In this document: piece by piece, positions 1-36,077 of the stretch | How the letters are laid out: every line of letters starts with the position of its first letter | Numbering within the stretch: position 1 is the first letter of the stretch | IMG/VR virus record: IMGVR_UViG_2851971941_000001 | Span: 1 to 36,077 of that record | DNA length: 36,077 bases | From: a virus | Lineage: Duplodnaviria > Heunggongvirae > Uroviricota > Caudoviricetes | Reading direction: 5' to 3' (one strand) | Notes under the pieces: generated by a model | What the model saw: only the letters and a program-made list of their open reading frames with translations | The model's database searches: none | Told to the model about the DNA's origin: nothing | Translations under genes and position numbers: made by a program

Positions 1-900
1 TTAACGCAACAATGGACAATCTGGTGGTAATCGACAACGCAACGCCGCCGGAAGTATTTCAATATGGAAGTTTTGCCCACTCAACGGTTCGCCATCAAGA
101 TTAAAAGTGATTTCGTGTGGGGCTTGTATATCAAACCACGACGAAGCACCTTCGATAATATTCGGGTTATCTTCGTCAGATTTTAAGGTTGATACGAGAG
201 TCGGAATAATTTCATCGCCGGTAAAAATGCGCAGTTGCAGCAAGCCATCGTTAATTAATGCGTTCGGGCACAATTGTTGACCGCCACCGGCCTGACGCCC
301 GTTACCAATACCAATGACCAGGGCGTCACCTTGCCAGTGAAAGTTTTCACCGCGGATTTCACAACGGTCCGGTTGCAGAGTGTCCATGCGCATTAAGCCA
401 TGAATGATGTAAGAGACGCCACCCAGCGCGGCTTTTAATTTTTCCGGCGTTTCTGTGGTAATACGCGTCCCAAACCCGCCTGTCGCCATATTAATAAAAC
501 AGGTTTGTTTGTTGACCTGCGCCATATCTATCGCAATGGCGTTACCGGCAATTGCCAGTTTCAGCGCCTTATCCAGTGCCTCAGGAATCCCTACACTAGT
601 GGCAAAATCATTGGCAGTTCCTAATGGTAAAATTCCCAGCGCGGGTATTTCATCCCCCTCACATTGAATCAATGCCGTAGAAACTTCATTAATGGTGCCA
701 TCGCCACCACCGGCAATCACTGTTGCGACACCTAACTTCCGGGCCTCCTCTACAAATCGTACGGCATCACCTTTCTCCCAGGTAACCCGCACATGGATCG
801 TCATTCCTTCCTCACGCAACAGCATAATTGCTTCGCGCAAGGGTAGATTGTCAGTACTTTTGCCATTAAGAATCAGTAAGCTGGCGGGAAATTCTGCCAT
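1..900 (-). CDS. yegS: Lipid kinase YegS (diacylglycerol kinase catalytic-domain family), complete host gene
   Basis: 299-aa ORF on minus strand starting [15 protein letters not shown]; contains the GGDGT motif typical of DAGK/BmrU-type lipid kinases; size matches E. coli YegS; lies outside the prophage repeat. Confidence 0.8.
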
Positions 901-1314
901 GATCGTATGTGCCTTTATGATTGGTCTGTAGATAGTGTAGAGCAGAAAAGAAAAGGTGGAGTCAGAACAGGATGAAAGTCGGAGGATAAAAAGTCAGTTC
1001 AGGTATGGGGATTCAGTGCTTACCACCAGGAGCTTACAATGGGGACAGCGAATATTAACGGTAGCCACTGATAAATTTTAAAAAAGAGAATATACCTAAT
1101 ATTCAACTAAACAGTGGCATCTTCAATATACTATTCAAAATATATTAAAGTCCCCCATGGGGTTACCCGGAAGGGCCTCCATGTCTGTAATTCCTACTTA
1201 TGTAGGAAATGTTGTACAGAACATTTATTATAATCCTATTCAATTATAATAATCATGCCATTATTATATTTAAACACTAGAGAATGTCGTTGGTAATTAA
1301 TGGGGGAAGGTAAG

Positions 1315-1632
1315 GTGAAAAAGATAGCTGCTATATCATTAATTAGTGTTTTTCTTATGTCTGGTTGTGCTGTGCATAATGATGAGACAAGTATCGGTAA
1401 ATTTGGCCTTGCATATAAAAGTAATATTCAGCGTAAACTCGATAACCAATACTACACCGAAGCCGAAGCTTCTTTAGCCAGGGGTAGAATATCTGGTGCA
1501 GAAAATATAGTAAAAAATGATGCAACTCATTTCTGTGTTACCCAGGGCAAAAAAATGCAGATAGTTGACCTGAAGACAGAAGGTGCAGGATTACATGGCG
1601 TCGCTCGTCTGACATTCAAATGTGGAGAGTGA
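1315..1632 (+). CDS. yegR: Small host lipoprotein (signal peptide plus lipobox LMSGC); probably YegR
   Basis: ORF 1300..1632; likely true start is GTG at 1315 preceded by a GGAAGG ribosome-binding site, giving 105 aa; hydrophobic N-terminus followed by Cys lipobox; position next to yegS as in E. coli K-12. Confidence 0.5.
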   Translation: MKKIAAISLISVFLMSGCAVHNDETSIGKFGLAYKSNIQRKLDNQYYTEAEASLARGRISGAENIVKNDATHFCVTQGKKMQIVDLKTEGAGLHGVARLTFKCGE

Positions 1633-1958
1633 GAATAGATTCAAGACTACCATGCACATATTTATTTTATCTGTGATGGGATATTCTTCAACACCATTAT
1701 TGAATGTGAGTAATAATGACAAACAGATAGATGAAACTAAAGCAGAATTTTTATTTTATGCAGCCATCAGAAAATGATGTCAAAAATATTCCAATGCTTT
1801 AGGTTCATTTTTTGGTAAGCGTCAAACATGCGCGTTCTGGCTGTGCGTAACCGGAACCTGTGCGAGCACGATGTCGATAAGTGAAAAGCATCGTACTATG
1901 AAGGAGGATTCTATCGATGTGGTCAATGGAAGACGGTGACCAGGGATAGGGCTTATGT

Positions 1959-1987
1959 ATAAAAAATAAGCCCGTGTAAGGGAGATT
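1959..1987. repeat. attL core: 29-bp direct repeat ATAAAAAATAAGCCCGTGTAAGGGAGATT
   Basis: Identical 29-mer recurs at 34543..34571; lies about 80 bp beyond the 3' end of int, as for the P2 att core. Confidence 0.85.
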
Positions 1988-2066
1988 TAGGGTGTCACCA
2001 GTAGGGGCTTTCAACGGTACAATGCGGGTTTGAGCGGCATAAATTACCACTGAAAGCCCTTAAACG

Positions 2067-3080
2067 TTACTCTACTGTGGACACTGTGTGGACACTCTCG
2101 GCCTCAGTACCACCTCTTAGCGGATTAAGAGAAATGGCGTCCTGAAGGTACTCTGGCGCAAAATGAGCGTAAACCATAGTTTGCTCAATCCGCGTGTGAC
2201 CTAGTATCCGTTGTAGCGTGATAATACTTCCTCCATTAATCATGAAATGAGTGGCAAAGCTGTGCCTTAGTGCATGTGTGGCTTGCCCCGTTGGCAAATC
2301 CGGTTTTATTGCTTTCATTGTTCGTCTGAAGCGAGGGTAATCAGCATCAGGGAATAAAAAACCTCGTTTGTTATCCGCGATCATTTTGGCAACAGCCTCT
2401 GAGATCGGGACGGTGCGTGGTTTGTTTGTTTTCGTTTTAACAAACGTGACGCGGTTATGGATGATATTTTCTGCTTTCAAACGAGCTGCTTCTCCCCAAC
2501 GTGCTCCTGTACTCAGGCAAAGAATCGCAATCTTTTTATTGTCGCCGTCAAGTGCTGCAAGCAGTAAGGCAATTTCTTCCTGTGTGAGATAGCCTGTTTC
2601 TGGTTTTTCCTCCTTAAGCCTCTTTGTCCCTCTGATAGGGTGCTCACCAAAGAATAACTCCGCTTCAATCAGGGCTGTAAACATGCCGCTAATACATGTT
2701 AAATCACGATTGATACTCGAAGGTTTAATACCCTGACTTCTTCGGGTGGCGCAGTACTGGCTGATAAGGGATTTCGTGATTTGAAATGCGCATGGGTCAT
2801 TCGTTATTTTTGTGAAGATTTCAATTTTTCCAAGATTAGATTTCCCATGCTCTTCGTGTTTACCCTTTAAATCCCACCAGATCTGTGTCAGTTCCGACAG
2901 ACGTCGTTTGTCTGTTGGTTTTGATAGCCATTCTTTATTGTGGTGGTTGTACAACGTGTATTTTTCGAAAGCGACAGCTTCGCTTTTCTTATCAAACTTC
3001 CTACGGATGCGTTTTCCGTTACGTCCAGTAGGGCGGATGTCCACTTCATATCGACCATCATCGAGTTTTTTGATTGCCAT
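2067..3080 (-). CDS. int: Tyrosine site-specific integrase, P2 Int-like (337 aa)
   Basis: 337 aa, the same length as P2 Int; C-terminal catalytic signatures HALRHSFATHF and LGHTRIEQTMVYAHF (R/H-x-x-R and catalytic Tyr); adjacent to att core. Confidence 0.9.
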   Translation of the reverse strand: MAIKKLDDGRYEVDIRPTGRNGKRIRRKFDKKSEAVAFEKYTLYNHHNKEWLSKPTDKRRLSELTQIWWDLKGKHEEHGKSNLGKIEIFTKITNDPCAFQITKSLISQYCATRRSQGIKPSSINRDLTCISGMFTALIEAELFFGEHPIRGTKRLKEEKPETGYLTQEEIALLLAALDGDNKKIAILCLSTGARWGEAARLKAENIIHNRVTFVKTKTNKPRTVPISEAVAKMIADNKRGFLFPDADYPRFRRTMKAIKPDLPTGQATHALRHSFATHFMINGGSIITLQRILGHTRIEQTMVYAHFAPEYLQDAISLNPLRGGTEAESVHTVSTVE

Positions 3081-3195
3081 CAGAAAACCCTCCGAGTGGT
3101 ACTTTTTTTTGCTACTACTAATCGCTTTTTTCGTGGTGGCTGAAATTTAGCCACCAATAGTAGGCACTTGTGATGAATATATTCACGATAAATTG

Positions 3196-3495
3196 TTAAC
3201 CAGTCTTTTGACCGGAGTGGGGCGACGTTGTTTCGTTTTGCCCAAAGTGTGCGAGAGCGGGCGCAATTTGCCCGGCTTCTGGAGCTACCTGATCAGTCAT
3301 GAACCACAAAGTATATTTAGTAAATCTAGGATGTTGTAAGACCTTCATTATGGCTTCAACTCCAGCGTTTTTTGACCGGCTCTCATAGCTCGAAAGTGAG
3401 CTGTAGGCTACACCAGTTAATTCACTGAATTCTTTACGGTTTAACCTTTCAGATTCACGGATTAGCTTCAACTTCTCCGAAACGTCTATTGACAT
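3196..3495 (-). CDS. C: Immunity repressor, P2 C-like (99 aa from internal ATG)
   Basis: ORF 3196..3567 is 123 aa, but the Met at codon 25 (MSIDVSEKLKLIRE) gives 99 aa, the P2 C length; helix-turn-helix-like segment KEFSELTGVAYSSLSSYE; divergent from cox. Confidence 0.8.
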   Translation of the reverse strand: MSIDVSEKLKLIRESERLNRKEFSELTGVAYSSLSSYESRSKNAGVEAIMKVLQHPRFTKYTLWFMTDQVAPEAGQIAPALAHFGQNETTSPHSGQKTG

Positions 3496-3616
3496 AATTA
3501 CTCCGATTGCGTAATTTCTTGCTGATGGTATGAAATGTTGTGCTTCTGGAGTTATCCTTTTAGGCAATAATTAGCCATTAGGAGCCATTAGAAGCACTAA
3601 GGGAGAATCGTAGCAG
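3496..3616. promoter_or_regulatory. Divergent immunity-switch region (Pc/Pe-type promoters) between C and cox, with tandem 9-bp direct repeats AGCCATTAG at 3573..3581 and 3583..3591
   Basis: 121-bp intergenic region between divergently transcribed repressor and cox; exact direct repeat at 10-bp periodicity seen in sequence; role as operator is inferred. Confidence 0.45.
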
Positions 3617-3892
3617 ATGAATAGACAGCTTGTAAGCGTGACTGATGCCGTGCCTTATCAGGAGTTTGCAAAACTCATTGGCAAAACTCCAAGAGCTGTA
3701 AGGGGCATGATTGAGAAAGGGAAATTACCAGTTATTGAGATTACTGACCCTCAGTCAGTATCGGGGCGTGCTGGTGAATATTGGGTATACCTTCCGGCAT
3801 GGAATAACGGACTAAAACTGGCTTATGAAAGCCGTCCTAAAGAGATTCGTGACGGCTGGTTGATGTGGTTAGGTCTCGGTGAACCACGTTAA
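3617..3892 (+). CDS. cox: Cox-like excisionase/transcriptional regulator (91 aa)
   Basis: 91 aa, the same length as P2 Cox; first gene of the early operon, divergent from C. Confidence 0.8.
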   Translation: MNRQLVSVTDAVPYQEFAKLIGKTPRAVRGMIEKGKLPVIEITDPQSVSGRAGEYWVYLPAWNNGLKLAYESRPKEIRDGWLMWLGLGEPR

Positions 3893-3902
3893 GGAGAACC
3901 GT

Positions 3903-4073
3903 ATGAATGAGCCTCGTTGTATTGCTCAGTTATTGCGTAACGAAAGCCCCAGGGCGATTGACTTCACCATCACCCACGGTAAGGGGCGTAAGGGAATCAT
4001 TATCCGCACCAAAAAACAGAGTCCGTTAAAAAAGGCTCTGACCTTTCTGAAAAGCCGGAGGGTCTGGAAATGA
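3903..4073 (+). CDS. Small early protein, P2 orf78-like
   Basis: In-frame ATG at 3903 with AAGGAG ribosome-binding site 8 bp upstream; 56 aa; position between cox and B. Confidence 0.55.
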   Translation: MNEPRCIAQLLRNESPRAIDFTITHGKGRKGIIIRTKKQSPLKKALTFLKSRRVWK

Positions 4074-4570
4074 CAGTGATGACGCTTAATCTCGTTGAAA
4101 AACAGCCAGCAGCTATGCGCCGGATAATTGGTAAGCATCTGGCCGTCCCTCGCTGGCAGGAGACATGCGATTATTATAATCAGATGATGGAACGCGAACG
4201 GCTAACGGTTTGCTTCCATGCGCAGTTAAAACAGCGTCACGCAACGATGCGTTTTGAAGAAATGAACGACGTCGAACGTGAACGGCTGGTTTGCGCAATT
4301 GATGAATTGCGTGGGGCATTCTCAAAACGCCGTCAGGTTGGCGCAAGTGAGTATGCATATATTAGTTTTTTAACAGTCAGTCAGCGTCGTACTTTATTTA
4401 TGCATGCCGGATTGACTGAAAAAGAATTCAACCAGCCATACTGGCGAATTAATGAAGAATCATGTTACTGGCGTGATGCTTTATTCCGTGCATTACGTGA
4501 ATTGTTCAGCCTGTTTGAGTATGCACCGACAATTCTGACGTCGGTAAAACCAGAGCAATATCTGCATTAA
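4070..4570 (+). CDS. B: Replication protein B-like (166 aa)
   Basis: 166 aa, the same length as P2 gpB; GGAG ribosome-binding site upstream; ATGA start/stop overlap with upstream ORF; synteny. Confidence 0.8.
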   Translation: MTVMTLNLVEKQPAAMRRIIGKHLAVPRWQETCDYYNQMMERERLTVCFHAQLKQRHATMRFEEMNDVERERLVCAIDELRGAFSKRRQVGASEYAYISFLTVSQRRTLFMHAGLTEKEFNQPYWRINEESCYWRDALFRALRELFSLFEYAPTILTSVKPEQYLH

Positions 4571-4633
4571 GTAATTAACCAGAGTTTTTAACGCACTTAA
4601 TTGTGCGGGGCTTCTTTTTGCCTGGAGAAAGTC

Positions 4634-4858
4634 ATGCATACAGTTTCTGAAAATCAGTGCGGTAAATACGCATTACTGCTGCAACAGGCCAGAACCGAAG
4701 CACAGGCCGACGCAGCGACACGCTTTTCTTCTCATCTTGACGCCATGATTCGCCATATCACAAAGGCGGAGTTATCCCGCGTGGAGATAGTCGAGCTGCT
4801 CAGTCAGGAGTCGGAAAAATTTCACAATATCGGATTGTCTCGCGGGGAGGTGCTTTGA
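4634..4858 (+). CDS. Small early protein, P2 orf80-like
   Basis: ATG at 4634 preceded by GGAG; 74 aa; synteny. Confidence 0.5.
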
Positions 4859-5157
4859 TGTCCTGTTCTCATTCAGTTGTATTACTGAATAACGCCTTAA
4901 AAATCGCCGTTATGAAAAATGGCGATTTGTCTCTTATTCAACTTTGCCTTGATAAAGAAAAACGCGACATAACTGAATCTGTTATCGCGATTTATCAGAA
5001 TGAATTAAACCTCCTGTCTGATGTGGTCAATTTACTTGTTAAACGCGCTGTATTCCACAAGCAAATTTCCTCAGTGGATGAACTGACAAAATTAACGACA
5101 GAGCTTGCCAGTTATTGCGCTGATGTATCCAGGAAACTTAACGATAAAAGGAGCTGA
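4858..5157 (+). CDS. Small early protein, P2 orf81-like
   Basis: ATG at 4858 overlaps upstream stop (ATGA); 99 aa; synteny. Confidence 0.5.
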   Translation: MSCSHSVVLLNNALKIAVMKNGDLSLIQLCLDKEKRDITESVIAIYQNELNLLSDVVNLLVKRAVFHKQISSVDELTKLTTELASYCADVSRKLNDKRS

Positions 5158-5159
5158 TA

Positions 5160-5384
5160 ATGCCGGACAACGTAGATTTTATTCAGGAACAACAGGCTGA
5201 ATTACTGGAGCGCCAGATTAACGCGGCAAGGGTAAAACATTGCGGTGCTTCTGCGCTGGTTTGCGAAGAGTGTGACGCGCCAATACCTGCTGCCCGTCGT
5301 GCGGCTTACCCGTCAGCCACGCGTTGTGTTTCCTGTCAGTCAGTCTTTGAAGCAAAAAACAAACATTACCGGAGAACGGCATGA
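5160..5384 (+). CDS. TraR/DksA-family C4 zinc-finger protein (P2 orf82-like)
   Basis: 74 aa with Cys pairs CEEC ... CVSC typical of phage TraR-like zinc fingers; AAAGGAG ribosome-binding site. Confidence 0.7.
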   Translation: MPDNVDFIQEQQAELLERQINAARVKHCGASALVCEECDAPIPAARRAAYPSATRCVSCQSVFEAKNKHYRRTA

Positions 5385-5656
5385 GTATTCGTATTGAAAT
5401 TGGCGAACGTTATGTCGTTACCAGTGACAGCTTTCAGTTTATTCTCCACGAGAAAAAGAGAGCGGAAAGCGGTAAAAACGCCGGTCAGGAATGGCTGGCG
5501 GTGGTTGGTTATTACCCGAAATTAAGCCAGCTCGTTTCCGGCCTGATGCATCACGATATTCTGACCGGAAGCGCAAAGTCTTTTGCTGATTTAAACGCGC
5601 AGGTTGAGCAACTCAGCAGGCGTTGTTCAGAGGCTTTTGGCTCATATGGCCGTTAA
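5381..5656 (+). CDS. Small early protein, P2 orf83-like
   Basis: 91 aa; ATGA overlap with upstream gene; synteny. Confidence 0.5.
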   Translation: MSIRIEIGERYVVTSDSFQFILHEKKRAESGKNAGQEWLAVVGYYPKLSQLVSGLMHHDILTGSAKSFADLNAQVEQLSRRCSEAFGSYGR

Positions 5657-7919
5657 AGCCTCCGGGCGTTTTGTCCCTCCGTCAGCATTTGCCGCAGGCA
5701 CCGGTAAGATGTTTACCGGTGCTTATGCATGGAACGCGCCACGCGAGGCTGTCGGGCGCGAAAGACCTCTTACACGTGATGAGATGCGTCAGGTGCAAGG
5801 TGTTTTATCCACGATTAACCGCCTGCCTTACTTTTTGCGCTCGCTGTTTACTTCACGCTATGACTACATCAGGCGCAATAAAAGCCCGGTGCACGGGTTT
5901 TATTTCCTCACATCCACTTTTCAGCGTCGTTTATGGCCGCGCATTGAGCGCGTGAATCAGCGCCATGAAATGAACACCGATGCGTCGTTGCTGTTTCTGG
6001 CAGAGCGCGACCAGTATGCGCGCCTGCCGGGAATGAATGACAAGGAGCTGAAAAAGTTTGCTGCCCGTATCTCATCGCAGCTTTTCATGATGTATGAGGA
6101 ACTCTGCGATGCCTGGGTGGATGCGCATGGCGAGAAAGAATCGCTGTTTACGGATGAGGCGCAGGCTCACCTCTATGGTCATGTTGCTGGCGCTGCACGT
6201 GCTTTCAATATTTCCCCTCTCTACTGGAAAAAATACCGTAAAGGACAGATGACCACGAGGCAGGCATATTCTGCCATTGCCCGTCTGTTTAACGATGAGT
6301 GGTGGACTCATCAGCTTAAAGGCCAGCGTATGCGCTGGCATGAGGCGTTACTGATAGCTGTCGGGGAGGTCAATAAAGACCGTTCTCCTTATGCCAGTAA
6401 ACATGCCATTCGGGATGTGCGTGCACGCCGCCAGGCAAATCTGGAATTTCTTAAATCGTGTGACCTTGAAAACAGGGAAACCGGCGAGCGCATCGACCTT
6501 ATCAGTAAGGTGATGGGCAGTATTTCTAATCCTGAAATTCGCCGGATGGAGCTGATGAACACCATCGCTGGAATTGAGCGTTACGCCGCCGCAGAGGGTG
6601 ATGTGGGGATGTTTATCACGCTGACCGCGCCGTCAAAGTATCACCCGACTCGTCAGGTCAGAAAAGGCGAAAGTAAAACCGTTCAGCTTAATCACGGCTG
6701 GAACGATGAGGCATTTAATCCAAAGGATGCGCAGCGTTATCTCTGCCGCATCTGGAGCCTGATGCGCACGGCATTCAAGGATAATGATTTACAGGTCTAC
6801 GGTTTGCGTGTCGTCGAGCCACACCACGACGGAACGCCGCACTGGCATATGATGCTTTTTTGTAATCCACGCCAGCGTAACCAGATTATCGAAATCATGC
6901 GTCGCTATGCGCTCAAAGAGGATGGTGACGAAAGAGGAGCCGCGCGAAACCGTTTTCAGGCAAAGCACCTTAACCGGGGCGGTGCTGCGGGATATATCGC
7001 GAAATACATTTCAAAAAATATCGACGGCTATGCACTGGATGGTCAGCTCGATAACGATACCGGTAAGCCGCTTAAAGATACTGCCGCGGCTGTTACCGCA
7101 TGGGCGTCAACGTGGCGCATCCCGCAATTTAAAACGGTTGGACTGCCGACAATGGGGGCTTACCGTGAACTACGCAAATTGCCTCGCGGCGTCAGTATTG
7201 CTGATGAGTTTGACGAACGCGTCGAGGCTGCTCGCGCTGCCGCAGACAGTGGTGATTTTGCGTTGTATATCAGCGCGCAGGGTGGGGCAAATGTCCCGCG
7301 CGATTGTCAGACTGTCAGGGTTGCCCGTAGCCCGTCGGATGACGTTAACGAGTACGAGGAAGAAGTCGAGAGAGTGGTCGGCATTTACGCGCCGCATCTC
7401 GGCGCGCGTCATATTCATATCACCAGAACGACGGACTGGCGCATTGTGCCGAAAGTTCCGGTCGTTGAGCCTTTGACTTTAAAAAGCGGCATCGCCGCGC
7501 CTCGGAGTCCTGTCAATAACTGTGGAAAGGTCACCGGTGGTGATACTTCGTTACCGGCTCCCACACCTTCTGAGCACGCCGCAGCAGTGCTTAATCTGGT
7601 TGATGACGGTGTTATCGAATGGAATGACCCGGAGGTCGTGAGGGCGCTCAGAGGTGCATTAAAACACGGACTGAGAACACCAAATCGTCAGCAAAGAAAC
7701 GGAAGCCCGTTAAAACCGCATGAAATAGCGCCATCAGCCAGGCTGACCCGGTCGGAACGATTGCAAATTACCCGTATCCGTGTAGACCTTGCTCAGAACG
7801 GTATCAGGCCGCAGCGATGGGAGCTTGAGGCGCTGGCGCGTGGTGCAATTGTGAACTATGGCGCAAAAGAATTTCATTACCATGTTCAGAAGGCGTGGGA
7901 AGCATTTTCGAGGTGGTAA
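5646..7919 (+). CDS. A: Rolling-circle replication initiator/endonuclease, P2 gpA-like
   Basis: ORF 5604..7919 (771 aa); probable start at internal Met MAVKASGRF; contains HxH-type motif PHWHMMLF and a two-tyrosine active-site motif YIAKYISK typical of rolling-circle Rep proteins; size close to P2 A. Confidence 0.85.
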   Translation: MAVKASGRFVPPSAFAAGTGKMFTGAYAWNAPREAVGRERPLTRDEMRQVQGVLSTINRLPYFLRSLFTSRYDYIRRNKSPVHGFYFLTSTFQRRLWPRIERVNQRHEMNTDASLLFLAERDQYARLPGMNDKELKKFAARISSQLFMMYEELCDAWVDAHGEKESLFTDEAQAHLYGHVAGAARAFNISPLYWKKYRKGQMTTRQAYSAIARLFNDEWWTHQLKGQRMRWHEALLIAVGEVNKDRSPYASKHAIRDVRARRQANLEFLKSCDLENRETGERIDLISKVMGSISNPEIRRMELMNTIAGIERYAAAEGDVGMFITLTAPSKYHPTRQVRKGESKTVQLNHGWNDEAFNPKDAQRYLCRIWSLMRTAFKDNDLQVYGLRVVEPHHDGTPHWHMMLFCNPRQRNQIIEIMRRYALKEDGDERGAARNRFQAKHLNRGGAAGYIAKYISKNIDGYALDGQLDNDTGKPLKDTAAAVTAWASTWRIPQFKTVGLPTMGAYRELRKLPRGVSIADEFDERVEAARAAADSGDFALYISAQGGANVPRDCQTVRVARSPSDDVNEYEEEVERVVGIYAPHLGARHIHITRTTDWRIVPKVPVVEPLTLKSGIAAPRSPVNNCGKVTGGDTSLPAPTPSEHAAAVLNLVDDGVIEWNDPEVVRALRGALKHGLRTPNRQQRNGSPLKPHEIAPSARLTRSERLQITRIRVDLAQNGIRPQRWELEALARGAIVNYGAKEFHYHVQKAWEAFSRW

Positions 7920-8029
7920 TCTAAATATGAAAAATCTGCACACCGAAACACTCTTGTAGGTTGATAATTTGCAAACTAGGTGGATTTACTCTTTGATGTG
8001 TAAGAAGTTATACTACAAAAAATTGATTT

Positions 8030-8950
8030 ATGGGCTTGGCGATGTATAACGATCCTTATAGTGACCCAAAAGCGTGGGAATCATATTTCAAAAATATTGT
8101 TTGGCTACATTATAAGCCTGCTAACTGTTGTGACTTGCCAGATGAGCATGGAGGCGACTTTGGGCTGGAGTGTTACACTCTGAGTGGTCATGTTTTTCAG
8201 TGTTACTTGCCTGAGCAGTCGAGTGATATTGATAAGCTTTATAAAGCGCAACAAAAAAAGATTTATACTGATATAAAAAAGTTTTCTCAGGATAACATTA
8301 AAGAATTAGAGGAGCTTTTTGGCACATTAAAAATTAGCCGCTGGATATTAGCTACACCATATAATAAATCGGCGAAATTAAGTCAATATTGCACAAAAAA
8401 ATCATTAAAAGTAAGAGAGTTAGGGATTTCTTACGTTGCTGATGATTTTCAAATAGTAGTGCAAACAGATCGAAATTATATAGAAGAAGCGTTCTTTCTT
8501 CGCAAAAATAACTATCAATTAAGCTTTAATATAAATGATGCGACGGCTGAGAATGCTGCTAACTTTATTAGTGAAAATACATCTTTTTTAGATAAGCTAA
8601 ATTTAAAATTACCTAAGATAAATGATGATGTATCTAGGCAGGGTTTATATAGAGAGTTTTTAATACAAAAATATCTTGATTATCAAAACTTGCTGGATGC
8701 TTTGAAGAGAGACTGGGTTGATATCTATGAAATTATCTATAACTGTGTTCAACATAGAGAACGTAATTTGGTAGGTCTCTTTCTTCTTACTTCATCAGAT
8801 GCGAAACCATCAGATATAATGAAAGATGAAATCGCTTTGTTAAAGAAATGTATTGAAGAGGAAGTTAGTACGCTTAAACAGGCTGACTTGGATAAGATAA
8901 CATGGGGAGTTATTTCTGATTGGCTTATAAGATGCCCTTTAGATTTTTAG
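8030..8950 (+). CDS. Cargo operon gene 1: 306-aa protein of unknown function, candidate effector of a defence system
   Basis: AT-rich ORF; first gene of a three-gene unit with 1-bp intergenic gaps; N-terminal Cys/His/acidic cluster CCDLPDEHGGDFGLECY...GHVFQCY; no confident family assignment. Confidence 0.6.
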   Translation: MGLAMYNDPYSDPKAWESYFKNIVWLHYKPANCCDLPDEHGGDFGLECYTLSGHVFQCYLPEQSSDIDKLYKAQQKKIYTDIKKFSQDNIKELEELFGTLKISRWILATPYNKSAKLSQYCTKKSLKVRELGISYVADDFQIVVQTDRNYIEEAFFLRKNNYQLSFNINDATAENAANFISENTSFLDKLNLKLPKINDDVSRQGLYREFLIQKYLDYQNLLDALKRDWVDIYEIIYNCVQHRERNLVGLFLLTSSDAKPSDIMKDEIALLKKCIEEEVSTLKQADLDKITWGVISDWLIRCPLDF

Positions 8951-8951
8951 A

Positions 8952-9428
8952 ATGGAAAAGCAAATGCATATAACGATAGATGAAATAATAGGAAGGCCGT
9001 TTACGTTTAATAAACGACCTGAACATTTGCCATGTGATATGAGACCATTGTGGCGTTGCAGTTTGTTGCTGATAATATTCCTTGTCACAGGGAGAGCTGG
9101 TTGCTGTTCTTTAAAAAAACTTCATTTAATTAATTGGATGTTAAAGTCAGAGAATAATGAAGCAATGTTTGAATTCTGGCTTTTAAACAAAGAAGGTTTA
9201 AAGCCTGAAGTAAGATTGGATCCAACTTTAGATAGAGCAATACAGCTATTATTAGCAGAGGATTTTATTTTGAGAAATGAACGAGCGTTCAAAATAAATG
9301 AAAAGGGGCTTAAGGTCGCTGAGAAATTGCTTTCTCTTGATGTGTTCAAAGAAGAAAGGTTGGTGCTAAATAAACATAAGGCTGGACTGTCCGAAACTAA
9401 CATTAATAAAATATTTCAGGTGGGTTAA
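8952..9428 (+). CDS. Cargo operon gene 2: 158-aa protein of unknown function
   Basis: ATG 1 nt after upstream stop and stop 1 nt before downstream ATG (translational coupling); AT-rich; no recognisable motif. Confidence 0.55.
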   Translation: MEKQMHITIDEIIGRPFTFNKRPEHLPCDMRPLWRCSLLLIIFLVTGRAGCCSLKKLHLINWMLKSENNEAMFEFWLLNKEGLKPEVRLDPTLDRAIQLLLAEDFILRNERAFKINEKGLKVAEKLLSLDVFKEERLVLNKHKAGLSETNINKIFQVG

Positions 9429-9429
9429 T

Positions 9430-11451
9430 ATGTCGTTGGAAATTATTTCATTGGAGTTAGTAGCAAATACTTCGGATGGGCGTTATGGTGTTAGTATACC
9501 TTTTTCAAATGGCTTGTTTTTATTAAGAGTTGAGAATTCTCATGGTAAATCAACTTGCATGAATGGGATTGCATATGCACTTGGGATGGAAAAGGCATTA
9601 GGTGTCGGTTCTGGAAAAATCCCATTCCCTCCATCTTTGACTAGAGCACTAACGACAAAAGATAATGTTGAAGTTAGTGTAATATCATCTTATGTTTTGC
9701 TAAAAATAAAGAATCATAAGGGAATAGAAGCATCTTTGAAAAGGAATATTATCGGTCACGATAATAATAATGTTATTTATATAGATGAGAAGAATAATGT
9801 AAAAAGTAAGAGTGGTACTTATTTTTTACATAGAGAGGGCGATACTGAAAGGGAACGTGGTTTCTATAAGTGGTTAGCTGATTTTATAGGTTGGAGTTTG
9901 CCAAATGTTCCAAACCATAATGGGAAGGACACTATTCTTTATCCATCCGTACTTTTCCCTGCATGGTATGTTGAGCAAAAAAAAGGATGGTCGTCAATTA
10001 TGGCGACTGTACCAACACAATTTGGAATTAAAGAGCCAAAGAAAAGAGCTCTAGAATTTTTAATGTCTCTTGATGTTAATGATAATATTTTATTGCGTAG
10101 TTCGTTAAGAAATGAACTTGATATTATTTATCATGATTGGAAGTTAATTAAACACAATGCAGAAGTTATTGCTTCTAAATTGTCGTCAGTTGTCACAGGG
10201 ATTCCTGAACAACCAGTGGCAAAATTTGATCATTATAAGATAGATTTGATTATTAAAAATGGTAGTGTCGTTAGATCTATTGTTGATGTTCGTAATGAAC
10301 TGGAAAAAGAGTTGCAAGAAATTAAGTTTGACACTCTTGGTGAGCAAGAAGAACAAACTTTACAATTATCAGTGGTTAAGTTATTAGGTCAAAAAAATGA
10401 TGAAATTAACTCTCTGGAATTAAAGATTAAAGAGATTTGTGAGCATAGAAGTTATATTCAATATCAAATTCAGGCGACCAAAAACAGATTGTATAATCTG
10501 TTGGAAGATAAAAGGAAGTATGAAGATTTAAAGAAAATATCATCTTCGGATGCGTATAAGTCAACAGATTTAATGTCAAATATTTGTCCGACTTGTGGTG
10601 CAAGTTATAATGATAATTTGCTAAGTTTTTCATCGCAAGAAAATCTGATGACATATGAAGATAGTTTGAACTTTATTAAAGAGCAAGTAAAAGCATTTGA
10701 GTTTGTTCTGTCGGATAGTGAAAAGCAATTAAAGCTTAAAGATGTTGAGAGGAGTGATTTAGAGGGGGAAATAGCCAAGATTAGAGTTGATATTAATGCA
10801 TTAAGGGAGTCAAAATATCCCTCAATGGTTGTTCAGGAGGAGTTTCTGAGACGTAAAATAAACATTGAGAATAAAATTAATGCCATTAACGATGGCATTA
10901 AAAGTATATTGGACATTAGACTGGAGTTGGATTCATTACACCGTAGATATAAAAAGCTTATCGCGAAAAGAAAAGGATTGCCAGATAATTTCTTGTCGCG
11001 TAATGATGCCGATAAGTTAAAATTTCTTAATAAAGAAGTCGTTGCACGATTAGAAAAATATAATTTTACAAGTTTTGATTCTAAACTTGTGTCAATATCA
11101 GAAGATAATTACTTACCTACTAGGGAAGGATATGATATAGGTTTTGACACATCAGCTAGTGATGGAATAAGAATCATTTGGGGTTATTTAATAAGTTTAT
11201 TTGTTGTTGGTTCTAAATTTCAAACAAATCACCCTGGATTGATTGTGTTTGATGAGCCTCGTCAACAAGAAGCAAATAAAGTAAGTTTTGCCGAGTTACT
11301 TAAAGATGCTGCAGAAACAACAAAAGGACAAGGGCAGATCATTTTTGCTACATCAGAAGATGAAAATGTCTTAAAAGAGGCATTAGAAGGGTATGACTAT
11401 ACAATGATATCCTTTGATAAGAACAATGGGAAATTGTTGAGGAAATTATAA
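9430..11451 (+). CDS. Cargo operon gene 3: SMC/Rad50-like ABC ATPase with coiled-coil and central CxxC hook-like motif (673 aa)
   Basis: Walker A-like ENSHGKST (nt 9544..9555 encode GKST); Q-loop-like YVEQKKG near residue 183; long E/K/L-rich heptad-like region about residues 290-540 with CPTC at residues 386-389 (nt 10585..10596); Walker B LIVFDEP (DE at nt 11251..11256) then IIFATSED; no TOPRIM or nuclease domain after the ATPase. Confidence 0.75.
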   Translation: MSLEIISLELVANTSDGRYGVSIPFSNGLFLLRVENSHGKSTCMNGIAYALGMEKALGVGSGKIPFPPSLTRALTTKDNVEVSVISSYVLLKIKNHKGIEASLKRNIIGHDNNNVIYIDEKNNVKSKSGTYFLHREGDTERERGFYKWLADFIGWSLPNVPNHNGKDTILYPSVLFPAWYVEQKKGWSSIMATVPTQFGIKEPKKRALEFLMSLDVNDNILLRSSLRNELDIIYHDWKLIKHNAEVIASKLSSVVTGIPEQPVAKFDHYKIDLIIKNGSVVRSIVDVRNELEKELQEIKFDTLGEQEEQTLQLSVVKLLGQKNDEINSLELKIKEICEHRSYIQYQIQATKNRLYNLLEDKRKYEDLKKISSSDAYKSTDLMSNICPTCGASYNDNLLSFSSQENLMTYEDSLNFIKEQVKAFEFVLSDSEKQLKLKDVERSDLEGEIAKIRVDINALRESKYPSMVVQEEFLRRKINIENKINAINDGIKSILDIRLELDSLHRRYKKLIAKRKGLPDNFLSRNDADKLKFLNKEVVARLEKYNFTSFDSKLVSISEDNYLPTREGYDIGFDTSASDGIRIIWGYLISLFVVGSKFQTNHPGLIVFDEPRQQEANKVSFAELLKDAAETTKGQGQIIFATSEDENVLKEALEGYDYTMISFDKNNGKLLRKL

Positions 11452-11574
11452 ACTTTTATGTTGCTGCATTAGAATGCATGATTATTGTTTATCTGTTAAG
11501 AGTGCTCCGTGCCAGTGTCGGCGCGGAGAAATCATGTCATGCACCTGCATTAAAACCGACCCATGAAGCGGGCG

Positions 11575-11593
11575 GGCGAGGCGGGGAAAGCAC
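11575..11593. other. Candidate cos site: 19-nt GGCGAGGCGGGGAAAGCAC
   Basis: Exact 19-mer seen in the GC-rich non-coding stretch between the cargo operon and Q, the expected cos position; the match to the P2 cohesive-end sequence is recalled from memory, not looked up. Confidence 0.6.
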
Positions 11594-11735
11594 TGCGCGC
11601 TGGCGGTGGTGCTGATTTTATTTTTTCAGCGTCTGAGCGCGTCGTGATGGCGTTTAGATTGTTCGCCGGGGCGTTGGTGTGTCTGCGGGATGTTTTGTGC
11701 GGTGGTGAGCGTGTGAGGGCGTGATGACAGGGTGT

Positions 11736-11756
11736 AAAAAGCCGCCCGCAGGCGGC
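11736..11756 (-). terminator. Rho-independent terminator of the P-Q operon (minus strand)
   Basis: On the minus-strand transcript: GCCGCC-UGCG-GGCGGC hairpin followed by UUUUU, immediately after the Q stop codon. Confidence 0.6.
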
Positions 11757-11761
11757 GATGT

Positions 11762-12796
11762 TCAGCCGTTGTCAGTGTCCAGTGAGTAGTTTTTAAAGCG
11801 GATGACCTCCTGACCTAGCCAGCCGTTTATCTCGCGGATCCTGTCCTGTAACGGGATAAGCTCATTGCGGACAAAGACCTTTGCCACTTTCTCAATATCA
11901 CCCAGCGACCCGACGTTCTCCGGCTTGCCGCCCATCAACTGAAAAGGGATGCGGTGCGCGTCCAGCAGGTCTGCGGCGCTGGCTTTTTTGATATTAAAAA
12001 AATCGTCCTTCGTTGCCACTTCACTGAGCGGGATAATTTTAATGCCGTCGGCTTTCCCTTGCGGGGCATAGAGAAACAGATTTTTAAAGTTGTTGCGGCC
12101 TTTCGACTTCACCATGTTTTCGCGGAGCATTTCGATATCGTTGCGATCCTGCACGGCATCGGTGACGTACATGATGTATCCGGCATGTGCGCCGTTTTCG
12201 TAATACTTGCGGCGGAACAGCGTGGCCGACTCATTCAGCCAGGCAGAGTTAAGGGCGCTGAGATATTCCGGCAGGCCGTACAACTCCTGATTAATATCCG
12301 GCTCCAGCAGGTGAAACACGGAGCCGGGCGCGAAGGCTGTCGGCTCGTTGAAGGATGGCACCCACCAGTAAACATCCTCTTCCACACCACGGCGGGTATA
12401 TTTTGCCGGTGAGGTTTCCAGTCTGATGACCTTACCGGTGGTGCTGTAACGCTTTTCCAGAAACGCATTACCGAACACCAGAAAATCCAGCACAAAGCGG
12501 CTGAAATCCTGCTGAGAAAGCCACGGATGCGGAATAAACGTTGAAGCCAGAATATTGCGTTTAACGTAAATCGGTGAGCTGTGATGCACGGCAGCACGCA
12601 GGCTTTTTGCCAGACCGGTAAAGCTGACCGGTGGCTCATACCATCTGCCGTTACTGATGCATTCGACGTAATTCAGAATGTCACGGCGGTCGAGTACCGG
12701 TACCGGCTCACCAAAGGTGAATGCCTCCATTTTCGGGGCGCTGGCGGTGATTGTTTTTGCCGCAGGTTGCGGTGTTTTCCCTTTTTTCTTGCTCAT
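11762..12796 (-). CDS. Q: Portal protein, P2 gpQ-like (344 aa)
   Basis: 344 aa, the same length as P2 gpQ; start overlaps stop of P; first genes to the right of cos on the opposite strand. Confidence 0.85.
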   Translation of the reverse strand: MSKKKGKTPQPAAKTITASAPKMEAFTFGEPVPVLDRRDILNYVECISNGRWYEPPVSFTGLAKSLRAAVHHSSPIYVKRNILASTFIPHPWLSQQDFSRFVLDFLVFGNAFLEKRYSTTGKVIRLETSPAKYTRRGVEEDVYWWVPSFNEPTAFAPGSVFHLLEPDINQELYGLPEYLSALNSAWLNESATLFRRKYYENGAHAGYIMYVTDAVQDRNDIEMLRENMVKSKGRNNFKNLFLYAPQGKADGIKIIPLSEVATKDDFFNIKKASAADLLDAHRIPFQLMGGKPENVGSLGDIEKVAKVFVRNELIPLQDRIREINGWLGQEVIRFKNYSLDTDNG

Positions 12797-14568
12797 CAGT
12801 AAAACTCCAGAATGGTGGATGTCAGCGGGGTGCTGATACCGGCGGTGAGTGGCTCATTTAACAGGGCGTGCATGGTCGCCCAGGCGAGGTCGGCGTGGCT
12901 GGCTTCCTCGCTGCGGCTGGCCTCATAGGTGGCGCTGCGTCCGCTGCTGGTCATGGTCTTGCGGATAGCCATAAACGAGCTGGTGATGTCGGTGGCGCTG
13001 ACGTCATATTCCAGACAGCCACGGCGAATAACGTCTTTTGCCTTGAGCACCATTGCGGTTTTCATTTCCGGCGTGTAGCGGATATCGCGCGCGGCGGGAT
13101 AGAACGAGCGCACGAGCTGGAACACGCCGACACCGAGGCCGGTGGCATCAATACCGATGTATTCGACGTTGTATTTTTCGGTGAGTTTGCGGATGGATTC
13201 CGCCTGAGTGGCAAAGTCCATGCCTTTCCACTGGTGACGCTCAAGTATTCTGAATTTGCCACCGGCCACCACCGGCGGTGCCAGCACCACGCATCCGGCG
13301 CTGTCGCCACGGTGTGACGGGTCGTAACCAATCCATACCGGGCGGGAGCCGAACGGATTGGCGGCAAACGGCGCATAGTCTTCCCATTCTTCCAGCGTGT
13401 CGACCATACAGCGTTGCAGCTCCTCGAACGGGAACACCGACGCCTTGTCGTCAACAAATTCACACATGAACAGGTTTTTAAAATCGTCGGCGCTGTTTTC
13501 GCGTTTGAGCTGCTCAATGTCGAACAGCGTGCAGCCGCCTTTCAGCGCGTCCTCAATGGTGACAATCTGCCGCCACTGGCCGTCCGCACAGAGAAGCCCA
13601 CCGGCAAGGGCGTTATGACTGACGTCGATTTCCACGCGTTCGGCGGCGCTGGCGCGTCCCCGGTTGAACAGTTCACCCGACCAGAACGGGTAGGCGTCGT
13701 GCGCCAGCGTGGACGGGGTGGAGAAATAGGTCGATCGCAGGTGACTCTGTGAGGCCATACCTGATGCCACCTTACGCAGCACCTGAAAATTCGGGATCCA
13801 GAAAATCTCGTCGACGTACAGGTCGCCGTTATGGCTCTGTGCGGTGTTGGAGTTGGTGCCGAGAAAAATCAGTTTTGCGCCGTTATTGCCCAGGACAATC
13901 GGGTCACCGGTCAGGTCAACGTCAACCAGCCGGGCAAAGGCGATGATGTATTCGCGGAACACATACGCCTGCGTTTTACTGGCCGACAGAAAAATCTGGT
14001 TATGACCGGTTTTCAGGGCGCGCAGCAGCGCCTCGCGGGAAAAATAAAACGTCGCGCCAATCTGGCGGGATTTCAGGATATCGCGGATGCGGTGCTCAAG
14101 CCCGGCGCGATACCAGTGCAACTGATATTCGAAAGACTGCTCAAAGAAAATCTGCTCCAGCTTTTCGATGGCCTCGTCGCTGAAAAAATTCTTTTTCGGT
14201 TTGCGACGCCCGCCTTTGTTGCGGTTAGCGACGTTCGGATTAAGGTCTGCTTCGTTGCCGGTCTGGCTGTAGCGGTTGACCCGTGCCAGTCGTTCAATCT
14301 GGCGTCCGAGCAGGTCAATTTCCTTGAAGTCACCGCCGGTTTTCTGCGGTTTGATGATGAGCTGGGTCAGCCGCGCTTCCAGACTCATTTCGACACGGCT
14401 GATGGGGGCAACGCTGTCCCAGCCGTCGCGCTGTTTCCAGCTCTGCACCGTCGGGCGTTTCATCTGCAACATGGCGGCAATCTGCGGCACGGAAAACCCC
14501 TGCCAGTACAGCAGCGCCGCCTGACGACGCGGGTCGTGTAAAAGAGTGGTGTCTGTGGTGATTGTCAT
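12796..14568 (-). CDS. P: Terminase large (ATPase) subunit, P2 gpP-like (590 aa from internal ATG)
   Basis: ORF extends to 14619 (607 aa), but the ATG at 14568 (MTITTDTT) gives 590 aa, the P2 gpP length, and has a GAGGT ribosome-binding site; divergent from O. Confidence 0.85.
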   Translation of the reverse strand: MTITTDTTLLHDPRRQAALLYWQGFSVPQIAAMLQMKRPTVQSWKQRDGWDSVAPISRVEMSLEARLTQLIIKPQKTGGDFKEIDLLGRQIERLARVNRYSQTGNEADLNPNVANRNKGGRRKPKKNFFSDEAIEKLEQIFFEQSFEYQLHWYRAGLEHRIRDILKSRQIGATFYFSREALLRALKTGHNQIFLSASKTQAYVFREYIIAFARLVDVDLTGDPIVLGNNGAKLIFLGTNSNTAQSHNGDLYVDEIFWIPNFQVLRKVASGMASQSHLRSTYFSTPSTLAHDAYPFWSGELFNRGRASAAERVEIDVSHNALAGGLLCADGQWRQIVTIEDALKGGCTLFDIEQLKRENSADDFKNLFMCEFVDDKASVFPFEELQRCMVDTLEEWEDYAPFAANPFGSRPVWIGYDPSHRGDSAGCVVLAPPVVAGGKFRILERHQWKGMDFATQAESIRKLTEKYNVEYIGIDATGLGVGVFQLVRSFYPAARDIRYTPEMKTAMVLKAKDVIRRGCLEYDVSATDITSSFMAIRKTMTSSGRSATYEASRSEEASHADLAWATMHALLNEPLTAGISTPLTSTILEFY

Positions 14569-14741
14569 GAATACCTCGCCGTGATGAATACACGGCAAGG
14601 CTACTGAGTCGTGCCCCACGATTCGCTAAGGTGCTGTTGTGTCAGTGATAAGCCATCCGGGACTGATGGCGGAGGATGCGCATCGTCGGGAAACTGATGC
14701 CGACATGTGACTCCTCTAATCACTATTCAGGACTCCTGACA
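14569..14741. promoter_or_regulatory. Divergent late-promoter region between P (minus) and O (plus)
   Basis: Only non-coding gap between the two divergent head operons; specific Ogr-type activator site not confidently identified by eye. Confidence 0.4.
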
Positions 14742-15596
14742 ATGGCAAAAAAAGTCTCAAAATTCTTTCGTATCGGCGTTGAGGGTGACACCTGTGACGG
14801 GCGTGTCATCAGTGCGCAGGATATTCAGGAAATGGCCGAAACCTTTGACCCGCGCGTCTATGGTTGCCGCATTAACCTGGAACATCTGCGCGGCATCCTG
14901 CCTGACGGTATTTTTAAACGTTATGGCGATGTGGCCGAACTGAAGGCCGAAAAGATTGACGATGATTCGGCGCTGAAAGGCAAATGGGCGCTGTTTGCGA
15001 AAATCACCCCGACCGATGACCTTATCGCGATGAACAAGGCCGCGCAGAAGGTCTACACCTCAATGGAAATTCAGCCGAACTTTGCCAACACCGGCAAATG
15101 TTATCTGGTGGGTCTGGCCGTCACCGATGACCCGGCAAGCCTCGGCACGGAATACCTGGAATTCTGCCGCACGGCAAAACACAACCCCCTGAACCGCTTC
15201 AAATTAAGCCCTGAAAACCTGATTTCAGTGGCAACGCCTGTTGAGCTGGAATTTGAAGACCTGCCTGAAACCGTGTTCACCGCCCTGACCGAAAAGGTGA
15301 AATCCATTTTTGGCCGCAAACAGGCCAGCGATGACGCCCGTCTGAATGACGTGCATGAAGCGGTGACCGCTGTTGCTGAACATGTGCAGGAAAAATTGAG
15401 CGCCACTGAGCAGCGCCTCGCTGAGGTGGAAACCGCCTTTTCCGCACTTAAGCAGGAGGTGACTGACAGGGCGGATGAAACCAGCCAGGCATTCACCCGC
15501 CTGAAAAACAGTCTCGACCACACCGAAAGTCTGACCCAGCAGCGCCGCAGCAAGGCCACCGGTGGTGGCGGTGACGCCCTGATGACGAACTGCTGA
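14742..15596 (+). CDS. O: Capsid scaffolding protein, P2 gpO-like (284 aa)
   Basis: Internal ATG at 14742 (MAKKVSKFF) gives 284 aa, the P2 gpO length; precedes major capsid gene. Confidence 0.85.
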   Translation: MAKKVSKFFRIGVEGDTCDGRVISAQDIQEMAETFDPRVYGCRINLEHLRGILPDGIFKRYGDVAELKAEKIDDDSALKGKWALFAKITPTDDLIAMNKAAQKVYTSMEIQPNFANTGKCYLVGLAVTDDPASLGTEYLEFCRTAKHNPLNRFKLSPENLISVATPVELEFEDLPETVFTALTEKVKSIFGRKQASDDARLNDVHEAVTAVAEHVQEKLSATEQRLAEVETAFSALKQEVTDRADETSQAFTRLKNSLDHTESLTQQRRSKATGGGGDALMTNC

Positions 15597-15654
15597 CCGG
15601 CGTCAGTCAGTCCGGGAAAACCTTCACGATTAACCCTTAATTTCAGGAAAAACT

Positions 15655-16728
15655 ATGCGCCAGGAAACCCGCTTTAAATTTAATGCCTACCTGTCCCGTG
15701 TTGCCGAACTGAACGGCATCGACGCCGGTGATGTGTCGAAAAAATTCACCGTTGAACCGTCGGTCACCCAGACCCTGATGAACACCATGCAGGAGTCCTC
15801 TGACTTTCTGACCCGCATCAACATTGTGCCGGTCAGCGAAATGAAAGGGGAAAAAATTGGCATCGGTGTCACCGGCTCCATCGCCAGCACCACCGACACC
15901 GCCGGTGGCACCGAGCGTCAGCCGAAGGACTTCTCGAAGCTGGCGTCAAACAAGTACGAATGCGACCAGATTAACTTCGATTTTTATATCCGCTACAAAA
16001 CGCTGGACCTGTGGGCGCGTTATCAGGATTTCCAGCTCCGTGTCCGTAACGCCATTATCAAACGCCAGTCCCTTGATTTCATCATGGCCGGTTTTAACGG
16101 CGTGAAGCGTGCCGAAACCTCTGACCGCAGCAGTAACCCGATGCTGCAGGATGTGGCGGTCGGCTGGCTGCAGAAATACCGCAATGAAGCCCCGGCGCGC
16201 GTGATGAGCAAGGTTACTGACGAGGAAGGTCACACCACCTCTGAGGTCATCCGCGTGGGTAAGGGCGGTGATTATGCCAGCCTCGATGCACTGGTGATGG
16301 ATGCGACCAACAACCTGATTGAGCCGTGGTATCAGGAAGACCCTGACCTTGTGGTGATTGTGGGGCGTCAGCTACTGGCGGACAAGTATTTCCCCATCGT
16401 CAACAAGGAGCAGGACAACAGCGAAATGCTGGCCGCTGACGTCATCATCAGCCAGAAACGCATCGGTAACCTGCCGGCGGTACGCGTCCCGTACTTCCCG
16501 GCGGATGCGATGCTCATCACGAAGCTGGAAAACCTGTCCATCTACTACATGGATGACAGCCATCGCCGCGTGATTGAGGAAAACCCGAAACTCGACCGCG
16601 TGGAGAACTACGAGTCAATGAACATTGATTACGTGGTGGAAGACTACGCCGCCGGTTGTCTGGTGGAAAAAATTAAGGTCGGTGATTTCTCCACACTGGC
16701 TAAAGCGACCGCAGAGCCGGGAGCGTAA
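15655..16728 (+). CDS. N: Major capsid protein, P2 gpN-like (357 aa)
   Basis: 357 aa, the same length as P2 gpN; synteny O-N-M. Confidence 0.85.
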   Translation: MRQETRFKFNAYLSRVAELNGIDAGDVSKKFTVEPSVTQTLMNTMQESSDFLTRINIVPVSEMKGEKIGIGVTGSIASTTDTAGGTERQPKDFSKLASNKYECDQINFDFYIRYKTLDLWARYQDFQLRVRNAIIKRQSLDFIMAGFNGVKRAETSDRSSNPMLQDVAVGWLQKYRNEAPARVMSKVTDEEGHTTSEVIRVGKGGDYASLDALVMDATNNLIEPWYQEDPDLVVIVGRQLLADKYFPIVNKEQDNSEMLAADVIISQKRIGNLPAVRVPYFPADAMLITKLENLSIYYMDDSHRRVIEENPKLDRVENYESMNIDYVVEDYAAGCLVEKIKVGDFSTLAKATAEPGA

Positions 16729-16731
16729 CCG

Positions 16732-17475
16732 ATGACGAGTCCCGCACAGCGCCACATGATGCGGGTCTCGGCAGCGATGACCGCGCAGCGGGAAGCCGCC
16801 CCGCTGCGACATGCAACTGTCTATGAGCAGATGCTGGTTAAGCTCGCCGCAGACCAGCGCACACTGAAAGCGATTTATTCAAAAGAGCTGAAGGCCGCGA
16901 AAAAACGCGAACTGCTGCCGTTCTGGTTGCCGTGGGTGAACGGCGTGCTGGAGCAGGGCAAAGGTGCACAGGATGACATTCTGATGACGGTCATGCTGTG
17001 GCGTCTGGATACCGGCGATATTGCCGGTGCGCTGGAGATTGCCCGTTATGCCCTGAAGTACGGTCTGACCATGCCGGGTAAACACCGCCGTACCCCGCCG
17101 TACATGTTCACCGAGGAGGTAGCGCTTGCGGCCATGCGCGCTCACGCTGCCGGTGAGTCTGTGGATACCCGCCTGCTGACGGAGACCCTTGAACTGACCG
17201 CCACGGCAGACATGCCTGATGAAGTGCGCGCAAAGCTGCACAAAATCACCGGTCTGTTTCTGCGTGACGCTGGTGATGCCGCCGGTGCGCTGGCTCACCT
17301 GCAACGTGCGACACAGCTCGACTGTCAGGCAGGCGTCAAAAAAGAGATTGAACGACTGGAGCGGGAGCTGAAACCGAAGCCGGAGCCGCAGCCCAAAGCA
17401 GCGCCCCGCGCCCCGCGTAAGACCCGGAGCGTGACACCGGCAAAACGTGGACGCCCGAAAAAGAAAGCCAGTTAA
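16732..17475 (+). CDS. M: Terminase small/endonuclease subunit, P2 gpM-like (247 aa)
   Basis: 247 aa, the same length as P2 gpM; basic Lys/Arg/Pro-rich C-terminal tail. Confidence 0.8.
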   Translation: MTSPAQRHMMRVSAAMTAQREAAPLRHATVYEQMLVKLAADQRTLKAIYSKELKAAKKRELLPFWLPWVNGVLEQGKGAQDDILMTVMLWRLDTGDIAGALEIARYALKYGLTMPGKHRRTPPYMFTEEVALAAMRAHAAGESVDTRLLTETLELTATADMPDEVRAKLHKITGLFLRDAGDAAGALAHLQRATQLDCQAGVKKEIERLERELKPKPEPQPKAAPRAPRKTRSVTPAKRGRPKKKAS

Positions 17476-17574
17476 CAACCGAATGCGCCCCGCGCCAGGG
17501 CGGCACGCCGGTCAGTGAGGGTGAATCACCTGACACTGCACCGGCGTCCACCGCCCGACTTTTCAGAGGTAGTC

Positions 17575-18084
17575 ATGATGACGCTGATTATTCCGCGAAA
17601 GGAGGCTCCCGTGTCCGGTGAGGGTACGGTGGTCATCCCGCAACCGGCAGGCGACGAGCCGGTGATTAAAAACACGTTCTTTTTTCCCGATATCGACCCG
17701 AAGCGCGTCCGGGAACGTATGCGCCTTGAGCAGACCGTCGCCCCCGCCCGTCTGCGTGAGGCCATCAAGTCAGGCATGGCGGAGACGAATGCGGAGCTGT
17801 ACGAGTACCGCGAACAGAAAATTGCCGCCGGTTTTACGCGTCTGGCGGACGTCCCGGCGGACGACATCGACGGTGAAAGCATCAAAGTTTTTTACTACGA
17901 GCGCGCCGTGTGTGCGATGGCGACCGCATCGCTTTATGAGCGTTATCGCGGCGTGGATGCCAGTGCGAAAGGCGACAAGAAGGCCGACAGCATTGACAGC
18001 ACCATTGATGAGCTGTGGCGGGATATGCGCTGGGCGGTGGCGCGCATCCAGGACAAACCGCGCTGCATCGTGAGTCAAATCTGA
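17575..18084 (+). CDS. L: Head completion/stabilisation protein, P2 gpL-like (169 aa)
   Basis: Internal start MMTLIIPRKEAPV gives 169 aa, the P2 gpL length; synteny. Confidence 0.8.
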   Translation: MMTLIIPRKEAPVSGEGTVVIPQPAGDEPVIKNTFFFPDIDPKRVRERMRLEQTVAPARLREAIKSGMAETNAELYEYREQKIAAGFTRLADVPADDIDGESIKVFYYERAVCAMATASLYERYRGVDASAKGDKKADSIDSTIDELWRDMRWAVARIQDKPRCIVSQI

Positions 18085-18287
18085 TGAAGACCTTTGCGCT
18101 ACAGGGCGACACGCTCGACGCCATCTGTGTCCGGTATTACGGGCGCACTGAGGGCGTGGTTGAGACCGTGCTCGCCGCAAATCCGGGACTGGCTGAACTG
18201 GGTGCGGTGCTGCCACACGGCACCGCCGTCGAACTGCCCGACGTTCAGACCGCGCCCGTGGCTGAAACTGTCAATCTGTGGGAGTAA
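18084..18287 (+). CDS. X: Tail protein X (67 aa)
   Basis: ATG at 18084 overlapping stop of L; 67 aa, the same length as P2 gpX. Confidence 0.75.
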   Translation: MKTFALQGDTLDAICVRYYGRTEGVVETVLAANPGLAELGAVLPHGTAVELPDVQTAPVAETVNLWE

Positions 18288-18290
18288 CGC

Positions 18291-18572
18291 ATGACAGCAG
18301 AAGAAAAAAGCGTCCTGTCGCTTTTCATGATTGGGGTGCTGATTGTTGTCGGCAAGGTGCTTGCCGGTGGTGAACCCATCACCCCGCGTCTGTTTATCGG
18401 GCGCATGTTGCTCGGTGGTTTTGTCTCGATGGTTGCCGGTGTTGTTCTGGTGCAGTTTCCTGACCTGTCACTGCCTGCGGTGTGCGGCATCGGCTCCATG
18501 CTGGGTATCGCCGGTTATCAGGTGATTGAGATTGCCATTCAGCGCCGCTTTAAGGGCAGGGGGAAACCGTAA
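18291..18572 (+). CDS. Y: Holin, P2 gpY-like (93 aa)
   Basis: 93 aa with three hydrophobic membrane segments; directly precedes endolysin. Confidence 0.8.
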   Translation: MTAEEKSVLSLFMIGVLIVVGKVLAGGEPITPRLFIGRMLLGGFVSMVAGVVLVQFPDLSLPAVCGIGSMLGIAGYQVIEIAIQRRFKGRGKP

Positions 18573-19069
18573 TGCCGGTAATTAACACGCATCAGAATAT
18601 CGCCGCCTTTCTCGACATGCTGGCCGTGTCCGAAGGGACGGCGAATCACCCGCTGACGAAAAACCGTGGCTATGACGTGATAGTCACCGGACTGGACGGG
18701 AAGCCGGAAATCTTCACCGACTACAGTGACCACCCGTTCGCACATGGCCGACCGGCGAAGGTGTTTAACCGTCGCGGTGAAAAATCCACGGCCTCCGGTC
18801 GCTATCAGCAGCTTTACCTGTTCTGGCCGCATTACCGCAAACAGCTTGCCCTGCCGGATTTCAGTCCGTTGTCACAGGACAGACTTGCCATTCAGTTGAT
18901 CCGCGAACGCGGTGCACTGGATGACATCCGGGCGGGACGCATTGAGCGCGCCATTTCACGCTGTCGCAATATCTGGGCGTCCCTGCCGGGTGCCGGTTAC
19001 GGTCAGCGTGAGCATTCACTGGAAAAACTGGTCACCGTCTGGCGTACCGCTGGCGGCGTACCGGCTTAA
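18572..19069 (+). CDS. K: Endolysin, P2 gpK-like (165 aa)
   Basis: 165 aa, the same length as P2 gpK; ATGA overlap with holin gene; lysis cassette position. Confidence 0.8.
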   Translation: MPVINTHQNIAAFLDMLAVSEGTANHPLTKNRGYDVIVTGLDGKPEIFTDYSDHPFAHGRPAKVFNRRGEKSTASGRYQQLYLFWPHYRKQLALPDFSPLSQDRLAIQLIRERGALDDIRAGRIERAISRCRNIWASLPGAGYGQREHSLEKLVTVWRTAGGVPA

Positions 19070-19083
19070 ACGGAGTAAACACC

Positions 19084-19509
19084 ATGAAGAAATTATCCCT
19101 TTCACTGATGCTGAACGTGTCGCTGGCGCTGATGTTGGCACTGTCCCTGATTTACCCGCAGAGCGTGGCCGTCAATTTTGTCGCTGCCTGGGCGATTCTG
19201 GCGACGGTTATCTGTGTGGTTGCCGGTGGTGTCGGCGTGTATGCCACTGAGTATGTACTGGAACGCTACGGGCGGGAGCTGCCGCCGGAATCGCTGGCCG
19301 TGAAGATTGTCACGTCGCTGTTTTTGCAGCCGGTGCCGTGGTGCAGACGGGCGGCGGCTCTGGTAGTGATGGTGGCGACGTTTATCTCGCTGGTCGCTGC
19401 CGGGTGGATTTTTACCGCGCTGATTTATCTCGTGGCATCGGTGTTCTTCCGGCTGATACGTACGGCCTGCCGTCAGCGTTTTGAGGGGCGGGAACCATGT
19501 CAAGGCTGA
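19084..19509 (+). CDS. lysA: Lysis timing membrane protein LysA (141 aa)
   Basis: 141 aa, multiple hydrophobic segments; position after K as in P2. Confidence 0.7.
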   Translation: MKKLSLSLMLNVSLALMLALSLIYPQSVAVNFVAAWAILATVICVVAGGVGVYATEYVLERYGRELPPESLAVKIVTSLFLQPVPWCRRAAALVVMVATFISLVAAGWIFTALIYLVASVFFRLIRTACRQRFEGREPCQG

Positions 19510-19922
19510 TGATTGTGCTGGTCGTGTTGTTATCGCTGGCGGTGGCGGGGCTGTTTCTGGCGAAGCATGAAAACGCCAGCCTGCGCACCTCACTGGACAG
19601 GGCGAACAACGTCGCCAGTGAACAGCAGACGACCATCACCATGCTGAAAAATCAGCTTCATGTTGCGCTCACCAGGGCAGACAAAAACGAGCTGGCGCAG
19701 GTGGCACTGCGTCAGGAACTGGAGAACGCCGCGAAGCGTGAAGCACAGCGCGAGAAAACCATCACGAGGTTACTCAATGAAAACGAAGATTTTCGCCGCT
19801 GGTACGGCGCTGACCTGCCTGATGCTGTGCGCCGGTTGCACCAGCGCCCCGCCTGCACCGACGCCAGTGATTGTCCACAACGCCTGCCCGAAAGTGAGCC
19901 TTTGCCCGATGCCGGGCAGTGA
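19497..19922 (+). CDS. lysB: Rz-like inner-membrane spanin LysB (141 aa)
   Basis: 141 aa; N-terminal membrane anchor then coiled-coil-like region; overlaps lysA end. Confidence 0.7.
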   Translation: MSRLMIVLVVLLSLAVAGLFLAKHENASLRTSLDRANNVASEQQTTITMLKNQLHVALTRADKNELAQVALRQELENAAKREAQREKTITRLLNENEDFRRWYGADLPDAVRRLHQRPACTDASDCPQRLPESEPLPDAGQ

Positions 19923-20067
19923 CCCGGAGACGAACGGCGATTTAAGTGCCGATATCCGGCAGCTTGAGAACGCGCTGGCACGCTGTGCCAGCCAGGTAAA
20001 AATGGTTAAACACTGTCAGGACGAAAACGATGCTCAAACCCGACAGCCTGCGCAGGGCGCTGACTGA
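19777..20067 (+). CDS. lysC: Rz1-like outer-membrane lipoprotein spanin LysC (96 aa), embedded in +1 frame of lysB
   Basis: Starts MKTKIFAAGTALTCLMLCAGC (signal peptide plus lipobox); Pro-rich mature part; 96 aa as in P2 LysC; begins inside lysB in a different frame. Confidence 0.7.
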   Translation: MKTKIFAAGTALTCLMLCAGCTSAPPAPTPVIVHNACPKVSLCPMPGSDPETNGDLSADIRQLENALARCASQVKMVKHCQDENDAQTRQPAQGAD

Positions 20068-20497
20068 TGCCGTCACGGTGCTGAAAACTAACCCCGATAT
20101 GCTGCGGATATTCGTGGATAACGGGAGTATTGCCTCCACGCTGGCGGCGTCGCTGTCATTCGAAAAGCGTTACACGCTCAATGTGATTGTGACCGACTTT
20201 ACCGGTGATTTTGACCTGCTCATCGTGCCGGTGCTGGCGTGGCTGCGGGAAAATCAGCCCGACATCATGACCACCGACGAAGGCCAGAAAAAGGGCTTCA
20301 CGTTTTATGCGGACATCAACAATGACAGCAGCTTTGATATCAGCATCAGCCTGATGCTGACCGAGCGCACGCTGGTCAGTGAGGTTGGCGGCGCACTGCA
20401 TGTGAAAAATATCCCGGAACCTCCGCCGCCGGAGCCGGTCACCCGCCCGATGGAGCTTTATATCAATGGTGAACTGGTGAGCAAGTGGGATGAATGA
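20030..20497 (+). CDS. R: Tail completion protein R (155 aa)
   Basis: 155 aa, the same length as P2 gpR; synteny. Confidence 0.8.
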   Translation: MLKPDSLRRALTDAVTVLKTNPDMLRIFVDNGSIASTLAASLSFEKRYTLNVIVTDFTGDFDLLIVPVLAWLRENQPDIMTTDEGQKKGFTFYADINNDSSFDISISLMLTERTLVSEVGGALHVKNIPEPPPPEPVTRPMELYINGELVSKWDE

Positions 20498-20942
20498 GTT
20501 TAAGCGCTTTGAAGACCGTCTGACCGGACTGATTGAATCACTGTCACCGTCAGGGCGTCGGCGACTGAGCACCGAACTGGCGAAACGTCTGCGGCAGAGT
20601 CAGCAGCGCCGGGTGATGGCACAGAAAGCCCCGGACGGTACACCCTACGCGCCACGCCAGCAGCAGCGCGCCAGAAAAAAGACCGGTCGTGTTAAGCGAA
20701 AAATGTTTGCGAAACTTATCACCAGTCGTTTTTTGCATATCCGCGCCAGCCCGGAACAGGCATCAATGGAATTTTACGGCGGGAAGTCGCCGAAAATCGC
20801 CAGTGTGCATCAGTTCGGTCTGTCGGAAGAAACCCGGAAAGACGGTAAGAAAATTGATTATCCGGCGCGTACTCTGCTCGGCTTTACCGGTGAGGATGTG
20901 CAGATGATTGAAGAGATTATCCTGGCTCACCTTGAGCGTTAG
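20490..20942 (+). CDS. S: Tail completion protein S (150 aa)
   Basis: 150 aa, the same length as P2 gpS; overlaps end of R. Confidence 0.8.
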   Translation: MNEFKRFEDRLTGLIESLSPSGRRRLSTELAKRLRQSQQRRVMAQKAPDGTPYAPRQQQRARKKTGRVKRKMFAKLITSRFLHIRASPEQASMEFYGGKSPKIASVHQFGLSEETRKDGKKIDYPARTLLGFTGEDVQMIEEIILAHLER

Positions 20943-21013
20943 TTTTATCCAGGCAGAGGCTGATGCGCAATTAAACATTGAGCGGCCGTGCTGGTCGCTC
21001 AATGTTTAGAGGT

Positions 21014-21799
21014 TTATGAGTGGTTTTTATTTGATGCTTTGTATTCTAAAACCTTCTTATTGGCGTAAAGGAATTTTGCATATGACAGGAATATAAGCAG
21101 ACCTGAAATGAAATAGGTTAGGGATATTATTAATAATGTTTTTCTGTGGCTGTTATTATCTTTGATCTCCTGACTTAACCATTCGGAGTCCTCCTCGTTT
21201 AGCTGTAAGAGCTTATTGCAGGCGATTTCAGGAAGTGTGTCTTTTATAAATACGTTTTGCAGTCTCTTGCAATCGGCAAGGCTATAAGTTTTATTAAATT
21301 CAACTGCTTTATTTTTGAAGGATAAAAGAACTTTGTCACTATAAACATAGTACATCATGTTTTTATATGGTATACCTATGGCATCCCTTACTATAGCGGA
21401 TTGTTCATTGTGTATGTAACATGCGAAGATAATATAAAGAATTCCGGCCAGGACTGCACTCATTGTTTTTGTGATGCATAGCGGTTCTGTTATGTCTCCC
21501 CAGAAGCGAGTAAGGAAAAAATCCGATGTTTTTAGTTTTCCATCAATCAGCCCCTGCTGTATCATTCTCACATCTTCGATGCCTGATACATTGATTCCGT
21601 TAAGTGTTTTAAATAGTTGAATGTCGCGCCACTCGCGGTCCAGTCTTTTTAATTTTTTGTCTGAATATCCAAATTTGAAATAATGTGCAATAAGCCTCAT
21701 AAGGTTACTTTTACCAAAGCTAAAAAATGCTAATACTGCAAAGACCAAAAGATACAAAACGATTAGCTCCCACACATTAGTCACATTATAGCTGACCAT
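21014..21799 (-). CDS. Cargo gene at S-V junction: 261-aa multi-pass membrane protein of unknown function
   Basis: Strongly AT-rich, opposite strand to the flanking late operons (the position P2 uses for orf30); hydrophobic segments LIVLYLLVFAVLAFFSF, AVLAGILYIIFACYI and LLIISLTYFISGLLIFLSY. Confidence 0.6.
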   Translation of the reverse strand: MVSYNVTNVWELIVLYLLVFAVLAFFSFGKSNLMRLIAHYFKFGYSDKKLKRLDREWRDIQLFKTLNGINVSGIEDVRMIQQGLIDGKLKTSDFFLTRFWGDITEPLCITKTMSAVLAGILYIIFACYIHNEQSAIVRDAIGIPYKNMMYYVYSDKVLLSFKNKAVEFNKTYSLADCKRLQNVFIKDTLPEIACNKLLQLNEEDSEWLSQEIKDNNSHRKTLLIISLTYFISGLLIFLSYAKFLYANKKVLEYKASNKNHS

Positions 21800-21882
21800 T
21801 ACGCTCTCCTTGAATGTTGTCTGGTGGTTCTACAAATGAATCCAGATAGCATAACTTTTATATATTGTGCAATCTCACATGC

Positions 21883-22518
21883 ATGAACACTCTCGCAAAT
21901 ATTCAGGAACTCGCGCGCGCACTGCGCAACATGATCCGCACCGGCATTATCGTTGAAACCAACCTTAACGCCGGTCGCTGCCGTGTGCAGACCGGCGGCA
22001 TGTGCACCGACTGGCTTCAGTGGCTGACCCATCGCGCCGGACGTTCGCGCACATGGTGGGCACCTTCCGTGGGGGAACAGGTGCTGATTCTGGCCGTGGG
22101 CGGTGAACTCGACACGGCGTTCGTTCTGCCGGGGATTTATTCCGGCGATAACCCTGCGCCGTCTGCGTCGGCTGATGCCCTGCATATCCGTTTCCCTGAC
22201 GGGGCGGTGATTGAGTATGAACCCGAAACCAGTGCACTCACGGTAAGCGGAATTAAAACGGCCAGCGTGACGGCTTCTGATTCTGTTACTGCCACGGTAC
22301 CGGTGGTCACGGTGAAAGCGTCAACCCGTGTCACCCTGGACACACCAGAAGTGGTCTGCACTAACAAACTGACTACCGGCACGCTGGAAGTGCAGAAGGG
22401 CGGGACGATGCGCGGCAACATTGAACACACCGGCGGTGAACTCTCATCAAACGGTAAGGTACTGCATACCCACAAACACCCCGGCGACAGCGGCGGCACA
22501 ACCGGGAGTCCTTTATGA
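21883..22518 (+). CDS. V: Baseplate spike/assembly protein V (211 aa)
   Basis: ATG at 21883 (MNTLANIQE) gives 211 aa, the P2 gpV length; Gly/Thr-rich C-terminal region. Confidence 0.8.
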   Translation: MNTLANIQELARALRNMIRTGIIVETNLNAGRCRVQTGGMCTDWLQWLTHRAGRSRTWWAPSVGEQVLILAVGGELDTAFVLPGIYSGDNPAPSASADALHIRFPDGAVIEYEPETSALTVSGIKTASVTASDSVTATVPVVTVKASTRVTLDTPEVVCTNKLTTGTLEVQKGGTMRGNIEHTGGELSSNGKVLHTHKHPGDSGGTTGSPL

Positions 22519-22862
22519 CAGCGCGTTATCTCGGAATGAATCGCAGTGATGGCCTGACTGTCACTGACCTTGAGCATATCAGCCAGAGTATCGGCGATAT
22601 CCTGCGCACGCCGGTCGGCTCACGGGTGATGCGTCGTGATTACGGCTCGCTGCTGGCGTCAATGATTGACCAGCCGCAGACTCCGGCGCTTGAGTTGCAG
22701 ATTAAGGTCGCCTGTTACATGGCAGTGCTGAAATGGGAACCCCGCGTCACCCTGTCATCCGTCACCACTGAGCGCAGTTTTGACGGGCGAATGACGGTCA
22801 CGTTAACCGGCCAGCACAACGACACCGGCCAGCCACTTTCGTTAACCATCCCTGTGAGTTGA
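22515..22862 (+). CDS. W: Baseplate protein W (115 aa)
   Basis: 115 aa, the same length as P2 gpW; ATGA overlap with V. Confidence 0.8.
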   Translation: MTARYLGMNRSDGLTVTDLEHISQSIGDILRTPVGSRVMRRDYGSLLASMIDQPQTPALELQIKVACYMAVLKWEPRVTLSSVTTERSFDGRMTVTLTGQHNDTGQPLSLTIPVS

Positions 22863-22866
22863 AACC

Positions 22867-23775
22867 ATGCCGATTATCGACCTGAACCAGCTACCCGCAC
22901 CGGATGTGGTCGAGGAGCTGGACTTTGAAACCATTCTTGCCGAACGCAAGGCGACACTGATTTCCCTTTACCCGGAAGACCAGCAGGAGGCGGTCGCCCG
23001 TACCCTGACGCTGGAATCCGAGCCTCTCGTCAAACTGCTGGAGGAAAATGCTTATCGTGAGCTTATCTGGCGTCAGCGTGTGAATGAGGCCGCACGGGCG
23101 GTGATGCTGGCCTGTGCCGCCGGTAATGACCTTGATGTGATTGGTGCCAATTACAACACCACGCGCCTGACTATCACTCCGGCAGATGATTCGACCATCC
23201 CGCCGACACCGGCAGTGATGGAATCTGACACGGATTATCGTCTGCGTATTCAGCAGGCGTTTGAAGGCTTAAGCGTCGCCGGGTCGGTGGGAGCCTATCA
23301 GTATCATGGTCGCAGTGCCGACGGGCGTGTCGCGGATATCTCTGTCACCAGTCCGTCTCCGGCCTGCGTCACCATCTCCGTGCTGTCACGTGAAAATAAC
23401 GGTGTCGCATCCGAAGACCTGCTGGCCGTGGTGCGTAATGCCCTTAATGGCGAGGACGTCAGGCCGGTGGCCGACCGCGTGACCGTGCAGTCTGCCGCCA
23501 TTGTTGAATACCAGATAAACGCCACGCTTTACCTTTACCCTGGTCCCGAAAGCGAACCCATCCGCGCTGCTGCCGTGAAAAAACTGGAAGCGTACATCAC
23601 GGCACAGCACCGGCTGGGGCGCGACATCCGTCTGTCTGCCATTTATGCCGCTTTGCATGTGGAAGGCGTGCAGCGTGTCGAACTGACTGCACCGCTGGCC
23701 GACATCGTGCTCAACAGTACGCAGGCGTCTTTCTGTACCGAATACCGCGTCGTGACCGGAGGCTCGGATGAGTGA
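22867..23775 (+). CDS. J: Baseplate protein J (302 aa)
   Basis: 302 aa, the same length as P2 gpJ; synteny. Confidence 0.85.
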   Translation: MPIIDLNQLPAPDVVEELDFETILAERKATLISLYPEDQQEAVARTLTLESEPLVKLLEENAYRELIWRQRVNEAARAVMLACAAGNDLDVIGANYNTTRLTITPADDSTIPPTPAVMESDTDYRLRIQQAFEGLSVAGSVGAYQYHGRSADGRVADISVTSPSPACVTISVLSRENNGVASEDLLAVVRNALNGEDVRPVADRVTVQSAAIVEYQINATLYLYPGPESEPIRAAAVKKLEAYITAQHRLGRDIRLSAIYAALHVEGVQRVELTAPLADIVLNSTQASFCTEYRVVTGGSDE

Positions 23776-24298
23776 TTCGCGACTGCTGCCGACCGGCTCA
23801 TCACCGCTTGAAGTTGCTGCCGCAAAAGCCTGTGCGGAAATTGAAAAAACACCGGTCAGGATTCGTGAACTGTGGAACCCGGATACCTGTCCGGCAAATC
23901 TGCTGCCGTGGCTGGCGTGGGCGTTTTCGGTCGACAGATGGGATGAAAAGTGGCCGGAAGCGACAAAACGCGCCGTTATCCGCGATGCGTATTTCATCCA
24001 CTGTCATAAAGGCACTATAGGTGCAATCCGGCGTGTGGTGGAGCCGCTCGGCTATCTCATCAACGTGACGGAGTGGTGGGAAAACAGTGACCCGCCCGGC
24101 ACCTTCCGGCTTGATATTGGTGTACTGGAAAGTGGCATCACAGAGGCAATGTATCAGGAAATGGAACGGCTGATTGCTGATGCCAAACCTGCAAGCCGTC
24201 ACCTTATTGGCCTGAACATTACCCGGGACATTCCCGGCTACCTGTTCGCCGGTGGTGTGTCTTACGACGGCGATGTAATTACGGTTTACCCCGGATAA
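23768..24298 (+). CDS. I: Baseplate/tail protein I (176 aa)
   Basis: 176 aa, the same length as P2 gpI; overlaps end of J. Confidence 0.8.
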   Translation: MSDSRLLPTGSSPLEVAAAKACAEIEKTPVRIRELWNPDTCPANLLPWLAWAFSVDRWDEKWPEATKRAVIRDAYFIHCHKGTIGAIRRVVEPLGYLINVTEWWENSDPPGTFRLDIGVLESGITEAMYQEMERLIADAKPASRHLIGLNITRDIPGYLFAGGVSYDGDVITVYPG

Positions 24299-24308
24299 GT
24301 GAGGAATA

Positions 24309-26330
24309 ATGAGCACAAAATTCAAAACCGTTATCACCACTGCCGGTGCAGCAAAGCTGGCAGCGGCAACCGCACCGGGAGGGCGGAAGGTCAACATTAC
24401 CACGATGGCCGTCGGGGATGGCGGTGGTAAATTGCCTGTCCCGGATGCCGGACAGACCGGGCTTATCCACGAAGTCTGGCGACATGCGCTGAACAAAATC
24501 AGCCAGGACAAACGAAACAGTAATTATATTATCGCAGAGCTGGTTATTCCGCCGGAGGTGGGCGGTTTCTGGATGCGTGAGCTTGGCCTGTACGATGATG
24601 CGGGAACGTTAATTGCCGTGGCGAACATGGCCGAAAGTTATAAGCCAGCTCTTGCCGAAGGCTCAGGGCGTTCGCAGACCTGCCGCATGGTCATCATCGT
24701 CAGCAGTGTGGCCTCAGTGGAGCTGACCATTGACACCACAACGGTGATGGCGACGCAGGATTACGTTGATGACAAAATTGCAGAGCACGAACAGTCACGA
24801 CGTCACCCGGACGCCTCGCTGACCGCAAAAGGTTTTACTCAGTTAAGCAGTGCGACCAACAGCATGTCTGAAATGCTTGCCGCAACGCCAAAAGCCGTTA
24901 AGACGGTAATGGATGAAACGAACAAGAAAGCGCCATTAAACAGCCCTGTACTGACCGGAACGCCAACGACGCCAACTGCGCGACAGGGAACGAATAATAC
25001 TCAGATCGCAAACACGGCTTTCGTTATGGCCGCGATTGCCGCCCTTGTAGACTCGTCGCCTGACGCACTGAATACGCTGAACGAGCTGGCGGCGGCGCTG
25101 GGCAATGACCCGAATTTTGCTACCACCATGACTAATGCGCTTGCGGGTAAGCAACCGAAAGATGCTACCCTGACGGCGCTGGCGGGGCTTGCTACTGCGG
25201 CAGACAGGTTTCCGTATTTTACGGGGAATGATGTTGCCAGCCTGGCAACCCTGACAAAAGTCGGGCGGGATATTCTGGCTAAATCGACCGTTGCCGCCGT
25301 TATCGAATATCTCGGTTTACAGGAAACGGTAAACCGAGCCGGGAACGCCGTGCAAAAAAATGGCGATACCTTGTCCGGTGGACTTACTTTTGAAAACGAC
25401 TCAATCCTTGCCTGGATTCGAAATACTGACTGGGCGAAGATTGGATTTAAAAATGATGCCGATGGTGACACTGATTCATTCATGTGGTTTGAAACGGGGG
25501 ATAACGGCAATGAATATTTCAAATGGAGAAGCCGCCAGAGTACTACAACAAAAGACCTGATGAATCTTAAATGGGATGCTTTGTATGTTCTTGTCAATGC
25601 CATTGTAAATGGCGAAGTCATATCAAAATCAGCAAACGGCCTACGTATTGCTTATGGTAATTACGGATTCTTTATTCGTAATGATGGTTCAAATACATAC
25701 TTCATGTTGACAAACTCCGGTGACAACATGGGGACTTATAACGGATTAAGGCCATTATGGATTAATAACGCTACTGGCGCTGTTTCGATGGGGCGTGGCC
25801 TTAATGTTTCAGGGGAGACGCTTTCAGACCGTTTTGCTATTAACAGCAGTAATGGTATGTGGATTCAGATGCGCGATAACAACGCTATCTTTGGGAAAAA
25901 TATAGTTAACACTGATAGCGCTCAGGCGTTGCTTCGCCAGAATCACGCTGACCGCAAGTTCATGATAGGTGGACTGGGGAACAAGCAATTTGGCATCTAC
26001 ATGATTAATAACTCAAGGACAGCCAATGGCACCGATGGTCAGGCGTACATGGATAATAACGGTAACTGGCTTTGTGGCTCGCAAGTTATTCCCGGCAACT
26101 ATGGCAATTTTGATTCCAGATATGTGAAAGATGTTCGACTTGGTTCACAGCAATATTATGGAGTTAACAACTGGCAAACATGGAATTTCCAGTGCCCGTC
26201 AGGTCATGTATTGTCTGGTATTAATGTTCAGGATACAGGGTCCAACTCTGCCGATAATATAGCGGGCGTTTATTACAGACCCGTTCAAAAGTATATAAAT
26301 GGCACCTGGTATAATGTAGCGAGCGTTTAA
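24309..26330 (+). CDS. H: Tail fibre protein H (673 aa), with AT-rich C-terminal receptor-binding half
   Basis: 673 aa versus P2 gpH 669; N-terminal [20 protein letters not shown] is the conserved P2-type start; composition shifts to AT-rich from about nt 25370. Confidence 0.85.
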
Positions 26331-26331
26331 T

Positions 26332-26859
26332 ATGATGCACTTAAAGAACATAAAAGCGGGTAACGCTAAAACACTGGAACAGTATGAGTTAACAAAGAAA
26401 CACGGAGTTATCTGGCTTTACTCTGAGGACGGAAAAAACTGGTATGAGGAAGTGAAGAACTTTCAGCCAGACACAATAAAGATAGTTTACGATGAAAATA
26501 ATATTATTATCGCTATCACCAGAGATGCTTCAACGCTTAATCCTGAAGGTTTTAGCGTTGTTGAGGTTCCTGATATTACCTCCAACCGACGTGCTGACGA
26601 CTCAGGTAAATGGATGTTTAAGGATGGTGCTGTGGTTAAACGGATTTATACGGCAGATGAACAGCAACAACAGGCAGAATCACAAAAGGCAGCGTTACTT
26701 TCCGAAGCGGAAAGCGTTATTCAGCCACTGGAACGCGCTGTCAGGCTGAATATGGCGACGGATGAGGAACGTGCACGACTGGAGTCATGGGAACGCTACA
26801 GCGTTCTGGTCAGCCGTGTGGATCCTGTAAATCCTGAATGGCCGGAAATGCCGCAATAA
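26332..26859 (+). CDS. G: Tail fibre assembly chaperone G (175 aa)
   Basis: 175 aa, the same length as P2 gpG; immediately downstream of H; AT-rich like the H 3' half. Confidence 0.8.
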
Positions 26860-27029
26860 GTTGTATGAGCTCTGGTGTGGGCTTACATATCTATGGCACA
26901 GAGAAAAGTCTAATCTGACAGTCCGCTCTGTGCCAGGAACGGATGTTGCTAACAGCGTAGTGTGTTAATATATAAGGCGCAGGTCAGCTTATCTCTCATC
27001 AACTGTCTGAATTCTTGAGGAGCAGTAGT

Positions 27030-27539
27030 ATGGCAGTAATTCCTAGACGAAACGCACCAAGTAAAAAAATGATCTGGCAATACTGGATTGACAATGGAAT
27101 TCAAAGAGGTTTGGATGATACGCGCTATGATAATGCGTGTGATTTCAATGTATGTGTCTGCTGTGGCCGCGAATCCTCGAAATTGGAGAGGGCGCATATT
27201 ATCCCTCACTCATTAGGCGGAAGTAATGATGTCTCAAATTATATTCTGCTATGCAGTAAATGCCATAGAGAAAGCCCAGATATTGCTAATGAATCTGCGC
27301 TTATTGAATGGATGAATGAGCAACCTACTGAAATGGACAGCATGTTAAAACTAATCCAACAGGAAATGGATAAATATAATAAAGAAACTCAAATGGAAGT
27401 TGATGAGGTTCAGATTAAAGAGATTTTCAGTGATTTATTTAAAAGGGCAGGGACGCATGGTGGTAGATTTTCTGATGCAACCAAGGTGTATATTATTAGG
27501 GAGGCTTTGAAAAAAATATTTAGTCAGACTGCTTTATGA
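27030..27539 (+). CDS. Cargo gene at G-FI junction: HNH endonuclease-domain protein (169 aa)
   Basis: ORF 27015..27539 begins on TTG; likely ATG at 27030 with GAGGAG ribosome-binding site; HNH signature CVCCGR...ERAHIIPH...SNDVSN...LLCSKCH (paired Cys plus His-Asn-His); AT-rich. Confidence 0.75.
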   Translation: MAVIPRRNAPSKKMIWQYWIDNGIQRGLDDTRYDNACDFNVCVCCGRESSKLERAHIIPHSLGGSNDVSNYILLCSKCHRESPDIANESALIEWMNEQPTEMDSMLKLIQQEMDKYNKETQMEVDEVQIKEIFSDLFKRAGTHGGRFSDATKVYIIREALKKIFSQTAL

Positions 27540-27712
27540 AATGCTTGTAGTTATCCTGGTTAACTAGTCCATTTAATGTTAAATTTTATTTTGCATTAGA
27601 TTTGAATTTTCTTTTAAGGAAATGTCTGCTTCTTGCTCAAAGCAGACTGTCAGATTTGACAGAATTTTGGTTACATAATTTGTCAGTTGGAAACAGAGAG
27701 AGTACAAATCAA

Positions 27713-27743
27713 GGCAGGCAAGCTGATTGCCCGCCTTTTCTTT
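27713..27743 (+). terminator. Candidate rho-independent terminator downstream of the HNH gene
   Basis: GGCAGGCAA / TTGCCCGCC stem (one mismatch) with 5-nt loop followed by TTTTCTTT. Confidence 0.4.
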
Positions 27744-27839
27744 ATCTGTTGTTTCATCCACTGACCAGCCAGGTCAAATAGCCTCTCATGCTCTGCACAA
27801 CAGAAAATAGTTGCACCCATTAACCACGGAGTTAAACGG

Positions 27840-29030
27840 ATGAGTGACTATCATCACGGTGTGCAGGTGCTGGAGATTAACGACGGCACCCGCGTCATTT
27901 CCACCGTATCCACGGCCATTGTCGGCATGGTCTGCACGGCCAGCGATGCGGATGCGGAAACCTTCCCCCTCAATAAACCTGTGCTGATTACCAATGTGCA
28001 GAGCGCAATTGCAAAGGCCGGTAAAAAAGGCACGCTGGCGGCGTCGTTGCAGGCCATCGCTGACCAGTCAAAACCGGTCACCGTAGTCGTGCGTGTGGAA
28101 GACGGCACCGGCGACGACGAAGAAACGAAACTCGCGCAGACTGTTTCCAATATCATCGGCACCACCGACGAAAACGGTCAGTACACCGGACTGAAAGCCC
28201 TGCTGGCGGCGGAGTCGGTTACCGGTGTTAAACCGCGTATTCTCGGTGTGCCGGGACTGGACACCAAAGAGGTGGCGGTTGCACTGGCATCAGTCTGTCA
28301 GAAGCTGCGCGCTTTCGGGTATATCAGCGCATGGGGCTGTAAAACCATTTCCGAGGTGAAAGCCTACCGCCAGAATTTCAGCCAGCGTGAGCTGATGGTC
28401 ATCTGGCCGGATTTCCTCGCATGGGATACGGTCGCCAGTACCACCGCCACCGCGTATGCCACCGCCCGTGCGCTGGGCCTGCGCGCTAAAATCGACCAGG
28501 AGCAGGGCTGGCATAAAACGCTGTCCAACGTCGGGGTAAACGGTGTTACCGGCATCAGTGCCTCTGTATTCTGGGATTTGCAGGAGTCCGGCACCGATGC
28601 TGACCTGTTGAACGAGTCAGGTGTCACAACGCTGATTCGCCGTGACGGTTTCCGCTTCTGGGGTAACCGTACCTGCTCTGATGACCCGCTGTTCATCTTT
28701 GAAAACTACACCCGCACCGCGCAGGTGCTGGCCGACACGATGGCTGAGGCGCACATGTGGGCGGTGGACAAGCCCATCACTGCAACGCTGATTCGCGACA
28801 TCGTTGACGGCATCAATGCCAAATTCCGTGAGCTGAAAACAAACGGCTATATCGTGGATGCGACCTGCTGGTTCAGCGAAGAATCCAACGATGCGGAAAC
28901 CCTCAAGGCCGGAAAACTGTATATCGACTACGACTATACACCGGTGCCTCCTCTCGAAAACCTGACCCTGCGCCAGCGTATTACCGATAAATACCTGGCA
29001 AATCTGGTCACCTCGGTTAACAGCAATTAA
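27840..29030 (+). CDS. FI: Tail sheath protein FI (396 aa)
   Basis: 396 aa, the same length as P2 gpFI; followed by tube gene. Confidence 0.85.
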   Translation: MSDYHHGVQVLEINDGTRVISTVSTAIVGMVCTASDADAETFPLNKPVLITNVQSAIAKAGKKGTLAASLQAIADQSKPVTVVVRVEDGTGDDEETKLAQTVSNIIGTTDENGQYTGLKALLAAESVTGVKPRILGVPGLDTKEVAVALASVCQKLRAFGYISAWGCKTISEVKAYRQNFSQRELMVIWPDFLAWDTVASTTATAYATARALGLRAKIDQEQGWHKTLSNVGVNGVTGISASVFWDLQESGTDADLLNESGVTTLIRRDGFRFWGNRTCSDDPLFIFENYTRTAQVLADTMAEAHMWAVDKPITATLIRDIVDGINAKFRELKTNGYIVDATCWFSEESNDAETLKAGKLYIDYDYTPVPPLENLTLRQRITDKYLANLVTSVNSN

Positions 29031-29042
29031 GGAGCCTGACCG

Positions 29043-29561
29043 ATGGCAATGCCGCGCAAACTCAAGTTAATGAACGTCTTTCTGAACGGCTACAGCTATC
29101 AGGGCGTTGCAAAGTCCGTCACGCTGCCAAAACTGACCCGTAAGCTCGAAAACTATCGCGGTGCGGGGATGAACGGCAGCGCACCGGTAGACCTCGGCCT
29201 TGATGACGATGCACTGTCAATGGAGTGGTCGCTCGGGGGCTTCCCGGATTCGGTTATCTGGGAGCTGTACGCCGCAACCGGTGTGGATGCTGTGCCGATT
29301 CGTTTTGCAGGCTCTTACCAGCGCGACGATACCGGCGAAACGGTGGCCGTCGAGGTGGTCATGCGTGGACGTCAGAAAGAAATCGACACCGGCGAGGGGA
29401 AACAGGGAGAAGACACCGAGTCGAAAATCTCCGTGGTCTGCACCTATTTCCGGCTGACGATGGACAGTAAGGAGCTGGTCGAAATCGACACCATCAACAT
29501 GATTGAGAAGGTGAACGGCGTCGACCGGCTGGAGCAACACCGCCGCAATATCGGCCTGTAA
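29043..29561 (+). CDS. FII: Tail tube protein FII (172 aa)
   Basis: 172 aa, the same length as P2 gpFII; synteny. Confidence 0.85.
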   Translation: MAMPRKLKLMNVFLNGYSYQGVAKSVTLPKLTRKLENYRGAGMNGSAPVDLGLDDDALSMEWSLGGFPDSVIWELYAATGVDAVPIRFAGSYQRDDTGETVAVEVVMRGRQKEIDTGEGKQGEDTESKISVVCTYFRLTMDSKELVEIDTINMIEKVNGVDRLEQHRRNIGL

Positions 29562-29617
29562 TTTTCATCCGGTCAGCCTGGCTGACCGGTTAACCCCGAT
29601 TCAGAAGTGAGAAAACC

Positions 29618-29893
29618 ATGAACAAAGAAAATGTGATTACCCTGGACAATCCGGTCAAGCGTGGTGAGCAGGTTATCGAACAGGTCACGCTGATGAAACC
29701 CAGTGCGGGGACGCTGCGCGGTGTCAGTCTGGCTGCGGTCGCGAACTCAGAAGTCGATGCACTGATTAAGGTGCTGCCGCGCATGACGGCACCGATGCTG
29801 ACCGAGCAGGAGGTCGCCGCGCTGGAACTGCCTGACCTTGTGGCGCTGGCCGGTAAGGTGGTCGGTTTTTTGTCTCCGAACTCGGTGCAGTGA
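29618..29893 (+). CDS. E: Tail assembly chaperone E (91 aa)
   Basis: 91 aa, the same length as P2 gpE; ends VVGFLSPNSVQ just after a T6G slippery run. Confidence 0.8.
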   Translation: MNKENVITLDNPVKRGEQVIEQVTLMKPSAGTLRGVSLAAVANSEVDALIKVLPRMTAPMLTEQEVAALELPDLVALAGKVVGFLSPNSVQ

Positions 29894-30045
29894 CGTTTCC
29901 GAAAAATCTGTCGGTCGATGACCTGATGGCAGATGTGGCAGTGATATTTCACTGGCCGCCATCAGAACTGTATCCCATGAGCCTGACCGAACTCATCACA
30001 TGGCGCGAAAAGGCGCTCCGGCGAAGCGGAAACACGAATGAGTAA
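29618..30045 (+). CDS. E': Tail assembly chaperone E+E' made by programmed -1 frameshift at TTTTTTG (29866..29872); predicted 142 aa
   Basis: Translating the -1 frame by hand from the slippery site gives an open extension FVSELGAVTFPKNLSVDDLMADVAVIFHWPPSELYPMSLTELITWREKALRRSGNTNE ending at TAA 30043..30045; total 142 aa equals P2 gpE'; overlaps start of T. Confidence 0.7.
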
Positions 30046-32485
30046 CAATGTAAAATTACAGGTATTGCTCAGGGCTGTTGACCAGGCATCCCGCCCGTTT
30101 AAATCCATCCGCACAGCGAGCAAATCGCTGTCGGGGGATATCCGGGAAACACAAAAATCACTGCGCGAGCTGAACGGTCACGCATCCCGTATTGAGGGAT
30201 TCCGCAAGACCAGTGCACAGCTCGCCGTGACTGGTCATGCACTTGAAAAGGCACGGCAGGAAGCCGAAGCCCTTGCCACACAGTTTAAAAACACTGAACG
30301 TCCGACCCGTGCTCAGGCGAAAGTGCTGGAATCCGCAAAGCGTGCGGCGGAGGACTTACAGGCGAAATATAACCGCCTGACGGATTCCGTTAAACGCCAG
30401 CAGCGGGAACTGGCCGCTGTGGGAATTAATACCCGCAATCTTGCACATGATGAGCAGGGACTGAAAAACCGTATCAGTGAAACCACCGCACAGCTTAACC
30501 GTCAGCGTGACGCGCTGGCGCGTGTCAGTGCACAACAGGCAAAACTTAACGCAGTCAAACAGCGTTATCAGGCAGGCAAGGAACTGGCCGGAAATATGGC
30601 CTCAGTGGGCGCTGCCGGTGTGGGGATTGCGGCGGCGGGAACGATGGCCGGAGTTAAGTTGCTGATGCCCGGTTATGAGTTTGCGCAGAAAAACTCAGAA
30701 TTGCAGGCCGTGCTCGGAGTGGCAAAAGACTCCGCCGAAATGACCGCACTACGCAAACAGGCGCGCCAGCTCGGCGACAATACCGCCGCCTCGGCGGATG
30801 ATGCGGCCGGTGCGCAGATAATCATCGCGAAAGCGGGTGGGGATGTTGATGCCATTCAGGCGGCAACGCCGGTCACGCTGAATATGGCGCTGGCGAACCG
30901 CCGCACGATGGAAGAAAACGCCGCCCTGCTGATGGGGATGAAATCCGCCTTTCAGCTTTCAAACGATAAGGTCGCTCATATCGGGGATGTTCTCTCCATG
31001 ACGATGAACAAAACCGCCGCCGATTTTGACGGCATGAGCGATGCGCTGACCTATGCCGCACCTGTGGCAAAAAATGCCGGTGTCAGCATTGAAGAAACCG
31101 CCGCAATGGTCGGGGCGCTGCATGATGCAAAAATCACAGGCTCAATGGCGGGGACGGGAAGCCGTGCCGTGTTAAGCCGCCTGCAGGCACCGACGGGAAA
31201 AGCGTGGGATGCACTGAAAGAGCTTGGTGTGAAAACCTCAGACAGCAAGGGAAACATCCGACCAGTATTTACCATTCTGAAAGAAATGCAGGCCAGTTTT
31301 GAGAAAAAACGGCTCGGTACTGCCCAGCAGGCCGAATACATGAAAACCATTTTCGGGGAGGAGGCCAGCTCAGCCGCCGCTGTGCTGATGACTGCCGCGT
31401 CAACCGGAAAGCTGGACAAACTGACCGCTGCGTTTAAAGCCTCAGACGGAAAGACCGCAGAACTGGTAAATATCATGCAGGACAACCTCGGCGGTGACTT
31501 TAAGGAGTTTCAGTCCGCTTATGAGGCGGTGGGGACTGACCTGTTTGACCAGCAGGAAGGCGCACTGCGTAAGCTCACGCAGACGGCCACAAAGTATGTG
31601 TTAAAACTCGACGGCTGGATCCAGAAAAACAAATCACTGGCGTCAACCATCGGCCTCATTGTCGGTGGCGCGCTGGCGCTTACTGGCATCATCGGTGCCA
31701 TTGGTCTTGTAGCCTGGCCGGTTATCACCGGCATCAATGCCATTATCGCGGTAGCAGGCGCAATGGGGGCAATCTTCACGACGGTTGGTAGTGCTGTTAT
31801 GACGGCCATCGGGGCGATTAGCTGGCCGGTTGTGGCCGTGGTGGCCGCCATTGTCGCCGGGGCGTTGCTTATCCGTAAATACTGGGAGCCTGTCAGCGCA
31901 TTCTTTGGCGGTGTGGTTGAAGGGCTGAAAGCGGCATTTGCGCCGGTGGGGGAACTGTTCACGCCACTTAAGCCGGTGTTTGACTGGCTGGGCGAAAAGT
32001 TACAGGCCGCGTGGCAGTGGTTTAAAAACCTGATTGCCCCGGTCAAAGCCACCCAGGACACCCTGAACCGTTGCCGTGATACGGGCGTCATGTTCGGGCA
32101 GGCACTGGCTGACGCGCTGATGCTGCCGCTTAATGCGTTCAACAAACTGCGCAGCGGTATTGACTGGGTACTGGAAAAACTCGGGGTCATCAACAAAGAG
32201 TCAGACACACTTGACCAGACCGCCGCCAGAACTCATGCCGCCACGTATGGCACCGGTGGTTATATTCCGGCGACCAGCTCTTATGCAGGCTATCAGGCTT
32301 ATCAGCCAGTCTCGGCACCGGCTGGCCGCTCTTATGTGGACCAGAGTAAAAACGAATATCACATCAGCCTGACGGGTGGTACTGCGCCGGGGACACAGCT
32401 TGACCGCCAGTTACAGGATGCGCTCGAAAAATACGAGCGGGATAAACGTGCGCGTGCCCGTGCCAGCATGATGCATGACGGTTAA
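30038..32485 (+). CDS. T: Tail tape-measure protein T (815 aa)
   Basis: 815 aa, the same length as P2 gpT; Ala/Gly-rich hydrophobic repeats in central region. Confidence 0.85.
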   Translation: MSNNVKLQVLLRAVDQASRPFKSIRTASKSLSGDIRETQKSLRELNGHASRIEGFRKTSAQLAVTGHALEKARQEAEALATQFKNTERPTRAQAKVLESAKRAAEDLQAKYNRLTDSVKRQQRELAAVGINTRNLAHDEQGLKNRISETTAQLNRQRDALARVSAQQAKLNAVKQRYQAGKELAGNMASVGAAGVGIAAAGTMAGVKLLMPGYEFAQKNSELQAVLGVAKDSAEMTALRKQARQLGDNTAASADDAAGAQIIIAKAGGDVDAIQAATPVTLNMALANRRTMEENAALLMGMKSAFQLSNDKVAHIGDVLSMTMNKTAADFDGMSDALTYAAPVAKNAGVSIEETAAMVGALHDAKITGSMAGTGSRAVLSRLQAPTGKAWDALKELGVKTSDSKGNIRPVFTILKEMQASFEKKRLGTAQQAEYMKTIFGEEASSAAAVLMTAASTGKLDKLTAAFKASDGKTAELVNIMQDNLGGDFKEFQSAYEAVGTDLFDQQEGALRKLTQTATKYVLKLDGWIQKNKSLASTIGLIVGGALALTGIIGAIGLVAWPVITGINAIIAVAGAMGAIFTTVGSAVMTAIGAISWPVVAVVAAIVAGALLIRKYWEPVSAFFGGVVEGLKAAFAPVGELFTPLKPVFDWLGEKLQAAWQWFKNLIAPVKATQDTLNRCRDTGVMFGQALADALMLPLNAFNKLRSGIDWVLEKLGVINKESDTLDQTAARTHAATYGTGGYIPATSSYAGYQAYQPVSAPAGRSYVDQSKNEYHISLTGGTAPGTQLDRQLQDALEKYERDKRARARASMMHDG

Positions 32486-32499
32486 GGAGGTGACGAAAA

Positions 32500-32979
32500 A
32501 TGATGCTCGCGTTAGGTATGTTTGTTTTTATGCGCCAGACGCTGCCACACCAGACCATGCAGCGTGAATCAGATTATCGCTGGCCGTCAAATTCCCGTAT
32601 CGGTAAACGGGATGCCTTTCAGTTTCTCGGTGTTGGCGAGGAAAATATCACGCTTGCCGGTGTGCTTTATCCCGAACTGACCGGCGGCAAGCTGACGATG
32701 ACCACGCTCAGGCTGATGGCTGAGGAAGGCCGGGCGTGGCCGTTGCTGGATGGCACAGGCATGATTTACGGCATGTATGTCATCAGCAGGGTGAGTGAAA
32801 CAGGGAGTATTTTCTTTGCAGACGGCACACCCCGGAAAATTGATTTTACGCTGTCACTTACCCGCGTTGATGAATCACTGGCCGCGCTTTATGGCGATAT
32901 CGGTAAACAGGCGGAATCGCTCATCGGTAAGGCGGGCAGTATGGCAACTAAATTCACGGGTATGACGGGGGCGGGATAA
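32500..32979 (+). CDS. U: Tail protein U (159 aa)
   Basis: 159 aa, the same length as P2 gpU; synteny. Confidence 0.8.
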   Translation: MMLALGMFVFMRQTLPHQTMQRESDYRWPSNSRIGKRDAFQFLGVGEENITLAGVLYPELTGGKLTMTTLRLMAEEGRAWPLLDGTGMIYGMYVISRVSETGSIFFADGTPRKIDFTLSLTRVDESLAALYGDIGKQAESLIGKAGSMATKFTGMTGAG

Positions 32980-34142
32980 TGCTGGATACGCTGACATTTG
33001 ATGCAGGCAGTACGCTGACGCCGGATTACATGCTGATGCTCGACAGCAGGGATATTACCGGCAATATCAGCGACCGTCTGATGAGCATGACCCTGACGGA
33101 TAACCGGGGCTTTGAGGCTGACCAGCTTGATATTGAACTGAACGATGCCGACGGGCAGGTCGGGCTGCCGGTTCGTGGCGCTGTCCTGACGGTGTATATC
33201 GGCTGGAAAGGTTTTGCCCTGGTATGCAAAGGGAAATTTACCGTTGATGAGGTTGAACACCGGGGCGCGCCGGATGTGGTCACCATCCGCGCCCGGAGTG
33301 CAGATTTTCGCGGGACGCTCAATTCCCGCCGGGAAGGCTCCTGGCATGACACCACGCTCGGTGCGATTGTTGAGGCGATAGCCTCCCGTAACAGGCTGGA
33401 AGCCCGTGTTGCTCCGTCACTGGCCGGAATTAAAATCCCGCACATCGACCAGTCGCAGGAGTCTGATGCGAAATTCCTGACCCGTCTTGCTGAACGCAAC
33501 GGCGGTGAGGTGTCGGTAAAAATGGGAAAACTGCTGTTTCTCAAAGCGGGGCAGGGGGTGACTGCCAGCGGTAAAAAAATCCCGCAGATTACCATCACCC
33601 GCAGCGACGGTGACCGTCATCATTTTGCGATTGCTGATCGTGGAGCCTATACCGGCGTAACGGCAAAGTGGTTACACACCAAAGACCCGAAGCCGCAAAA
33701 GCAGAAGGTAAAACTGAAACGCAAAAAGAAAGAAAAACACCTGCGCGCACTGGAGCACCCGAAAGCAAAACCGGTCACGCAGAAGAAAGCGCCAAAAGTA
33801 CCGGAAGCGCGCGAAGGTGAATACATGGCCGGTGAGGCTGACAACGTTTTTGCCCTGACTACGGTATATGCCACGAAAGCACAGGCCATGCGCGCCGCTC
33901 AGGCGAAGTGGGATAAACTGCAACGGGGTGTGGCGGAGTTCTCCATCAGCCTGGCTACCGGTCGGGCAGATATTTACACGGAAACACCGGTTAAAGTGTC
34001 AGGCTTTAAGCGCGTCATAGACGAGCAGGACTGGACAATCACTAAGGTGACACATTTTCTGAATAATAGCGGCTTCACAACGTCCTTGGAGCTTGAGGTC
34101 AGGCTTTCTGATGTAGAGTACGAAACAGAAGATGATGAGTGA
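32979..34142 (+). CDS. D: Tail protein D (387 aa)
   Basis: 387 aa, the same length as P2 gpD; ATGA overlap with U. Confidence 0.85.
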   Translation: MLDTLTFDAGSTLTPDYMLMLDSRDITGNISDRLMSMTLTDNRGFEADQLDIELNDADGQVGLPVRGAVLTVYIGWKGFALVCKGKFTVDEVEHRGAPDVVTIRARSADFRGTLNSRREGSWHDTTLGAIVEAIASRNRLEARVAPSLAGIKIPHIDQSQESDAKFLTRLAERNGGEVSVKMGKLLFLKAGQGVTASGKKIPQITITRSDGDRHHFAIADRGAYTGVTAKWLHTKDPKPQKQKVKLKRKKKEKHLRALEHPKAKPVTQKKAPKVPEAREGEYMAGEADNVFALTTVYATKAQAMRAAQAKWDKLQRGVAEFSISLATGRADIYTETPVKVSGFKRVIDEQDWTITKVTHFLNNSGFTTSLELEVRLSDVEYETEDDE

Positions 34143-34223
34143 TATTTTTATTTTATCTATTTGTTTTGTAAGGATAAATTAACTAAAATGGCACCATCAA
34201 CAAAACCGGAAGAGGTGCTCGCG

Positions 34224-34442
34224 ATGTTTCATTGTCCTTTATGCCAGCATGCCGCACATGCGCGTACAAGCCGCTATATCACTGACACGACAAAAGAGCG
34301 TTATCACCAGTGTCAGAACGTGAATTGCAGCGCCACGTTCATCACTTATGAGTCGGTACAGCGATACATCGTGAAGCCGGGAGAAGTCCACGCCGTAAGA
34401 CCGCACCCGTTGCCGTCAGGGCAGCAAATTATGTGGATGTAA
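34224..34442 (+). CDS. ogr: Late-gene transcriptional activator Ogr (zinc finger, 72 aa)
   Basis: Internal ATG at 34224 gives 72 aa MFHCPLCQHAAHARTSRYITDTTKERYHQCQNVNCSATF with CxxC...CxxxxC zinc-binding pattern; last gene before attR. Confidence 0.85.
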   Translation: MFHCPLCQHAAHARTSRYITDTTKERYHQCQNVNCSATFITYESVQRYIVKPGEVHAVRPHPLPSGQQIMWM

Positions 34443-34454
34443 TTACAAACAGAA

Positions 34455-34480
34455 AGCCCCTCAGTCGAGGGGCTTTTTTT
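34455..34480 (+). terminator. Rho-independent terminator after ogr
   Basis: AGCCCCTC-AGTC-GAGGGGCT hairpin followed by a 7-T run, 12 bp after the ogr stop. Confidence 0.75.
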
Positions 34481-34542
34481 GTCGATGTGGTCAATGTGTG
34501 GACGTGACCAGAAATAAATCCTTTTATTTCATTGTATTACGC

Positions 34543-34571
34543 ATAAAAAATAAGCCCGTGTAAGGGAGATT
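34543..34571. repeat. attR core: second copy of the 29-bp direct repeat
   Basis: Exact copy of the 1959..1987 29-mer, about 100 bp downstream of ogr. Confidence 0.85.
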
Positions 34572-34715
34572 ACACAGGCTAAGGAGGTGGTTCCTGGTAC
34601 AGCTAGCATTTTATGGGTTATGTTTTTCAGCGAAACGGATGATAACCTTAATAAATGCAGCTGTATGTGATCGGTTTCTAAGAATTTTTCATCCGGGAAA
34701 AATAATCGAAATTAA

Positions 34716-36077
34716 TCACTTACCGTGGGGGTTACGCGTGGTTTCCCCGGAGAAATTACGCATCAGCAGCGCGTAATTTAGCTCAAGATCCTGCGGCACC
34801 GGGAGCCACACAGTATAACCATCGCCTGGTGCGACCGGCATCGCTTCACCTTTGGCGTTTTCCATATGCTCAAGGGTAAAGTTAATGTTGCCTTGCGGCG
34901 TCATCAGCTCAAGGCTGTCGCCAACGGAGAATTTATTTTTCACCGCTACCGCCGCGAGCTCCCCCTTGCGCTCACCGGTAAACTCACCAACAAACTGCTG
35001 ACGGTCAGAAACCGAATAACCGTATTCGTAGTTCTGATAATCGTCGTGGGTATGACGACGCAGGAAACCTTCGGTATAGCCACGATGCGCCAGACCTTCC
35101 AGCGTTTCCAGCAGGCTGGTATCGAACGGTTTGCCCGCAGCGGCGTCATCGATAGCTTTACGGTAAACCTGCGCGGTGCGTGCGCAATAGTAGAAAGATT
35201 TGGTACGGCCTTCGATTTTCAGCGAATGCACGCCCATTTTGGTCAGGCGTTCAACATGGGCGATGGCGCGCAGATCTTTCGAGTTCATGATGTAAGTGCC
35301 GTGCTCATCTTCAAACGCGGTCATATACTCGCCCGGACGCTGGGCTTCTTCGATCATAAACACTTTGTCGGTTGGCGCGCCGATACCCAGCGTCGGCTCA
35401 ACATTTTGCACCGGAATCGGCTCGTACTTGTGTACGATGTTGCCGACGTCATCTTCTTTCCCTTCCTGGACGTTGTACTCCCAGCGGCAGGCGTTGGTGC
35501 AGGTGCCCTGGTTCGGGTCGCGCTTGTTGATATAGCCAGAGAGCAGGCAGCGACCGGAGTAGGCCATGCACAGCGCGCCGTGAACGAAGATTTCGATCTC
35601 CATATCCGGCACCTGATTGCGGATCTCTTCAATCTCTTCCAGTGACAGTTCGCGAGAGAGGATCACGCGGGTCAGACCCATTTGCTGCCAGAATTTTACC
35701 GTCGCCCAGTTTACGGCGTTAGCCTGTACCGAGAGGTGGATTGGCATTTCCGGGAAGTGCTCACGCACCAGCATAATCAGCCCTGGATCGGACATAATCA
35801 GCGCATCCGGCCCCATTTCCACCACCGGTTTCAGGTCACGGATAAAGGTTTTCAGCTTGGCGTTGTGCGGTGCAATGTTGACCACGACATAAAACTTTTT
35901 CCCCAGCGCGTGGGCTTCATTGATGCCGAGCTGAAGATTTTCGTGGTTGAATTCGTTGTTGCGCACACGCAGGGAGTAACGCGGCTGGCCCGCATAAACA
36001 GCATCTGCGCCATAAGCGAAAGCGTAACGCATATTTTTCAGCGTTCCCGCCGGGGAAAGGAGTTCCGGTTTAAACAT
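34716..36077 (-). CDS. trhP: Peptidase U32-family protein YegQ (TrhP), complete host gene
   Basis: 453-aa ORF on minus strand starting MFKPELLSPAGTLKNMRYAFAYGADAVYAGQPRYSLR, typical of U32 family; size matches E. coli YegQ; outside the prophage repeat. Confidence 0.75.
   Translation of the reverse strand: MFKPELLSPAGTLKNMRYAFAYGADAVYAGQPRYSLRVRNNEFNHENLQLGINEAHALGKKFYVVVNIAPHNAKLKTFIRDLKPVVEMGPDALIMSDPGLIMLVREHFPEMPIHLSVQANAVNWATVKFWQQMGLTRVILSRELSLEEIEEIRNQVPDMEIEIFVHGALCMAYSGRCLLSGYINKRDPNQGTCTNACRWEYNVQEGKEDDVGNIVHKYEPIPVQNVEPTLGIGAPTDKVFMIEEAQRPGEYMTAFEDEHGTYIMNSKDLRAIAHVERLTKMGVHSLKIEGRTKSFYYCARTAQVYRKAIDDAAAGKPFDTSLLETLEGLAHRGYTEGFLRRHTHDDYQNYEYGYSVSDRQQFVGEFTGERKGELAAVAVKNKFSVGDSLELMTPQGNINFTLEHMENAKGEAMPVAPGDGYTVWLPVPQDLELNYALLMRNFSGETTRNPHGK

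What the first reader, a model, noticed from the sequence alone, without database searches (positions are those of the whole stretch)
1959..34571. Intact P2-like prophage between yegR and yegQ, bounded by a perfect 29-bp att core
Identical 29-mers ATAAAAAATAAGCCCGTGTAAGGGAGATT lie at 1959..1987 and 34543..34571, with int next to one copy and ogr next to the other. From my recollection of the K-12 map, the yegQ-yegR interval there holds only a cryptic P2 remnant (ogrK and a D fragment), so this window appears to show the full-length element at the same site. All structural, lysis and regulatory genes are full length, and the E/E' frameshift and cos are intact, so the prophage is likely inducible or at least complementable.
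Basis: partly seen in the sequence, partly recalled or inferred. Interest (0 to 1): 0.5.

Follow-up and report, generated by a model that had tools for sequence, protein, structure and literature searches.

The report
Complete P2-like prophage in cyaR
This is an ordinary, apparently complete P2-type prophage sitting in the classic P2 attachment site of E. coli, which is the 3' end of the small-RNA gene cyaR, and its only individual features are swapped-in accessory genes: a Lamassu defence operon, an HNH nuclease and a non-P2 immunity region.

Summary
The 29-mer occurs exactly twice, at 1959-1987 and 34543-34571, with int beside one copy and ogr beside the other.

Between the copies lies a 32.6-kb genome collinear with phage P2.
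- All 38 P2 core genes are full length with no internal stops.
- cos, the ori nick region, the E/E' slippery site, the late-promoter activator sites and the Int arm sites are conserved.
- Pooled dN/dS against P2 is 0.088.

Joining the two flanks in silico gives a 1117-bp sequence 100% identical to the unoccupied site of E. coli NGF1. K-12's ogrK-yegZ remnant equals this prophage minus 1979-33927.

- The att core is the loop, 3' arm and U-tract of the terminator of the sRNA gene cyaR (34548-34633, minus strand). This is a documented P2 insertion site.
- P2's old, tin, orf91 and fun(Z) are replaced by a Lamassu lmuA-lmuC-lmuB operon and a 169-aa HNH nuclease gene.
- The C repressor and operator region belong to a non-P2 immunity type.

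About 15% of complete E. coli genomes carry a P2-type prophage at this site. "Inducible" is the wrong expectation, because P2-like phages are by definition not UV-inducible. This is a new member of a well-known kind and of low interest.

The parts
1913..1943 (+). Host-side motif that resembles the phage P arm. It is part of attB-flanking DNA, not of the prophage.
   Evidence: 27 of 31 positions match the P arm at 34481-34511. The local alignment score is 38 against a shuffle mean of 16.2 (sd 2.2), and 0 of 2000 shuffles reach it. The motif is also present in the unoccupied sites of NGF1 and BL21 and in K-12.
1959..1987 (.). attL core, the left copy of the 29-bp direct repeat.
   Evidence: The phage-side sequence 1961-2105 is 145/145 identical to P2 attP from the core through the P' arm.
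2004..2101 (+). Cox-binding region and P' arm. The two Int arm-type sites TGTGGACA lie at 2076 and 2087.
   Evidence: Mapped from the P2 annotation 24399-24496 onto the identical window sequence. The arm-site scan is, and the consensus tgTGGaCa is given in PMC3448106.
2067..3080 (-). int, a tyrosine integrase of 337 aa.
   Evidence: 336 of 337 residues are identical to P2 Int. The only change is M264T.
3196..3495 (-). C immunity repressor of 99 aa, of a non-P2 immunity type.
   Evidence: 65% identical to P2 C. The N-terminal HTH half is divergent, whereas the C-terminal 40 residues are nearly identical. It matches Pfam HTH_3 and phrog_147. The same allele, WP_000020919.1, occurs in same-site prophages of other strains.
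3496..3616 (.). Pe/Pc switch region (operators and promoters), not alignable with P2.
   Evidence: The alignment breaks down here. The region is 99.5% identical to the prophage-derived record ON470606.1. No consensus promoter or direct repeat was detected.
3617..7919 (+). Early operon: cox 3617-3892, orf78 3903-4073, B 4070-4570, orf80 4634-4858, orf81 4858-5157, orf82 5160-5384, orf83 5381-5656 and A 5646-7919. The ori nick site lies near 7504.
   Evidence: cox is 84% identical to P2, orf81 89%, and the other genes 97-100%. The 81-nt region around the ori nick is 79/81 identical. The A motif YIAKYISK is conserved.
7874..11545 (+). Cargo module in the gpA-gpQ hotspot, about 33% GC, which replaces P2 orf91-tin-old. 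It holds lmuA 8030-8950, lmuC 8952-9428 and lmuB 9430-11451.
11575..11593 (+). cos, the 19-nt cohesive-end sequence GGCGAGGCGGGGAAAGCAC.
   Evidence: Identical to P2 cosL/cosR, with conserved flanks.
11762..14568 (-). Q portal (11762-12796) and P large terminase (12796-14568).
   Evidence: 99.1% and 99.8% aa identity to P2, both full length.
14742..20942 (+). O operon: O, N, M, L, X, Y (holin), K (endolysin), lysA, lysB, lysC, R and S.
   Evidence: 95-100% aa identity to P2, all with P2 lengths. The PP/PO intergenic region is 170/174 identical.
21014..21799 (-). orf30, a P2 accessory gene of unknown function in a low-GC island between S and V.
   Evidence: 87% aa identity to P2 Orf30, with dN/dS 0.47. 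It matches phrog_2407 but no Pfam or PADLOC family.
21883..26859 (+). V operon: V, W, J, I, H (tail fibre, 24309-26330) and G.
   Evidence: V, W, J and I are 97-99% identical to P2. H is 673 aa against 669 in P2, and its C-terminal third is only about 14-30% identical. G is 93% identical.
27030..27539 (+). A 169-aa HNH nuclease gene that replaces fun(Z) in the G-FI hotspot.
   Evidence: Pfam HNH_5 1.3e-10 and HNH 6.3e-10. The two CxxC pairs are shown. The ATG at 27030 follows a GAGGAG. The module is present in only 2 of 5426 complete E. coli genomes.
27840..34442 (+). F operon and ogr: FI, FII, E, E+E' (29618-30045, with a -1 shift at GGTTTTTTG near 29872), T, U, D and ogr (34224-34442).
   Evidence: 98-100% aa identity to P2. 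The E+E' frame is open with one substitution, and Ogr is 72/72 identical. The PF activator half-sites TGT-N12-CCA are kept although the spacer has diverged.
34453..34542 (+). ogr/F-operon terminator, the P arm (Int arm-type sites at 34486 and 34497) and the IHF-site region.
   Evidence: 122/130 identical to P2 24255-24383, with the arm scan. The variant CATTGTATTACGC next to the core is the same as in the K-12 remnant.
34543..34571 (.). attR core, the right copy of the 29-bp repeat.
34548..34633 (-). cyaR (ryeE) sRNA gene. Its terminator loop, 3' arm and U-tract are supplied by the att core.
   Evidence: Rfam RF00112 scores 100.7 bits against a gathering score of 47, over model positions 1-85 of 85. 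The sequence is identical to K-12 and to the empty site. An 11-bp hairpin of -15.9 kcal/mol (z -6.3) forms at attR, whereas attL forms no hairpin.

Best explanation
The interval 1959-34571 is a complete lysogenised temperate myovirus of the P2 group (Peduovirus).

Integration. Its tyrosine integrase recombined the attP core with the identical attB core at the 3' end of the sRNA gene cyaR. This is the classical preferred P2 site, locI. The core carries the loop, 3' arm and U-tract of the CyaR terminator, so integration regenerates an unchanged cyaR at attR. It leaves a non-hairpin copy next to int at attL.

Inferred life cycle, by homology to P2:
- Lysogeny is held by a C repressor of a non-P2 immunity class.
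- Derepression would express Cox and the early operon, followed by A-protein nicking at ori.
- Ogr would then activate the four late operons, followed by terminase cutting at cos and lysis by Y, K, LysA, LysB and LysC.

Accessory genes. Two of P2's three lysogenic-conversion loci have been exchanged. A short-type Lamassu operon (a PD-(D/E)xK-like LmuA, LmuC and the SMC-like LmuB) sits between A and cos. A small HNH nuclease gene sits between G and FI.

Shown here: the anatomy, the site, the precision of the junctions and the conservation. Inferred: that the prophage is viable and that the cargo genes defend against other phages.
For: - The repeat is exact and unique.
- The element is collinear with P2 at 96-98% nucleotide identity outside four replaced segments.
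- All 38 core genes have the P2 length, or differ by at most 4 codons, with no internal stops. Pooled dS is 0.096, dN 0.0085 and dN/dS 0.088.
- cos, ori, the slippery site, the PP/PO, PV and PF activator sites, and the P and P' arms are conserved.
- The in-silico excision product is 100% identical over 1117 bp to the unoccupied site of E. coli NGF1.
- 806 of 5426 complete E. coli genomes have the same yegR-flank/int junction, and 4565 have the site uninterrupted or nearly so.
- cyaR overlaps attR and is unchanged. 'cyaR RNA' is tabulated as a P2-prophage insertion site in E. coli W, K-12 (ogr-D') and B (PMC3032704).
- The K-12 remnant equals the window with 1979-33927 deleted.
- The gpA-gpQ locus is the published P2 defence hotspot (PMC9122126; PMC13586616).
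Against: - Viability is not demonstrable from sequence. Missense changes (for example Int M264T and 27 changes in A) or changes in the unaligned switch region could be disabling.
- No sigma-70 consensus promoter and no operator-like direct repeat were detected in 3496-3616.
- Cox differs from P2 Cox at 15 of 91 residues, yet must bind Cox boxes in attL that are identical to P2's.
- The exact attP junction of this variant was not found in IMG/VR viral contigs.
- The only deposited 'phage' record with this immunity region, ON470606.1, still carries the host genes yegR and yegS. It is therefore a prophage excerpt and not proof of a free phage.
- A sibling prophage in O145:H28 RM12761 is visibly decayed, with IS66 in int and a frameshifted endolysin. 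Elements of this lineage do decay in place.
Confidence: 0.9

Rival explanations
1. The element is a cryptic, non-viable prophage that only looks intact. It stays in place and is kept for its defence cargo, having been disabled by missense or regulatory changes that are invisible at the ORF level.
For: Same-site relatives do decay: K-12 keeps only ogrK and D', and RM12761 has an IS-disrupted int and a frameshifted endolysin. The switch region could not be checked against a characterised phage.
Against: There are no stops, frameshifts, IS elements or deletions in any of the 38 core genes. dN/dS is 0.088. Ogr, K, X, E, orf78 and orf82 are 100% identical to P2, and all tested cis sites are conserved. 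The flanks are 100% identical to an unoccupied site in another strain, which is consistent with recent integration.
Confidence: 0.25
2. The 29-mer is a host repeat or a chance duplicate, and the element arrived by some route other than Int-mediated recombination at this core.
For: None was found. The only hint is that host DNA left of the core contains a P-arm-like motif.
Against: There is one copy per unoccupied site, and one occurrence in one representative genome for each of 185,579 species. The core contains the annotated 27-bp P2 attP core. Removing one copy plus the interval reproduces a natural empty site exactly.
Confidence: 0.01
3. The low-GC three-gene cassette and the HNH gene are not defence genes. 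They could be selfish or unrelated cargo, for example a homing HNH endonuclease or a DNA-repair SMC-like complex.
For: No experimental test of this cassette is cited. Rousset et al. list it only as hotspot system 51, 'AAA_13/DUF3732'. The HNH protein matches defence models only weakly, with E about 1e-5, and through the HNH motif alone. LmuA has Q-C-Y where Mrr/Cap4-type nucleases have Q-x-K.
Against: All three proteins match PADLOC Lamassu models over their full length. The gene order lmuA-lmuC-lmuB, LmuB K40 and Walker B hhhhDE, and the single CxxC fit the 'short Lamassu' description (PMC12663957). The loci replace the known exclusion genes old, tin and fun(Z). Homologues of the HNH protein sit next to an NgoMIV-type R-M pair or another HNH gene in other genera.
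Confidence: 0.25

Closest known systems
Bacteriophage P2 (NC_001895 / AF063097)
   Same: The gene order, all 38 core genes (mostly 97-100% aa identity), cos, ori, the Ogr-dependent late promoters, Int and the attP arms are shared, along with the same 27-bp core.
   Different: The N-terminal half of C and the operators belong to a different immunity type: C is 65% identical and cox 84%. orf91, tin and old are replaced by Lamassu, and fun(Z) by an HNH gene. The C-terminal receptor-binding part of tail fibre H is divergent.
E. coli K-12 cryptic prophage PR-X (ogrK-yegZ), the 'ogr-D'' remnant at cyaR
   Same: It has the same site, the same orientation and the same P-arm variant next to the core. 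The K-12 sequence aligns to window 1807-1978 and then directly to 33928-34844.
   Different: K-12 has lost everything from within the attL core to the middle of gene D, about 32 kb. The window has the full genome.
Same-site P2-like prophages in other E. coli strains (FDAARGOS_1284, YJ6, O145:H28 RM12761, E7-1N7, ATCC 11775; Wphi2 in strain W)
   Same: They share the yegR/int junction (806 of 5426 genomes). Some share the same C allele and some the identical Lamassu cassette (31 genomes). The same HNH module occurs in 2 genomes.
   Different: None of the five same-site prophages fetched and inspected combines Lamassu, orf30 and HNH; no whole-prophage search of the E. coli genomes was run. Cargo at the three hotspots and the tail fibres are shuffled between them, as described for P2-like phages (PMC13586616).
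Vibrio cholerae DdmABC / Lamassu Vc-Cap4 and Salmonella LmuACB (PDB 9nxx, 9ny5, 9hr5, 9hqx)
   Same: Both have three genes in the order effector, small subunit, SMC-like ATPase. LmuB is of short type with a P-loop lysine at position 40. LmuA is a nuclease-fold N-terminal domain plus a helical C-terminal domain.
   Different: There is no detectable sequence similarity to any solved chain. LmuA is shorter, 306 aa against about 355-390. Its conserved motif is GDFG-x-E...Q-C-Y rather than a canonical D...Q/E-x-K. LmuB has one CxxC hook, whereas the V. cholerae protein has none.

Membership tests
P2-like coliphage (Peduovirus, P2 sensu stricto) | The gene order is collinear with P2, and the structural genes are at least about 96% identical to P2 (criterion quoted in PMC1904263). 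| tested here: met
   The head, tail and lysis genes are 95-100% aa and 95.5-98.9% nt identical. The exceptions are the 3' part of H and gene G (93%).
P2-like coliphage (Peduovirus, P2 sensu stricto) | A P2-type switch: divergent C and cox genes with face-to-face promoters Pe and Pc, and operators made of direct repeats. | tested here: inconclusive
   C (HTH) and cox are present in the P2 arrangement. However, the 121-bp spacer is unalignable with P2, and neither consensus promoters nor direct repeats were found.
P2-like coliphage (Peduovirus, P2 sensu stricto) | A tyrosine integrase with arm-type sites of consensus tgTGGaCa on both sides of the core. | tested here: met
   Int is 336/337 identical to P2 Int. 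Arm-type sites lie at 2076, 2087, 34486 and 34497. The consensus is from PMC3448106.
P2-like coliphage (Peduovirus, P2 sensu stricto) | The Ogr zinc-finger late activator, four late operons with activator sites, 19-nt cos ends, the A-protein ori inside gene A, and the E/E' -1 frameshift. | tested here: met
P2-like coliphage (Peduovirus, P2 sensu stricto) | Not inducible by UV, and produces infectious contractile-tailed virions. | not testable with these tools
   This needs culture work. There is no 186-type tum or antirepressor gene, because the map is collinear with P2.
Integration at the P2 preferred site locI (3' end of cyaR) | An identical core at both junctions, one copy in unoccupied sites, and exact reconstruction of a natural empty site. 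| tested here: met
   The position matches the P2 site given for MG1655 (PMC3448106) and the 'cyaR RNA' site (PMC3032704).
Integration at the P2 preferred site locI (3' end of cyaR) | The target gene is left intact after insertion. | tested here: met
   cyaR scores 100.7 bits over the full model. It is identical to K-12 and to the empty site through the U-tract, and the terminator hairpin is kept.
Lamassu defence system (short type, LmuA-LmuC-LmuB) | An SMC/Rad50-like LmuB with Walker A, Walker B hhhhD[Q/S/T/E], a coiled coil and an optional CxxC hook, about 600 aa long. | tested here: met
   PADLOC LmuB E 1.1e-98 over residues 1-669. GKST with K40, LIVFDE at 604-609 and CPTC at 386, in a protein of 673 aa. 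The criteria are from PMC12663957.
Lamassu defence system (short type, LmuA-LmuC-LmuB) | An LmuA with an N-terminal effector domain and the conserved C-terminal domain, plus a small LmuC. | tested here: met
Lamassu defence system (short type, LmuA-LmuC-LmuB) | Confers protection against phages or plasmids. | not testable with these tools
   The cassette is only catalogued, as system 51 in Table S5B of PMC9122126.
HNH nuclease | A beta-beta-alpha-metal motif with a catalytic His, Asn and His, and zinc-binding Cys pairs. | tested here: met
   Pfam HNH_5 at 41.5 bits and HNH at 39.5 bits, both above their cut-offs. CVCC at 42 and CSKC at 75 flank ...AHIIPHSLGGSNDVSNYILL....

The most novel reading that the evidence does not exclude
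Unoccupied locI sites of E. coli carry a conserved P-arm-like Int arm-type motif 16-46 bp from the core (window 1913-1943). The mundane reading is a scar of an ancient P2-like prophage. The novel reading is that this arm-type site on the bacterial side is functional. It might recruit the N-terminal domain of Int to attB, and so help explain why P2 strongly prefers this site or how resident remnants recombine with incoming phages. Separately, the HNH gene and the PD-(D/E)xK Lamassu variant may be untested anti-phage effectors.
Probability: 0.1. Interest if true: 0.4.

Novelty: new member of a known kind. Interest (0 to 1): 0.15.

Why it matters
The finding adds little. It is a clean, fully annotated example of a P2-type prophage in its textbook site, and it shows the full-length state from which the K-12 ogrK-yegZ remnant can be derived by a single deletion. 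It also shows that integration into an sRNA gene preserves that gene. It illustrates the already published modular exchange of defence cargo at the P2 hotspots. Practical value lies in the strain's predicted phage-resistance repertoire (Lamassu, and possibly the HNH gene) and its potential as a helper for P4-like satellites.

Tried and rejected
- Sequence searches of LmuA, LmuB and LmuC against PDB chains found nothing. Fold comparison was needed instead.
- Pfam and NCBIfam give no family above cut-off for the three Lamassu proteins or for Orf30.
- The consensus promoter scan and the repeat search in the C-cox spacer found no Pe/Pc promoters or operators.
- I first took phage record ON470606.1 (vB_EcoM-720R8) as evidence that this immunity type belongs to a viable phage. 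I rejected this because the record is 'partial genome' and contains yegR, yegS and the gat repressor, so it is a prophage excerpt.
- The exact attP junction of this variant was not found in IMG/VR. IMG/VR contigs carrying the LmuA gene look like prophage predictions; one metagenomic contig starts in yegR by coordinate offset.
- The flank 1640-1958 has no phage homology beyond the short P-arm-like motif.
- There are no tRNA or tmRNA genes, so this is not a tRNA-type site.
- The 128-aa ORF at 21799-22185 and the 81-aa ORF at 1805-2050 were dismissed. The first overlaps the PV promoter and the start of V in a region collinear with P2, and the second spans attL.
- De Lay & Gottesman 2009 and Karlsson et al. 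2006 are not held in the library. The immunity class number (I-X) of this C allele could therefore not be assigned.

Full report
**Observation.** The 29-mer ATAAAAAATAAGCCCGTGTAAGGGAGATT is present exactly twice, at 1959-1987 and 34543-34571. No further copy appears with up to three mismatches, and none is expected by chance. Across one representative genome for each of 185,579 bacterial and archaeal species, it occurs once, in one E. coli chromosome. It is therefore not a dispersed repeat. int (2067-3080, minus strand) lies 80 bp inside the left copy, and ogr (34224-34442) ends 101 bp inside the right copy. The flanks are yegS and yegR on the left and yegQ/trhP on the right.

**What lies between the repeats.**
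- Megablast against deposited phages gives P2 as the best hit, with 83% of the first 23 kb covered at 97% identity.
- A blastn map against NC_001895 shows collinearity in prophage order. That order is attL, int, C, cox, B, A, cargo, cos, Q, P, the O to S genes, orf30, the V to G genes, cargo, the FI to D genes, ogr, attR.
- tblastn with 42 P2 proteins finds 38 of them at full length. orf91, tin, old and fun(Z) have no counterpart.
- Direct translation shows that every one of the 38 genes starts with ATG, ends in a stop codon and has no internal stop. All have the P2 length except H (+4 codons), A (-4) and orf81 (-1).
- Pooled over 33 equal-length genes, dS is 0.096, dN 0.0085 and dN/dS 0.088. 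The divergence from P2 therefore accumulated under purifying selection.

**Cis-acting sites.**
- The 19-nt cos sequence is identical to P2's and occurs once, at 11575-11593.
- The ori nick region inside gene A is 79/81 identical, and the A motif YIAKYISK is intact.
- The slippery GGTTTTTTG is kept, and the 142-aa E+E' frame is open.
- The PP/PO intergenic region is 170/174 identical, and the PV region 84/87.
- At PF the spacer has diverged, but the half-sites TGT-N12-CCA are kept.
- The phage side of attL is 145/145 identical to P2 attP, including the Cox-binding region and the two TGTGGACA P' arm sites.
- The P-arm side of attR is 122/130 identical to P2.

**The integration site.**
- An Rfam scan finds one RNA gene in the window. 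This is cyaR (RyeE) at 34548-34633 on the minus strand, scoring 100.7 bits against a gathering score of 47 over the full model.
- cyaR overlaps the right core by 24 nt. On the minus strand, the core supplies the last two bases of the 5' arm, the loop, the 3' arm and the U-tract of the CyaR terminator. The rest of the 5' arm is host DNA.
- cyaR in the window is identical to that of K-12 and of an unoccupied site through the T-run.
- The 11-bp hairpin folds at -15.9 kcal/mol (z -6.3) at attR. The attL copy forms no hairpin.
- 'cyaR RNA' is already tabulated as the insertion site of P2-type elements in E. coli W (Wphi2), K-12 (ogr-D') and B (PMC3032704). The P2 site listed for MG1655 falls in the same interval (PMC3448106).

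**Precision of the junctions.** Joining 1400-1987 to 34572-35100 gives a 1117-bp sequence that is 100% identical to the chromosome of E. coli NGF1, which has a single core there. Among 5426 complete E. coli genomes, 4565 have the site uninterrupted or nearly so. A further 806 (15%) have the yegR-side flank joined to a P2-type int.

**The K-12 remnant.** The K-12 interval contains cyaR, ogrK, the D fragment yegZ and yegR, annotated as PR-X. It aligns to window 1807-1978 and then directly to 33928-34844.

**Differences from P2.**
1. *Immunity.* C is 65% identical to P2 C. The differences are concentrated in the N-terminal HTH half, the 121-bp C-cox spacer is unalignable, and Cox differs at 15 of 91 residues.
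   - The same C allele, WP_000020919.1, is found in same-site prophages of FDAARGOS_1284, YJ6 and RM12761.
   - P2-like coliphages are known to fall into several immunity classes while sharing structural genes at least 96% identical (PMC1904263, PMC3448106).
2. *The A-Q hotspot.* Segment 7874-11545, about 33% GC, carries three plus-strand genes.
   - All three match PADLOC Lamassu models over their full length: LmuA 1.1e-29, LmuC 2.5e-23 and LmuB 1.1e-98.
   - LmuB has the P-loop lysine at position 40, Walker B LIVFDE and one CxxC. This fits the 'short Lamassu' description (PMC12663957).
   - LmuA has no Pfam or PDB sequence match. An AlphaFold model with pLDDT 87 is closest to the solved LmuA structures by Foldseek, with 9nxx at E 1.4e-4.
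   - The cassette is 100% identical in 31 complete E. coli genomes and is absent from deposited phage records.
   - It is listed with the same protein sequences as P2-hotspot system 51 ('AAA_13/DUF3732', 79 occurrences) in Rousset et al. 2022, Table S5B. The gpA-gpQ locus is the published main defence hotspot of P2-like phages.
3. *The G-FI hotspot.* fun(Z) is replaced by a 169-aa HNH nuclease gene at 27030-27539.
   - The module is found in only 2 of 5426 complete E. coli genomes. One of these is a same-site P2-like prophage with different A-Q cargo.
   - Homologues in Atlantibacter lie beside an NgoMIV-type restriction-modification pair. Those in Enterobacter lie beside another HNH gene and an integrase fragment.
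4. *Tail fibre and orf30.* The C-terminal third of tail fibre H is divergent. orf30 is retained at 87% identity.

**Mechanism.**
- *Shown here:* a complete P2-type genome is inserted by conservative site-specific recombination at the cyaR core, and cyaR is left intact.
- *Inferred from homology to P2:* C maintains lysogeny, and Cox with Int and IHF carries out excision. Replication follows by A-dependent rolling circle, then Ogr-dependent late transcription, cos packaging and lysis by holin, endolysin and spanins.
- *Inferred from family membership:* LmuB-LmuC senses foreign DNA ends or replication structures and releases LmuA to cut DNA, and the HNH protein is a nuclease of unknown target.
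- *On induction:* P2-like phages are classically not UV-inducible and release about 1e-4 to 1e-3 phage per cell spontaneously (PMC1904263). 'Inducible' is therefore not the right expectation. 'Probably viable, and a P4 helper' is the better one.

**Caveats.**
- Viability is untested.
- The switch region could not be validated against a characterised phage. The only deposited record sharing it, ON470606.1, contains host genes.
- A sibling prophage in O145:H28 RM12761 is decayed.

**Verdict.** The element is a new mosaic member of a very well known kind, in a site occupied in about 15% of E. coli genomes. Interest is low.

Noticed in passing
window 34548-34633 (minus strand): The sRNA gene cyaR (RyeE) overlaps the right att core. 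The core provides the loop, 3' arm and U-tract of its terminator.
   Followed up: yes
window 1913-1943, compared with 34481-34511: Host DNA 16-46 bp left of the attL core resembles the phage P arm, with 27 of 31 positions matching and 0 of 2000 shuffles reaching the score. The motif is also present in the unoccupied sites of NGF1 and BL21 and in K-12. It may be the scar of an ancient P2-like element, or an arm-type Int site on the bacterial side.
   Followed up: partly
window 8030-11451: A Lamassu operon (lmuA-lmuC-lmuB) sits in the A-Q hotspot, and RefSeq annotates all three genes as 'hypothetical protein' in sibling prophages. LmuA is a short (306 aa) PD-(D/E)xK-like variant with an invariant Q-C-Y motif in place of Q-x-K.
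   Followed up: yes
window 27030-27539: A 169-aa HNH nuclease gene replaces fun(Z). It occurs in 2 of 5426 complete E. coli genomes. Homologues in Atlantibacter sit 565 bp from a C5-methyltransferase and NgoMIV-like restriction pair.
   Followed up: partly
window 3196-3640: The immunity module is a hybrid. The C-terminal 40 residues of C, and int, are P2-like. The N-terminal HTH half of C, the operators and the N-terminus of Cox are of another type, with the recombination breakpoint inside the C gene near 3325.
   Followed up: partly
window ~1637-1806: A 170-bp segment downstream of yegR is present here and in NGF1 but absent from BL21 and most other E. coli genomes. This explains the '85% in 2 pieces' class of empty sites.
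   Followed up: partly
L003 (K-12) compared with window 1978/33928: The deletion that made the K-12 remnant PR-X runs from inside the attL core to the middle of gene D. The two alignments overlap by about 5 nt at the junction, which suggests microhomology.
   Followed up: partly
L006 (E. coli O145:H28 RM12761), locus 11768-15231 and 30725-31221: A sibling prophage with the identical Lamassu cassette has an IS66-family element inside int and a frameshifted endolysin. It is an example of decay in place while the defence cargo is retained.
   Followed up: no
window 21014-21799 (minus strand): orf30 is a low-GC island (38% GC) with relaxed constraint compared with the core genes (dN/dS 0.47 against 0.09). 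It has no Pfam or PADLOC match. Other same-site prophages carry different genes at this position (a GTP pyrophosphokinase or an AAA ATPase) or none.
   Followed up: partly
window 7985-8014: A sigma-70-like site (TTTACT, 18-nt spacer, TATACT) lies 16 bp upstream of lmuA. It could be the cassette's own promoter, but it is only a consensus match.
   Followed up: no

Follow-up and report, generated by a model that had tools for sequence, protein, structure and literature searches.

An AT-rich three-gene operon in the gpA-gpQ hotspot of a P2-like Escherichia coli prophage is very probably a short type II Lamassu system whose effector lacks the canonical catalytic lysine

The type II Lamassu systems for which structures have been solved, DdmABC/LmuACB of Vibrio cholerae (9nxx, 9ny1) and LmuACB of Salmonella enterica (9hqx, 9hr5), have the gene order A-C-B and consist of an SMC-like LmuB, a small LmuC, and an LmuA in which a PD-(D/E)xK-fold N-terminus is joined to a helical C-terminal domain, all of which they share with the operon described here. 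It is only for these Vibrio and Salmonella systems that an LmuA1-LmuB2-LmuC1 complex is known to sense DNA ends and to release an LmuA that oligomerises; Cap4-type LmuA cannot do without the PD-(D/E)xK lysine in beta-3, as seen with the K57A and K68A mutants (PMC12663957; bioRxiv 10.1101/2025.03.14.643221). A validated E. coli system with the same A-C-B order and a REase-type effector, Lamassu-Mrr, comes from strain O150:H5 SE15 (SG108; Millman 2022). In phage P2 itself, the same cos-proximal gpA-gpQ site is occupied by old and tin, which have the same prophage-borne exclusion role, although their proteins and mechanisms are unrelated to those of LmuA-LmuC-LmuB. From the P2 hotspot, Rousset 2022 (PMC9122126) reported (i) Rst_3HP, a validated anti-P1 system of three genes without a clear domain; and (ii) system #51, 'AAA_13/DUF3732', counted 79 times in Table S5B and given in Table S5A as 'hypothetical x3', with no name or function.

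The DNA analyzed here, a 36,077-nucleotide viral record (IMGVR_UViG_2851971941_000001), matches E. coli PSUO2 (NZ_CP011915) at 100% identity; there the prophage, complete and P2-like, is sited between yegR and yegQ. Three open reading frames, all on the plus strand (8030/8042-8950, 306 aa; 8952/8964-9428, 158 aa; and 9430-11451, 673 aa), are flanked by the gpA replication endonuclease gene (5646-7919) and the gpQ portal gene (11762-12796, minus strand), at the tin/old position of P2; old and tin are absent from the prophage. Homology to P2-like phages is lost at about 7874-7876 and picks up again at about 11530-11541, and the GC content is 0.31-0.35 over positions 8001-11500 versus 0.50-0.58 on either side. 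This homology break and the 33% GC content delimit positions 7877-11530 (no strand assigned) as variable cargo of the P2 gpA-cos hotspot, with an overall GC content of 0.333 as compared to 0.532 for the left flank and 0.553 for the right flank. Because the open reading frames are so long in DNA of 33% GC, they are not chance occurrences, and each of the three proteins has hundreds of homologs. The 19-mer GGCGAGGCGGGGAAAGCAC, which we take to be the P2 cos cohesive-end sequence, has one exact match (0 expected by chance), at 11575-11593 on the plus strand; it provides context and lies outside the defence system. An earlier note on this DNA had placed three genes of 306, 158, and 673 aa in the tin/old hotspot and described their base composition as very different from that of the phage backbone; its coordinates and sizes, the hotspot location (between gpA and gpQ, with cos at 11575-11593), and the deviant GC content (0.333 versus 0.53-0.55 in the flanks) are all confirmed. 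The gaps of 1 nt that it proposed held only in part.

We consider 8042 (302 aa) and 8964 (154 aa) to be the probable true starts of the first two genes, referred to below as lmuA and lmuC, since RefSeq annotates both; since the majority of homologs start at the position matching M5; and since LmuC homologs are 152-161 aa in length and a GGAA-type ribosome-binding site is found at 8964, there being none at 8952. With these starts, the gap between lmuA and lmuC is about 13 nt rather than 1 nt, while that between lmuC and lmuB is indeed 1 nt, the ribosome-binding site being AGGTGGG. A candidate sigma-70 promoter (TTTACT-18-TATACT, plus strand, 7985-8014; a consensus match only, 9/12) lies inside the 122-nt gap from the gpA stop codon to lmuA. 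AT-rich cargo of this kind may be silenced by H-NS (bioRxiv 10.64898/2026.09.05.749240).

When scanned against PADLOC-DB v2 (2023), all three proteins matched Lamassu models nearly over their full length, and none matched any other defence system. LmuA was matched by PDLC03852 (1.1e-29, 102 bits, spanning both domains), LmuC by PDLC03871 (E-value 2.5e-23, 81 bits, residues 17-156 versus profile positions 1-148 of 156), and LmuB by PDLC03863 (E-value 1.1e-98, 330 bits, residues 1-669 versus profile positions 1-604 of 610), as well as by nine further PADLOC LmuB models. PDLC03852, PDLC03871, and PDLC03863 correspond to the Lamassu-Fam of Millman 2022/DefenseFinder, and the matches run end to end; the scores (102, 81, and 330 bits) are moderate, indicating that the enterobacterial clade is a diverged member of the family and not seed-like. 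We conclude that the three-gene block is very probably a short type II Lamassu system (LmuA-LmuC-LmuB; ABC-three-component/DdmABC-like), directed against phages and plasmids and borne by the prophage as an AT-rich moron in the gpA-gpQ hotspot. Both the type II order LmuA-LmuC-LmuB and the compact defence-type operon in the P2 hotspot had been suggested in the earlier note, and both are supported, the former by the three PADLOC matches and the latter by these together with the gpA-cos position.

The third gene, lmuB (9430-11451, plus strand), encodes an SMC/Rad50-like ABC ATPase of 673 aa, as the earlier note had proposed; the PADLOC assignment, the motifs described below, and weak Rad50/SMC matches bear this out. 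Its ATPase and zinc-hook motifs are intact. Across 33 homologs, invariant residues were identified in Walker A (NSHGKST, 9535-9555: N36, G39, K40, S41), in the zinc hook at the coiled-coil apex (CPTC, 10585-10596, residues 386-389: C386, P387, C389), in the ABC signature-like SASDG (11152-11166: A576, S577, D578, with S575 nearly so), and in and just beyond Walker B (LIVFDE, 11239-11256: D608, E609, P610, Q612), all on the plus strand; Q183 is also invariant. About 330 residues, with the coiled coil between, separate the two halves of the head. Of the classes distinguished in PMC12663957, 'short' (about 600 aa) and 'long' (about 800 aa), LmuB with its 673 aa is nearer to the former. Its zinc hook is also found in the Salmonella system. 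The CxxC hook varies among short Lamassu and is hence not strictly defining. A PDB sequence search returned weak Rad50/SMC head P-loop matches, the remainder being keratin coiled-coil noise, and Pfam gave AAA_23 only, below threshold; neither LmuB nor LmuC had a match above threshold in Pfam or NCBIfam. The small middle component, lmuC (8964-9428, plus strand, 154 aa; the frame opens at 8952, giving 158 aa), has a counterpart of 152-161 aa between the lmuA and lmuB homologs of Shewanella, Pseudomonas, and Leptolyngbya, and is thus conserved in this position in four genera.

The operon was found in 32 of 5426 E. coli genomes, whereas the flanks are present in about 2156. All 32 copies are chromosomal and at least 99.5% identical; diverged copies were not detected in E. 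coli, even by sensitive blastn, and LmuB was not found in the sequenced phage isolates of the collection. Tightly packed modules (approximately 300, 152-161, and 673-679 aa) occur in unrelated contexts in Shewanella, Pseudomonas, and Leptolyngbya, and homologs are also frequent on plasmids of several phyla. The operon is therefore horizontally acquired variable cargo: 33% GC and 32 genomes versus 2156 with the flanks bear out the acquisition that had been claimed, and the same counts, 32 of 5426 versus 2156, show that the unit is not a conserved core component of P2-like phages.

This distribution bears on two alternatives to an anti-phage Lamassu. The first, a housekeeping operon for DNA repair or chromosome maintenance (SbcCD/Rad50-Mre11-like or SMC-like) that is located in a prophage by chance, draws on the weak Rad50/SMC likeness of the LmuB head and on the proposal that Lamassu derives from SbcCD (PMC12663957). 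However, such an operon would hardly be AT-rich cargo in every case and limited to 0.6% of E. coli genomes, or be distributed patchily in linkage with mobile elements; moreover, LmuB has LmuA and LmuC as partners (PADLOC) and not a Mre11/SbcD phosphoesterase, and the effector domain is common to STAND-type conflict proteins, so that we regard this reading as extremely improbable. The second, that the main role is plasmid or satellite exclusion, prophage competition (e.g. with P4 or rival P2-like phages), or that of a selfish addiction module, is consistent with the removal of plasmids as well as phages by V. cholerae DdmABC (PMC12663957; Millman 2022), the frequency of homologs on plasmids, and the ability of P2-hotspot systems to act against P2 relatives (Rousset 2022, PMC9122126). 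This would nevertheless be a difference of target and not of kind; every tested, working Lamassu protected against phages (PMC12663957; bioRxiv 10.1101/2025.03.14.643221; Millman 2022), and neither an antitoxin-like gene nor any sign of addiction was seen, making it very unlikely that the main role is other than anti-phage.

The effector gene, lmuA (8042-8950, plus strand, 302 aa; the frame opens at 8030, giving 306 aa), encodes an N-terminal effector domain with a predicted restriction-endonuclease (PD-(D/E)xK) fold (8042-8524, plus strand) and a helical C-terminal domain (8525-8950, plus strand), presumed to serve in docking and oligomerisation, within which the tail DWLIRCPLDF (8918-8947) is invariant. 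The earlier note could assign no signature to this protein, and this remains true of Pfam and NCBIfam, in which LmuA has no match above threshold, as is the case in Pfam for all 47 members of the LmuA family; structure prediction (pLDDT 87.4), on the other hand, gave a REase-fold effector domain and the C-terminal domain of LmuA. Furthermore, PDLC03852 matched every tested family member at 96-125 bits, including N-domains fused to other proteins. The best Foldseek matches of the full-length model were the solved LmuA proteins 9nxx and 9hr5 (probability 1.00 to 0.91), with TM-scores so low (0.29) that the relative arrangement of the domains must differ; as the N-domain model alone did not give this match, it is carried by the C-terminal domain. 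In the predicted structure, the N-domain has the alpha-beta-beta-beta-alpha-beta core of the PD-(D/E)xK fold, and the domains that match it best in fold cleave DNA (FokI, BspD6I, and CdiA-CT DNases), with Mrr-like structures also among the matches (AF1548, 7.6; LlaBIII, 7.4; Avs4, 6.8). A FokI-like fold needs dimerisation for cutting both strands. The N-domain family comprises 760 clusters at 50% identity, and the domain is likewise N-terminal in a STAND-NTPase/TPR protein and in iHD-CE proteins; it is a reusable effector module.

The catalytic triad D...(D/E)-x-K of strands 2 and 3 is incomplete in this family. In the core motif GDFGLECYTLSGHVFQCY (8153-8206, plus strand; D43, E47, Q57, Y59), the counterpart of D...(D/E)xK, tyrosine takes the place of the lysine. 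Among 150 family representatives, D43 and Q57 were invariant, position 47 was E in 137 and D in 13, and position 59 was Y in 146, F in four, and never K. In the segment KIYTDIKK (8258-8281, plus strand), K77 was found in all 150 representatives, D81 in 147, and K84 in 149; in the predicted structure, K77 is located in a helix (67-88) that comes after the strand formed by residues 54-58. The family signature is thus GDxGxE...QxY...KxxxDxxK, with no beta-3 lysine and a lysine on the following helix, and the sequence conservation makes K77 a candidate relocated catalytic lysine, which may substitute for the one in beta-3. PD-(D/E)xK enzymes that have no such lysine, or a relocated one, exist, as in BamHI, BglII, and Cfr10I/NgoMIV.

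With Tyr or Phe at the canonical lysine position of every one of the 150 representatives, the predicted nuclease chemistry is not guaranteed. We think it unlikely that the N-domain family is a previously uncharacterised REase-fold branch with a rewired active site and a substrate or chemistry unlike those of Cap4-type effectors (e.g. that of a nickase, an RNase, or a structure-specific nuclease), in which case the system in the P2 prophage would be a Lamassu subtype with a mechanism of its own. Also unlikely is a Lamassu-type sensor coupled to an effector that is not a DNA nuclease, being instead an RNase, a module that binds or blocks DNA, or a scaffold recruiting a host factor: the missing lysine would allow for this, yet the invariant acidic D43/E47 and Q57, with K77 on the adjacent helix, are conserved in the way that active sites usually are, PD-(D/E)xK enzymes that lack the lysine or have it relocated are known, and the best fold matches cleave DNA.

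We compared the operon with the systems that it most resembles. LmuA does not have the Cap4/DUF4297 nuclease N-domain that would identify a Lamassu-Cap4 (DdmABC-like) system. Identity with Rst_3HP is not supported either: the scan against PADLOC v2, which presumably includes Rst_3HP models, gave Lamassu models only, and the peptides are absent from the file of cloned systems of Rousset 2022. For Lamassu-Mrr of SE15, identity was rejected, as the hhalign probability was 0.14 for LmuA, LmuC showed no BLASTP similarity, and only the head of LmuB aligned (hhalign probability 81%). By eye, the core motifs resemble each other (GDKGRD...YQCKHY in SE15, GDFGLE...FQCYLP in the P2 prophage), but SE15 LmuA retains the catalytic lysine where the prophage LmuA has tyrosine; Pfam Mrr_cat did not match the latter, and SE15 Lamassu-Mrr is a different subtype. 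Searches against the solved Lamassu chains in the PDB gave no sequence match for LmuA or LmuB, by single sequence or profile, and none for LmuC by single sequence. The operon is thus distant from all Lamassu systems that have been solved or tested.

The operon is, however, already catalogued. The LmuA (302 aa) and LmuC (154 aa) proteins are identical to those of system #51, and so is LmuB from an internal start, in the same gpA-gpQ hotspot (Rousset 2022, Table S5B, PMC9122126). The earlier suggestion of an undescribed variant is consequently not upheld, one PADLOC LmuA model moreover covering the family. The peptides of system #51 are absent from the cloned-system table of that study (PMC9122126), and the system was therefore apparently not assayed there. 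Our literature search returned no reported experiment on the Lamassu subtype of the P2 prophage operon; among the entries listed in the Millman 2022 supplement, there were none for the homolog-carrying genomes searched; and SMEK as a Lamassu label appeared in the Haudiquet paper only (in its two versions), in a single mention, other uses being mostly the unrelated eukaryotic SMEK1.

By analogy with the V. cholerae and Salmonella systems, from which we infer the trigger, stoichiometry, nuclease activity, and phage targets that the operon probably has (PMC12663957; bioRxiv 10.1101/2025.03.14.643221; Millman 2022), two LmuB protomers, linked at the CPTC zinc hook and with their coiled coils folded, would together with LmuC keep one LmuA monomer inactive by sequestering its helical C-terminal domain. 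Once the LmuB heads encounter DNA ends or replication intermediates from a phage or plasmid entering the cell, their ATP-dependent engagement would free LmuA. Freed LmuA may then oligomerise via its C-terminal domain so that the REase-fold N-domains meet in a FokI-like manner, upon which DNA would be degraded and the infected cell would die (abortive infection).

These results mainly confirm the known picture in which P2-like prophages hold interchangeable defence cassettes, Lamassu among them, in the gpA-cos hotspot. They also expose an annotation gap, since RefSeq, Pfam, NCBIfam, and PHROGs all leave the proteins hypothetical, PHROGs holding exact-length families of unknown function for them, and their practical value is that roughly 0.6% of E. 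coli genomes, among them avian pathogenic strains and outbreak strains of O145:H28, can be labelled correctly. The scientific interest is confined to the effector, a large and widely shared REase-fold module that has another residue throughout at the position of the canonical catalytic lysine. Its Lamassu subtype, remote from all those solved or tested, possesses a zinc hook together with the canonical DE of Walker B, and bears on whether the release-and-oligomerise model of Lamassu reaches beyond Cap4 effectors.

The window matches E. coli PSUO2 (NZ_CP011915) at 100% identity, and its P2-like prophage is complete, being inserted between yegR and yegQ and containing an integrase (2067–3080) and ogr (34224–34442). 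The three-gene cargo block has as its left neighbor the replication endonuclease gpA, whose stop lies at 7919, and as its right neighbor the portal gpQ (11762–12796, − strand). Consistent with the previous description of an AT-rich block in a GC-rich backbone, the GC content is 0.31–0.35 over 8001–11500 and 0.50–0.58 on both sides of it (overall, 0.333 for the cargo versus 0.532 for the left and 0.553 for the right flank). The match to sequenced P2-like phages stops at approximately 7874–7876 and restarts at approximately 11530–11541, and the 19-mer of P2 cos lies at 11575–11593; taken together, these breaks and the position of the 19-mer define a variable segment of about 3.65 kb that directly adjoins cos. 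Between cos and Q, just downstream of gpQ, the P2 backbone carries a strong intrinsic terminator on the − strand (GCCGCCTGCGGGCGGC then TTTTT; 11741–11756).

The three open reading frames were found where the earlier note had placed them, at 8030–8950 (lmuA, the effector gene), 8952–9428 (lmuC, encoding the small middle component) and 9430–11451 (lmuB, encoding a 673 aa SMC/Rad50-like ATPase), all on the + strand. The 1-nt gaps that had been proposed hold for lmuC–lmuB, where AGGTGGG precedes lmuB, but not for lmuA–lmuC. RefSeq has lmuA begin at 8042, giving 302 aa, and lmuC at 8964, giving 154 aa, choices that are supported by the majority of LmuA homologs, which start at the residue aligned with M5, by the length of LmuC homologs (152–161 aa), and by a GGAA ribosome-binding site upstream of 8964; the latter start therefore leaves a spacer of about 13 nt. 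The gap after gpA contains a candidate sigma-70-like site (TTTACT-18-TATACT, 7985–8014), which matches only 9 of 12 consensus positions, and H-NS may damp expression from such an AT-rich island (bioRxiv 10.64898/2026.09.05.749240).

A Lamassu type II-like operon had been suggested, with HMM searches as the check, and scanning PADLOC-DB assigned all three proteins to Lamassu and to no other system: LmuA to PDLC03852 (E 1.1e-29; residues 12–299 on profile positions 19–333 of 336), LmuC to PDLC03871 (E 2.5e-23), and LmuB, over its full length, to PDLC03863 (E 1.1e-98) as well as to nine weaker LmuB models. Pfam, NCBIfam and PHROGs returned nothing informative for these proteins, which accounts for the RefSeq label 'hypothetical' on all three. 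Across 33 LmuB homologs, invariant positions comprise Walker A residues N36, G39, K40 and S41, the pair E182-Q183, a single zinc hook (C386-P-x-C389), the Walker B motif (hhhhD608-E609), and a signature-like S-A-S-D-G at 575–579, S575 being nearly so. In having 673 aa and a single CxxC, LmuB agrees with what Haudiquet et al. describe as 'short' Lamassu (PMC12663957). LmuC contains a hydrophobic stretch, LWRCSLLLIIFLVTGRAGCC (9011–9076, residues ~20–41 of the 158-aa ORF), flagged in Rousset's table as '1 TM in protein 2'. In two other subtypes, Millman 2022 labels LmuC as wHTH, and the sole Pfam match here is a sub-threshold HTH_45 (E 0.13), which makes a buried helix likelier for this stretch than a membrane span.

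Of 5426 complete E. coli genomes, 32 carry the cargo and 2156 the flanking P2 sequence. Every copy lies on a chromosome, identity never falls below 99.5%, and even sensitive blastn detected no diverged copies in E. coli. Thus, as had been claimed, it is variable cargo, not P2 core, and it is an autonomous module: tightly packed trios (~300, 152–161 and 673–679 aa) also occur in Pseudomonas sp. MM211, in Shewanella baltica, where the neighbors are housekeeping genes, and in Leptolyngbya, on an element with ParAB, NERD-UvrD and an integrase. We assign almost no probability to the trio being a housekeeping repair operon. LmuB homologs are found on plasmids of Pantoea (63% identity) and, more distantly (~31%), of Anabaena, rhizobia, Agrobacterium and Arthrobacter, and no carrier of LmuB was detected among the sequenced phage isolates of the collection searched. 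That the system acts chiefly against plasmids or satellites, or as an addiction module, appears very unlikely. In E. coli FDAARGOS_1249 (NZ_CP069459.1), the match to 7900–11760 is split in two by an IS5-family transposase; as 8030–11451 is unbroken, this insertion sits in flanking sequence.

The prophage has other low-GC genes. A second moron (21014–21799, − strand, ~0.35 GC) occupies the P2 orf30 position, with gpS (virion morphogenesis) and gpV (baseplate) as its neighbors; it runs counter to the late genes and encodes a 261-aa hypothetical protein with no PADLOC or Pfam match at E ≤ 0.01. Another low-GC stretch, located at the Z/fun position and flanked by gpG (tail-fibre assembly) and FI (sheath), encodes a 169-aa HNH endonuclease (27030–27539, + strand; HNH_5 E 1e-10). 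In PADLOC, this protein gives weak matches to mREase_IV and DpdF within their HNH parts; it may act in defence or be a homing endonuclease.

The AlphaFold model of LmuA, built from a 47-sequence alignment, is confident (pLDDT 87.4, pTM 0.75) and consists of an N-terminal alpha/beta domain (residues ~1–160) and a helical C-terminal domain. Compared alone, the N-domain matches almost purely PD-(D/E)xK nucleases: FokI (9.3), CdiA-CT EC869 (8.7), N.BspD6I (8.5), R.BspD6I (8.1), Can2 (7.9), Upx (7.8), AF1548 (7.6), NgoMIV (7.5) and LlaBIII (7.4), followed by Avs4 (6.8), McrC (6.2) and NucC (6.1), with Cap4 scoring only 5.4. The model therefore depicts it as a restriction-endonuclease-fold module of a non-Cap4 type. 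Solved LmuA was not among the best 60 fold matches of this domain, which indicates that the structural match of full-length LmuA comes mainly from the C-terminal domain; in solved systems LmuB2-LmuC first sequesters that domain, which afterwards drives tetramerisation (PMC12663957; bioRxiv 10.1101/2025.03.14.643221).

Searching 1.84 billion representatives with an N-domain profile yielded 760 clusters at 50% identity (341 with E ≤ 1e-30), mostly ~300-aa proteins. The domain is also N-terminal in a 1083-aa nSTAND_NTPase5/TPR protein and in two iHD-CE/HD-CE proteins of ~1205 aa (P0354, P0320, P0356); judged by these architectures, it behaves as a portable effector module reused by non-Lamassu conflict systems. 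Over 150 family representatives, D43, Q57 and K77 are invariant (150/150 each), G42, G45 and K84 are found in 149 each and D81 in 147, while position 47 is E in 137 and D in 13, and position 59 is Y in 146, F in four, and never K. The resulting signature, GDxGxE...QxY...KxxxDxxK, spans residues 42–84 (8153–8281). By fold position in the model (strand 2, strand 3, helix), GDxGxE...QxY is predicted to correspond to D...(D/E)xK with the lysine replaced, and K77, in the next helix, is a plausible candidate for a relocated catalytic lysine. Restriction endonucleases without the lysine, or with a relocated one, exist (BamHI, BglII, Cfr10I/NgoMIV). We found no family description that explains Tyr/Phe at the PD-(D/E)xK lysine position together with an invariant K77. 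We regard a non-nuclease effector as unlikely. By eye, the motif resembles GDxGxD...YQCKHY, seen in those LmuAs tested by Millman that are labelled 'Mrr nuclease'; however, Pfam Mrr_cat matched none of the 47 LmuA family members, and hhalign gave a probability of 0.14 against validated SE15 LmuA. As this likeness lacks statistical support, we name the domain REase-fold only, and give no subfamily.

The Lamassu type II reading is upheld; the suggestion of an undescribed variant does not stand, as the system is already catalogued. Rousset et al. 2022 (PMC9122126), who defined the gpA–gpQ hotspot, give these very proteins in Table S5B under #51, 'AAA_13/DUF3732', a system they counted 79 times, and in Table S5A its genes carry the label 'hypothetical + hypothetical + hypothetical'; #51 is missing from their cloned-systems table. 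Lamassu-family members are present in those prophage hotspots (Millman et al. 2022). Furthermore, all ten LmuA family members scanned, including the STAND- and iHD-CE-fused N-domains, match PDLC03852 as sole PADLOC LmuA model (full-length members, 96–125 bits; N-domain alone, 67–79 bits at profile positions ~14–185), so that the Lamassu catalogue already has an LmuA subtype with such an effector and C-terminal domain; the moderate scores mark the enterobacterial clade as a diverged member. By sequence, the system is not close to any tested or solved Lamassu: it has only the LmuB head in common with SE15 Lamassu-Mrr, and sequence searches with the cargo proteins did not match the solved Lamassu chains. 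Unlike the solved systems, it has a shorter, non-Cap4 effector without the beta-3 lysine, and a canonical DE Walker B.

By analogy with the solved systems (PMC12663957; bioRxiv 10.1101/2025.03.14.643221), a zinc-hook-linked LmuB dimer and LmuC would sequester the C-terminal domain of one LmuA until DNA ends or phage replication intermediates engage the ATPase heads; LmuA would then be released and oligomerise, and its paired nuclease domains would cut DNA, killing the infected cell. A FokI-like fold, which requires dimerisation for double-strand cleavage, fits activation via oligomerisation. What keeps this catalogued system of interest is an effector with a putative rewired active site.

Follow-up and report, generated by a model that had tools for sequence, protein, structure and literature searches.

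The first gene of a three-gene cassette in a P2-like prophage is best explained as the effector gene of a short Lamassu system, encoding a divergent PD-(D/E)xK nuclease with a candidate relocated lysine, and the cassette as horizontally acquired cargo in the gpA-gpQ hotspot of the prophage. This explanation, taken as a whole, is considered likely. The cassette itself is a short, three-component (type II) Lamassu with the gene order lmuA-lmuC-lmuB, and LmuA is probably an active nuclease-fold effector. The window, meaning the whole stretch of DNA that was analyzed, is 36,077 nucleotides long, and its features relevant to the cassette are:

2067–3080: integrase
5604–7919: replication protein gpA (Pfam Phage_GPA, 5.9e-123)
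7950–11500, no strand assigned: low-GC cargo island of 3.5 kb, with a GC content of 0.33 vs 0.52 for the rest of the window
7985–8014, plus strand: candidate promoter TTTACT-18 nt-TATACT, a pattern match only, from a consensus scan, just ahead of lmuA where the low-GC insert begins
8030–8950, plus strand: lmuA ORF, 306 aa from 8030; the probable true start is the ATG at 8042 (302 aa)
8952–9428, plus strand: lmuC, 158 aa (RefSeq start 8964, 154 aa), PADLOC PDLC03871, E 2.5e-23
9430–11451, plus strand: lmuB, encoding an SMC/Rad50-like ABC ATPase of 673 aa, PADLOC PDLC03863, E 1.1e-98

The window is a P2-like prophage flanked by host genes – a YegS-type diacylglycerol/lipid kinase (1–900) and a U32 peptidase (34716–36077) – so it spans the whole prophage (about 1.0–34.5 kb) and both host junctions. 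The next gene past the low-GC insert is the portal gene, on the minus strand in the RefSeq annotation, and the remaining window to about 34.1 kb contains mostly plus-strand ORFs. The interval between gpA and gpQ is a cargo hotspot of P2-like phages (Rousset et al. 2022).

PADLOC assigns the three genes to LmuA, LmuC and LmuB, placing the first of them (PDLC03852, E 1.1e-29, residues 12–299) in the effector position that the preliminary description of this ORF had suggested, should the cassette prove to be Lamassu-like. Nine further PADLOC LmuB models also match the lmuB product, which has intact motifs for an ATPase of this type: a Walker A GKS at K40, a Walker B VFDE at 606–609, and one CxxC zinc hook at 386–389. 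Pfam AAA_23 matches LmuB weakly, and with 673 aa LmuB belongs among the "short" Lamassu systems in the classification of Haudiquet et al. 2025. The cassette thus has the parts of a Lamassu system: the LmuB ATPase, the small LmuC in the middle, and an LmuA with an N-terminal effector and a helical C-terminal domain. None of the three proteins received a functional name from Pfam, NCBIfam or PHROGs.

The three plus-strand genes are separated by single nucleotides (TAG-a-ATG and TAA-t-ATG) and are a translationally coupled operon. A triplet of genes of ~300, ~155 and ~675 aa recurs at homologues of 51%, 47% and 34–37% identity in Pseudomonas, Methylophilus and the cyanobacterium Leptolyngbya, and the middle gene is kept at 152–161 aa in distant loci. 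The neighborhoods of these triplets are unrelated, so the three genes behave as one self-contained mobile unit. One of the distant triplets is in a defense island with NERD-UvrD and YhcG-type nucleases.

The ORF at 8030–8950 was confirmed on the plus strand. Its translation has 306 residues and contains exactly CCDLPDEHGGDFGLECYTLSGHVFQCY, the N-terminal cluster to which the preliminary description had drawn attention, at residues 33–59. Judging from annotation and from relatives, the true start of lmuA is probably the second ATG, at 8042. The RefSeq CDS of the identical gene in E. coli O145:H28 RM12761 (WP_024174129.1, "hypothetical protein") corresponds to 8042–8950 and encodes 302 aa; the Rousset 2022 table has the same start; and the homologues, among the 120 listed, are mostly 300–302 aa long. 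Residues of LmuA are numbered here from the 8030 start, as in the preliminary description. RefSeq and Rousset 2022 also begin LmuC at an internal Met (window 8964, MHITIDE...); the ATG at 8952 is 1 nt past the lmuA stop. The Rousset table marks '1 TM in protein 2'. For the hydrophobic stretch LLLIIFLVTG in LmuC, a buried helix is a likelier reading than a transmembrane segment.

The Lamassu system type is already known, and the cassette, which is catalogued and is recognized by PADLOC, is an ordinary short Lamassu in a known hotspot. An identical cassette is entry 51 of Table S5B (P2 hotspot) in Rousset 2022, described as 'AAA_13/DUF3732' plus two proteins without domains. Its three proteins match the window sequences, and the table counts it 79 times in P2-like prophages of E. 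coli, located between gpA and gpQ. It is listed there as an unnamed candidate and is not called a Lamassu. The validated system of Rousset 2022 described as "three genes with no clear domain, protects against P1" was considered and rejected as a match. It is a different system: the peptides of the cassette are present only in the catalogue table and absent from the table of cloned systems. No experimental test of the cassette was found in the literature searched.

Among 5,426 complete E. coli genomes, 31 carry the cassette at an identity of at least 99.7%, in every case in the chromosome. Its three genes are nearly always annotated as "hypothetical protein" in those genomes; one record calls one of them a coiled-coil domain-containing protein. 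The INPHARED phage genomes gave no tblastn match. In the genome of E. coli FDAARGOS_1249 (NZ_CP069459.1), the match to window positions 7900–11600 is in two pieces with an IS5 family transposase annotated beneath, and this copy of the locus is apparently interrupted by an insertion sequence.

The fold of LmuA was predicted with AlphaFold2 from 48 homologues (pLDDT 90, pTM 0.77), and the model has two domains:

8066–8467, plus strand: N-terminal effector domain (residues 13–146), alpha-beta-beta-beta-alpha-beta-alpha-beta, with PD-(D/E)xK-like topology
8480–8947, plus strand: helical C-terminal domain (residues 151–306, about 7 helices), ending in a conserved DWLxRCPLDF

In the full-length model the helices of the C-terminal domain occupy residues 151–301. 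A domain-only model gave the same N-terminal domain again (pLDDT 93, pTM 0.88). In these models the N-terminal domain has the core fold of the PD-(D/E)xK superfamily, alpha-beta-beta-beta-alpha-beta, which agrees with the PD-(D/E)xK-like nuclease site raised as a possibility in the preliminary description. That description had also proposed a Foldseek search with a predicted structure. With the full-length model, the best solved match is itself LmuA, chain 9nxx_B (E 3.8e-4, prob 1.0), and LmuA chain 9hr5_C was matched as well. The domain-only search was weaker: its best match is CdiA-CT 4zqu (E 7e-3, prob 0.93, TM about 0.4), and Can2, EcoO109I and SduA come next. By sequence, a PDB search with LmuA as a single sequence and as two profiles found no match, nor did single-sequence searches with LmuB and LmuC. 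Pfam and NCBIfam provided no link between LmuA and a characterized nuclease.

The conservation of the N-terminal domain was determined across a large family. A profile search with this domain found 732 clusters, taken as representatives at 50% identity, at E ≤ 1e-3 (614 at E ≤ 1e-10), and residue counts were drawn from 147 of these cluster representatives. Two segments carry most of the conserved positions:

8138–8206, plus strand: putative active-site hairpin, P37-D38...G42-D43-x-G45-x-E47...Q57-C58-Y59, defined by conservation among the 147 representatives
8258–8281, plus strand: helix after strand 3 with K77, D81 and K84, defined by conservation; the helix comprises residues 67–88 in the models

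D43, Q57 and K77 are present in all 147 representatives, and position 47 is Glu in 135 and Asp in 12. Nearly as constant are K84, G42 and G45 (146 each), D81 (144), P37 (142) and K124 (137). Together with Y59, these residues stay the same, or almost so, in relatives of as little as about 25–30% identity. The conserved subset is far beyond what chance would produce, and its character in the alignments is acidic/Gln/Lys rather than Cys/His.

The preliminary description had noted a dense N-terminal Cys/His/acidic cluster and had suggested that it could be a degenerate metal-binding site. Only part of that cluster proved meaningful, namely P37, G42, D43, G45, E47, Q57 and Y59; the conserved K77, D81, K84 and K124 lie outside it, and its Cys and His residues vary. 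The window protein does have C33, C34, H40, C48, H54 and C58 within 26 residues, as would be expected if the cluster were a structural or catalytic metal (zinc) site. Among the relatives, however, C33 becomes Tyr, Phe or Leu, C34 becomes Gln or Val, C48 becomes Gly or Ala, and H54 becomes Cys, Ile, Lys or Asn, while H40 is replaced by Gln or Tyr even in close relatives. C58 is the only common Cys (118 of 147), and elsewhere it is Ala, Ser, Met or Phe. The relatives share no set of possible ligands, so the alignments do not support a Cys/His metal site, and a zinc site is very improbable. E39 varies as freely as C33, C34, H40 and H54, and the conservation of D35 is limited to close relatives.

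These counts also bear on the substitutions proposed earlier for D35, E37 and E46. Counting from the 8030 start, D35 is labeled correctly, but residue 37 is a Pro and the Glu meant is E39, and residue 46 is a Leu and the Glu meant is E47. E47 remains a well-chosen target; D35 and E39 are not conserved across the family, and the invariant D43, Q57 and K77 were omitted.

The G-D-x-G-x-E ... Q-C-Y pattern is on the strand 2–3 hairpin of the model, the same hairpin on which PD-(D/E)xK enzymes carry their D and (D/E)xK residues. The active site is probably D43 and E47 on this hairpin, plus Q57. The preliminary description was correct that there is no canonical D...(D/E)xK, as the position of the Lys is Tyr or Phe: position 59, in register with the catalytic Lys of Mrr-type LmuA, is Tyr in 143 of the 147 representatives and Phe in 4. 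On the grounds of conservation, K77 and K84, in the helix after strand 3, are the obvious candidates for a relocated catalytic Lys.

The four members with Phe59 are full-length (303–309 aa) and keep D43, E/D47, Q57, K77, D81, K84 and K124. All four have the C-terminal motif in some form, altered in P0136 (CPLRF) and in P0196 (CNLDF). Because these members are intact, the hydroxyl of Tyr59 is evidently not required; this speaks against a Tyr nucleophile and favors a role of the residue in packing or stacking. Tyr59 as a covalent nucleophile was therefore judged unlikely and set aside.

The missing Lys of (D/E)xK could also mean that the domain has lost catalysis and, as a pseudo-nuclease, only binds DNA or serves as a scaffold, with toxicity coming from elsewhere or protection provided without DNA cleavage. 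Consistent with this, the domain has no detectable sequence similarity to active nucleases, and effector loss does occur in Lamassu – one short-Lamassu clade (Clade O) seemingly lost its effector domain (Haudiquet 2025). Against it, D43, E47, Q57, K77, D81 and K84 are invariant or nearly so in the 147 representatives, and this constancy of acidic, Gln and Lys residues down to about 25% identity is not what a dead domain would be expected to retain. Dead domains normally lose acidic residues. In addition, the N-terminal domain holds the effector position of STAND/TPR proteins, and the cassette has no other candidate effector gene. A dead domain is thus an unlikely explanation.

An active enzyme of PD-(D/E)xK fold with another substrate or chemistry than non-specific cleavage of dsDNA – an RNase, a nickase or a structure-specific nuclease – is, in our judgment, slightly less likely still. 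The non-canonical active site is in accord with such an activity, as are the structural neighbors of the model, which include nickases (N.BspD6I) and Can2/Card1-type enzymes. The characterized nuclease effectors of Lamassu, however, are DNases, and the replacement of Tyr59 by Phe in four intact members speaks against chemistry based on that Tyr.

The closest resemblance of the motif is to Mrr-type LmuA. Millman et al. 2022 validated "Lamassu-Mrr" from E. coli O150:H5 SE15, and both that system and the window cassette are short Lamassu systems of E. coli whose LmuA has a restriction-endonuclease fold. LmuA of SE15 reads GGAGDKGRDIVVW...WHLYQCKHY and a Mrr-type LmuA of B. cereus reads GAGDMGRDVIAF...WDNYQCKHY, while LmuA of the window reads HGGDFGLECYT...HVFQCYLP, with Tyr59 at the position of the Mrr-type catalytic Lys. 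The layout G-D-x-G-x-(D/E)...(F/Y)-Q-C is common to the window protein and to LmuA of Lamassu-Mrr, the Mrr-type motif being GDxGRD...YQCK. The differences are that the window family has Tyr or Phe where Lamassu-Mrr has the catalytic Lys of QCK, and that the window LmuA is about 75 residues shorter than LmuA of Lamassu-Mrr.

It is possible, though doubtful, that the N-terminal domain does belong to the Mrr-type LmuA effectors, as a highly divergent member in which Tyr has simply taken the place of the catalytic Lys. When compared by hhalign with a Mrr-type LmuA profile built from 37 sequences, the window family gave a probability of 0.4–0.9% (E 0.07–0.17), which is not significant; with the domain alone, the best local alignment was in the exact register of the motif, also at a non-significant E of 0.069. 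The domain composition of the two families differs too. PF20282 (ABC-3C C-terminal domain) is found in all 120 SE15-type homologues listed, proteins that NCBI names, and PF04471 (Mrr_cat) is also found in one Mrr-type LmuA, but neither was found in any of 121 members of the window LmuA family. By BLASTP there is no similarity between LmuC of the window and Mrr-type LmuC. The D...QxK motif with its Lys on strand 3 is incomplete in the window protein, which has D43 and Q57 but not the defining Lys. Identity with the validated Lamassu-Mrr family was rejected, since the 31 E. coli genomes with the window gene do not include SE15 and the profile comparisons are not significant, and only the resemblance at the level of the motif was retained. 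As far as sequence comparison can tell, that resemblance is real, and the window protein falls outside the Mrr-type family.

The preliminary description had been unable to place the protein in the Cap4 nuclease family, and the domain searches give the same answer. Neither the window LmuA nor any of the 121 diverse family members scanned matched Pfam PF14130/DUF4297 (Cap4) at E ≤ 1, and the Pfam scan of these members showed nothing consistent. LmuA of the window is therefore not a Cap4/DUF4297 nuclease, a difference from short (type II) Lamassu systems such as DdmABC. LmuB differs as well, as it carries a CxxC zinc hook that the Vc-Cap4 clade is without (Haudiquet 2025).

Short Lamassu systems with solved structures, for example Vibrio cholerae DdmABC and Salmonella LmuACB (PDB 9nxx, 9ny1, 9hr5, 9hqx), have the same gene order as the window – effector, small middle gene, and SMC-like ATPase with Walker A and B motifs. 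No sequence similarity was detectable between the window proteins and the solved LmuA, LmuB and LmuC chains. In domain layout, LmuA of the window resembles LmuA of short (type II) Lamassu/DdmABC, which has an N-terminal nuclease-fold domain followed by a helical C-terminal bundle. The C-terminal domains of short Lamassu have been described as bundles of 5–6 helices, much like the modeled bundle of about seven helices in the window protein. The core topology of the N-terminal domain and the acidic residues of its strand 2–3 hairpin are shared with the PD-(D/E)xK nucleases FokI, N.BspD6I, CdiA-CT and those of the Mrr type.

These comparisons suggest how the window system might function. In structures of Cap4-type Lamassu, the C-terminal domain of LmuA is sequestered by LmuB2-LmuC until sensing of a DNA end, together with ATP, leads to its release, and tetramers formed through the C-terminal domain then pair two nuclease domains for DNA cleavage. 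By analogy, the C-terminal helical bundle in the window system would hold a single LmuA inactive on the LmuB2-LmuC complex. LmuB and LmuC would sense free DNA ends or replication intermediates and release LmuA, which would oligomerize through its C-terminal bundle. The N-terminal PD-(D/E)xK domain would then degrade DNA, resulting in abortive infection. In this domain D43, E47 and Q57 would form the active site, and invariant K77 or K84 would supply the missing Lys; we infer both the nuclease activity and the part played by K77 or K84. The sequestration and oligomerization of the window LmuA are borrowed from the Cap4-type structures, and on the same analogy K193, which is invariant, and the conserved C-terminal DWLxRCPLDF are candidate interface residues.

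The N-terminal domain of LmuA is not confined to Lamassu. Profile matches to it were found in proteins of other architecture (P0264, P0199 and P0227): the domain, with the same motif, is at the N-terminus of a 1083-aa STAND NTPase/TPR protein, and it also heads iHD-CE/HD-CE proteins of ~1205 aa, one of which has a weak GHKL ATPase match. NLR-like bacterial immune proteins have their effector at that N-terminal position. The occurrence of the domain at the head of both STAND/TPR and iHD-CE/HD-CE proteins indicates an effector module shared across different conflict systems. More tentatively, and with somewhat less than even confidence, the domain might represent an undescribed family of PD-(D/E)xK effectors that has no Pfam or NCBIfam model and comprises about 730 clusters at 50% identity, in which an aromatic residue has taken the place of the Lys and its role has moved to K77/K84, serving as an interchangeable death effector in Lamassu, Avs-like STAND NTPases and systems of the iHD-CE/GHKL type.

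What is new here is the domain-level reading of LmuA as a divergent nuclease-fold effector that lacks database annotation and belongs to a large family also present in STAND-type systems. The analysis provides a name and a testable mechanism for three genes that are "hypothetical proteins" in RefSeq in 31 complete E. coli genomes, some of them from O145:H28 outbreak strains. It also names a candidate that the 2022 survey of the P2 hotspot had left unnamed. The effectors of Lamassu thus include a nuclease-fold module that is missing from the domain databases and is found in STAND-type immune proteins as well, and its putative active site differs from the textbook D...(D/E)xK. Seen against Lamassu overall, it is one more effector variant and not a new principle.

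A few further annotations within the family and the window deserve mention. The homologue from Enterobacter ludwigii (P0017, 67% identical) has the JGI name 'inhibitor of KinA sporulation pathway (predicted exonuclease)'; the analysis gave no support for the name, which appears to be an annotation error carried over from elsewhere. In the early region of the prophage, a 166-aa ORF (4070–4570, plus strand) that has no Pfam match gave a weak PADLOC match to DruK, a PD-(D/E)XK model (E 0.0074, 13.5 bits), probably by chance. A second low-GC island is between 21014–21799 on the minus strand, with a GC content of 0.38 vs about 0.57, and holds a 261-aa ORF without a Pfam or PADLOC match. This reverse-strand ORF lies within the forward-strand block of tail and lysis genes. 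P2-like phages carry a moron between tail genes, and the island, at such a position, may be further cargo.

Follow-up and report, generated by a model that had tools for sequence, protein, structure and literature searches.

The open reading frame at positions 9430-11451 of a P2-like Escherichia coli prophage encodes a 673-residue ATPase with a single CxxC motif in its middle. The window, the whole stretch of DNA that was analyzed, is 36,077 nucleotides long. The protein is very probably LmuB, the Rad50-like ATPase that acts as sensor in a type II (short) Lamassu system of three genes (lmuA-lmuC-lmuB) carried by the prophage as cargo, and the system is an ordinary, uncharacterized member of a known family.

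The PADLOC model for LmuB (PDLC03863) matches the translation over its full length, residues 1-669, at 1.1e-98, and the ten PADLOC models that match the protein are LmuB models only. The clade to which it belongs comprises about 800 clusters at 50% identity (E 1e-30 or better). Pfam detects in the window's LmuB only a sub-threshold AAA_23, the Rad50/SbcC-type head domain, which is found in 33 of 55 members of the LmuB family, and NCBIfam gives zero matches for LmuA, LmuC and LmuB. Single-sequence searches of the three proteins against PDB sequences returned nothing meaningful; the PDB chains that match LmuB by sequence are weak Rad50 head and hook matches only, and the LmuA profile finds only coiled-coil noise among PDB sequences.

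The genes upstream of lmuB also match PADLOC Lamassu models, and the three form a co-directional operon in the order A-C-B, with 1-13 bases between stop and start codons; lmuB starts one base past the lmuC stop and is preceded by GGTGGG 7 nt upstream. In the prophage the cassette is flanked by gpA, a replication gene, and by the portal gene, and this slot is a published defense hotspot of P2. Its GC content is 0.32-0.35 (about 33%), compared with 0.52-0.57 in the flanking phage genes. On the right the slot is limited by a 19-base stretch that we take to be the cos sequence of phage P2, and bases 11535-11600 match P2-like phages at 94-98%. A trio of genes encoding 300, 154, and 680 amino acids is conserved in mobile islands of Pantoea, where it adjoins an integrase, and of Pseudomonas, where it lies near MobI; the tightly packed A-C-B operon thus travels as a unit on mobile elements. 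Of 5426 E. coli genomes, 2132 match the flanks but only 32 carry the cassette, which is missing from sequenced P2-like phages. The 32 complete E. coli genomes with the cassette prophage include O145:H28 outbreak strains. The coordinates of the cassette and of the features discussed below are collected in Table 1.

Table 1. Features of the Lamassu cassette and its surroundings, in window coordinates
Feature	Position	Strand	Basis
Candidate sigma-70 promoter TTTACT-18-TATACT upstream of lmuA	7985..8014	+	Consensus scan only, 9/12 matches; weak
LmuA effector, 306 aa (longest ORF)	8030..8950	+	PADLOC, AF2, fold matches
LmuC middle component, 158 aa (longest ORF)	8952..9428	+	PADLOC PDLC03871, 2.5e-23
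LmuB SMC/Rad50-like ABC ATPase, 673 aa	9430..11451	+	PADLOC, AF2 model, Foldseek
Walker A/P-loop V34-ENSHGKST42 (K40)	9529..9555	+	Conservation
Q-loop YVEQKKG, residues 180-186 (Q183)	9967..9987	+	String search, conservation
Ascending coiled-coil arm, residues 216-372	10075..10545	+	AF2, heptad periodicity, couplings
Zinc-hook motif C386-P-T-C389-G390	10585..10599	+	Conservation, 1l8d alignment, published LmuB hook pattern
Descending coiled-coil arm, residues 409-543	10654..11058	+	AF2, couplings
ABC signature-like motif S575-A-S-D-G579	11152..11166	+	Conservation
Walker B LIVFDEP 604-610, catalytic glutamate E609 kept	11239..11259	+	String search, conservation
19-base match to P2 cohesive end (cos), right-hand limit of cargo slot	11575..11593	+	Exact single match

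The small middle gene, encoded between lmuA and lmuB as in type II or short Lamassu, likely starts at 8964, the RefSeq start, which gives an LmuC of 154 amino acids; a gene of 153-154 amino acids occupies the same place in the Pantoea and Pseudomonas loci. The start of lmuA is likewise likely to be at 8042, as in RefSeq and most homologs, giving 302 amino acids. LmuA matches its PADLOC model at 1.1e-29 over residues 12-299, and its AF2 model consists of an N-terminal PD-(D/E)xK-like domain (approximately residues 1-160) and a helical C-terminal domain (approximately 170-306), so that an N-terminal effector domain and a Lamassu-type C-terminal domain are found together beside lmuB, with no Pfam C-terminal-domain family matched. 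The best fold matches are the solved LmuA structures 9nxx and 9hr5, with the Cap4-type nuclease of LmuA and the FokI-type nucleases as the nearest relatives in fold. The expectation that any nuclease activity would come from a partner of the ATPase therefore agrees with the predicted restriction endonuclease-like fold at the N terminus of the upstream protein.

The AF2 model of LmuB (pLDDT 84.4) describes an ABC head in which an antiparallel coiled coil intervenes between the Walker A half and the Walker B half, the architecture of an SMC/Rad50-like ATPase to which PADLOC, the motifs, Foldseek, and evolutionary couplings also point. The ascending arm is built of helices 216-250, 284-300, and 308-372 with a small beta insert at 254-283, the descending arm of helices 409-460, 464-515, and 524-543, and the loop between them (373-408) carries the CPTC. 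Confidence is lowest in the loop region, with a pLDDT of 44-58 over residues 371-410. The two arms contain 117 and 124 helical residues, respectively, which places their midpoint at 379.5, and their lengths, compared for covariation between ascending and descending arm, are almost constant in the family (sd 1-2 residues). Heptad periodicity is modest in the three long helices (p about 0.03-0.04 in each) and absent from the heads. The description of residues 290-540 as rich in E, K, and L holds, but only mildly, since these residues make up 35.5% of that region and 28.4% of the whole of LmuB. The couplings, taken from a gap-filtered run in which some indel-related pairs persist (columns 315/316, 441-443, 471, and 515), fall on an antidiagonal at i+j of about 778, from which the apex of the hairpin is located near residue 389. 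Among the 50 strongest arm-to-arm couplings, 34% lie at i+j = 778 +/- 6, with 9.7% expected, a share reached by 2 of 2000 random draws. Antiparallel packing is thus read from how the secondary structure is laid out, together with fold matches and couplings, rather than from inspected contacts. Foldseek ranks solved LmuB chains first (9uxh_F at 8e-15, then 9hqx_B/f, 9hqu_A, and 9ux7_A) and Rad50 (7zr1) next, which bears out the SMC/Rad50-type reading of the earlier note, and structural alignment gives only 12-14% identity to the solved LmuB chains. LmuB has a Rad50/LmuB-like fold with an antiparallel coiled coil and an invariant CPxC at its tip.

The set of ATP-binding and hydrolysis motifs in LmuB is intact. 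Exact string search found ENSHGKST, YVEQKKG, and LIVFDEP where the earlier note had read them, at residues 35-42, near 183, and at 604-610. Conservation was followed in 108 close, full-length homologs of at least 28% identity and in 148 cluster representatives of 26-39% identity. N36, G39, K40, and S41 of Walker A are invariant in the close set, as are E182, Q183, G186, and W187 of the Q-loop, with Q183 retained in all 148 distant representatives, and D608, E609, and P610 of Walker B are invariant in both sets (108/108 and 148/148). A motif with A576, S577, and D578 invariant in homologs lies 27 residues ahead of Walker B and, by its likeness to the signature serine S536 of SalEnt LmuB, may act as the ABC signature. 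Walker A does lack its canonical first glycine, as had been remarked: position 34 is V here and never G among the close homologs, and across the distant representatives it is A in 118, G in 16, S in 6, and V in 3. The 63 residues that follow Walker B form the remainder of the ABC head in the AF2 model, and this, with the span of the PADLOC profile, confirms that no nuclease is fused to the protein.

Three peculiarities remain, all invariant or near-invariant across the clade: the intact Walker B glutamate, the Walker A without its first glycine, and a QxY in LmuA. Previously studied LmuB proteins carry D-Q in Walker B and the window's LmuB keeps D-E, so its ATP turnover and switch behavior may differ from theirs. 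Q57-x-Y59 of LmuA, where strand 3 ends, stays invariant in homologs as distant as one of 30% identity and, judged by fold topology rather than by residue-level structural alignment, would occupy the site of (D/E)xK. Because characterized LmuA proteins have a catalytic lysine (K57 or K68), the nuclease chemistry of the window's LmuA is not assured. Should these three features be functional, LmuB could be a sensor that truly hydrolyzes ATP and resets itself, and LmuA an effector with a noncanonical active site or target. A system derived from Lamassu in which LmuB is a switch reset by real ATP turnover, and in which the LmuA head differs from a plain double-strand DNA nuclease in its chemistry or target, would account for them, the more so as a "prototypical" Walker A has been reported for LmuB. 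We nevertheless regard such divergence as unlikely. The glutamate is within the variation hhhhD[Q/S/T/E] reported for Walker B of short Lamassu, the fold of LmuA is still nearest to known LmuA nucleases, and its active site could be completed by K77/K84 and by the conserved acidic residues, of which D43 and E47 are invariant and E17 and D38 are conserved at 90% or more.

The published layout of LmuB is head, coiled coil, and zinc hook, the last with the pattern "CPxCG or similar". The protein has only four cysteines (43, 337, 386, and 389), and when four cysteines are placed at random, 1.8% of simulations contain a CxxC. Both C386 and C389 are invariant in the two homolog sets (108/108 and 148/148), P387 is kept in all 108 close and in 147 of the 148 distant homologs, and a CxxC occurs once, and only once, in every one of the 148 distant representatives. 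The lone CPTC is found by string search at residues 386-389, close to the midpoint of the helical arms, and both the AF2 model, which puts it where the chain turns from the ascending to the descending helices, and the coupling apex of the antiparallel hairpin agree with the position at the tip that the earlier note had proposed. A conserved CxxC at a coiled-coil apex, the defining feature of a zinc hook, is therefore present in LmuB on the evidence of conservation, the predicted loop, and the couplings. The hook-region profile aligns CPtCGqeysD in register with CPVCGRELTD of the Pyrococcus furiosus Rad50 hook (1l8d), a weak match that is not significant alone (E 0.06). The motif was thus correctly seen from the sequence, although the earlier note had not recognized the defined Lamassu system, and it is not new, being already described for the LmuB family. 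By analogy with that family, LmuB would bind zinc and dimerize through it. Two segments close to the hook, D360-KRKYEDLKK369 and S412-LxFIKxQ419, are conserved as well.

Thiol-disulfide oxidoreductases also have a CPxC at their active site, and the hook profile picks up "CPECGK" strings of C2H2 zinc fingers as well, so that the CPTC might be read as a redox dithiol of the glutaredoxin or DsbA kind, or as half of an intramolecular zinc finger, instead of an intermolecular hook. Both readings are very unlikely and were rejected. There is no thioredoxin fold, the motif being in a loop between two 60-residue helices at the coupling apex, and no second conserved Cys/His pair lies nearby, C337 and H339 not being conserved; with one CxxC per protein throughout the distant set, one LmuB chain cannot supply four ligands. 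The hooks of two chains are also juxtaposed in solved LmuB dimers, although the zinc is not resolved even in the cryo-EM maps of these homologs. A hook mutant of the Salmonella Lamassu system loses defense; some functional LmuB proteins, such as that of Vibrio cholerae, are without a hook, so that Lamassu function does not depend on a hook in every system.

The resemblance of fold and hook to Rad50, together with a Walker B glutamate that is intact as in repair enzymes, might suggest a true Rad50/SbcC homolog that serves phage replication or recombination rather than a defense sensor. This is an exceedingly improbable reading, and it was rejected because no Mre11/SbcD-type phosphoesterase is adjacent (the two upstream neighbors match LmuA and LmuC, and Pfam assigns neither to a nuclease or phosphatase family), because the arms of about 120 residues are far shorter than those of repair enzymes, and because solved LmuB chains outrank Rad50 in the fold search. 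Foreign GC content, a variable cargo slot, and rarity among E. coli genomes and P2-like phages do not suit a repair gene either. There is next to no probability that the protein belongs to another ABC-ATPase defense family of the P2 hotspot, OLD, Gabija GajA, or PARIS AriA, and these were rejected despite the use of the same slot by P2 old and the presence of AriA among the lower fold matches (E about 4e-6) and as a weak head match by sequence, because PADLOC gives LmuB models only (best 1e-98) with zero OLD or Gabija matches, TOPRIM is absent in Pfam and PADLOC, no domain lies past the head in the AF2 model, and the partners are LmuA and LmuC.

For LmuB in a Lamassu system, published work supplies a mechanism in which LmuA is sequestered near the hook, activation follows the sensing of DNA ends, and the active form of LmuA is a tetramer. 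Transferred to this locus on the model of solved homologs, it would have two LmuB chains joined at their tips through a single zinc ion, with two cysteines contributed by each CPTC motif, and the folded dimer with LmuC would grip the C-terminal domain of one LmuA close to the hook, keeping that LmuA monomeric and inactive. When the ATP-dependent heads met DNA ends or replication structures made by an infecting phage, LmuA would be released, would oligomerize through its C-terminal domain, and would cut DNA indiscriminately. The infected cell would then die or stop growing, and the population carrying the prophage would be protected. Protection against phages or plasmids, dependent on ATP binding by LmuB and on an intact LmuA active site, has been shown for other Lamassu systems, and by analogy the cassette in the window may confer it as well.

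RefSeq labels lmuA, lmuC, and lmuB "hypothetical protein", and PHROGs lists them as of unknown function. The gain for annotation is that three hypothetical genes can be named as a Lamassu system, and the significance beyond that is small. The locus could nevertheless serve as a convenient E. coli-native Lamassu for two questions left open in published work. One is whether ATP hydrolysis or mere ATP binding is needed, for which the natural Walker B glutamate permits a clean E-to-Q mutant that is not possible in the Lamassu systems studied so far; the other is zinc binding by the hook, which cryo-EM has not resolved.

Among known systems, the Salmonella enterica LmuACB (9hqu, 9hqx, and 9hr5; Li et al., bioRxiv 10.1101/2025.03.14.643221) shares with the present locus the A-C-B order of three genes, an LmuB with ABC head, short folded coiled coil, zinc hook, and Walker A lysine (K40 here), and an LmuA that combines a restriction endonuclease fold with a C-terminal oligomerization domain, both predicted here. 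The hook is required for defense in that system (Li et al., bioRxiv 10.1101/2025.03.14.643221). The two LmuB proteins share only 12-14% identity, however, and the Salmonella proteins have D-Q in Walker B and a catalytic K68 in LmuA, where the window has D-E and, at the inferred equivalent site, Q57-x-Y59. The LmuB of V. cholerae DdmABC/Lamassu Vc-Cap4 (9nxx, 9ny1, 9ny5, and 9uxh) has a deviant Walker B and is reported in one paper to be hookless, in contrast to the invariant CxxC here. Rad50/SbcC, as represented by P. furiosus Rad50 (1l8d), likewise has an ABC head split by an antiparallel coiled coil that is tipped by a CPxCG, its arms running to several hundred residues instead of about 120; it works with an Mre11/SbcD partner that LmuB lacks, and the setting of LmuB is a defense cargo slot and not a repair operon. 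P2 Old is an ABC-type ATPase used against other phages and, like the present cassette, is encoded in the gpA-to-cos cargo slot of P2-like phages. Old, however, is a single polypeptide with a fused TOPRIM domain and without a hooked coiled coil, whereas the present system has its nuclease-like domain in a second protein, LmuA, and its hook in the ATPase.

The CPTC motif of LmuB, the sensor ATPase of this three-gene Lamassu cassette, lies at the apex of a predicted antiparallel coiled-coil hairpin, and its two cysteines are conserved throughout the clade. Exact string searches of the LmuB translation bore out the motif positions previously read from it (see the table). LmuB contains only four cysteines, at positions 43, 337, 386, and 389, and four randomly placed cysteines produced a CxxC in 1.8% of simulations; taken alone, the presence of the motif is only mildly improbable. 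It is conservation, not the chance figure, that argues for a real motif. C386 and C389 are kept in 108/108 full-length homologs, at identities down to 28%, and in all 148 cluster representatives that an exhaustive profile search recovered at 26-39% identity, each of which contains exactly one CxxC. P387 is retained in 108/108 close and 147/148 distant homologs. Some of the best-conserved stretches of the LmuB family lie on either side of the hook (D360, R362-K363-Y364-E365-D366-L367, K369; S412-L413, K417, Q419).

The AlphaFold2 model of LmuB, built from 55 homologs (mean pLDDT 84.4, pTM 0.67), places the CPTC in a low-confidence loop between two arms that contain 117 and 124 helical residues. 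Heptad periodicity is modest in the three long helices (p about 0.03-0.04 each) and none was found in the heads. The E/K/L enrichment claimed for residues 290-540 is present but mild (35.5% vs 28.4%). An independent test of the hairpin came from mean-field direct-coupling analysis of 248 sequences after removal of gap-rich columns: the band i+j = 778 +/- 6 holds 34% of the top 50 arm-to-arm couplings, compared with 9.7% expected, and only 2 of 2000 random draws matched this enrichment. The coupled pairs, which include 329-448, 357-416, 364-413, 350-427, 347-427, and 319-455, indicate antiparallel arms with an apex near residue 389, on the CPTC. A previous coupling attempt was dominated by gaps and was uninformative, as was arm-length covariation.

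Features of LmuB, the Lamassu cassette and the surrounding prophage
Feature	LmuB residues	Window coordinates	Strand	Basis or remark
N-terminal ABC half-head	about 1-215			AlphaFold2 model
Walker A, ENSHGKST	35-42	9529-9555		exact string search; coordinates include V34
Q-loop-like, YVEQKKG	180-186			exact string search
First arm, helices	216-250, 284-300, 308-372			AlphaFold2 model
Loop with CPTC, low confidence	373-408			AlphaFold2 model
CxxC motif, CPTC	386-389			exact string search
Second arm, helices	409-460, 464-515, 524-543			AlphaFold2 model
C-terminal half-head	554-673			AlphaFold2 model
Walker B, LIVFDEP	604-610	11239-11259		exact string search
yegS/yegR		1-2000		interval of the left flank that holds them
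Integrase		2067-3080	-	
Replication gene		5604-7919		
lmuA		8030-8950	+	306 aa, PADLOC LmuA 1.1e-29
lmuC		8952-9428	+	158 aa, PADLOC LmuC 2.5e-23
lmuB		9430-11451	+	673 aa, last cassette gene
Match to P2 cohesive end		11575-11593		19 bases, exact
Portal gene		11762-12796	-	
261-aa ORF		21014-21799	-	phrog_2407
HNH endonuclease		27015-27539	+	174 aa
Peptidase U32 gene		34716-36077		interval of the right flank that holds it

PADLOC recognizes LmuB over its full length (1.1e-98; nine other LmuB models hit it as well), and the best Foldseek match in the PDB is the solved Lamassu LmuB 9uxh_F (8e-15), followed by 9hqx_B/f, 9hqu_A, and 9ux7_A and, after the LmuB chains, by Rad50 (7zr1), SMC, MukB, and JetC. 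In sequence searches, the only matches of the family profile were to the head of Rad50 (E 3e-3) and to its zinc-hook fragments 1l8d and 6zff; a hook-region profile sets CPtCGqeysD in register with CPVCGRELTD of 1l8d at a non-significant E of 0.06. The Rad50/SbcC-type head domain AAA_23 was detected in 33 of 55 family members. The observation made in the earlier note is confirmed, and its interpretation as a Rad50-like hook, with zinc binding and dimerization expected by homology, is supported. The locus is an ordinary, uncharacterized member of the Lamassu family with predicted nuclease and defense roles, and its novelty is accordingly low.

The expectation that nuclease activity would be supplied by a partner protein is supported at the fold level, because the N-terminal domain of the effector LmuA is predicted to adopt a PD-(D/E)xK restriction-endonuclease fold. 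In the AlphaFold2 model of LmuA (pLDDT 88.5) this domain is alpha-beta-beta-beta-alpha-beta and the C-terminal domain is helical, and Foldseek ranks V. cholerae LmuA (9nxx) and Salmonella LmuA (9hr5) highest. Residues P37, G42-D43, G45, E47, Q57-C58-Y59, K77, D81, and K84 are invariant in the family, and D38 is nearly so; the region 37-84 reads PD..GDxGxE..FQxY plus K77, D81, and K84. The QxY, retained in a Pantoea homolog of 30% identity, is positioned at the end of strand 3. By fold topology it would correspond to the (D/E)xK site, with tyrosine where the catalytic lysine is expected, and if that equivalence holds the canonical lysine is missing at this site, in contrast to the LmuA proteins studied so far, which depend on K57 or K68.

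The cassette has a GC content of 32-35%, against 52-57% in neighboring phage genes, and each stop almost abuts the next start. For both lmuA and lmuC, the start of the longest ORF lies four codons upstream of the RefSeq start (8042 and 8964, respectively), and most homologs imply 302 and 154 aa. An identical cassette (100%) is present in 32/5426 complete E. coli genomes, where its genes are labelled 'hypothetical protein'; in PHROGs all three proteins are of unknown function, and the cassette was not found in the collection's sequenced phages, whose matches cover only the flank. A 300/154/680-aa trio is also encoded by Pantoea dispersa, in an integrase-linked island, and by Pseudomonas cavernae, near MobI.

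The host-gene flanks and the position of the integrase indicate that a P2-like prophage, integrated beside yegR/yegS, is complete within the window. Directly downstream of the cassette is the cohesive-end match, which we take to be P2 cos, and this would place the Lamassu genes at the far right end of the packaged genome. The 261-aa ORF, in a 38% GC island between a virion-morphogenesis gene and baseplate gene V, has no match in Pfam or PADLOC, belongs to a PHROG of unknown function and may be additional prophage cargo. The HNH gene (PF14279 and PF01844, about 1e-10), for which PADLOC finds weak similarity (1e-5) to a type IV methyl-directed restriction enzyme, is in a lower-GC stretch flanked by the tail sheath gene and a gene for tail-fibre assembly, presumably the second P2 cargo slot, Z/fun. 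The cassette itself is located between the replication and portal genes; the gpA-portal slot holds the gene old in P2 itself and is a published defense hotspot of P2-like phages.

By homology with solved systems, the LmuACB complex most likely acts by restraint and release of LmuA. Two LmuB chains, each folded back on itself, would join at their hooks, and LmuC and the LmuA C-terminal domain would dock beside the hook, as they do in solved systems, keeping LmuA monomeric and inactive. Sensing of DNA ends, together with ATP, would set LmuA free to tetramerize and cleave DNA, thereby aborting the infection. We infer that the conserved hook-flanking segments fit a surface to which LmuC and LmuA bind.

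The zinc hook of LmuB is already in the literature, and the present finding is thus a correct rediscovery; short LmuBs possess zero, one, or two CxxC copies, and the Bacillus LmuB has 285-CQYC-288. Differences from studied Lamassu systems are small and mostly inside reported variation. In the present LmuB, no histidine was visible at the inferred H-loop position, where residues 640-643 are A-T-S-E. LmuB of V. cholerae, Salmonella, and Bacillus has a deviant Walker B with D-Q, in contrast to the D-E retained in all 256 sequences examined from the present clade; the short Lamassu Walker B has been reported as hhhhD[Q/S/T/E]. The LmuB Walker A is prototypical in the literature, whereas the missing first glycine recorded in the earlier note proves to be a feature of the clade, in which V, A, or S occupies that position and G is rare.

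Follow-up and report, generated by a model that had tools for sequence, protein, structure and literature searches.

In the model phage P2, roles have been assigned to almost all genes. The gene orf30 has been 'nonessential, function unknown' ever since the P2 genome was deposited, and the classical exclusion phenotypes of P2 map to old, tin and fun rather than to orf30. Foreign genes of P2-like phages have been described at three places, namely the orf30, Z and TO regions (PMC3091744). At the first of these, the junction between genes S and V, P2 carries orf30, WPhi and L-413C carry nothing and PhiCTX carries another ORF (PMC2771037), and in R18C a 741-bp ORF is found in place of orf30 (PMC6823313). 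The S-V site is not listed as a defence hotspot by Rousset 2022, by a 2026 NAR survey or by the iLund4u preprint. The GenBank record of P2 (AF063097) labels orf30 'nonessential' and annotates an O-operon terminator between it and S, just upstream of its start an 'activator binding site; activation of pV promoter', and the start of the V operon at V. Outside P2, phage P22 carries SieA, an inner-membrane protein that is expressed from the prophage and blocks DNA injection.

Identity and borders of the orf30 locus

The window, that is, the whole stretch of 36,077 nucleotides that was analysed, is a complete P2-like prophage. An earlier note on this DNA had described an AT-rich gene on the opposite strand between the tail genes S and V, and this description held. 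The ORF occupies positions 21014-21799 on the minus strand, encodes 261 aa from an ATG start to a TAA stop and lies between neighbours identified with Pfam as gpS and gpV. Its GC content is 35.5%, compared with 55-62% in the flanking tail genes and 50% in the whole window, and the GC profile across it is 0.34-0.40, down from 0.55-0.62 in the adjoining genes. The chance probability of a 261-codon ORF at 35.5% GC was estimated as ~3e-9, and the other five frames over the same positions were open for at most 60 codons.

Comparison with P2 Orf30 by tblastn gave 87% amino acid identity over all 261 residues (100% coverage), and phrog_2407 (function unknown) matched the window protein at 8.4e-141 over residues 1-261 of 261. 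P2 Orf30 (AAD03281.1, AF063097 9439-10224; phrog_2407) is equally long and likewise lies antisense between S and V, and the two genes share the terminator and the P_V activator site as neighbours, placing the window protein in the P2 Orf30 group by both sequence and position. Over the 2.2-kb stretch around the gene, identity to Peduovirus genomes, P2 (AF063097) among them, is 95-98%, and the closest deposited alleles, at 99%, are those of the Yersinia phages vB_YpM_115 and 117 and of Peduovirus OU784750. By homology, the window ORF is identified as the accessory gene orf30 of P2 itself, with no new insert at the orf30 position. It represents an allele different from that of P2, with 13% of residues differing, mostly in the second transmembrane helix (TM2) and the periplasmic loop. 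The earlier note had placed the gene at the position of the P2 orf30 locus; the location was correct, and the relationship goes beyond mere position. A dN/dS below 1, a conserved family and an AF2 model with a pLDDT of 86 establish that orf30 is a real gene.

The left border of the slot is formed by gpS (tail completion; 20490-20942, plus strand; Pfam Phage_tail_S, 4e-43), whose gene closes the P2 O late operon, with gpR located further left according to Pfam. S and orf30 converge on a 71-bp spacer that contains a hairpin with a 17-bp stem (20971-21009), which in RNA folding had an energy of -29.2 kcal/mol (z -4.0) on the plus strand and -22.3 kcal/mol (z -3.5) on the minus strand. No clear T-run was seen after the hairpin on either strand when the sequence was read, and the homologous P2 site is annotated as a 'putative rho-independent terminator for O operon' (AF063097). 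Since the hairpin is stable on both strands, it could end both convergent transcripts and is likely to be the terminator for S and for orf30. At the other end of the gene, the Shine-Dalgarno sequence AAGGAG lies 6 nt 5' of the ATG (21806-21811, minus strand).

The right border is the Ogr/activator-binding dyad of the late promoter P_V (21814-21841, plus strand), which was mapped from the P2 annotation (10239-10266, offset +11575, without indels) and has the sequence TGTTGTCTGGTGGTTCTACAA at 21815-35. It is followed by the AT-rich P_V core region (21842-21882), which allele comparison showed to be specific to the orf30 allele and in which TATATT on the plus strand (21861-66) overlaps TATAAA on the minus strand (21862-57). 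The next gene is that of the baseplate spike gpV (21883-22518, plus strand; Pfam Phage_base_V, 5e-20, and Phage_spike, 1e-28), the first of the V operon in the P2 annotation. Based on the O-operon terminator, pV activator site and V-operon start in the P2 record, orf30 lies between two late transcription units and not inside one. The earlier claim that the gene interrupts the late tail operon was consequently abandoned, as the O-operon terminator separates orf30 from S and the P_V activator site separates it from V.

In an alignment of four alleles (orf30, empty and two with other cargo), similarity ended directly after the TAG stop of S and resumed at the GTTGT core of the activator dyad, which is invariant among the orf30, empty and other-cargo alleles. 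From where similarity stops and resumes, the inserted AT-rich cassette is placed at about 20943-21821 (~880 bp); it appears self-contained and comprises the likely hairpin terminator, the gene and its ribosome-binding site. A length difference of 874 bp in BLAST agrees with this extent. No partner or antitoxin gene was found in the cassette.

The Ogr dyad lies within the DNA encoding the 5' leader of orf30. The order of dyad, Shine-Dalgarno sequence and ATG is common to all distant relatives, each of which has an AAGGAG, GGAGG or AAGGAA box at an equal distance from the ATG. As orf30 is oriented against both late operons, it is not transcribable from P_O or P_V. Upstream of orf30, a scan with the consensus gave no sigma-70-like match on the minus strand, and the orf30 promoter would have to overlap either the P_V core (21842-21882) or the start of V. 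Promoter candidates picked manually were weak and are not claimed. An Ogr-dependent divergent promoter from the same dyad was rejected, because its start, at 55 bp from the centre of the dyad, would lie within the ORF. Most likely, orf30 would be expressed from a weak promoter of its own without Ogr, either in the lysogen or early in infection, since the leader DNA carries the Ogr site that would be occupied by the Ogr/P_V complex late in infection.

Slot occupancy, family distribution and evolutionary rate

The S-V junction was present in 1578 of 5426 complete E. coli genomes. The orf30 gene was found in 463 of these 1578 genomes (~8.5% of all, 463/5426), always on the chromosome; it was essentially full length in 460 of the 463 carriers and was split by IS2 in one genome. 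Slot contents were read for 60 junction records taken at even spacing; orf30 occupied 18 of them, 36 were empty and other cargos were present in two each (~3% each). In the one empty allele that was read (L003), the junction was 66 bp. The other cargos had ~35% GC and were unrelated to orf30, one being a 347-aa ORF with two transmembrane segments on the minus strand (L001; 2/60) and the other a 246-aa CxxC...H...CxxC ORF on the plus strand (L002; 2/60), with only a sub-threshold match to HNH_5.

The presence of orf30, empty and other-cargo alleles at this junction supports the earlier proposal of a variable locus, although both the gene and the variability of its locus were already known and are hence a rediscovery. 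The expectation that orf30 is unlikely to be a structural phage gene was likewise borne out, as it corresponds to no known structural gene and P2 orf30 is annotated 'nonessential' in AF063097. In its composition unlike that of the flanks, its presence/absence polymorphism and the alternative genes at its site, orf30 fits the description of moron or variable-slot cargo. Of the transcription signals of its own that such cargo carries, the hairpin terminator is present and the promoter scan gave no match, so that orf30 fits the description save for an identified promoter.

To survey the wider family, 1.8 billion cluster representatives were searched exhaustively with HMMER, which gave 40 matches. 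About 25 of the 40 were full-length proteins of 250-270 aa with 22-35% identity, and the family as a whole is 22-40% identical. An alignment of 24 family sequences (A1) was collinear. A word-indexed protein search returned only orf30 alleles of at least 81% identity; with the family profile just four distant proteins were added, with the relative P0022 it returned P0022 alone, and single-protein scans with P0017 and P0030 found no related loci. A tblastn search of deposited phage genomes with distant members returned only 21 P2-type orf30 records, and the distant family types are therefore known only from prophages.

The Pfam family DUF6216 (PF19723) was matched by 10 of the 24 relatives, mostly weakly. 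P0022, from Sodalis sp. RH24, is an S-V antisense gene product of a P2-like prophage and scored 28.9 bits against a gathering threshold of 27.3, over profile positions 10-265 of 270. The window protein matched P0022 at 1.6e-10 and matched no Pfam family even at E<=1, thus falling short of the DUF6216 gathering threshold (27.3 bits). As the window protein has no Pfam match of its own and its homologue P0022 is above the threshold, the link is transitive, and on these profile scores the window Orf30 is placed as a divergent relative of DUF6216 rather than as a member by Pfam's rule. DUF6216 consists of uncharacterised proteobacterial membrane proteins of ~270 aa, and its length, three transmembrane helices and collinear alignment fit Orf30. 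No paper describing its function was found in the literature search.

At ~23 distant loci (L007-L025, L072, L073, L076 and L077), the family gene was found antisense and adjoining V, and adjoining S wherever the contig reaches. Compared with the window, the flanks of the distant loci had identities of mostly 61-85% for R, V and J and 44-54% for S, and the family protein 25-41%. The family genes had 31-37% GC in flanks of 46-63%, and the named hosts included E. coli, Enterobacter, Yersinia frederiksenii and Sodalis. Two loci (L074 and L075) had the family gene upstream of R rather than between S and V, with the S-V gap occupied by a 441-aa ORF matching the PADLOC defence candidate PDC-S59 (2e-196). 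In Leclercia (L071), the family gene was located beside remnants of a P4-like satellite (Psu, 6e-75, and a primase fragment) and P2 tail genes were absent from its vicinity, and at a further locus (L005) it adjoined a gpR fragment in a decayed prophage. Overall, the family was seen only in P2-like prophages or their remnants plus the one P4-like remnant; a plasmid or ordinary chromosomal context was never found, and a plasmid search gave no match. The occupants of the slot are not random, with one family holding the S-V slot in distant P2-like prophages.

Evolutionary rates were determined from 26 P2-type loci compared with the window. The median dN of orf30 was 0.060 with a dN/dS of ~0.45; for R, S, V, W and J the median dN was 0-0.013 and the dN/dS 0-0.13. 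These values indicate purifying selection on orf30, along with evolution several times faster than that of its neighbours. The soluble loops were the most constrained, with dN/dS values of 0.34 and 0.20, and the helices were nearly neutral at 0.5-1.4. At the DNA level, most E. coli orf30 alleles had 80-95% identity compared with 95-99% in the surrounding stretch.

Predicted topology and structure of Orf30

The earlier note had reported at least three hydrophobic segments in the 261-aa product. A Kyte-Doolittle scan (19-residue window, threshold 1.5) located exactly three, at residues ~9-29, ~108-130 and ~221-241, and the three hydrophobic helices are kept across the family in the A1 alignment. 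Averaged over 24 members, the number of K+R residues was 0.04 at the N-terminus (out), 2.6 after TM1 (in), 2.25 before TM2 (in), 1.7 after TM2 (out) and 3.3 after TM3 (in), with a net acidic segment before TM3 (out). Orf30 is accordingly predicted to be an inner-membrane protein with its N-terminus out and its C-terminus in. Under this topology, residues 31-107 (loop 1) are predicted to form a cytoplasmic helical domain and residues 131-220 (loop 2) a periplasmic alpha/beta domain.

Loop 1 is the best-conserved region of the family, with 2.33 bits per column compared with 1.5-1.9 elsewhere. It contains the motif D-x-Q-L-F-[KR]-x-x-N-G-I-N-V, and residues Q61, G68, D76 and G87 are nearly or fully invariant. 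Loop 2 contains exactly two cysteines in every family member, represented here by Cys177 and Cys194, and from this placement we infer that the pair may form a periplasmic disulfide. The AF2 model built from the family alignment (pLDDT 86, pTM 0.74) consists in order of a long TM1 helix, a small helical domain corresponding to loop 1, TM2, loop 2 and a long helix containing TM3, with a four-stranded sheet and two helices in loop 2. The hydrophobic segments might have been a by-product of AT-rich coding sequence, but this idea was rejected in view of the family conservation, the dN/dS and the confident AF2 model. As far as the literature searched shows, this predicted topology with its periplasmic cysteine pair, the link to DUF6216, the conservation of the slot across genera and the contrast in rate with the neighbouring genes have not been described.

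Possible roles of Orf30 and comparison with known systems

The window protein matched no entry of PADLOC-DB v2 at E<=10, and PADLOC on the 24 relatives gave just three scattered single-member matches with E values of at least 0.007. It also matched no named Pfam or NCBIfam family. No fold match to Orf30 was found among solved (PDB) or viral predicted (BFVD) structures, and no sequence or fold similarity was found to SieA, HK97 gp15, T4 Imm or any function-annotated PHROG. The literature search found no functional report or phage-exclusion phenotype for orf30. By these homology comparisons, Orf30 is not assignable to the SieA type or to any PADLOC system. The exclusion or abortive-infection role suggested in the earlier note is still plausible, although none of these comparisons supported it directly.

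Our leading proposal, to which we give a probability of roughly 0.4, is that Orf30 may serve the lysogen as a single-protein envelope or exclusion factor. Residing in the inner membrane, it would have its short N-terminus on the outside, a conserved helical domain of ~77 aa in the cytoplasm, a disulfide-stapled alpha/beta domain of ~90 aa facing the periplasm and a basic C-tail facing inward. From there, much as P22 SieA does, it could interfere with genome delivery by competing phages or with their productive infection. In this scheme, it is the periplasmic domain that would encounter the incoming apparatus, and the conserved domain in the cytoplasm that would contact a partner, itself conserved. 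Since P2 vir mutants plate on lysogens of P2, that phage would not be among those excluded. Counted in favour of the proposal were the identity with P2 Orf30, the anatomy of the cassette, its optional presence, the tie of the family to one slot, the constrained yet rapid evolution of the gene, the predicted topology and the analogy with SieA.

The two classical P2 defence hotspots of the window prophage are occupied by Lamassu and an HNH nuclease. Together with PDC-S59 in the S-V slot of another phage, these were counted as context for an exclusion role. Several observations were counted against such a role. The predicted cytoplasmic domain is the most conserved part of the protein, which is at least as compatible with a sensor or effector as with a periplasmic blocker, and the lasting hold of one family on a single slot might instead reflect the biology of P2 itself. 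The absence of homology to known exclusion or defence proteins, the lack of a promoter match, the mapping of the classical P2 exclusion phenotypes to old, tin and fun and the absence of the locus from studies of P2/P4 hotspots were also placed on this side.

The conservation of loop 1 with its motif would equally be expected if Orf30 were a single-gene abortive-infection effector, in which the cytoplasmic domain senses a phage product or perturbation and the helices, probably oligomerised, depolarise the inner membrane so that the cell dies before the phage matures. A small, AT-rich and probably weakly expressed membrane protein in a prophage cargo slot is consistent with this mechanism. However, the cassette lacks a partner or antitoxin gene, no PADLOC or Abi family was matched, and a purely cytoplasmic trigger does not need a structured periplasmic domain with a conserved cysteine pair, which makes this mechanism unlikely. 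The moron-like anatomy, the presence/absence polymorphism and the predicted inner-membrane localization are also compatible with a lysogenic-conversion factor unrelated to phages, altering host fitness, for instance by conferring resistance to tailocins, colicins or other envelope stress or by acting on a membrane complex of the host; that the literature search found no exclusion phenotype mapped to orf30 agrees with this. Such a factor seems improbable given the confinement of the family to P2-like prophages or remnants and one P4-like remnant, never plasmids or ordinary chromosomal contexts, and given the strong divergence between types at a fixed slot, which resembles that of genes in phage-phage arms races.

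An accessory role in the lytic cycle of P2 itself, such as in lysis timing, in protection from superinfection during growth in the manner of the early T4 proteins Imm and Sp, or in DNA entry or exit, would account for one family having kept the slot beside the spike gene V while the flanks diverged to as little as ~61% (R, V and J) and ~44% (S) identity. This retention despite flank divergence points to a family that has evolved together with the phage, not to cargo acquired at random, and the overlap of the leader with the P_V control region means that expression could be negatively coupled to late transcription. We nevertheless hold a role of this kind to have a low probability, because the P2 annotation calls orf30 nonessential, because the gene runs against both late operons and because it is absent from ~60-70% of E. 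coli P2-like prophages and from the plaque-forming WPhi and L-413C (PMC2771037). Lastly, dispensability, frequent absence, the copy split by IS2 and a dN/dS above that of the neighbouring genes would be expected of a functionless selfish insert or a decaying remnant in a permissive intergenic site. This reading is contradicted by the intact, full-length state of the gene in 460 of the 463 carrying E. coli genomes, by the dN/dS of 0.45 overall and 0.2-0.34 in the loops, by the retention of the Shine-Dalgarno sequence, three transmembrane helices, cysteine pair and motifs down to 22% identity across genera, and by the confident AF2 model. It appears largely refuted by the conservation data and is very improbable.

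On a broader reading, Orf30 and DUF6216 proteins would represent a hitherto unrecognised class of single-protein, three-pass immunity factors in the inner membrane, encoded by P2-like phages and acting by exclusion or abortive infection. The S-V junction would then be a third, overlooked anti-phage slot of the P2 family, with PDC-S59, HNH-like and other membrane-protein cargo, whose genes occasionally shuttle to P4-like satellites. We regard this broader reading as doubtful. Should Orf30 prove to be anti-phage, recent surveys of defence hotspots will have missed a third P2/P4 cargo hotspot; should it not, orf30 is an ordinary moron of a well-known locus. The membership in a conserved but fast-diverging family tied to one slot, the predicted topology and the conserved residues make orf30 a testable candidate for an envelope-level phage-phage interference factor, and an old open question in a model phage thereby becomes testable.

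Among described exclusion proteins, P22 SieA is the nearest functional analogue of the proposed role, and it and Orf30 are both prophage-borne single proteins with three predicted transmembrane helices each. SieA is shorter, at 162-164 aa, and lacks the two soluble domains of ~80-90 aa present in Orf30, and the two have no detectable sequence relationship. The inner-membrane location of SieA has been shown, whereas that of Orf30 is predicted from its helices, positive-inside pattern and cysteine pair. HK97 gp15, T4 Imm and the lactococcal Sie2009-type blockers, which are named in the SieA paper, are likewise small phage-encoded proteins of the cytoplasmic membrane that act alone at DNA entry, but are smaller than Orf30, have one or two transmembrane helices and share no homology with it. 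Within P2, old, tin and Z/fun, which are likewise cargo, and both defence hotspots resemble orf30 in being AT-rich, non-essential, polymorphic for presence or absence and located at fixed sites that separate conserved P2 modules. The S-V site differs from the P2 defence hotspots in that it is usually empty and, when filled, is dominated by one protein family rather than holding a wide repertoire.

Other occupants of the S–V slot

The slot between the tail genes S and V also houses predicted membrane proteins other than those of the Orf30 family, the relatives of P2 Orf30 of about 250–270 aa. In E. coli L725, orf30 is replaced by an ORF of 347 aa (locus L001, 1146–2189, minus strand) that has two TM helices in its C-terminal part. 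At L024, a locus of a distant Orf30-family member, an ORF of 273 aa (6997–7818, minus strand), hydrophobic in two segments of its N-terminal part, lies directly downstream of S and shares the slot with an Orf30-family gene. Neither ORF had a match in Pfam or PADLOC. In a more distant P2-like phage (loci L074 and L075), the S–V gap carries an antisense ORF of 441 aa (1743–3068 of L074, plus strand) with a PADLOC match to the defence candidate PDC-S59 (1.7e-196), and the Orf30-family gene is found upstream of R, adjoining a GNAT acetyltransferase.

At L021, another locus of a distant family member, two co-oriented genes (4941–5875, plus strand) are placed between gpV and the Orf30-family gene. 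One product, of 180 aa, contains an HExxH motif (MHEFVHIWQH) and had no match in Pfam; the other, of 133 aa, is lipoprotein-like, with an LTGC lipobox and a match to DUF7480 (2e-21). Adjoining the spike gene, the two resemble a toxin/immunity pair.

Divergence at the borders of the slot

The gpS gene (window 20490–20942) was found in strongly divergent allele classes, with 44–58 % amino acid identity to the S of the window in the loci of distant members (L007–L025) and in L002, an E. coli allele with other cargo. R, V and J were mostly at 61–85 % in L007–L025, above S in the same loci, and at 96–100 % in L002 even though its S is strongly divergent. Because S diverges strongly while R, V and J of the same loci stay closer, the end of the O operon adjoining the cargo slot is itself a hot zone of recombination or divergence.

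The core of the late promoter P_V (window 21842–21894) was completely different among alleles, being AT-rich and including TTTTATATATTGTGCAATCTCAC in the orf30-bearing phages and consisting of a GC-rich hairpin, GCCGCCGGTATGACCCGGCGGC, in the empty and L002 alleles. The P2 record annotates the V operon as starting with the initial nucleotide of the V start codon, so the V mRNA would be leaderless if this annotation holds.

An apparently disrupted orf30 and a family member outside the tail module

In E. coli NZ_CP173472.1 (4457655–4461191, hits H56 and H165), an insertion of IS2, of the IS3 family, divides the S–V stretch in two. The orf30 of this genome appears disrupted, as it matches in a single piece only from base 363 onward. 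In Leclercia adecarboxylata (NZ_JALKTL010000005.1, L071 2298–6762), the Orf30-family gene is not within any P2 tail module; it adjoins P4-like satellite remnants, namely Psu (6e-75), a fragment of a Pox_D5 primase and an HNH gene, and it borders chromosomal xdh genes.

Further AT-rich stretches of the window

An AT-rich ORF of 174 aa (27015–27539, plus strand, GC about 37 %) occupies the Z/fun hotspot, which lies between G and FI. It encodes an HNH endonuclease (Pfam HNH_5, 1e-10), with weak PADLOC matches to mREase_IV and DpdF. Low GC was also observed at 25250–27000 (39–46 %), covering G and the 3′ portion of the tail-fibre gene H, and at 1201–1800 (34 %), left of the integrase gene, with an ORF at 1300–1632 (plus strand). 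Between A and Q, the old/tin (TO) hotspot of P2 holds three AT-rich ORFs of 306, 158 and 673 aa (8030–11451, plus strand, GC 31–35 %), which in PADLOC match the Lamassu proteins LmuA (1e-29), LmuC (2.5e-23) and LmuB (1e-98).
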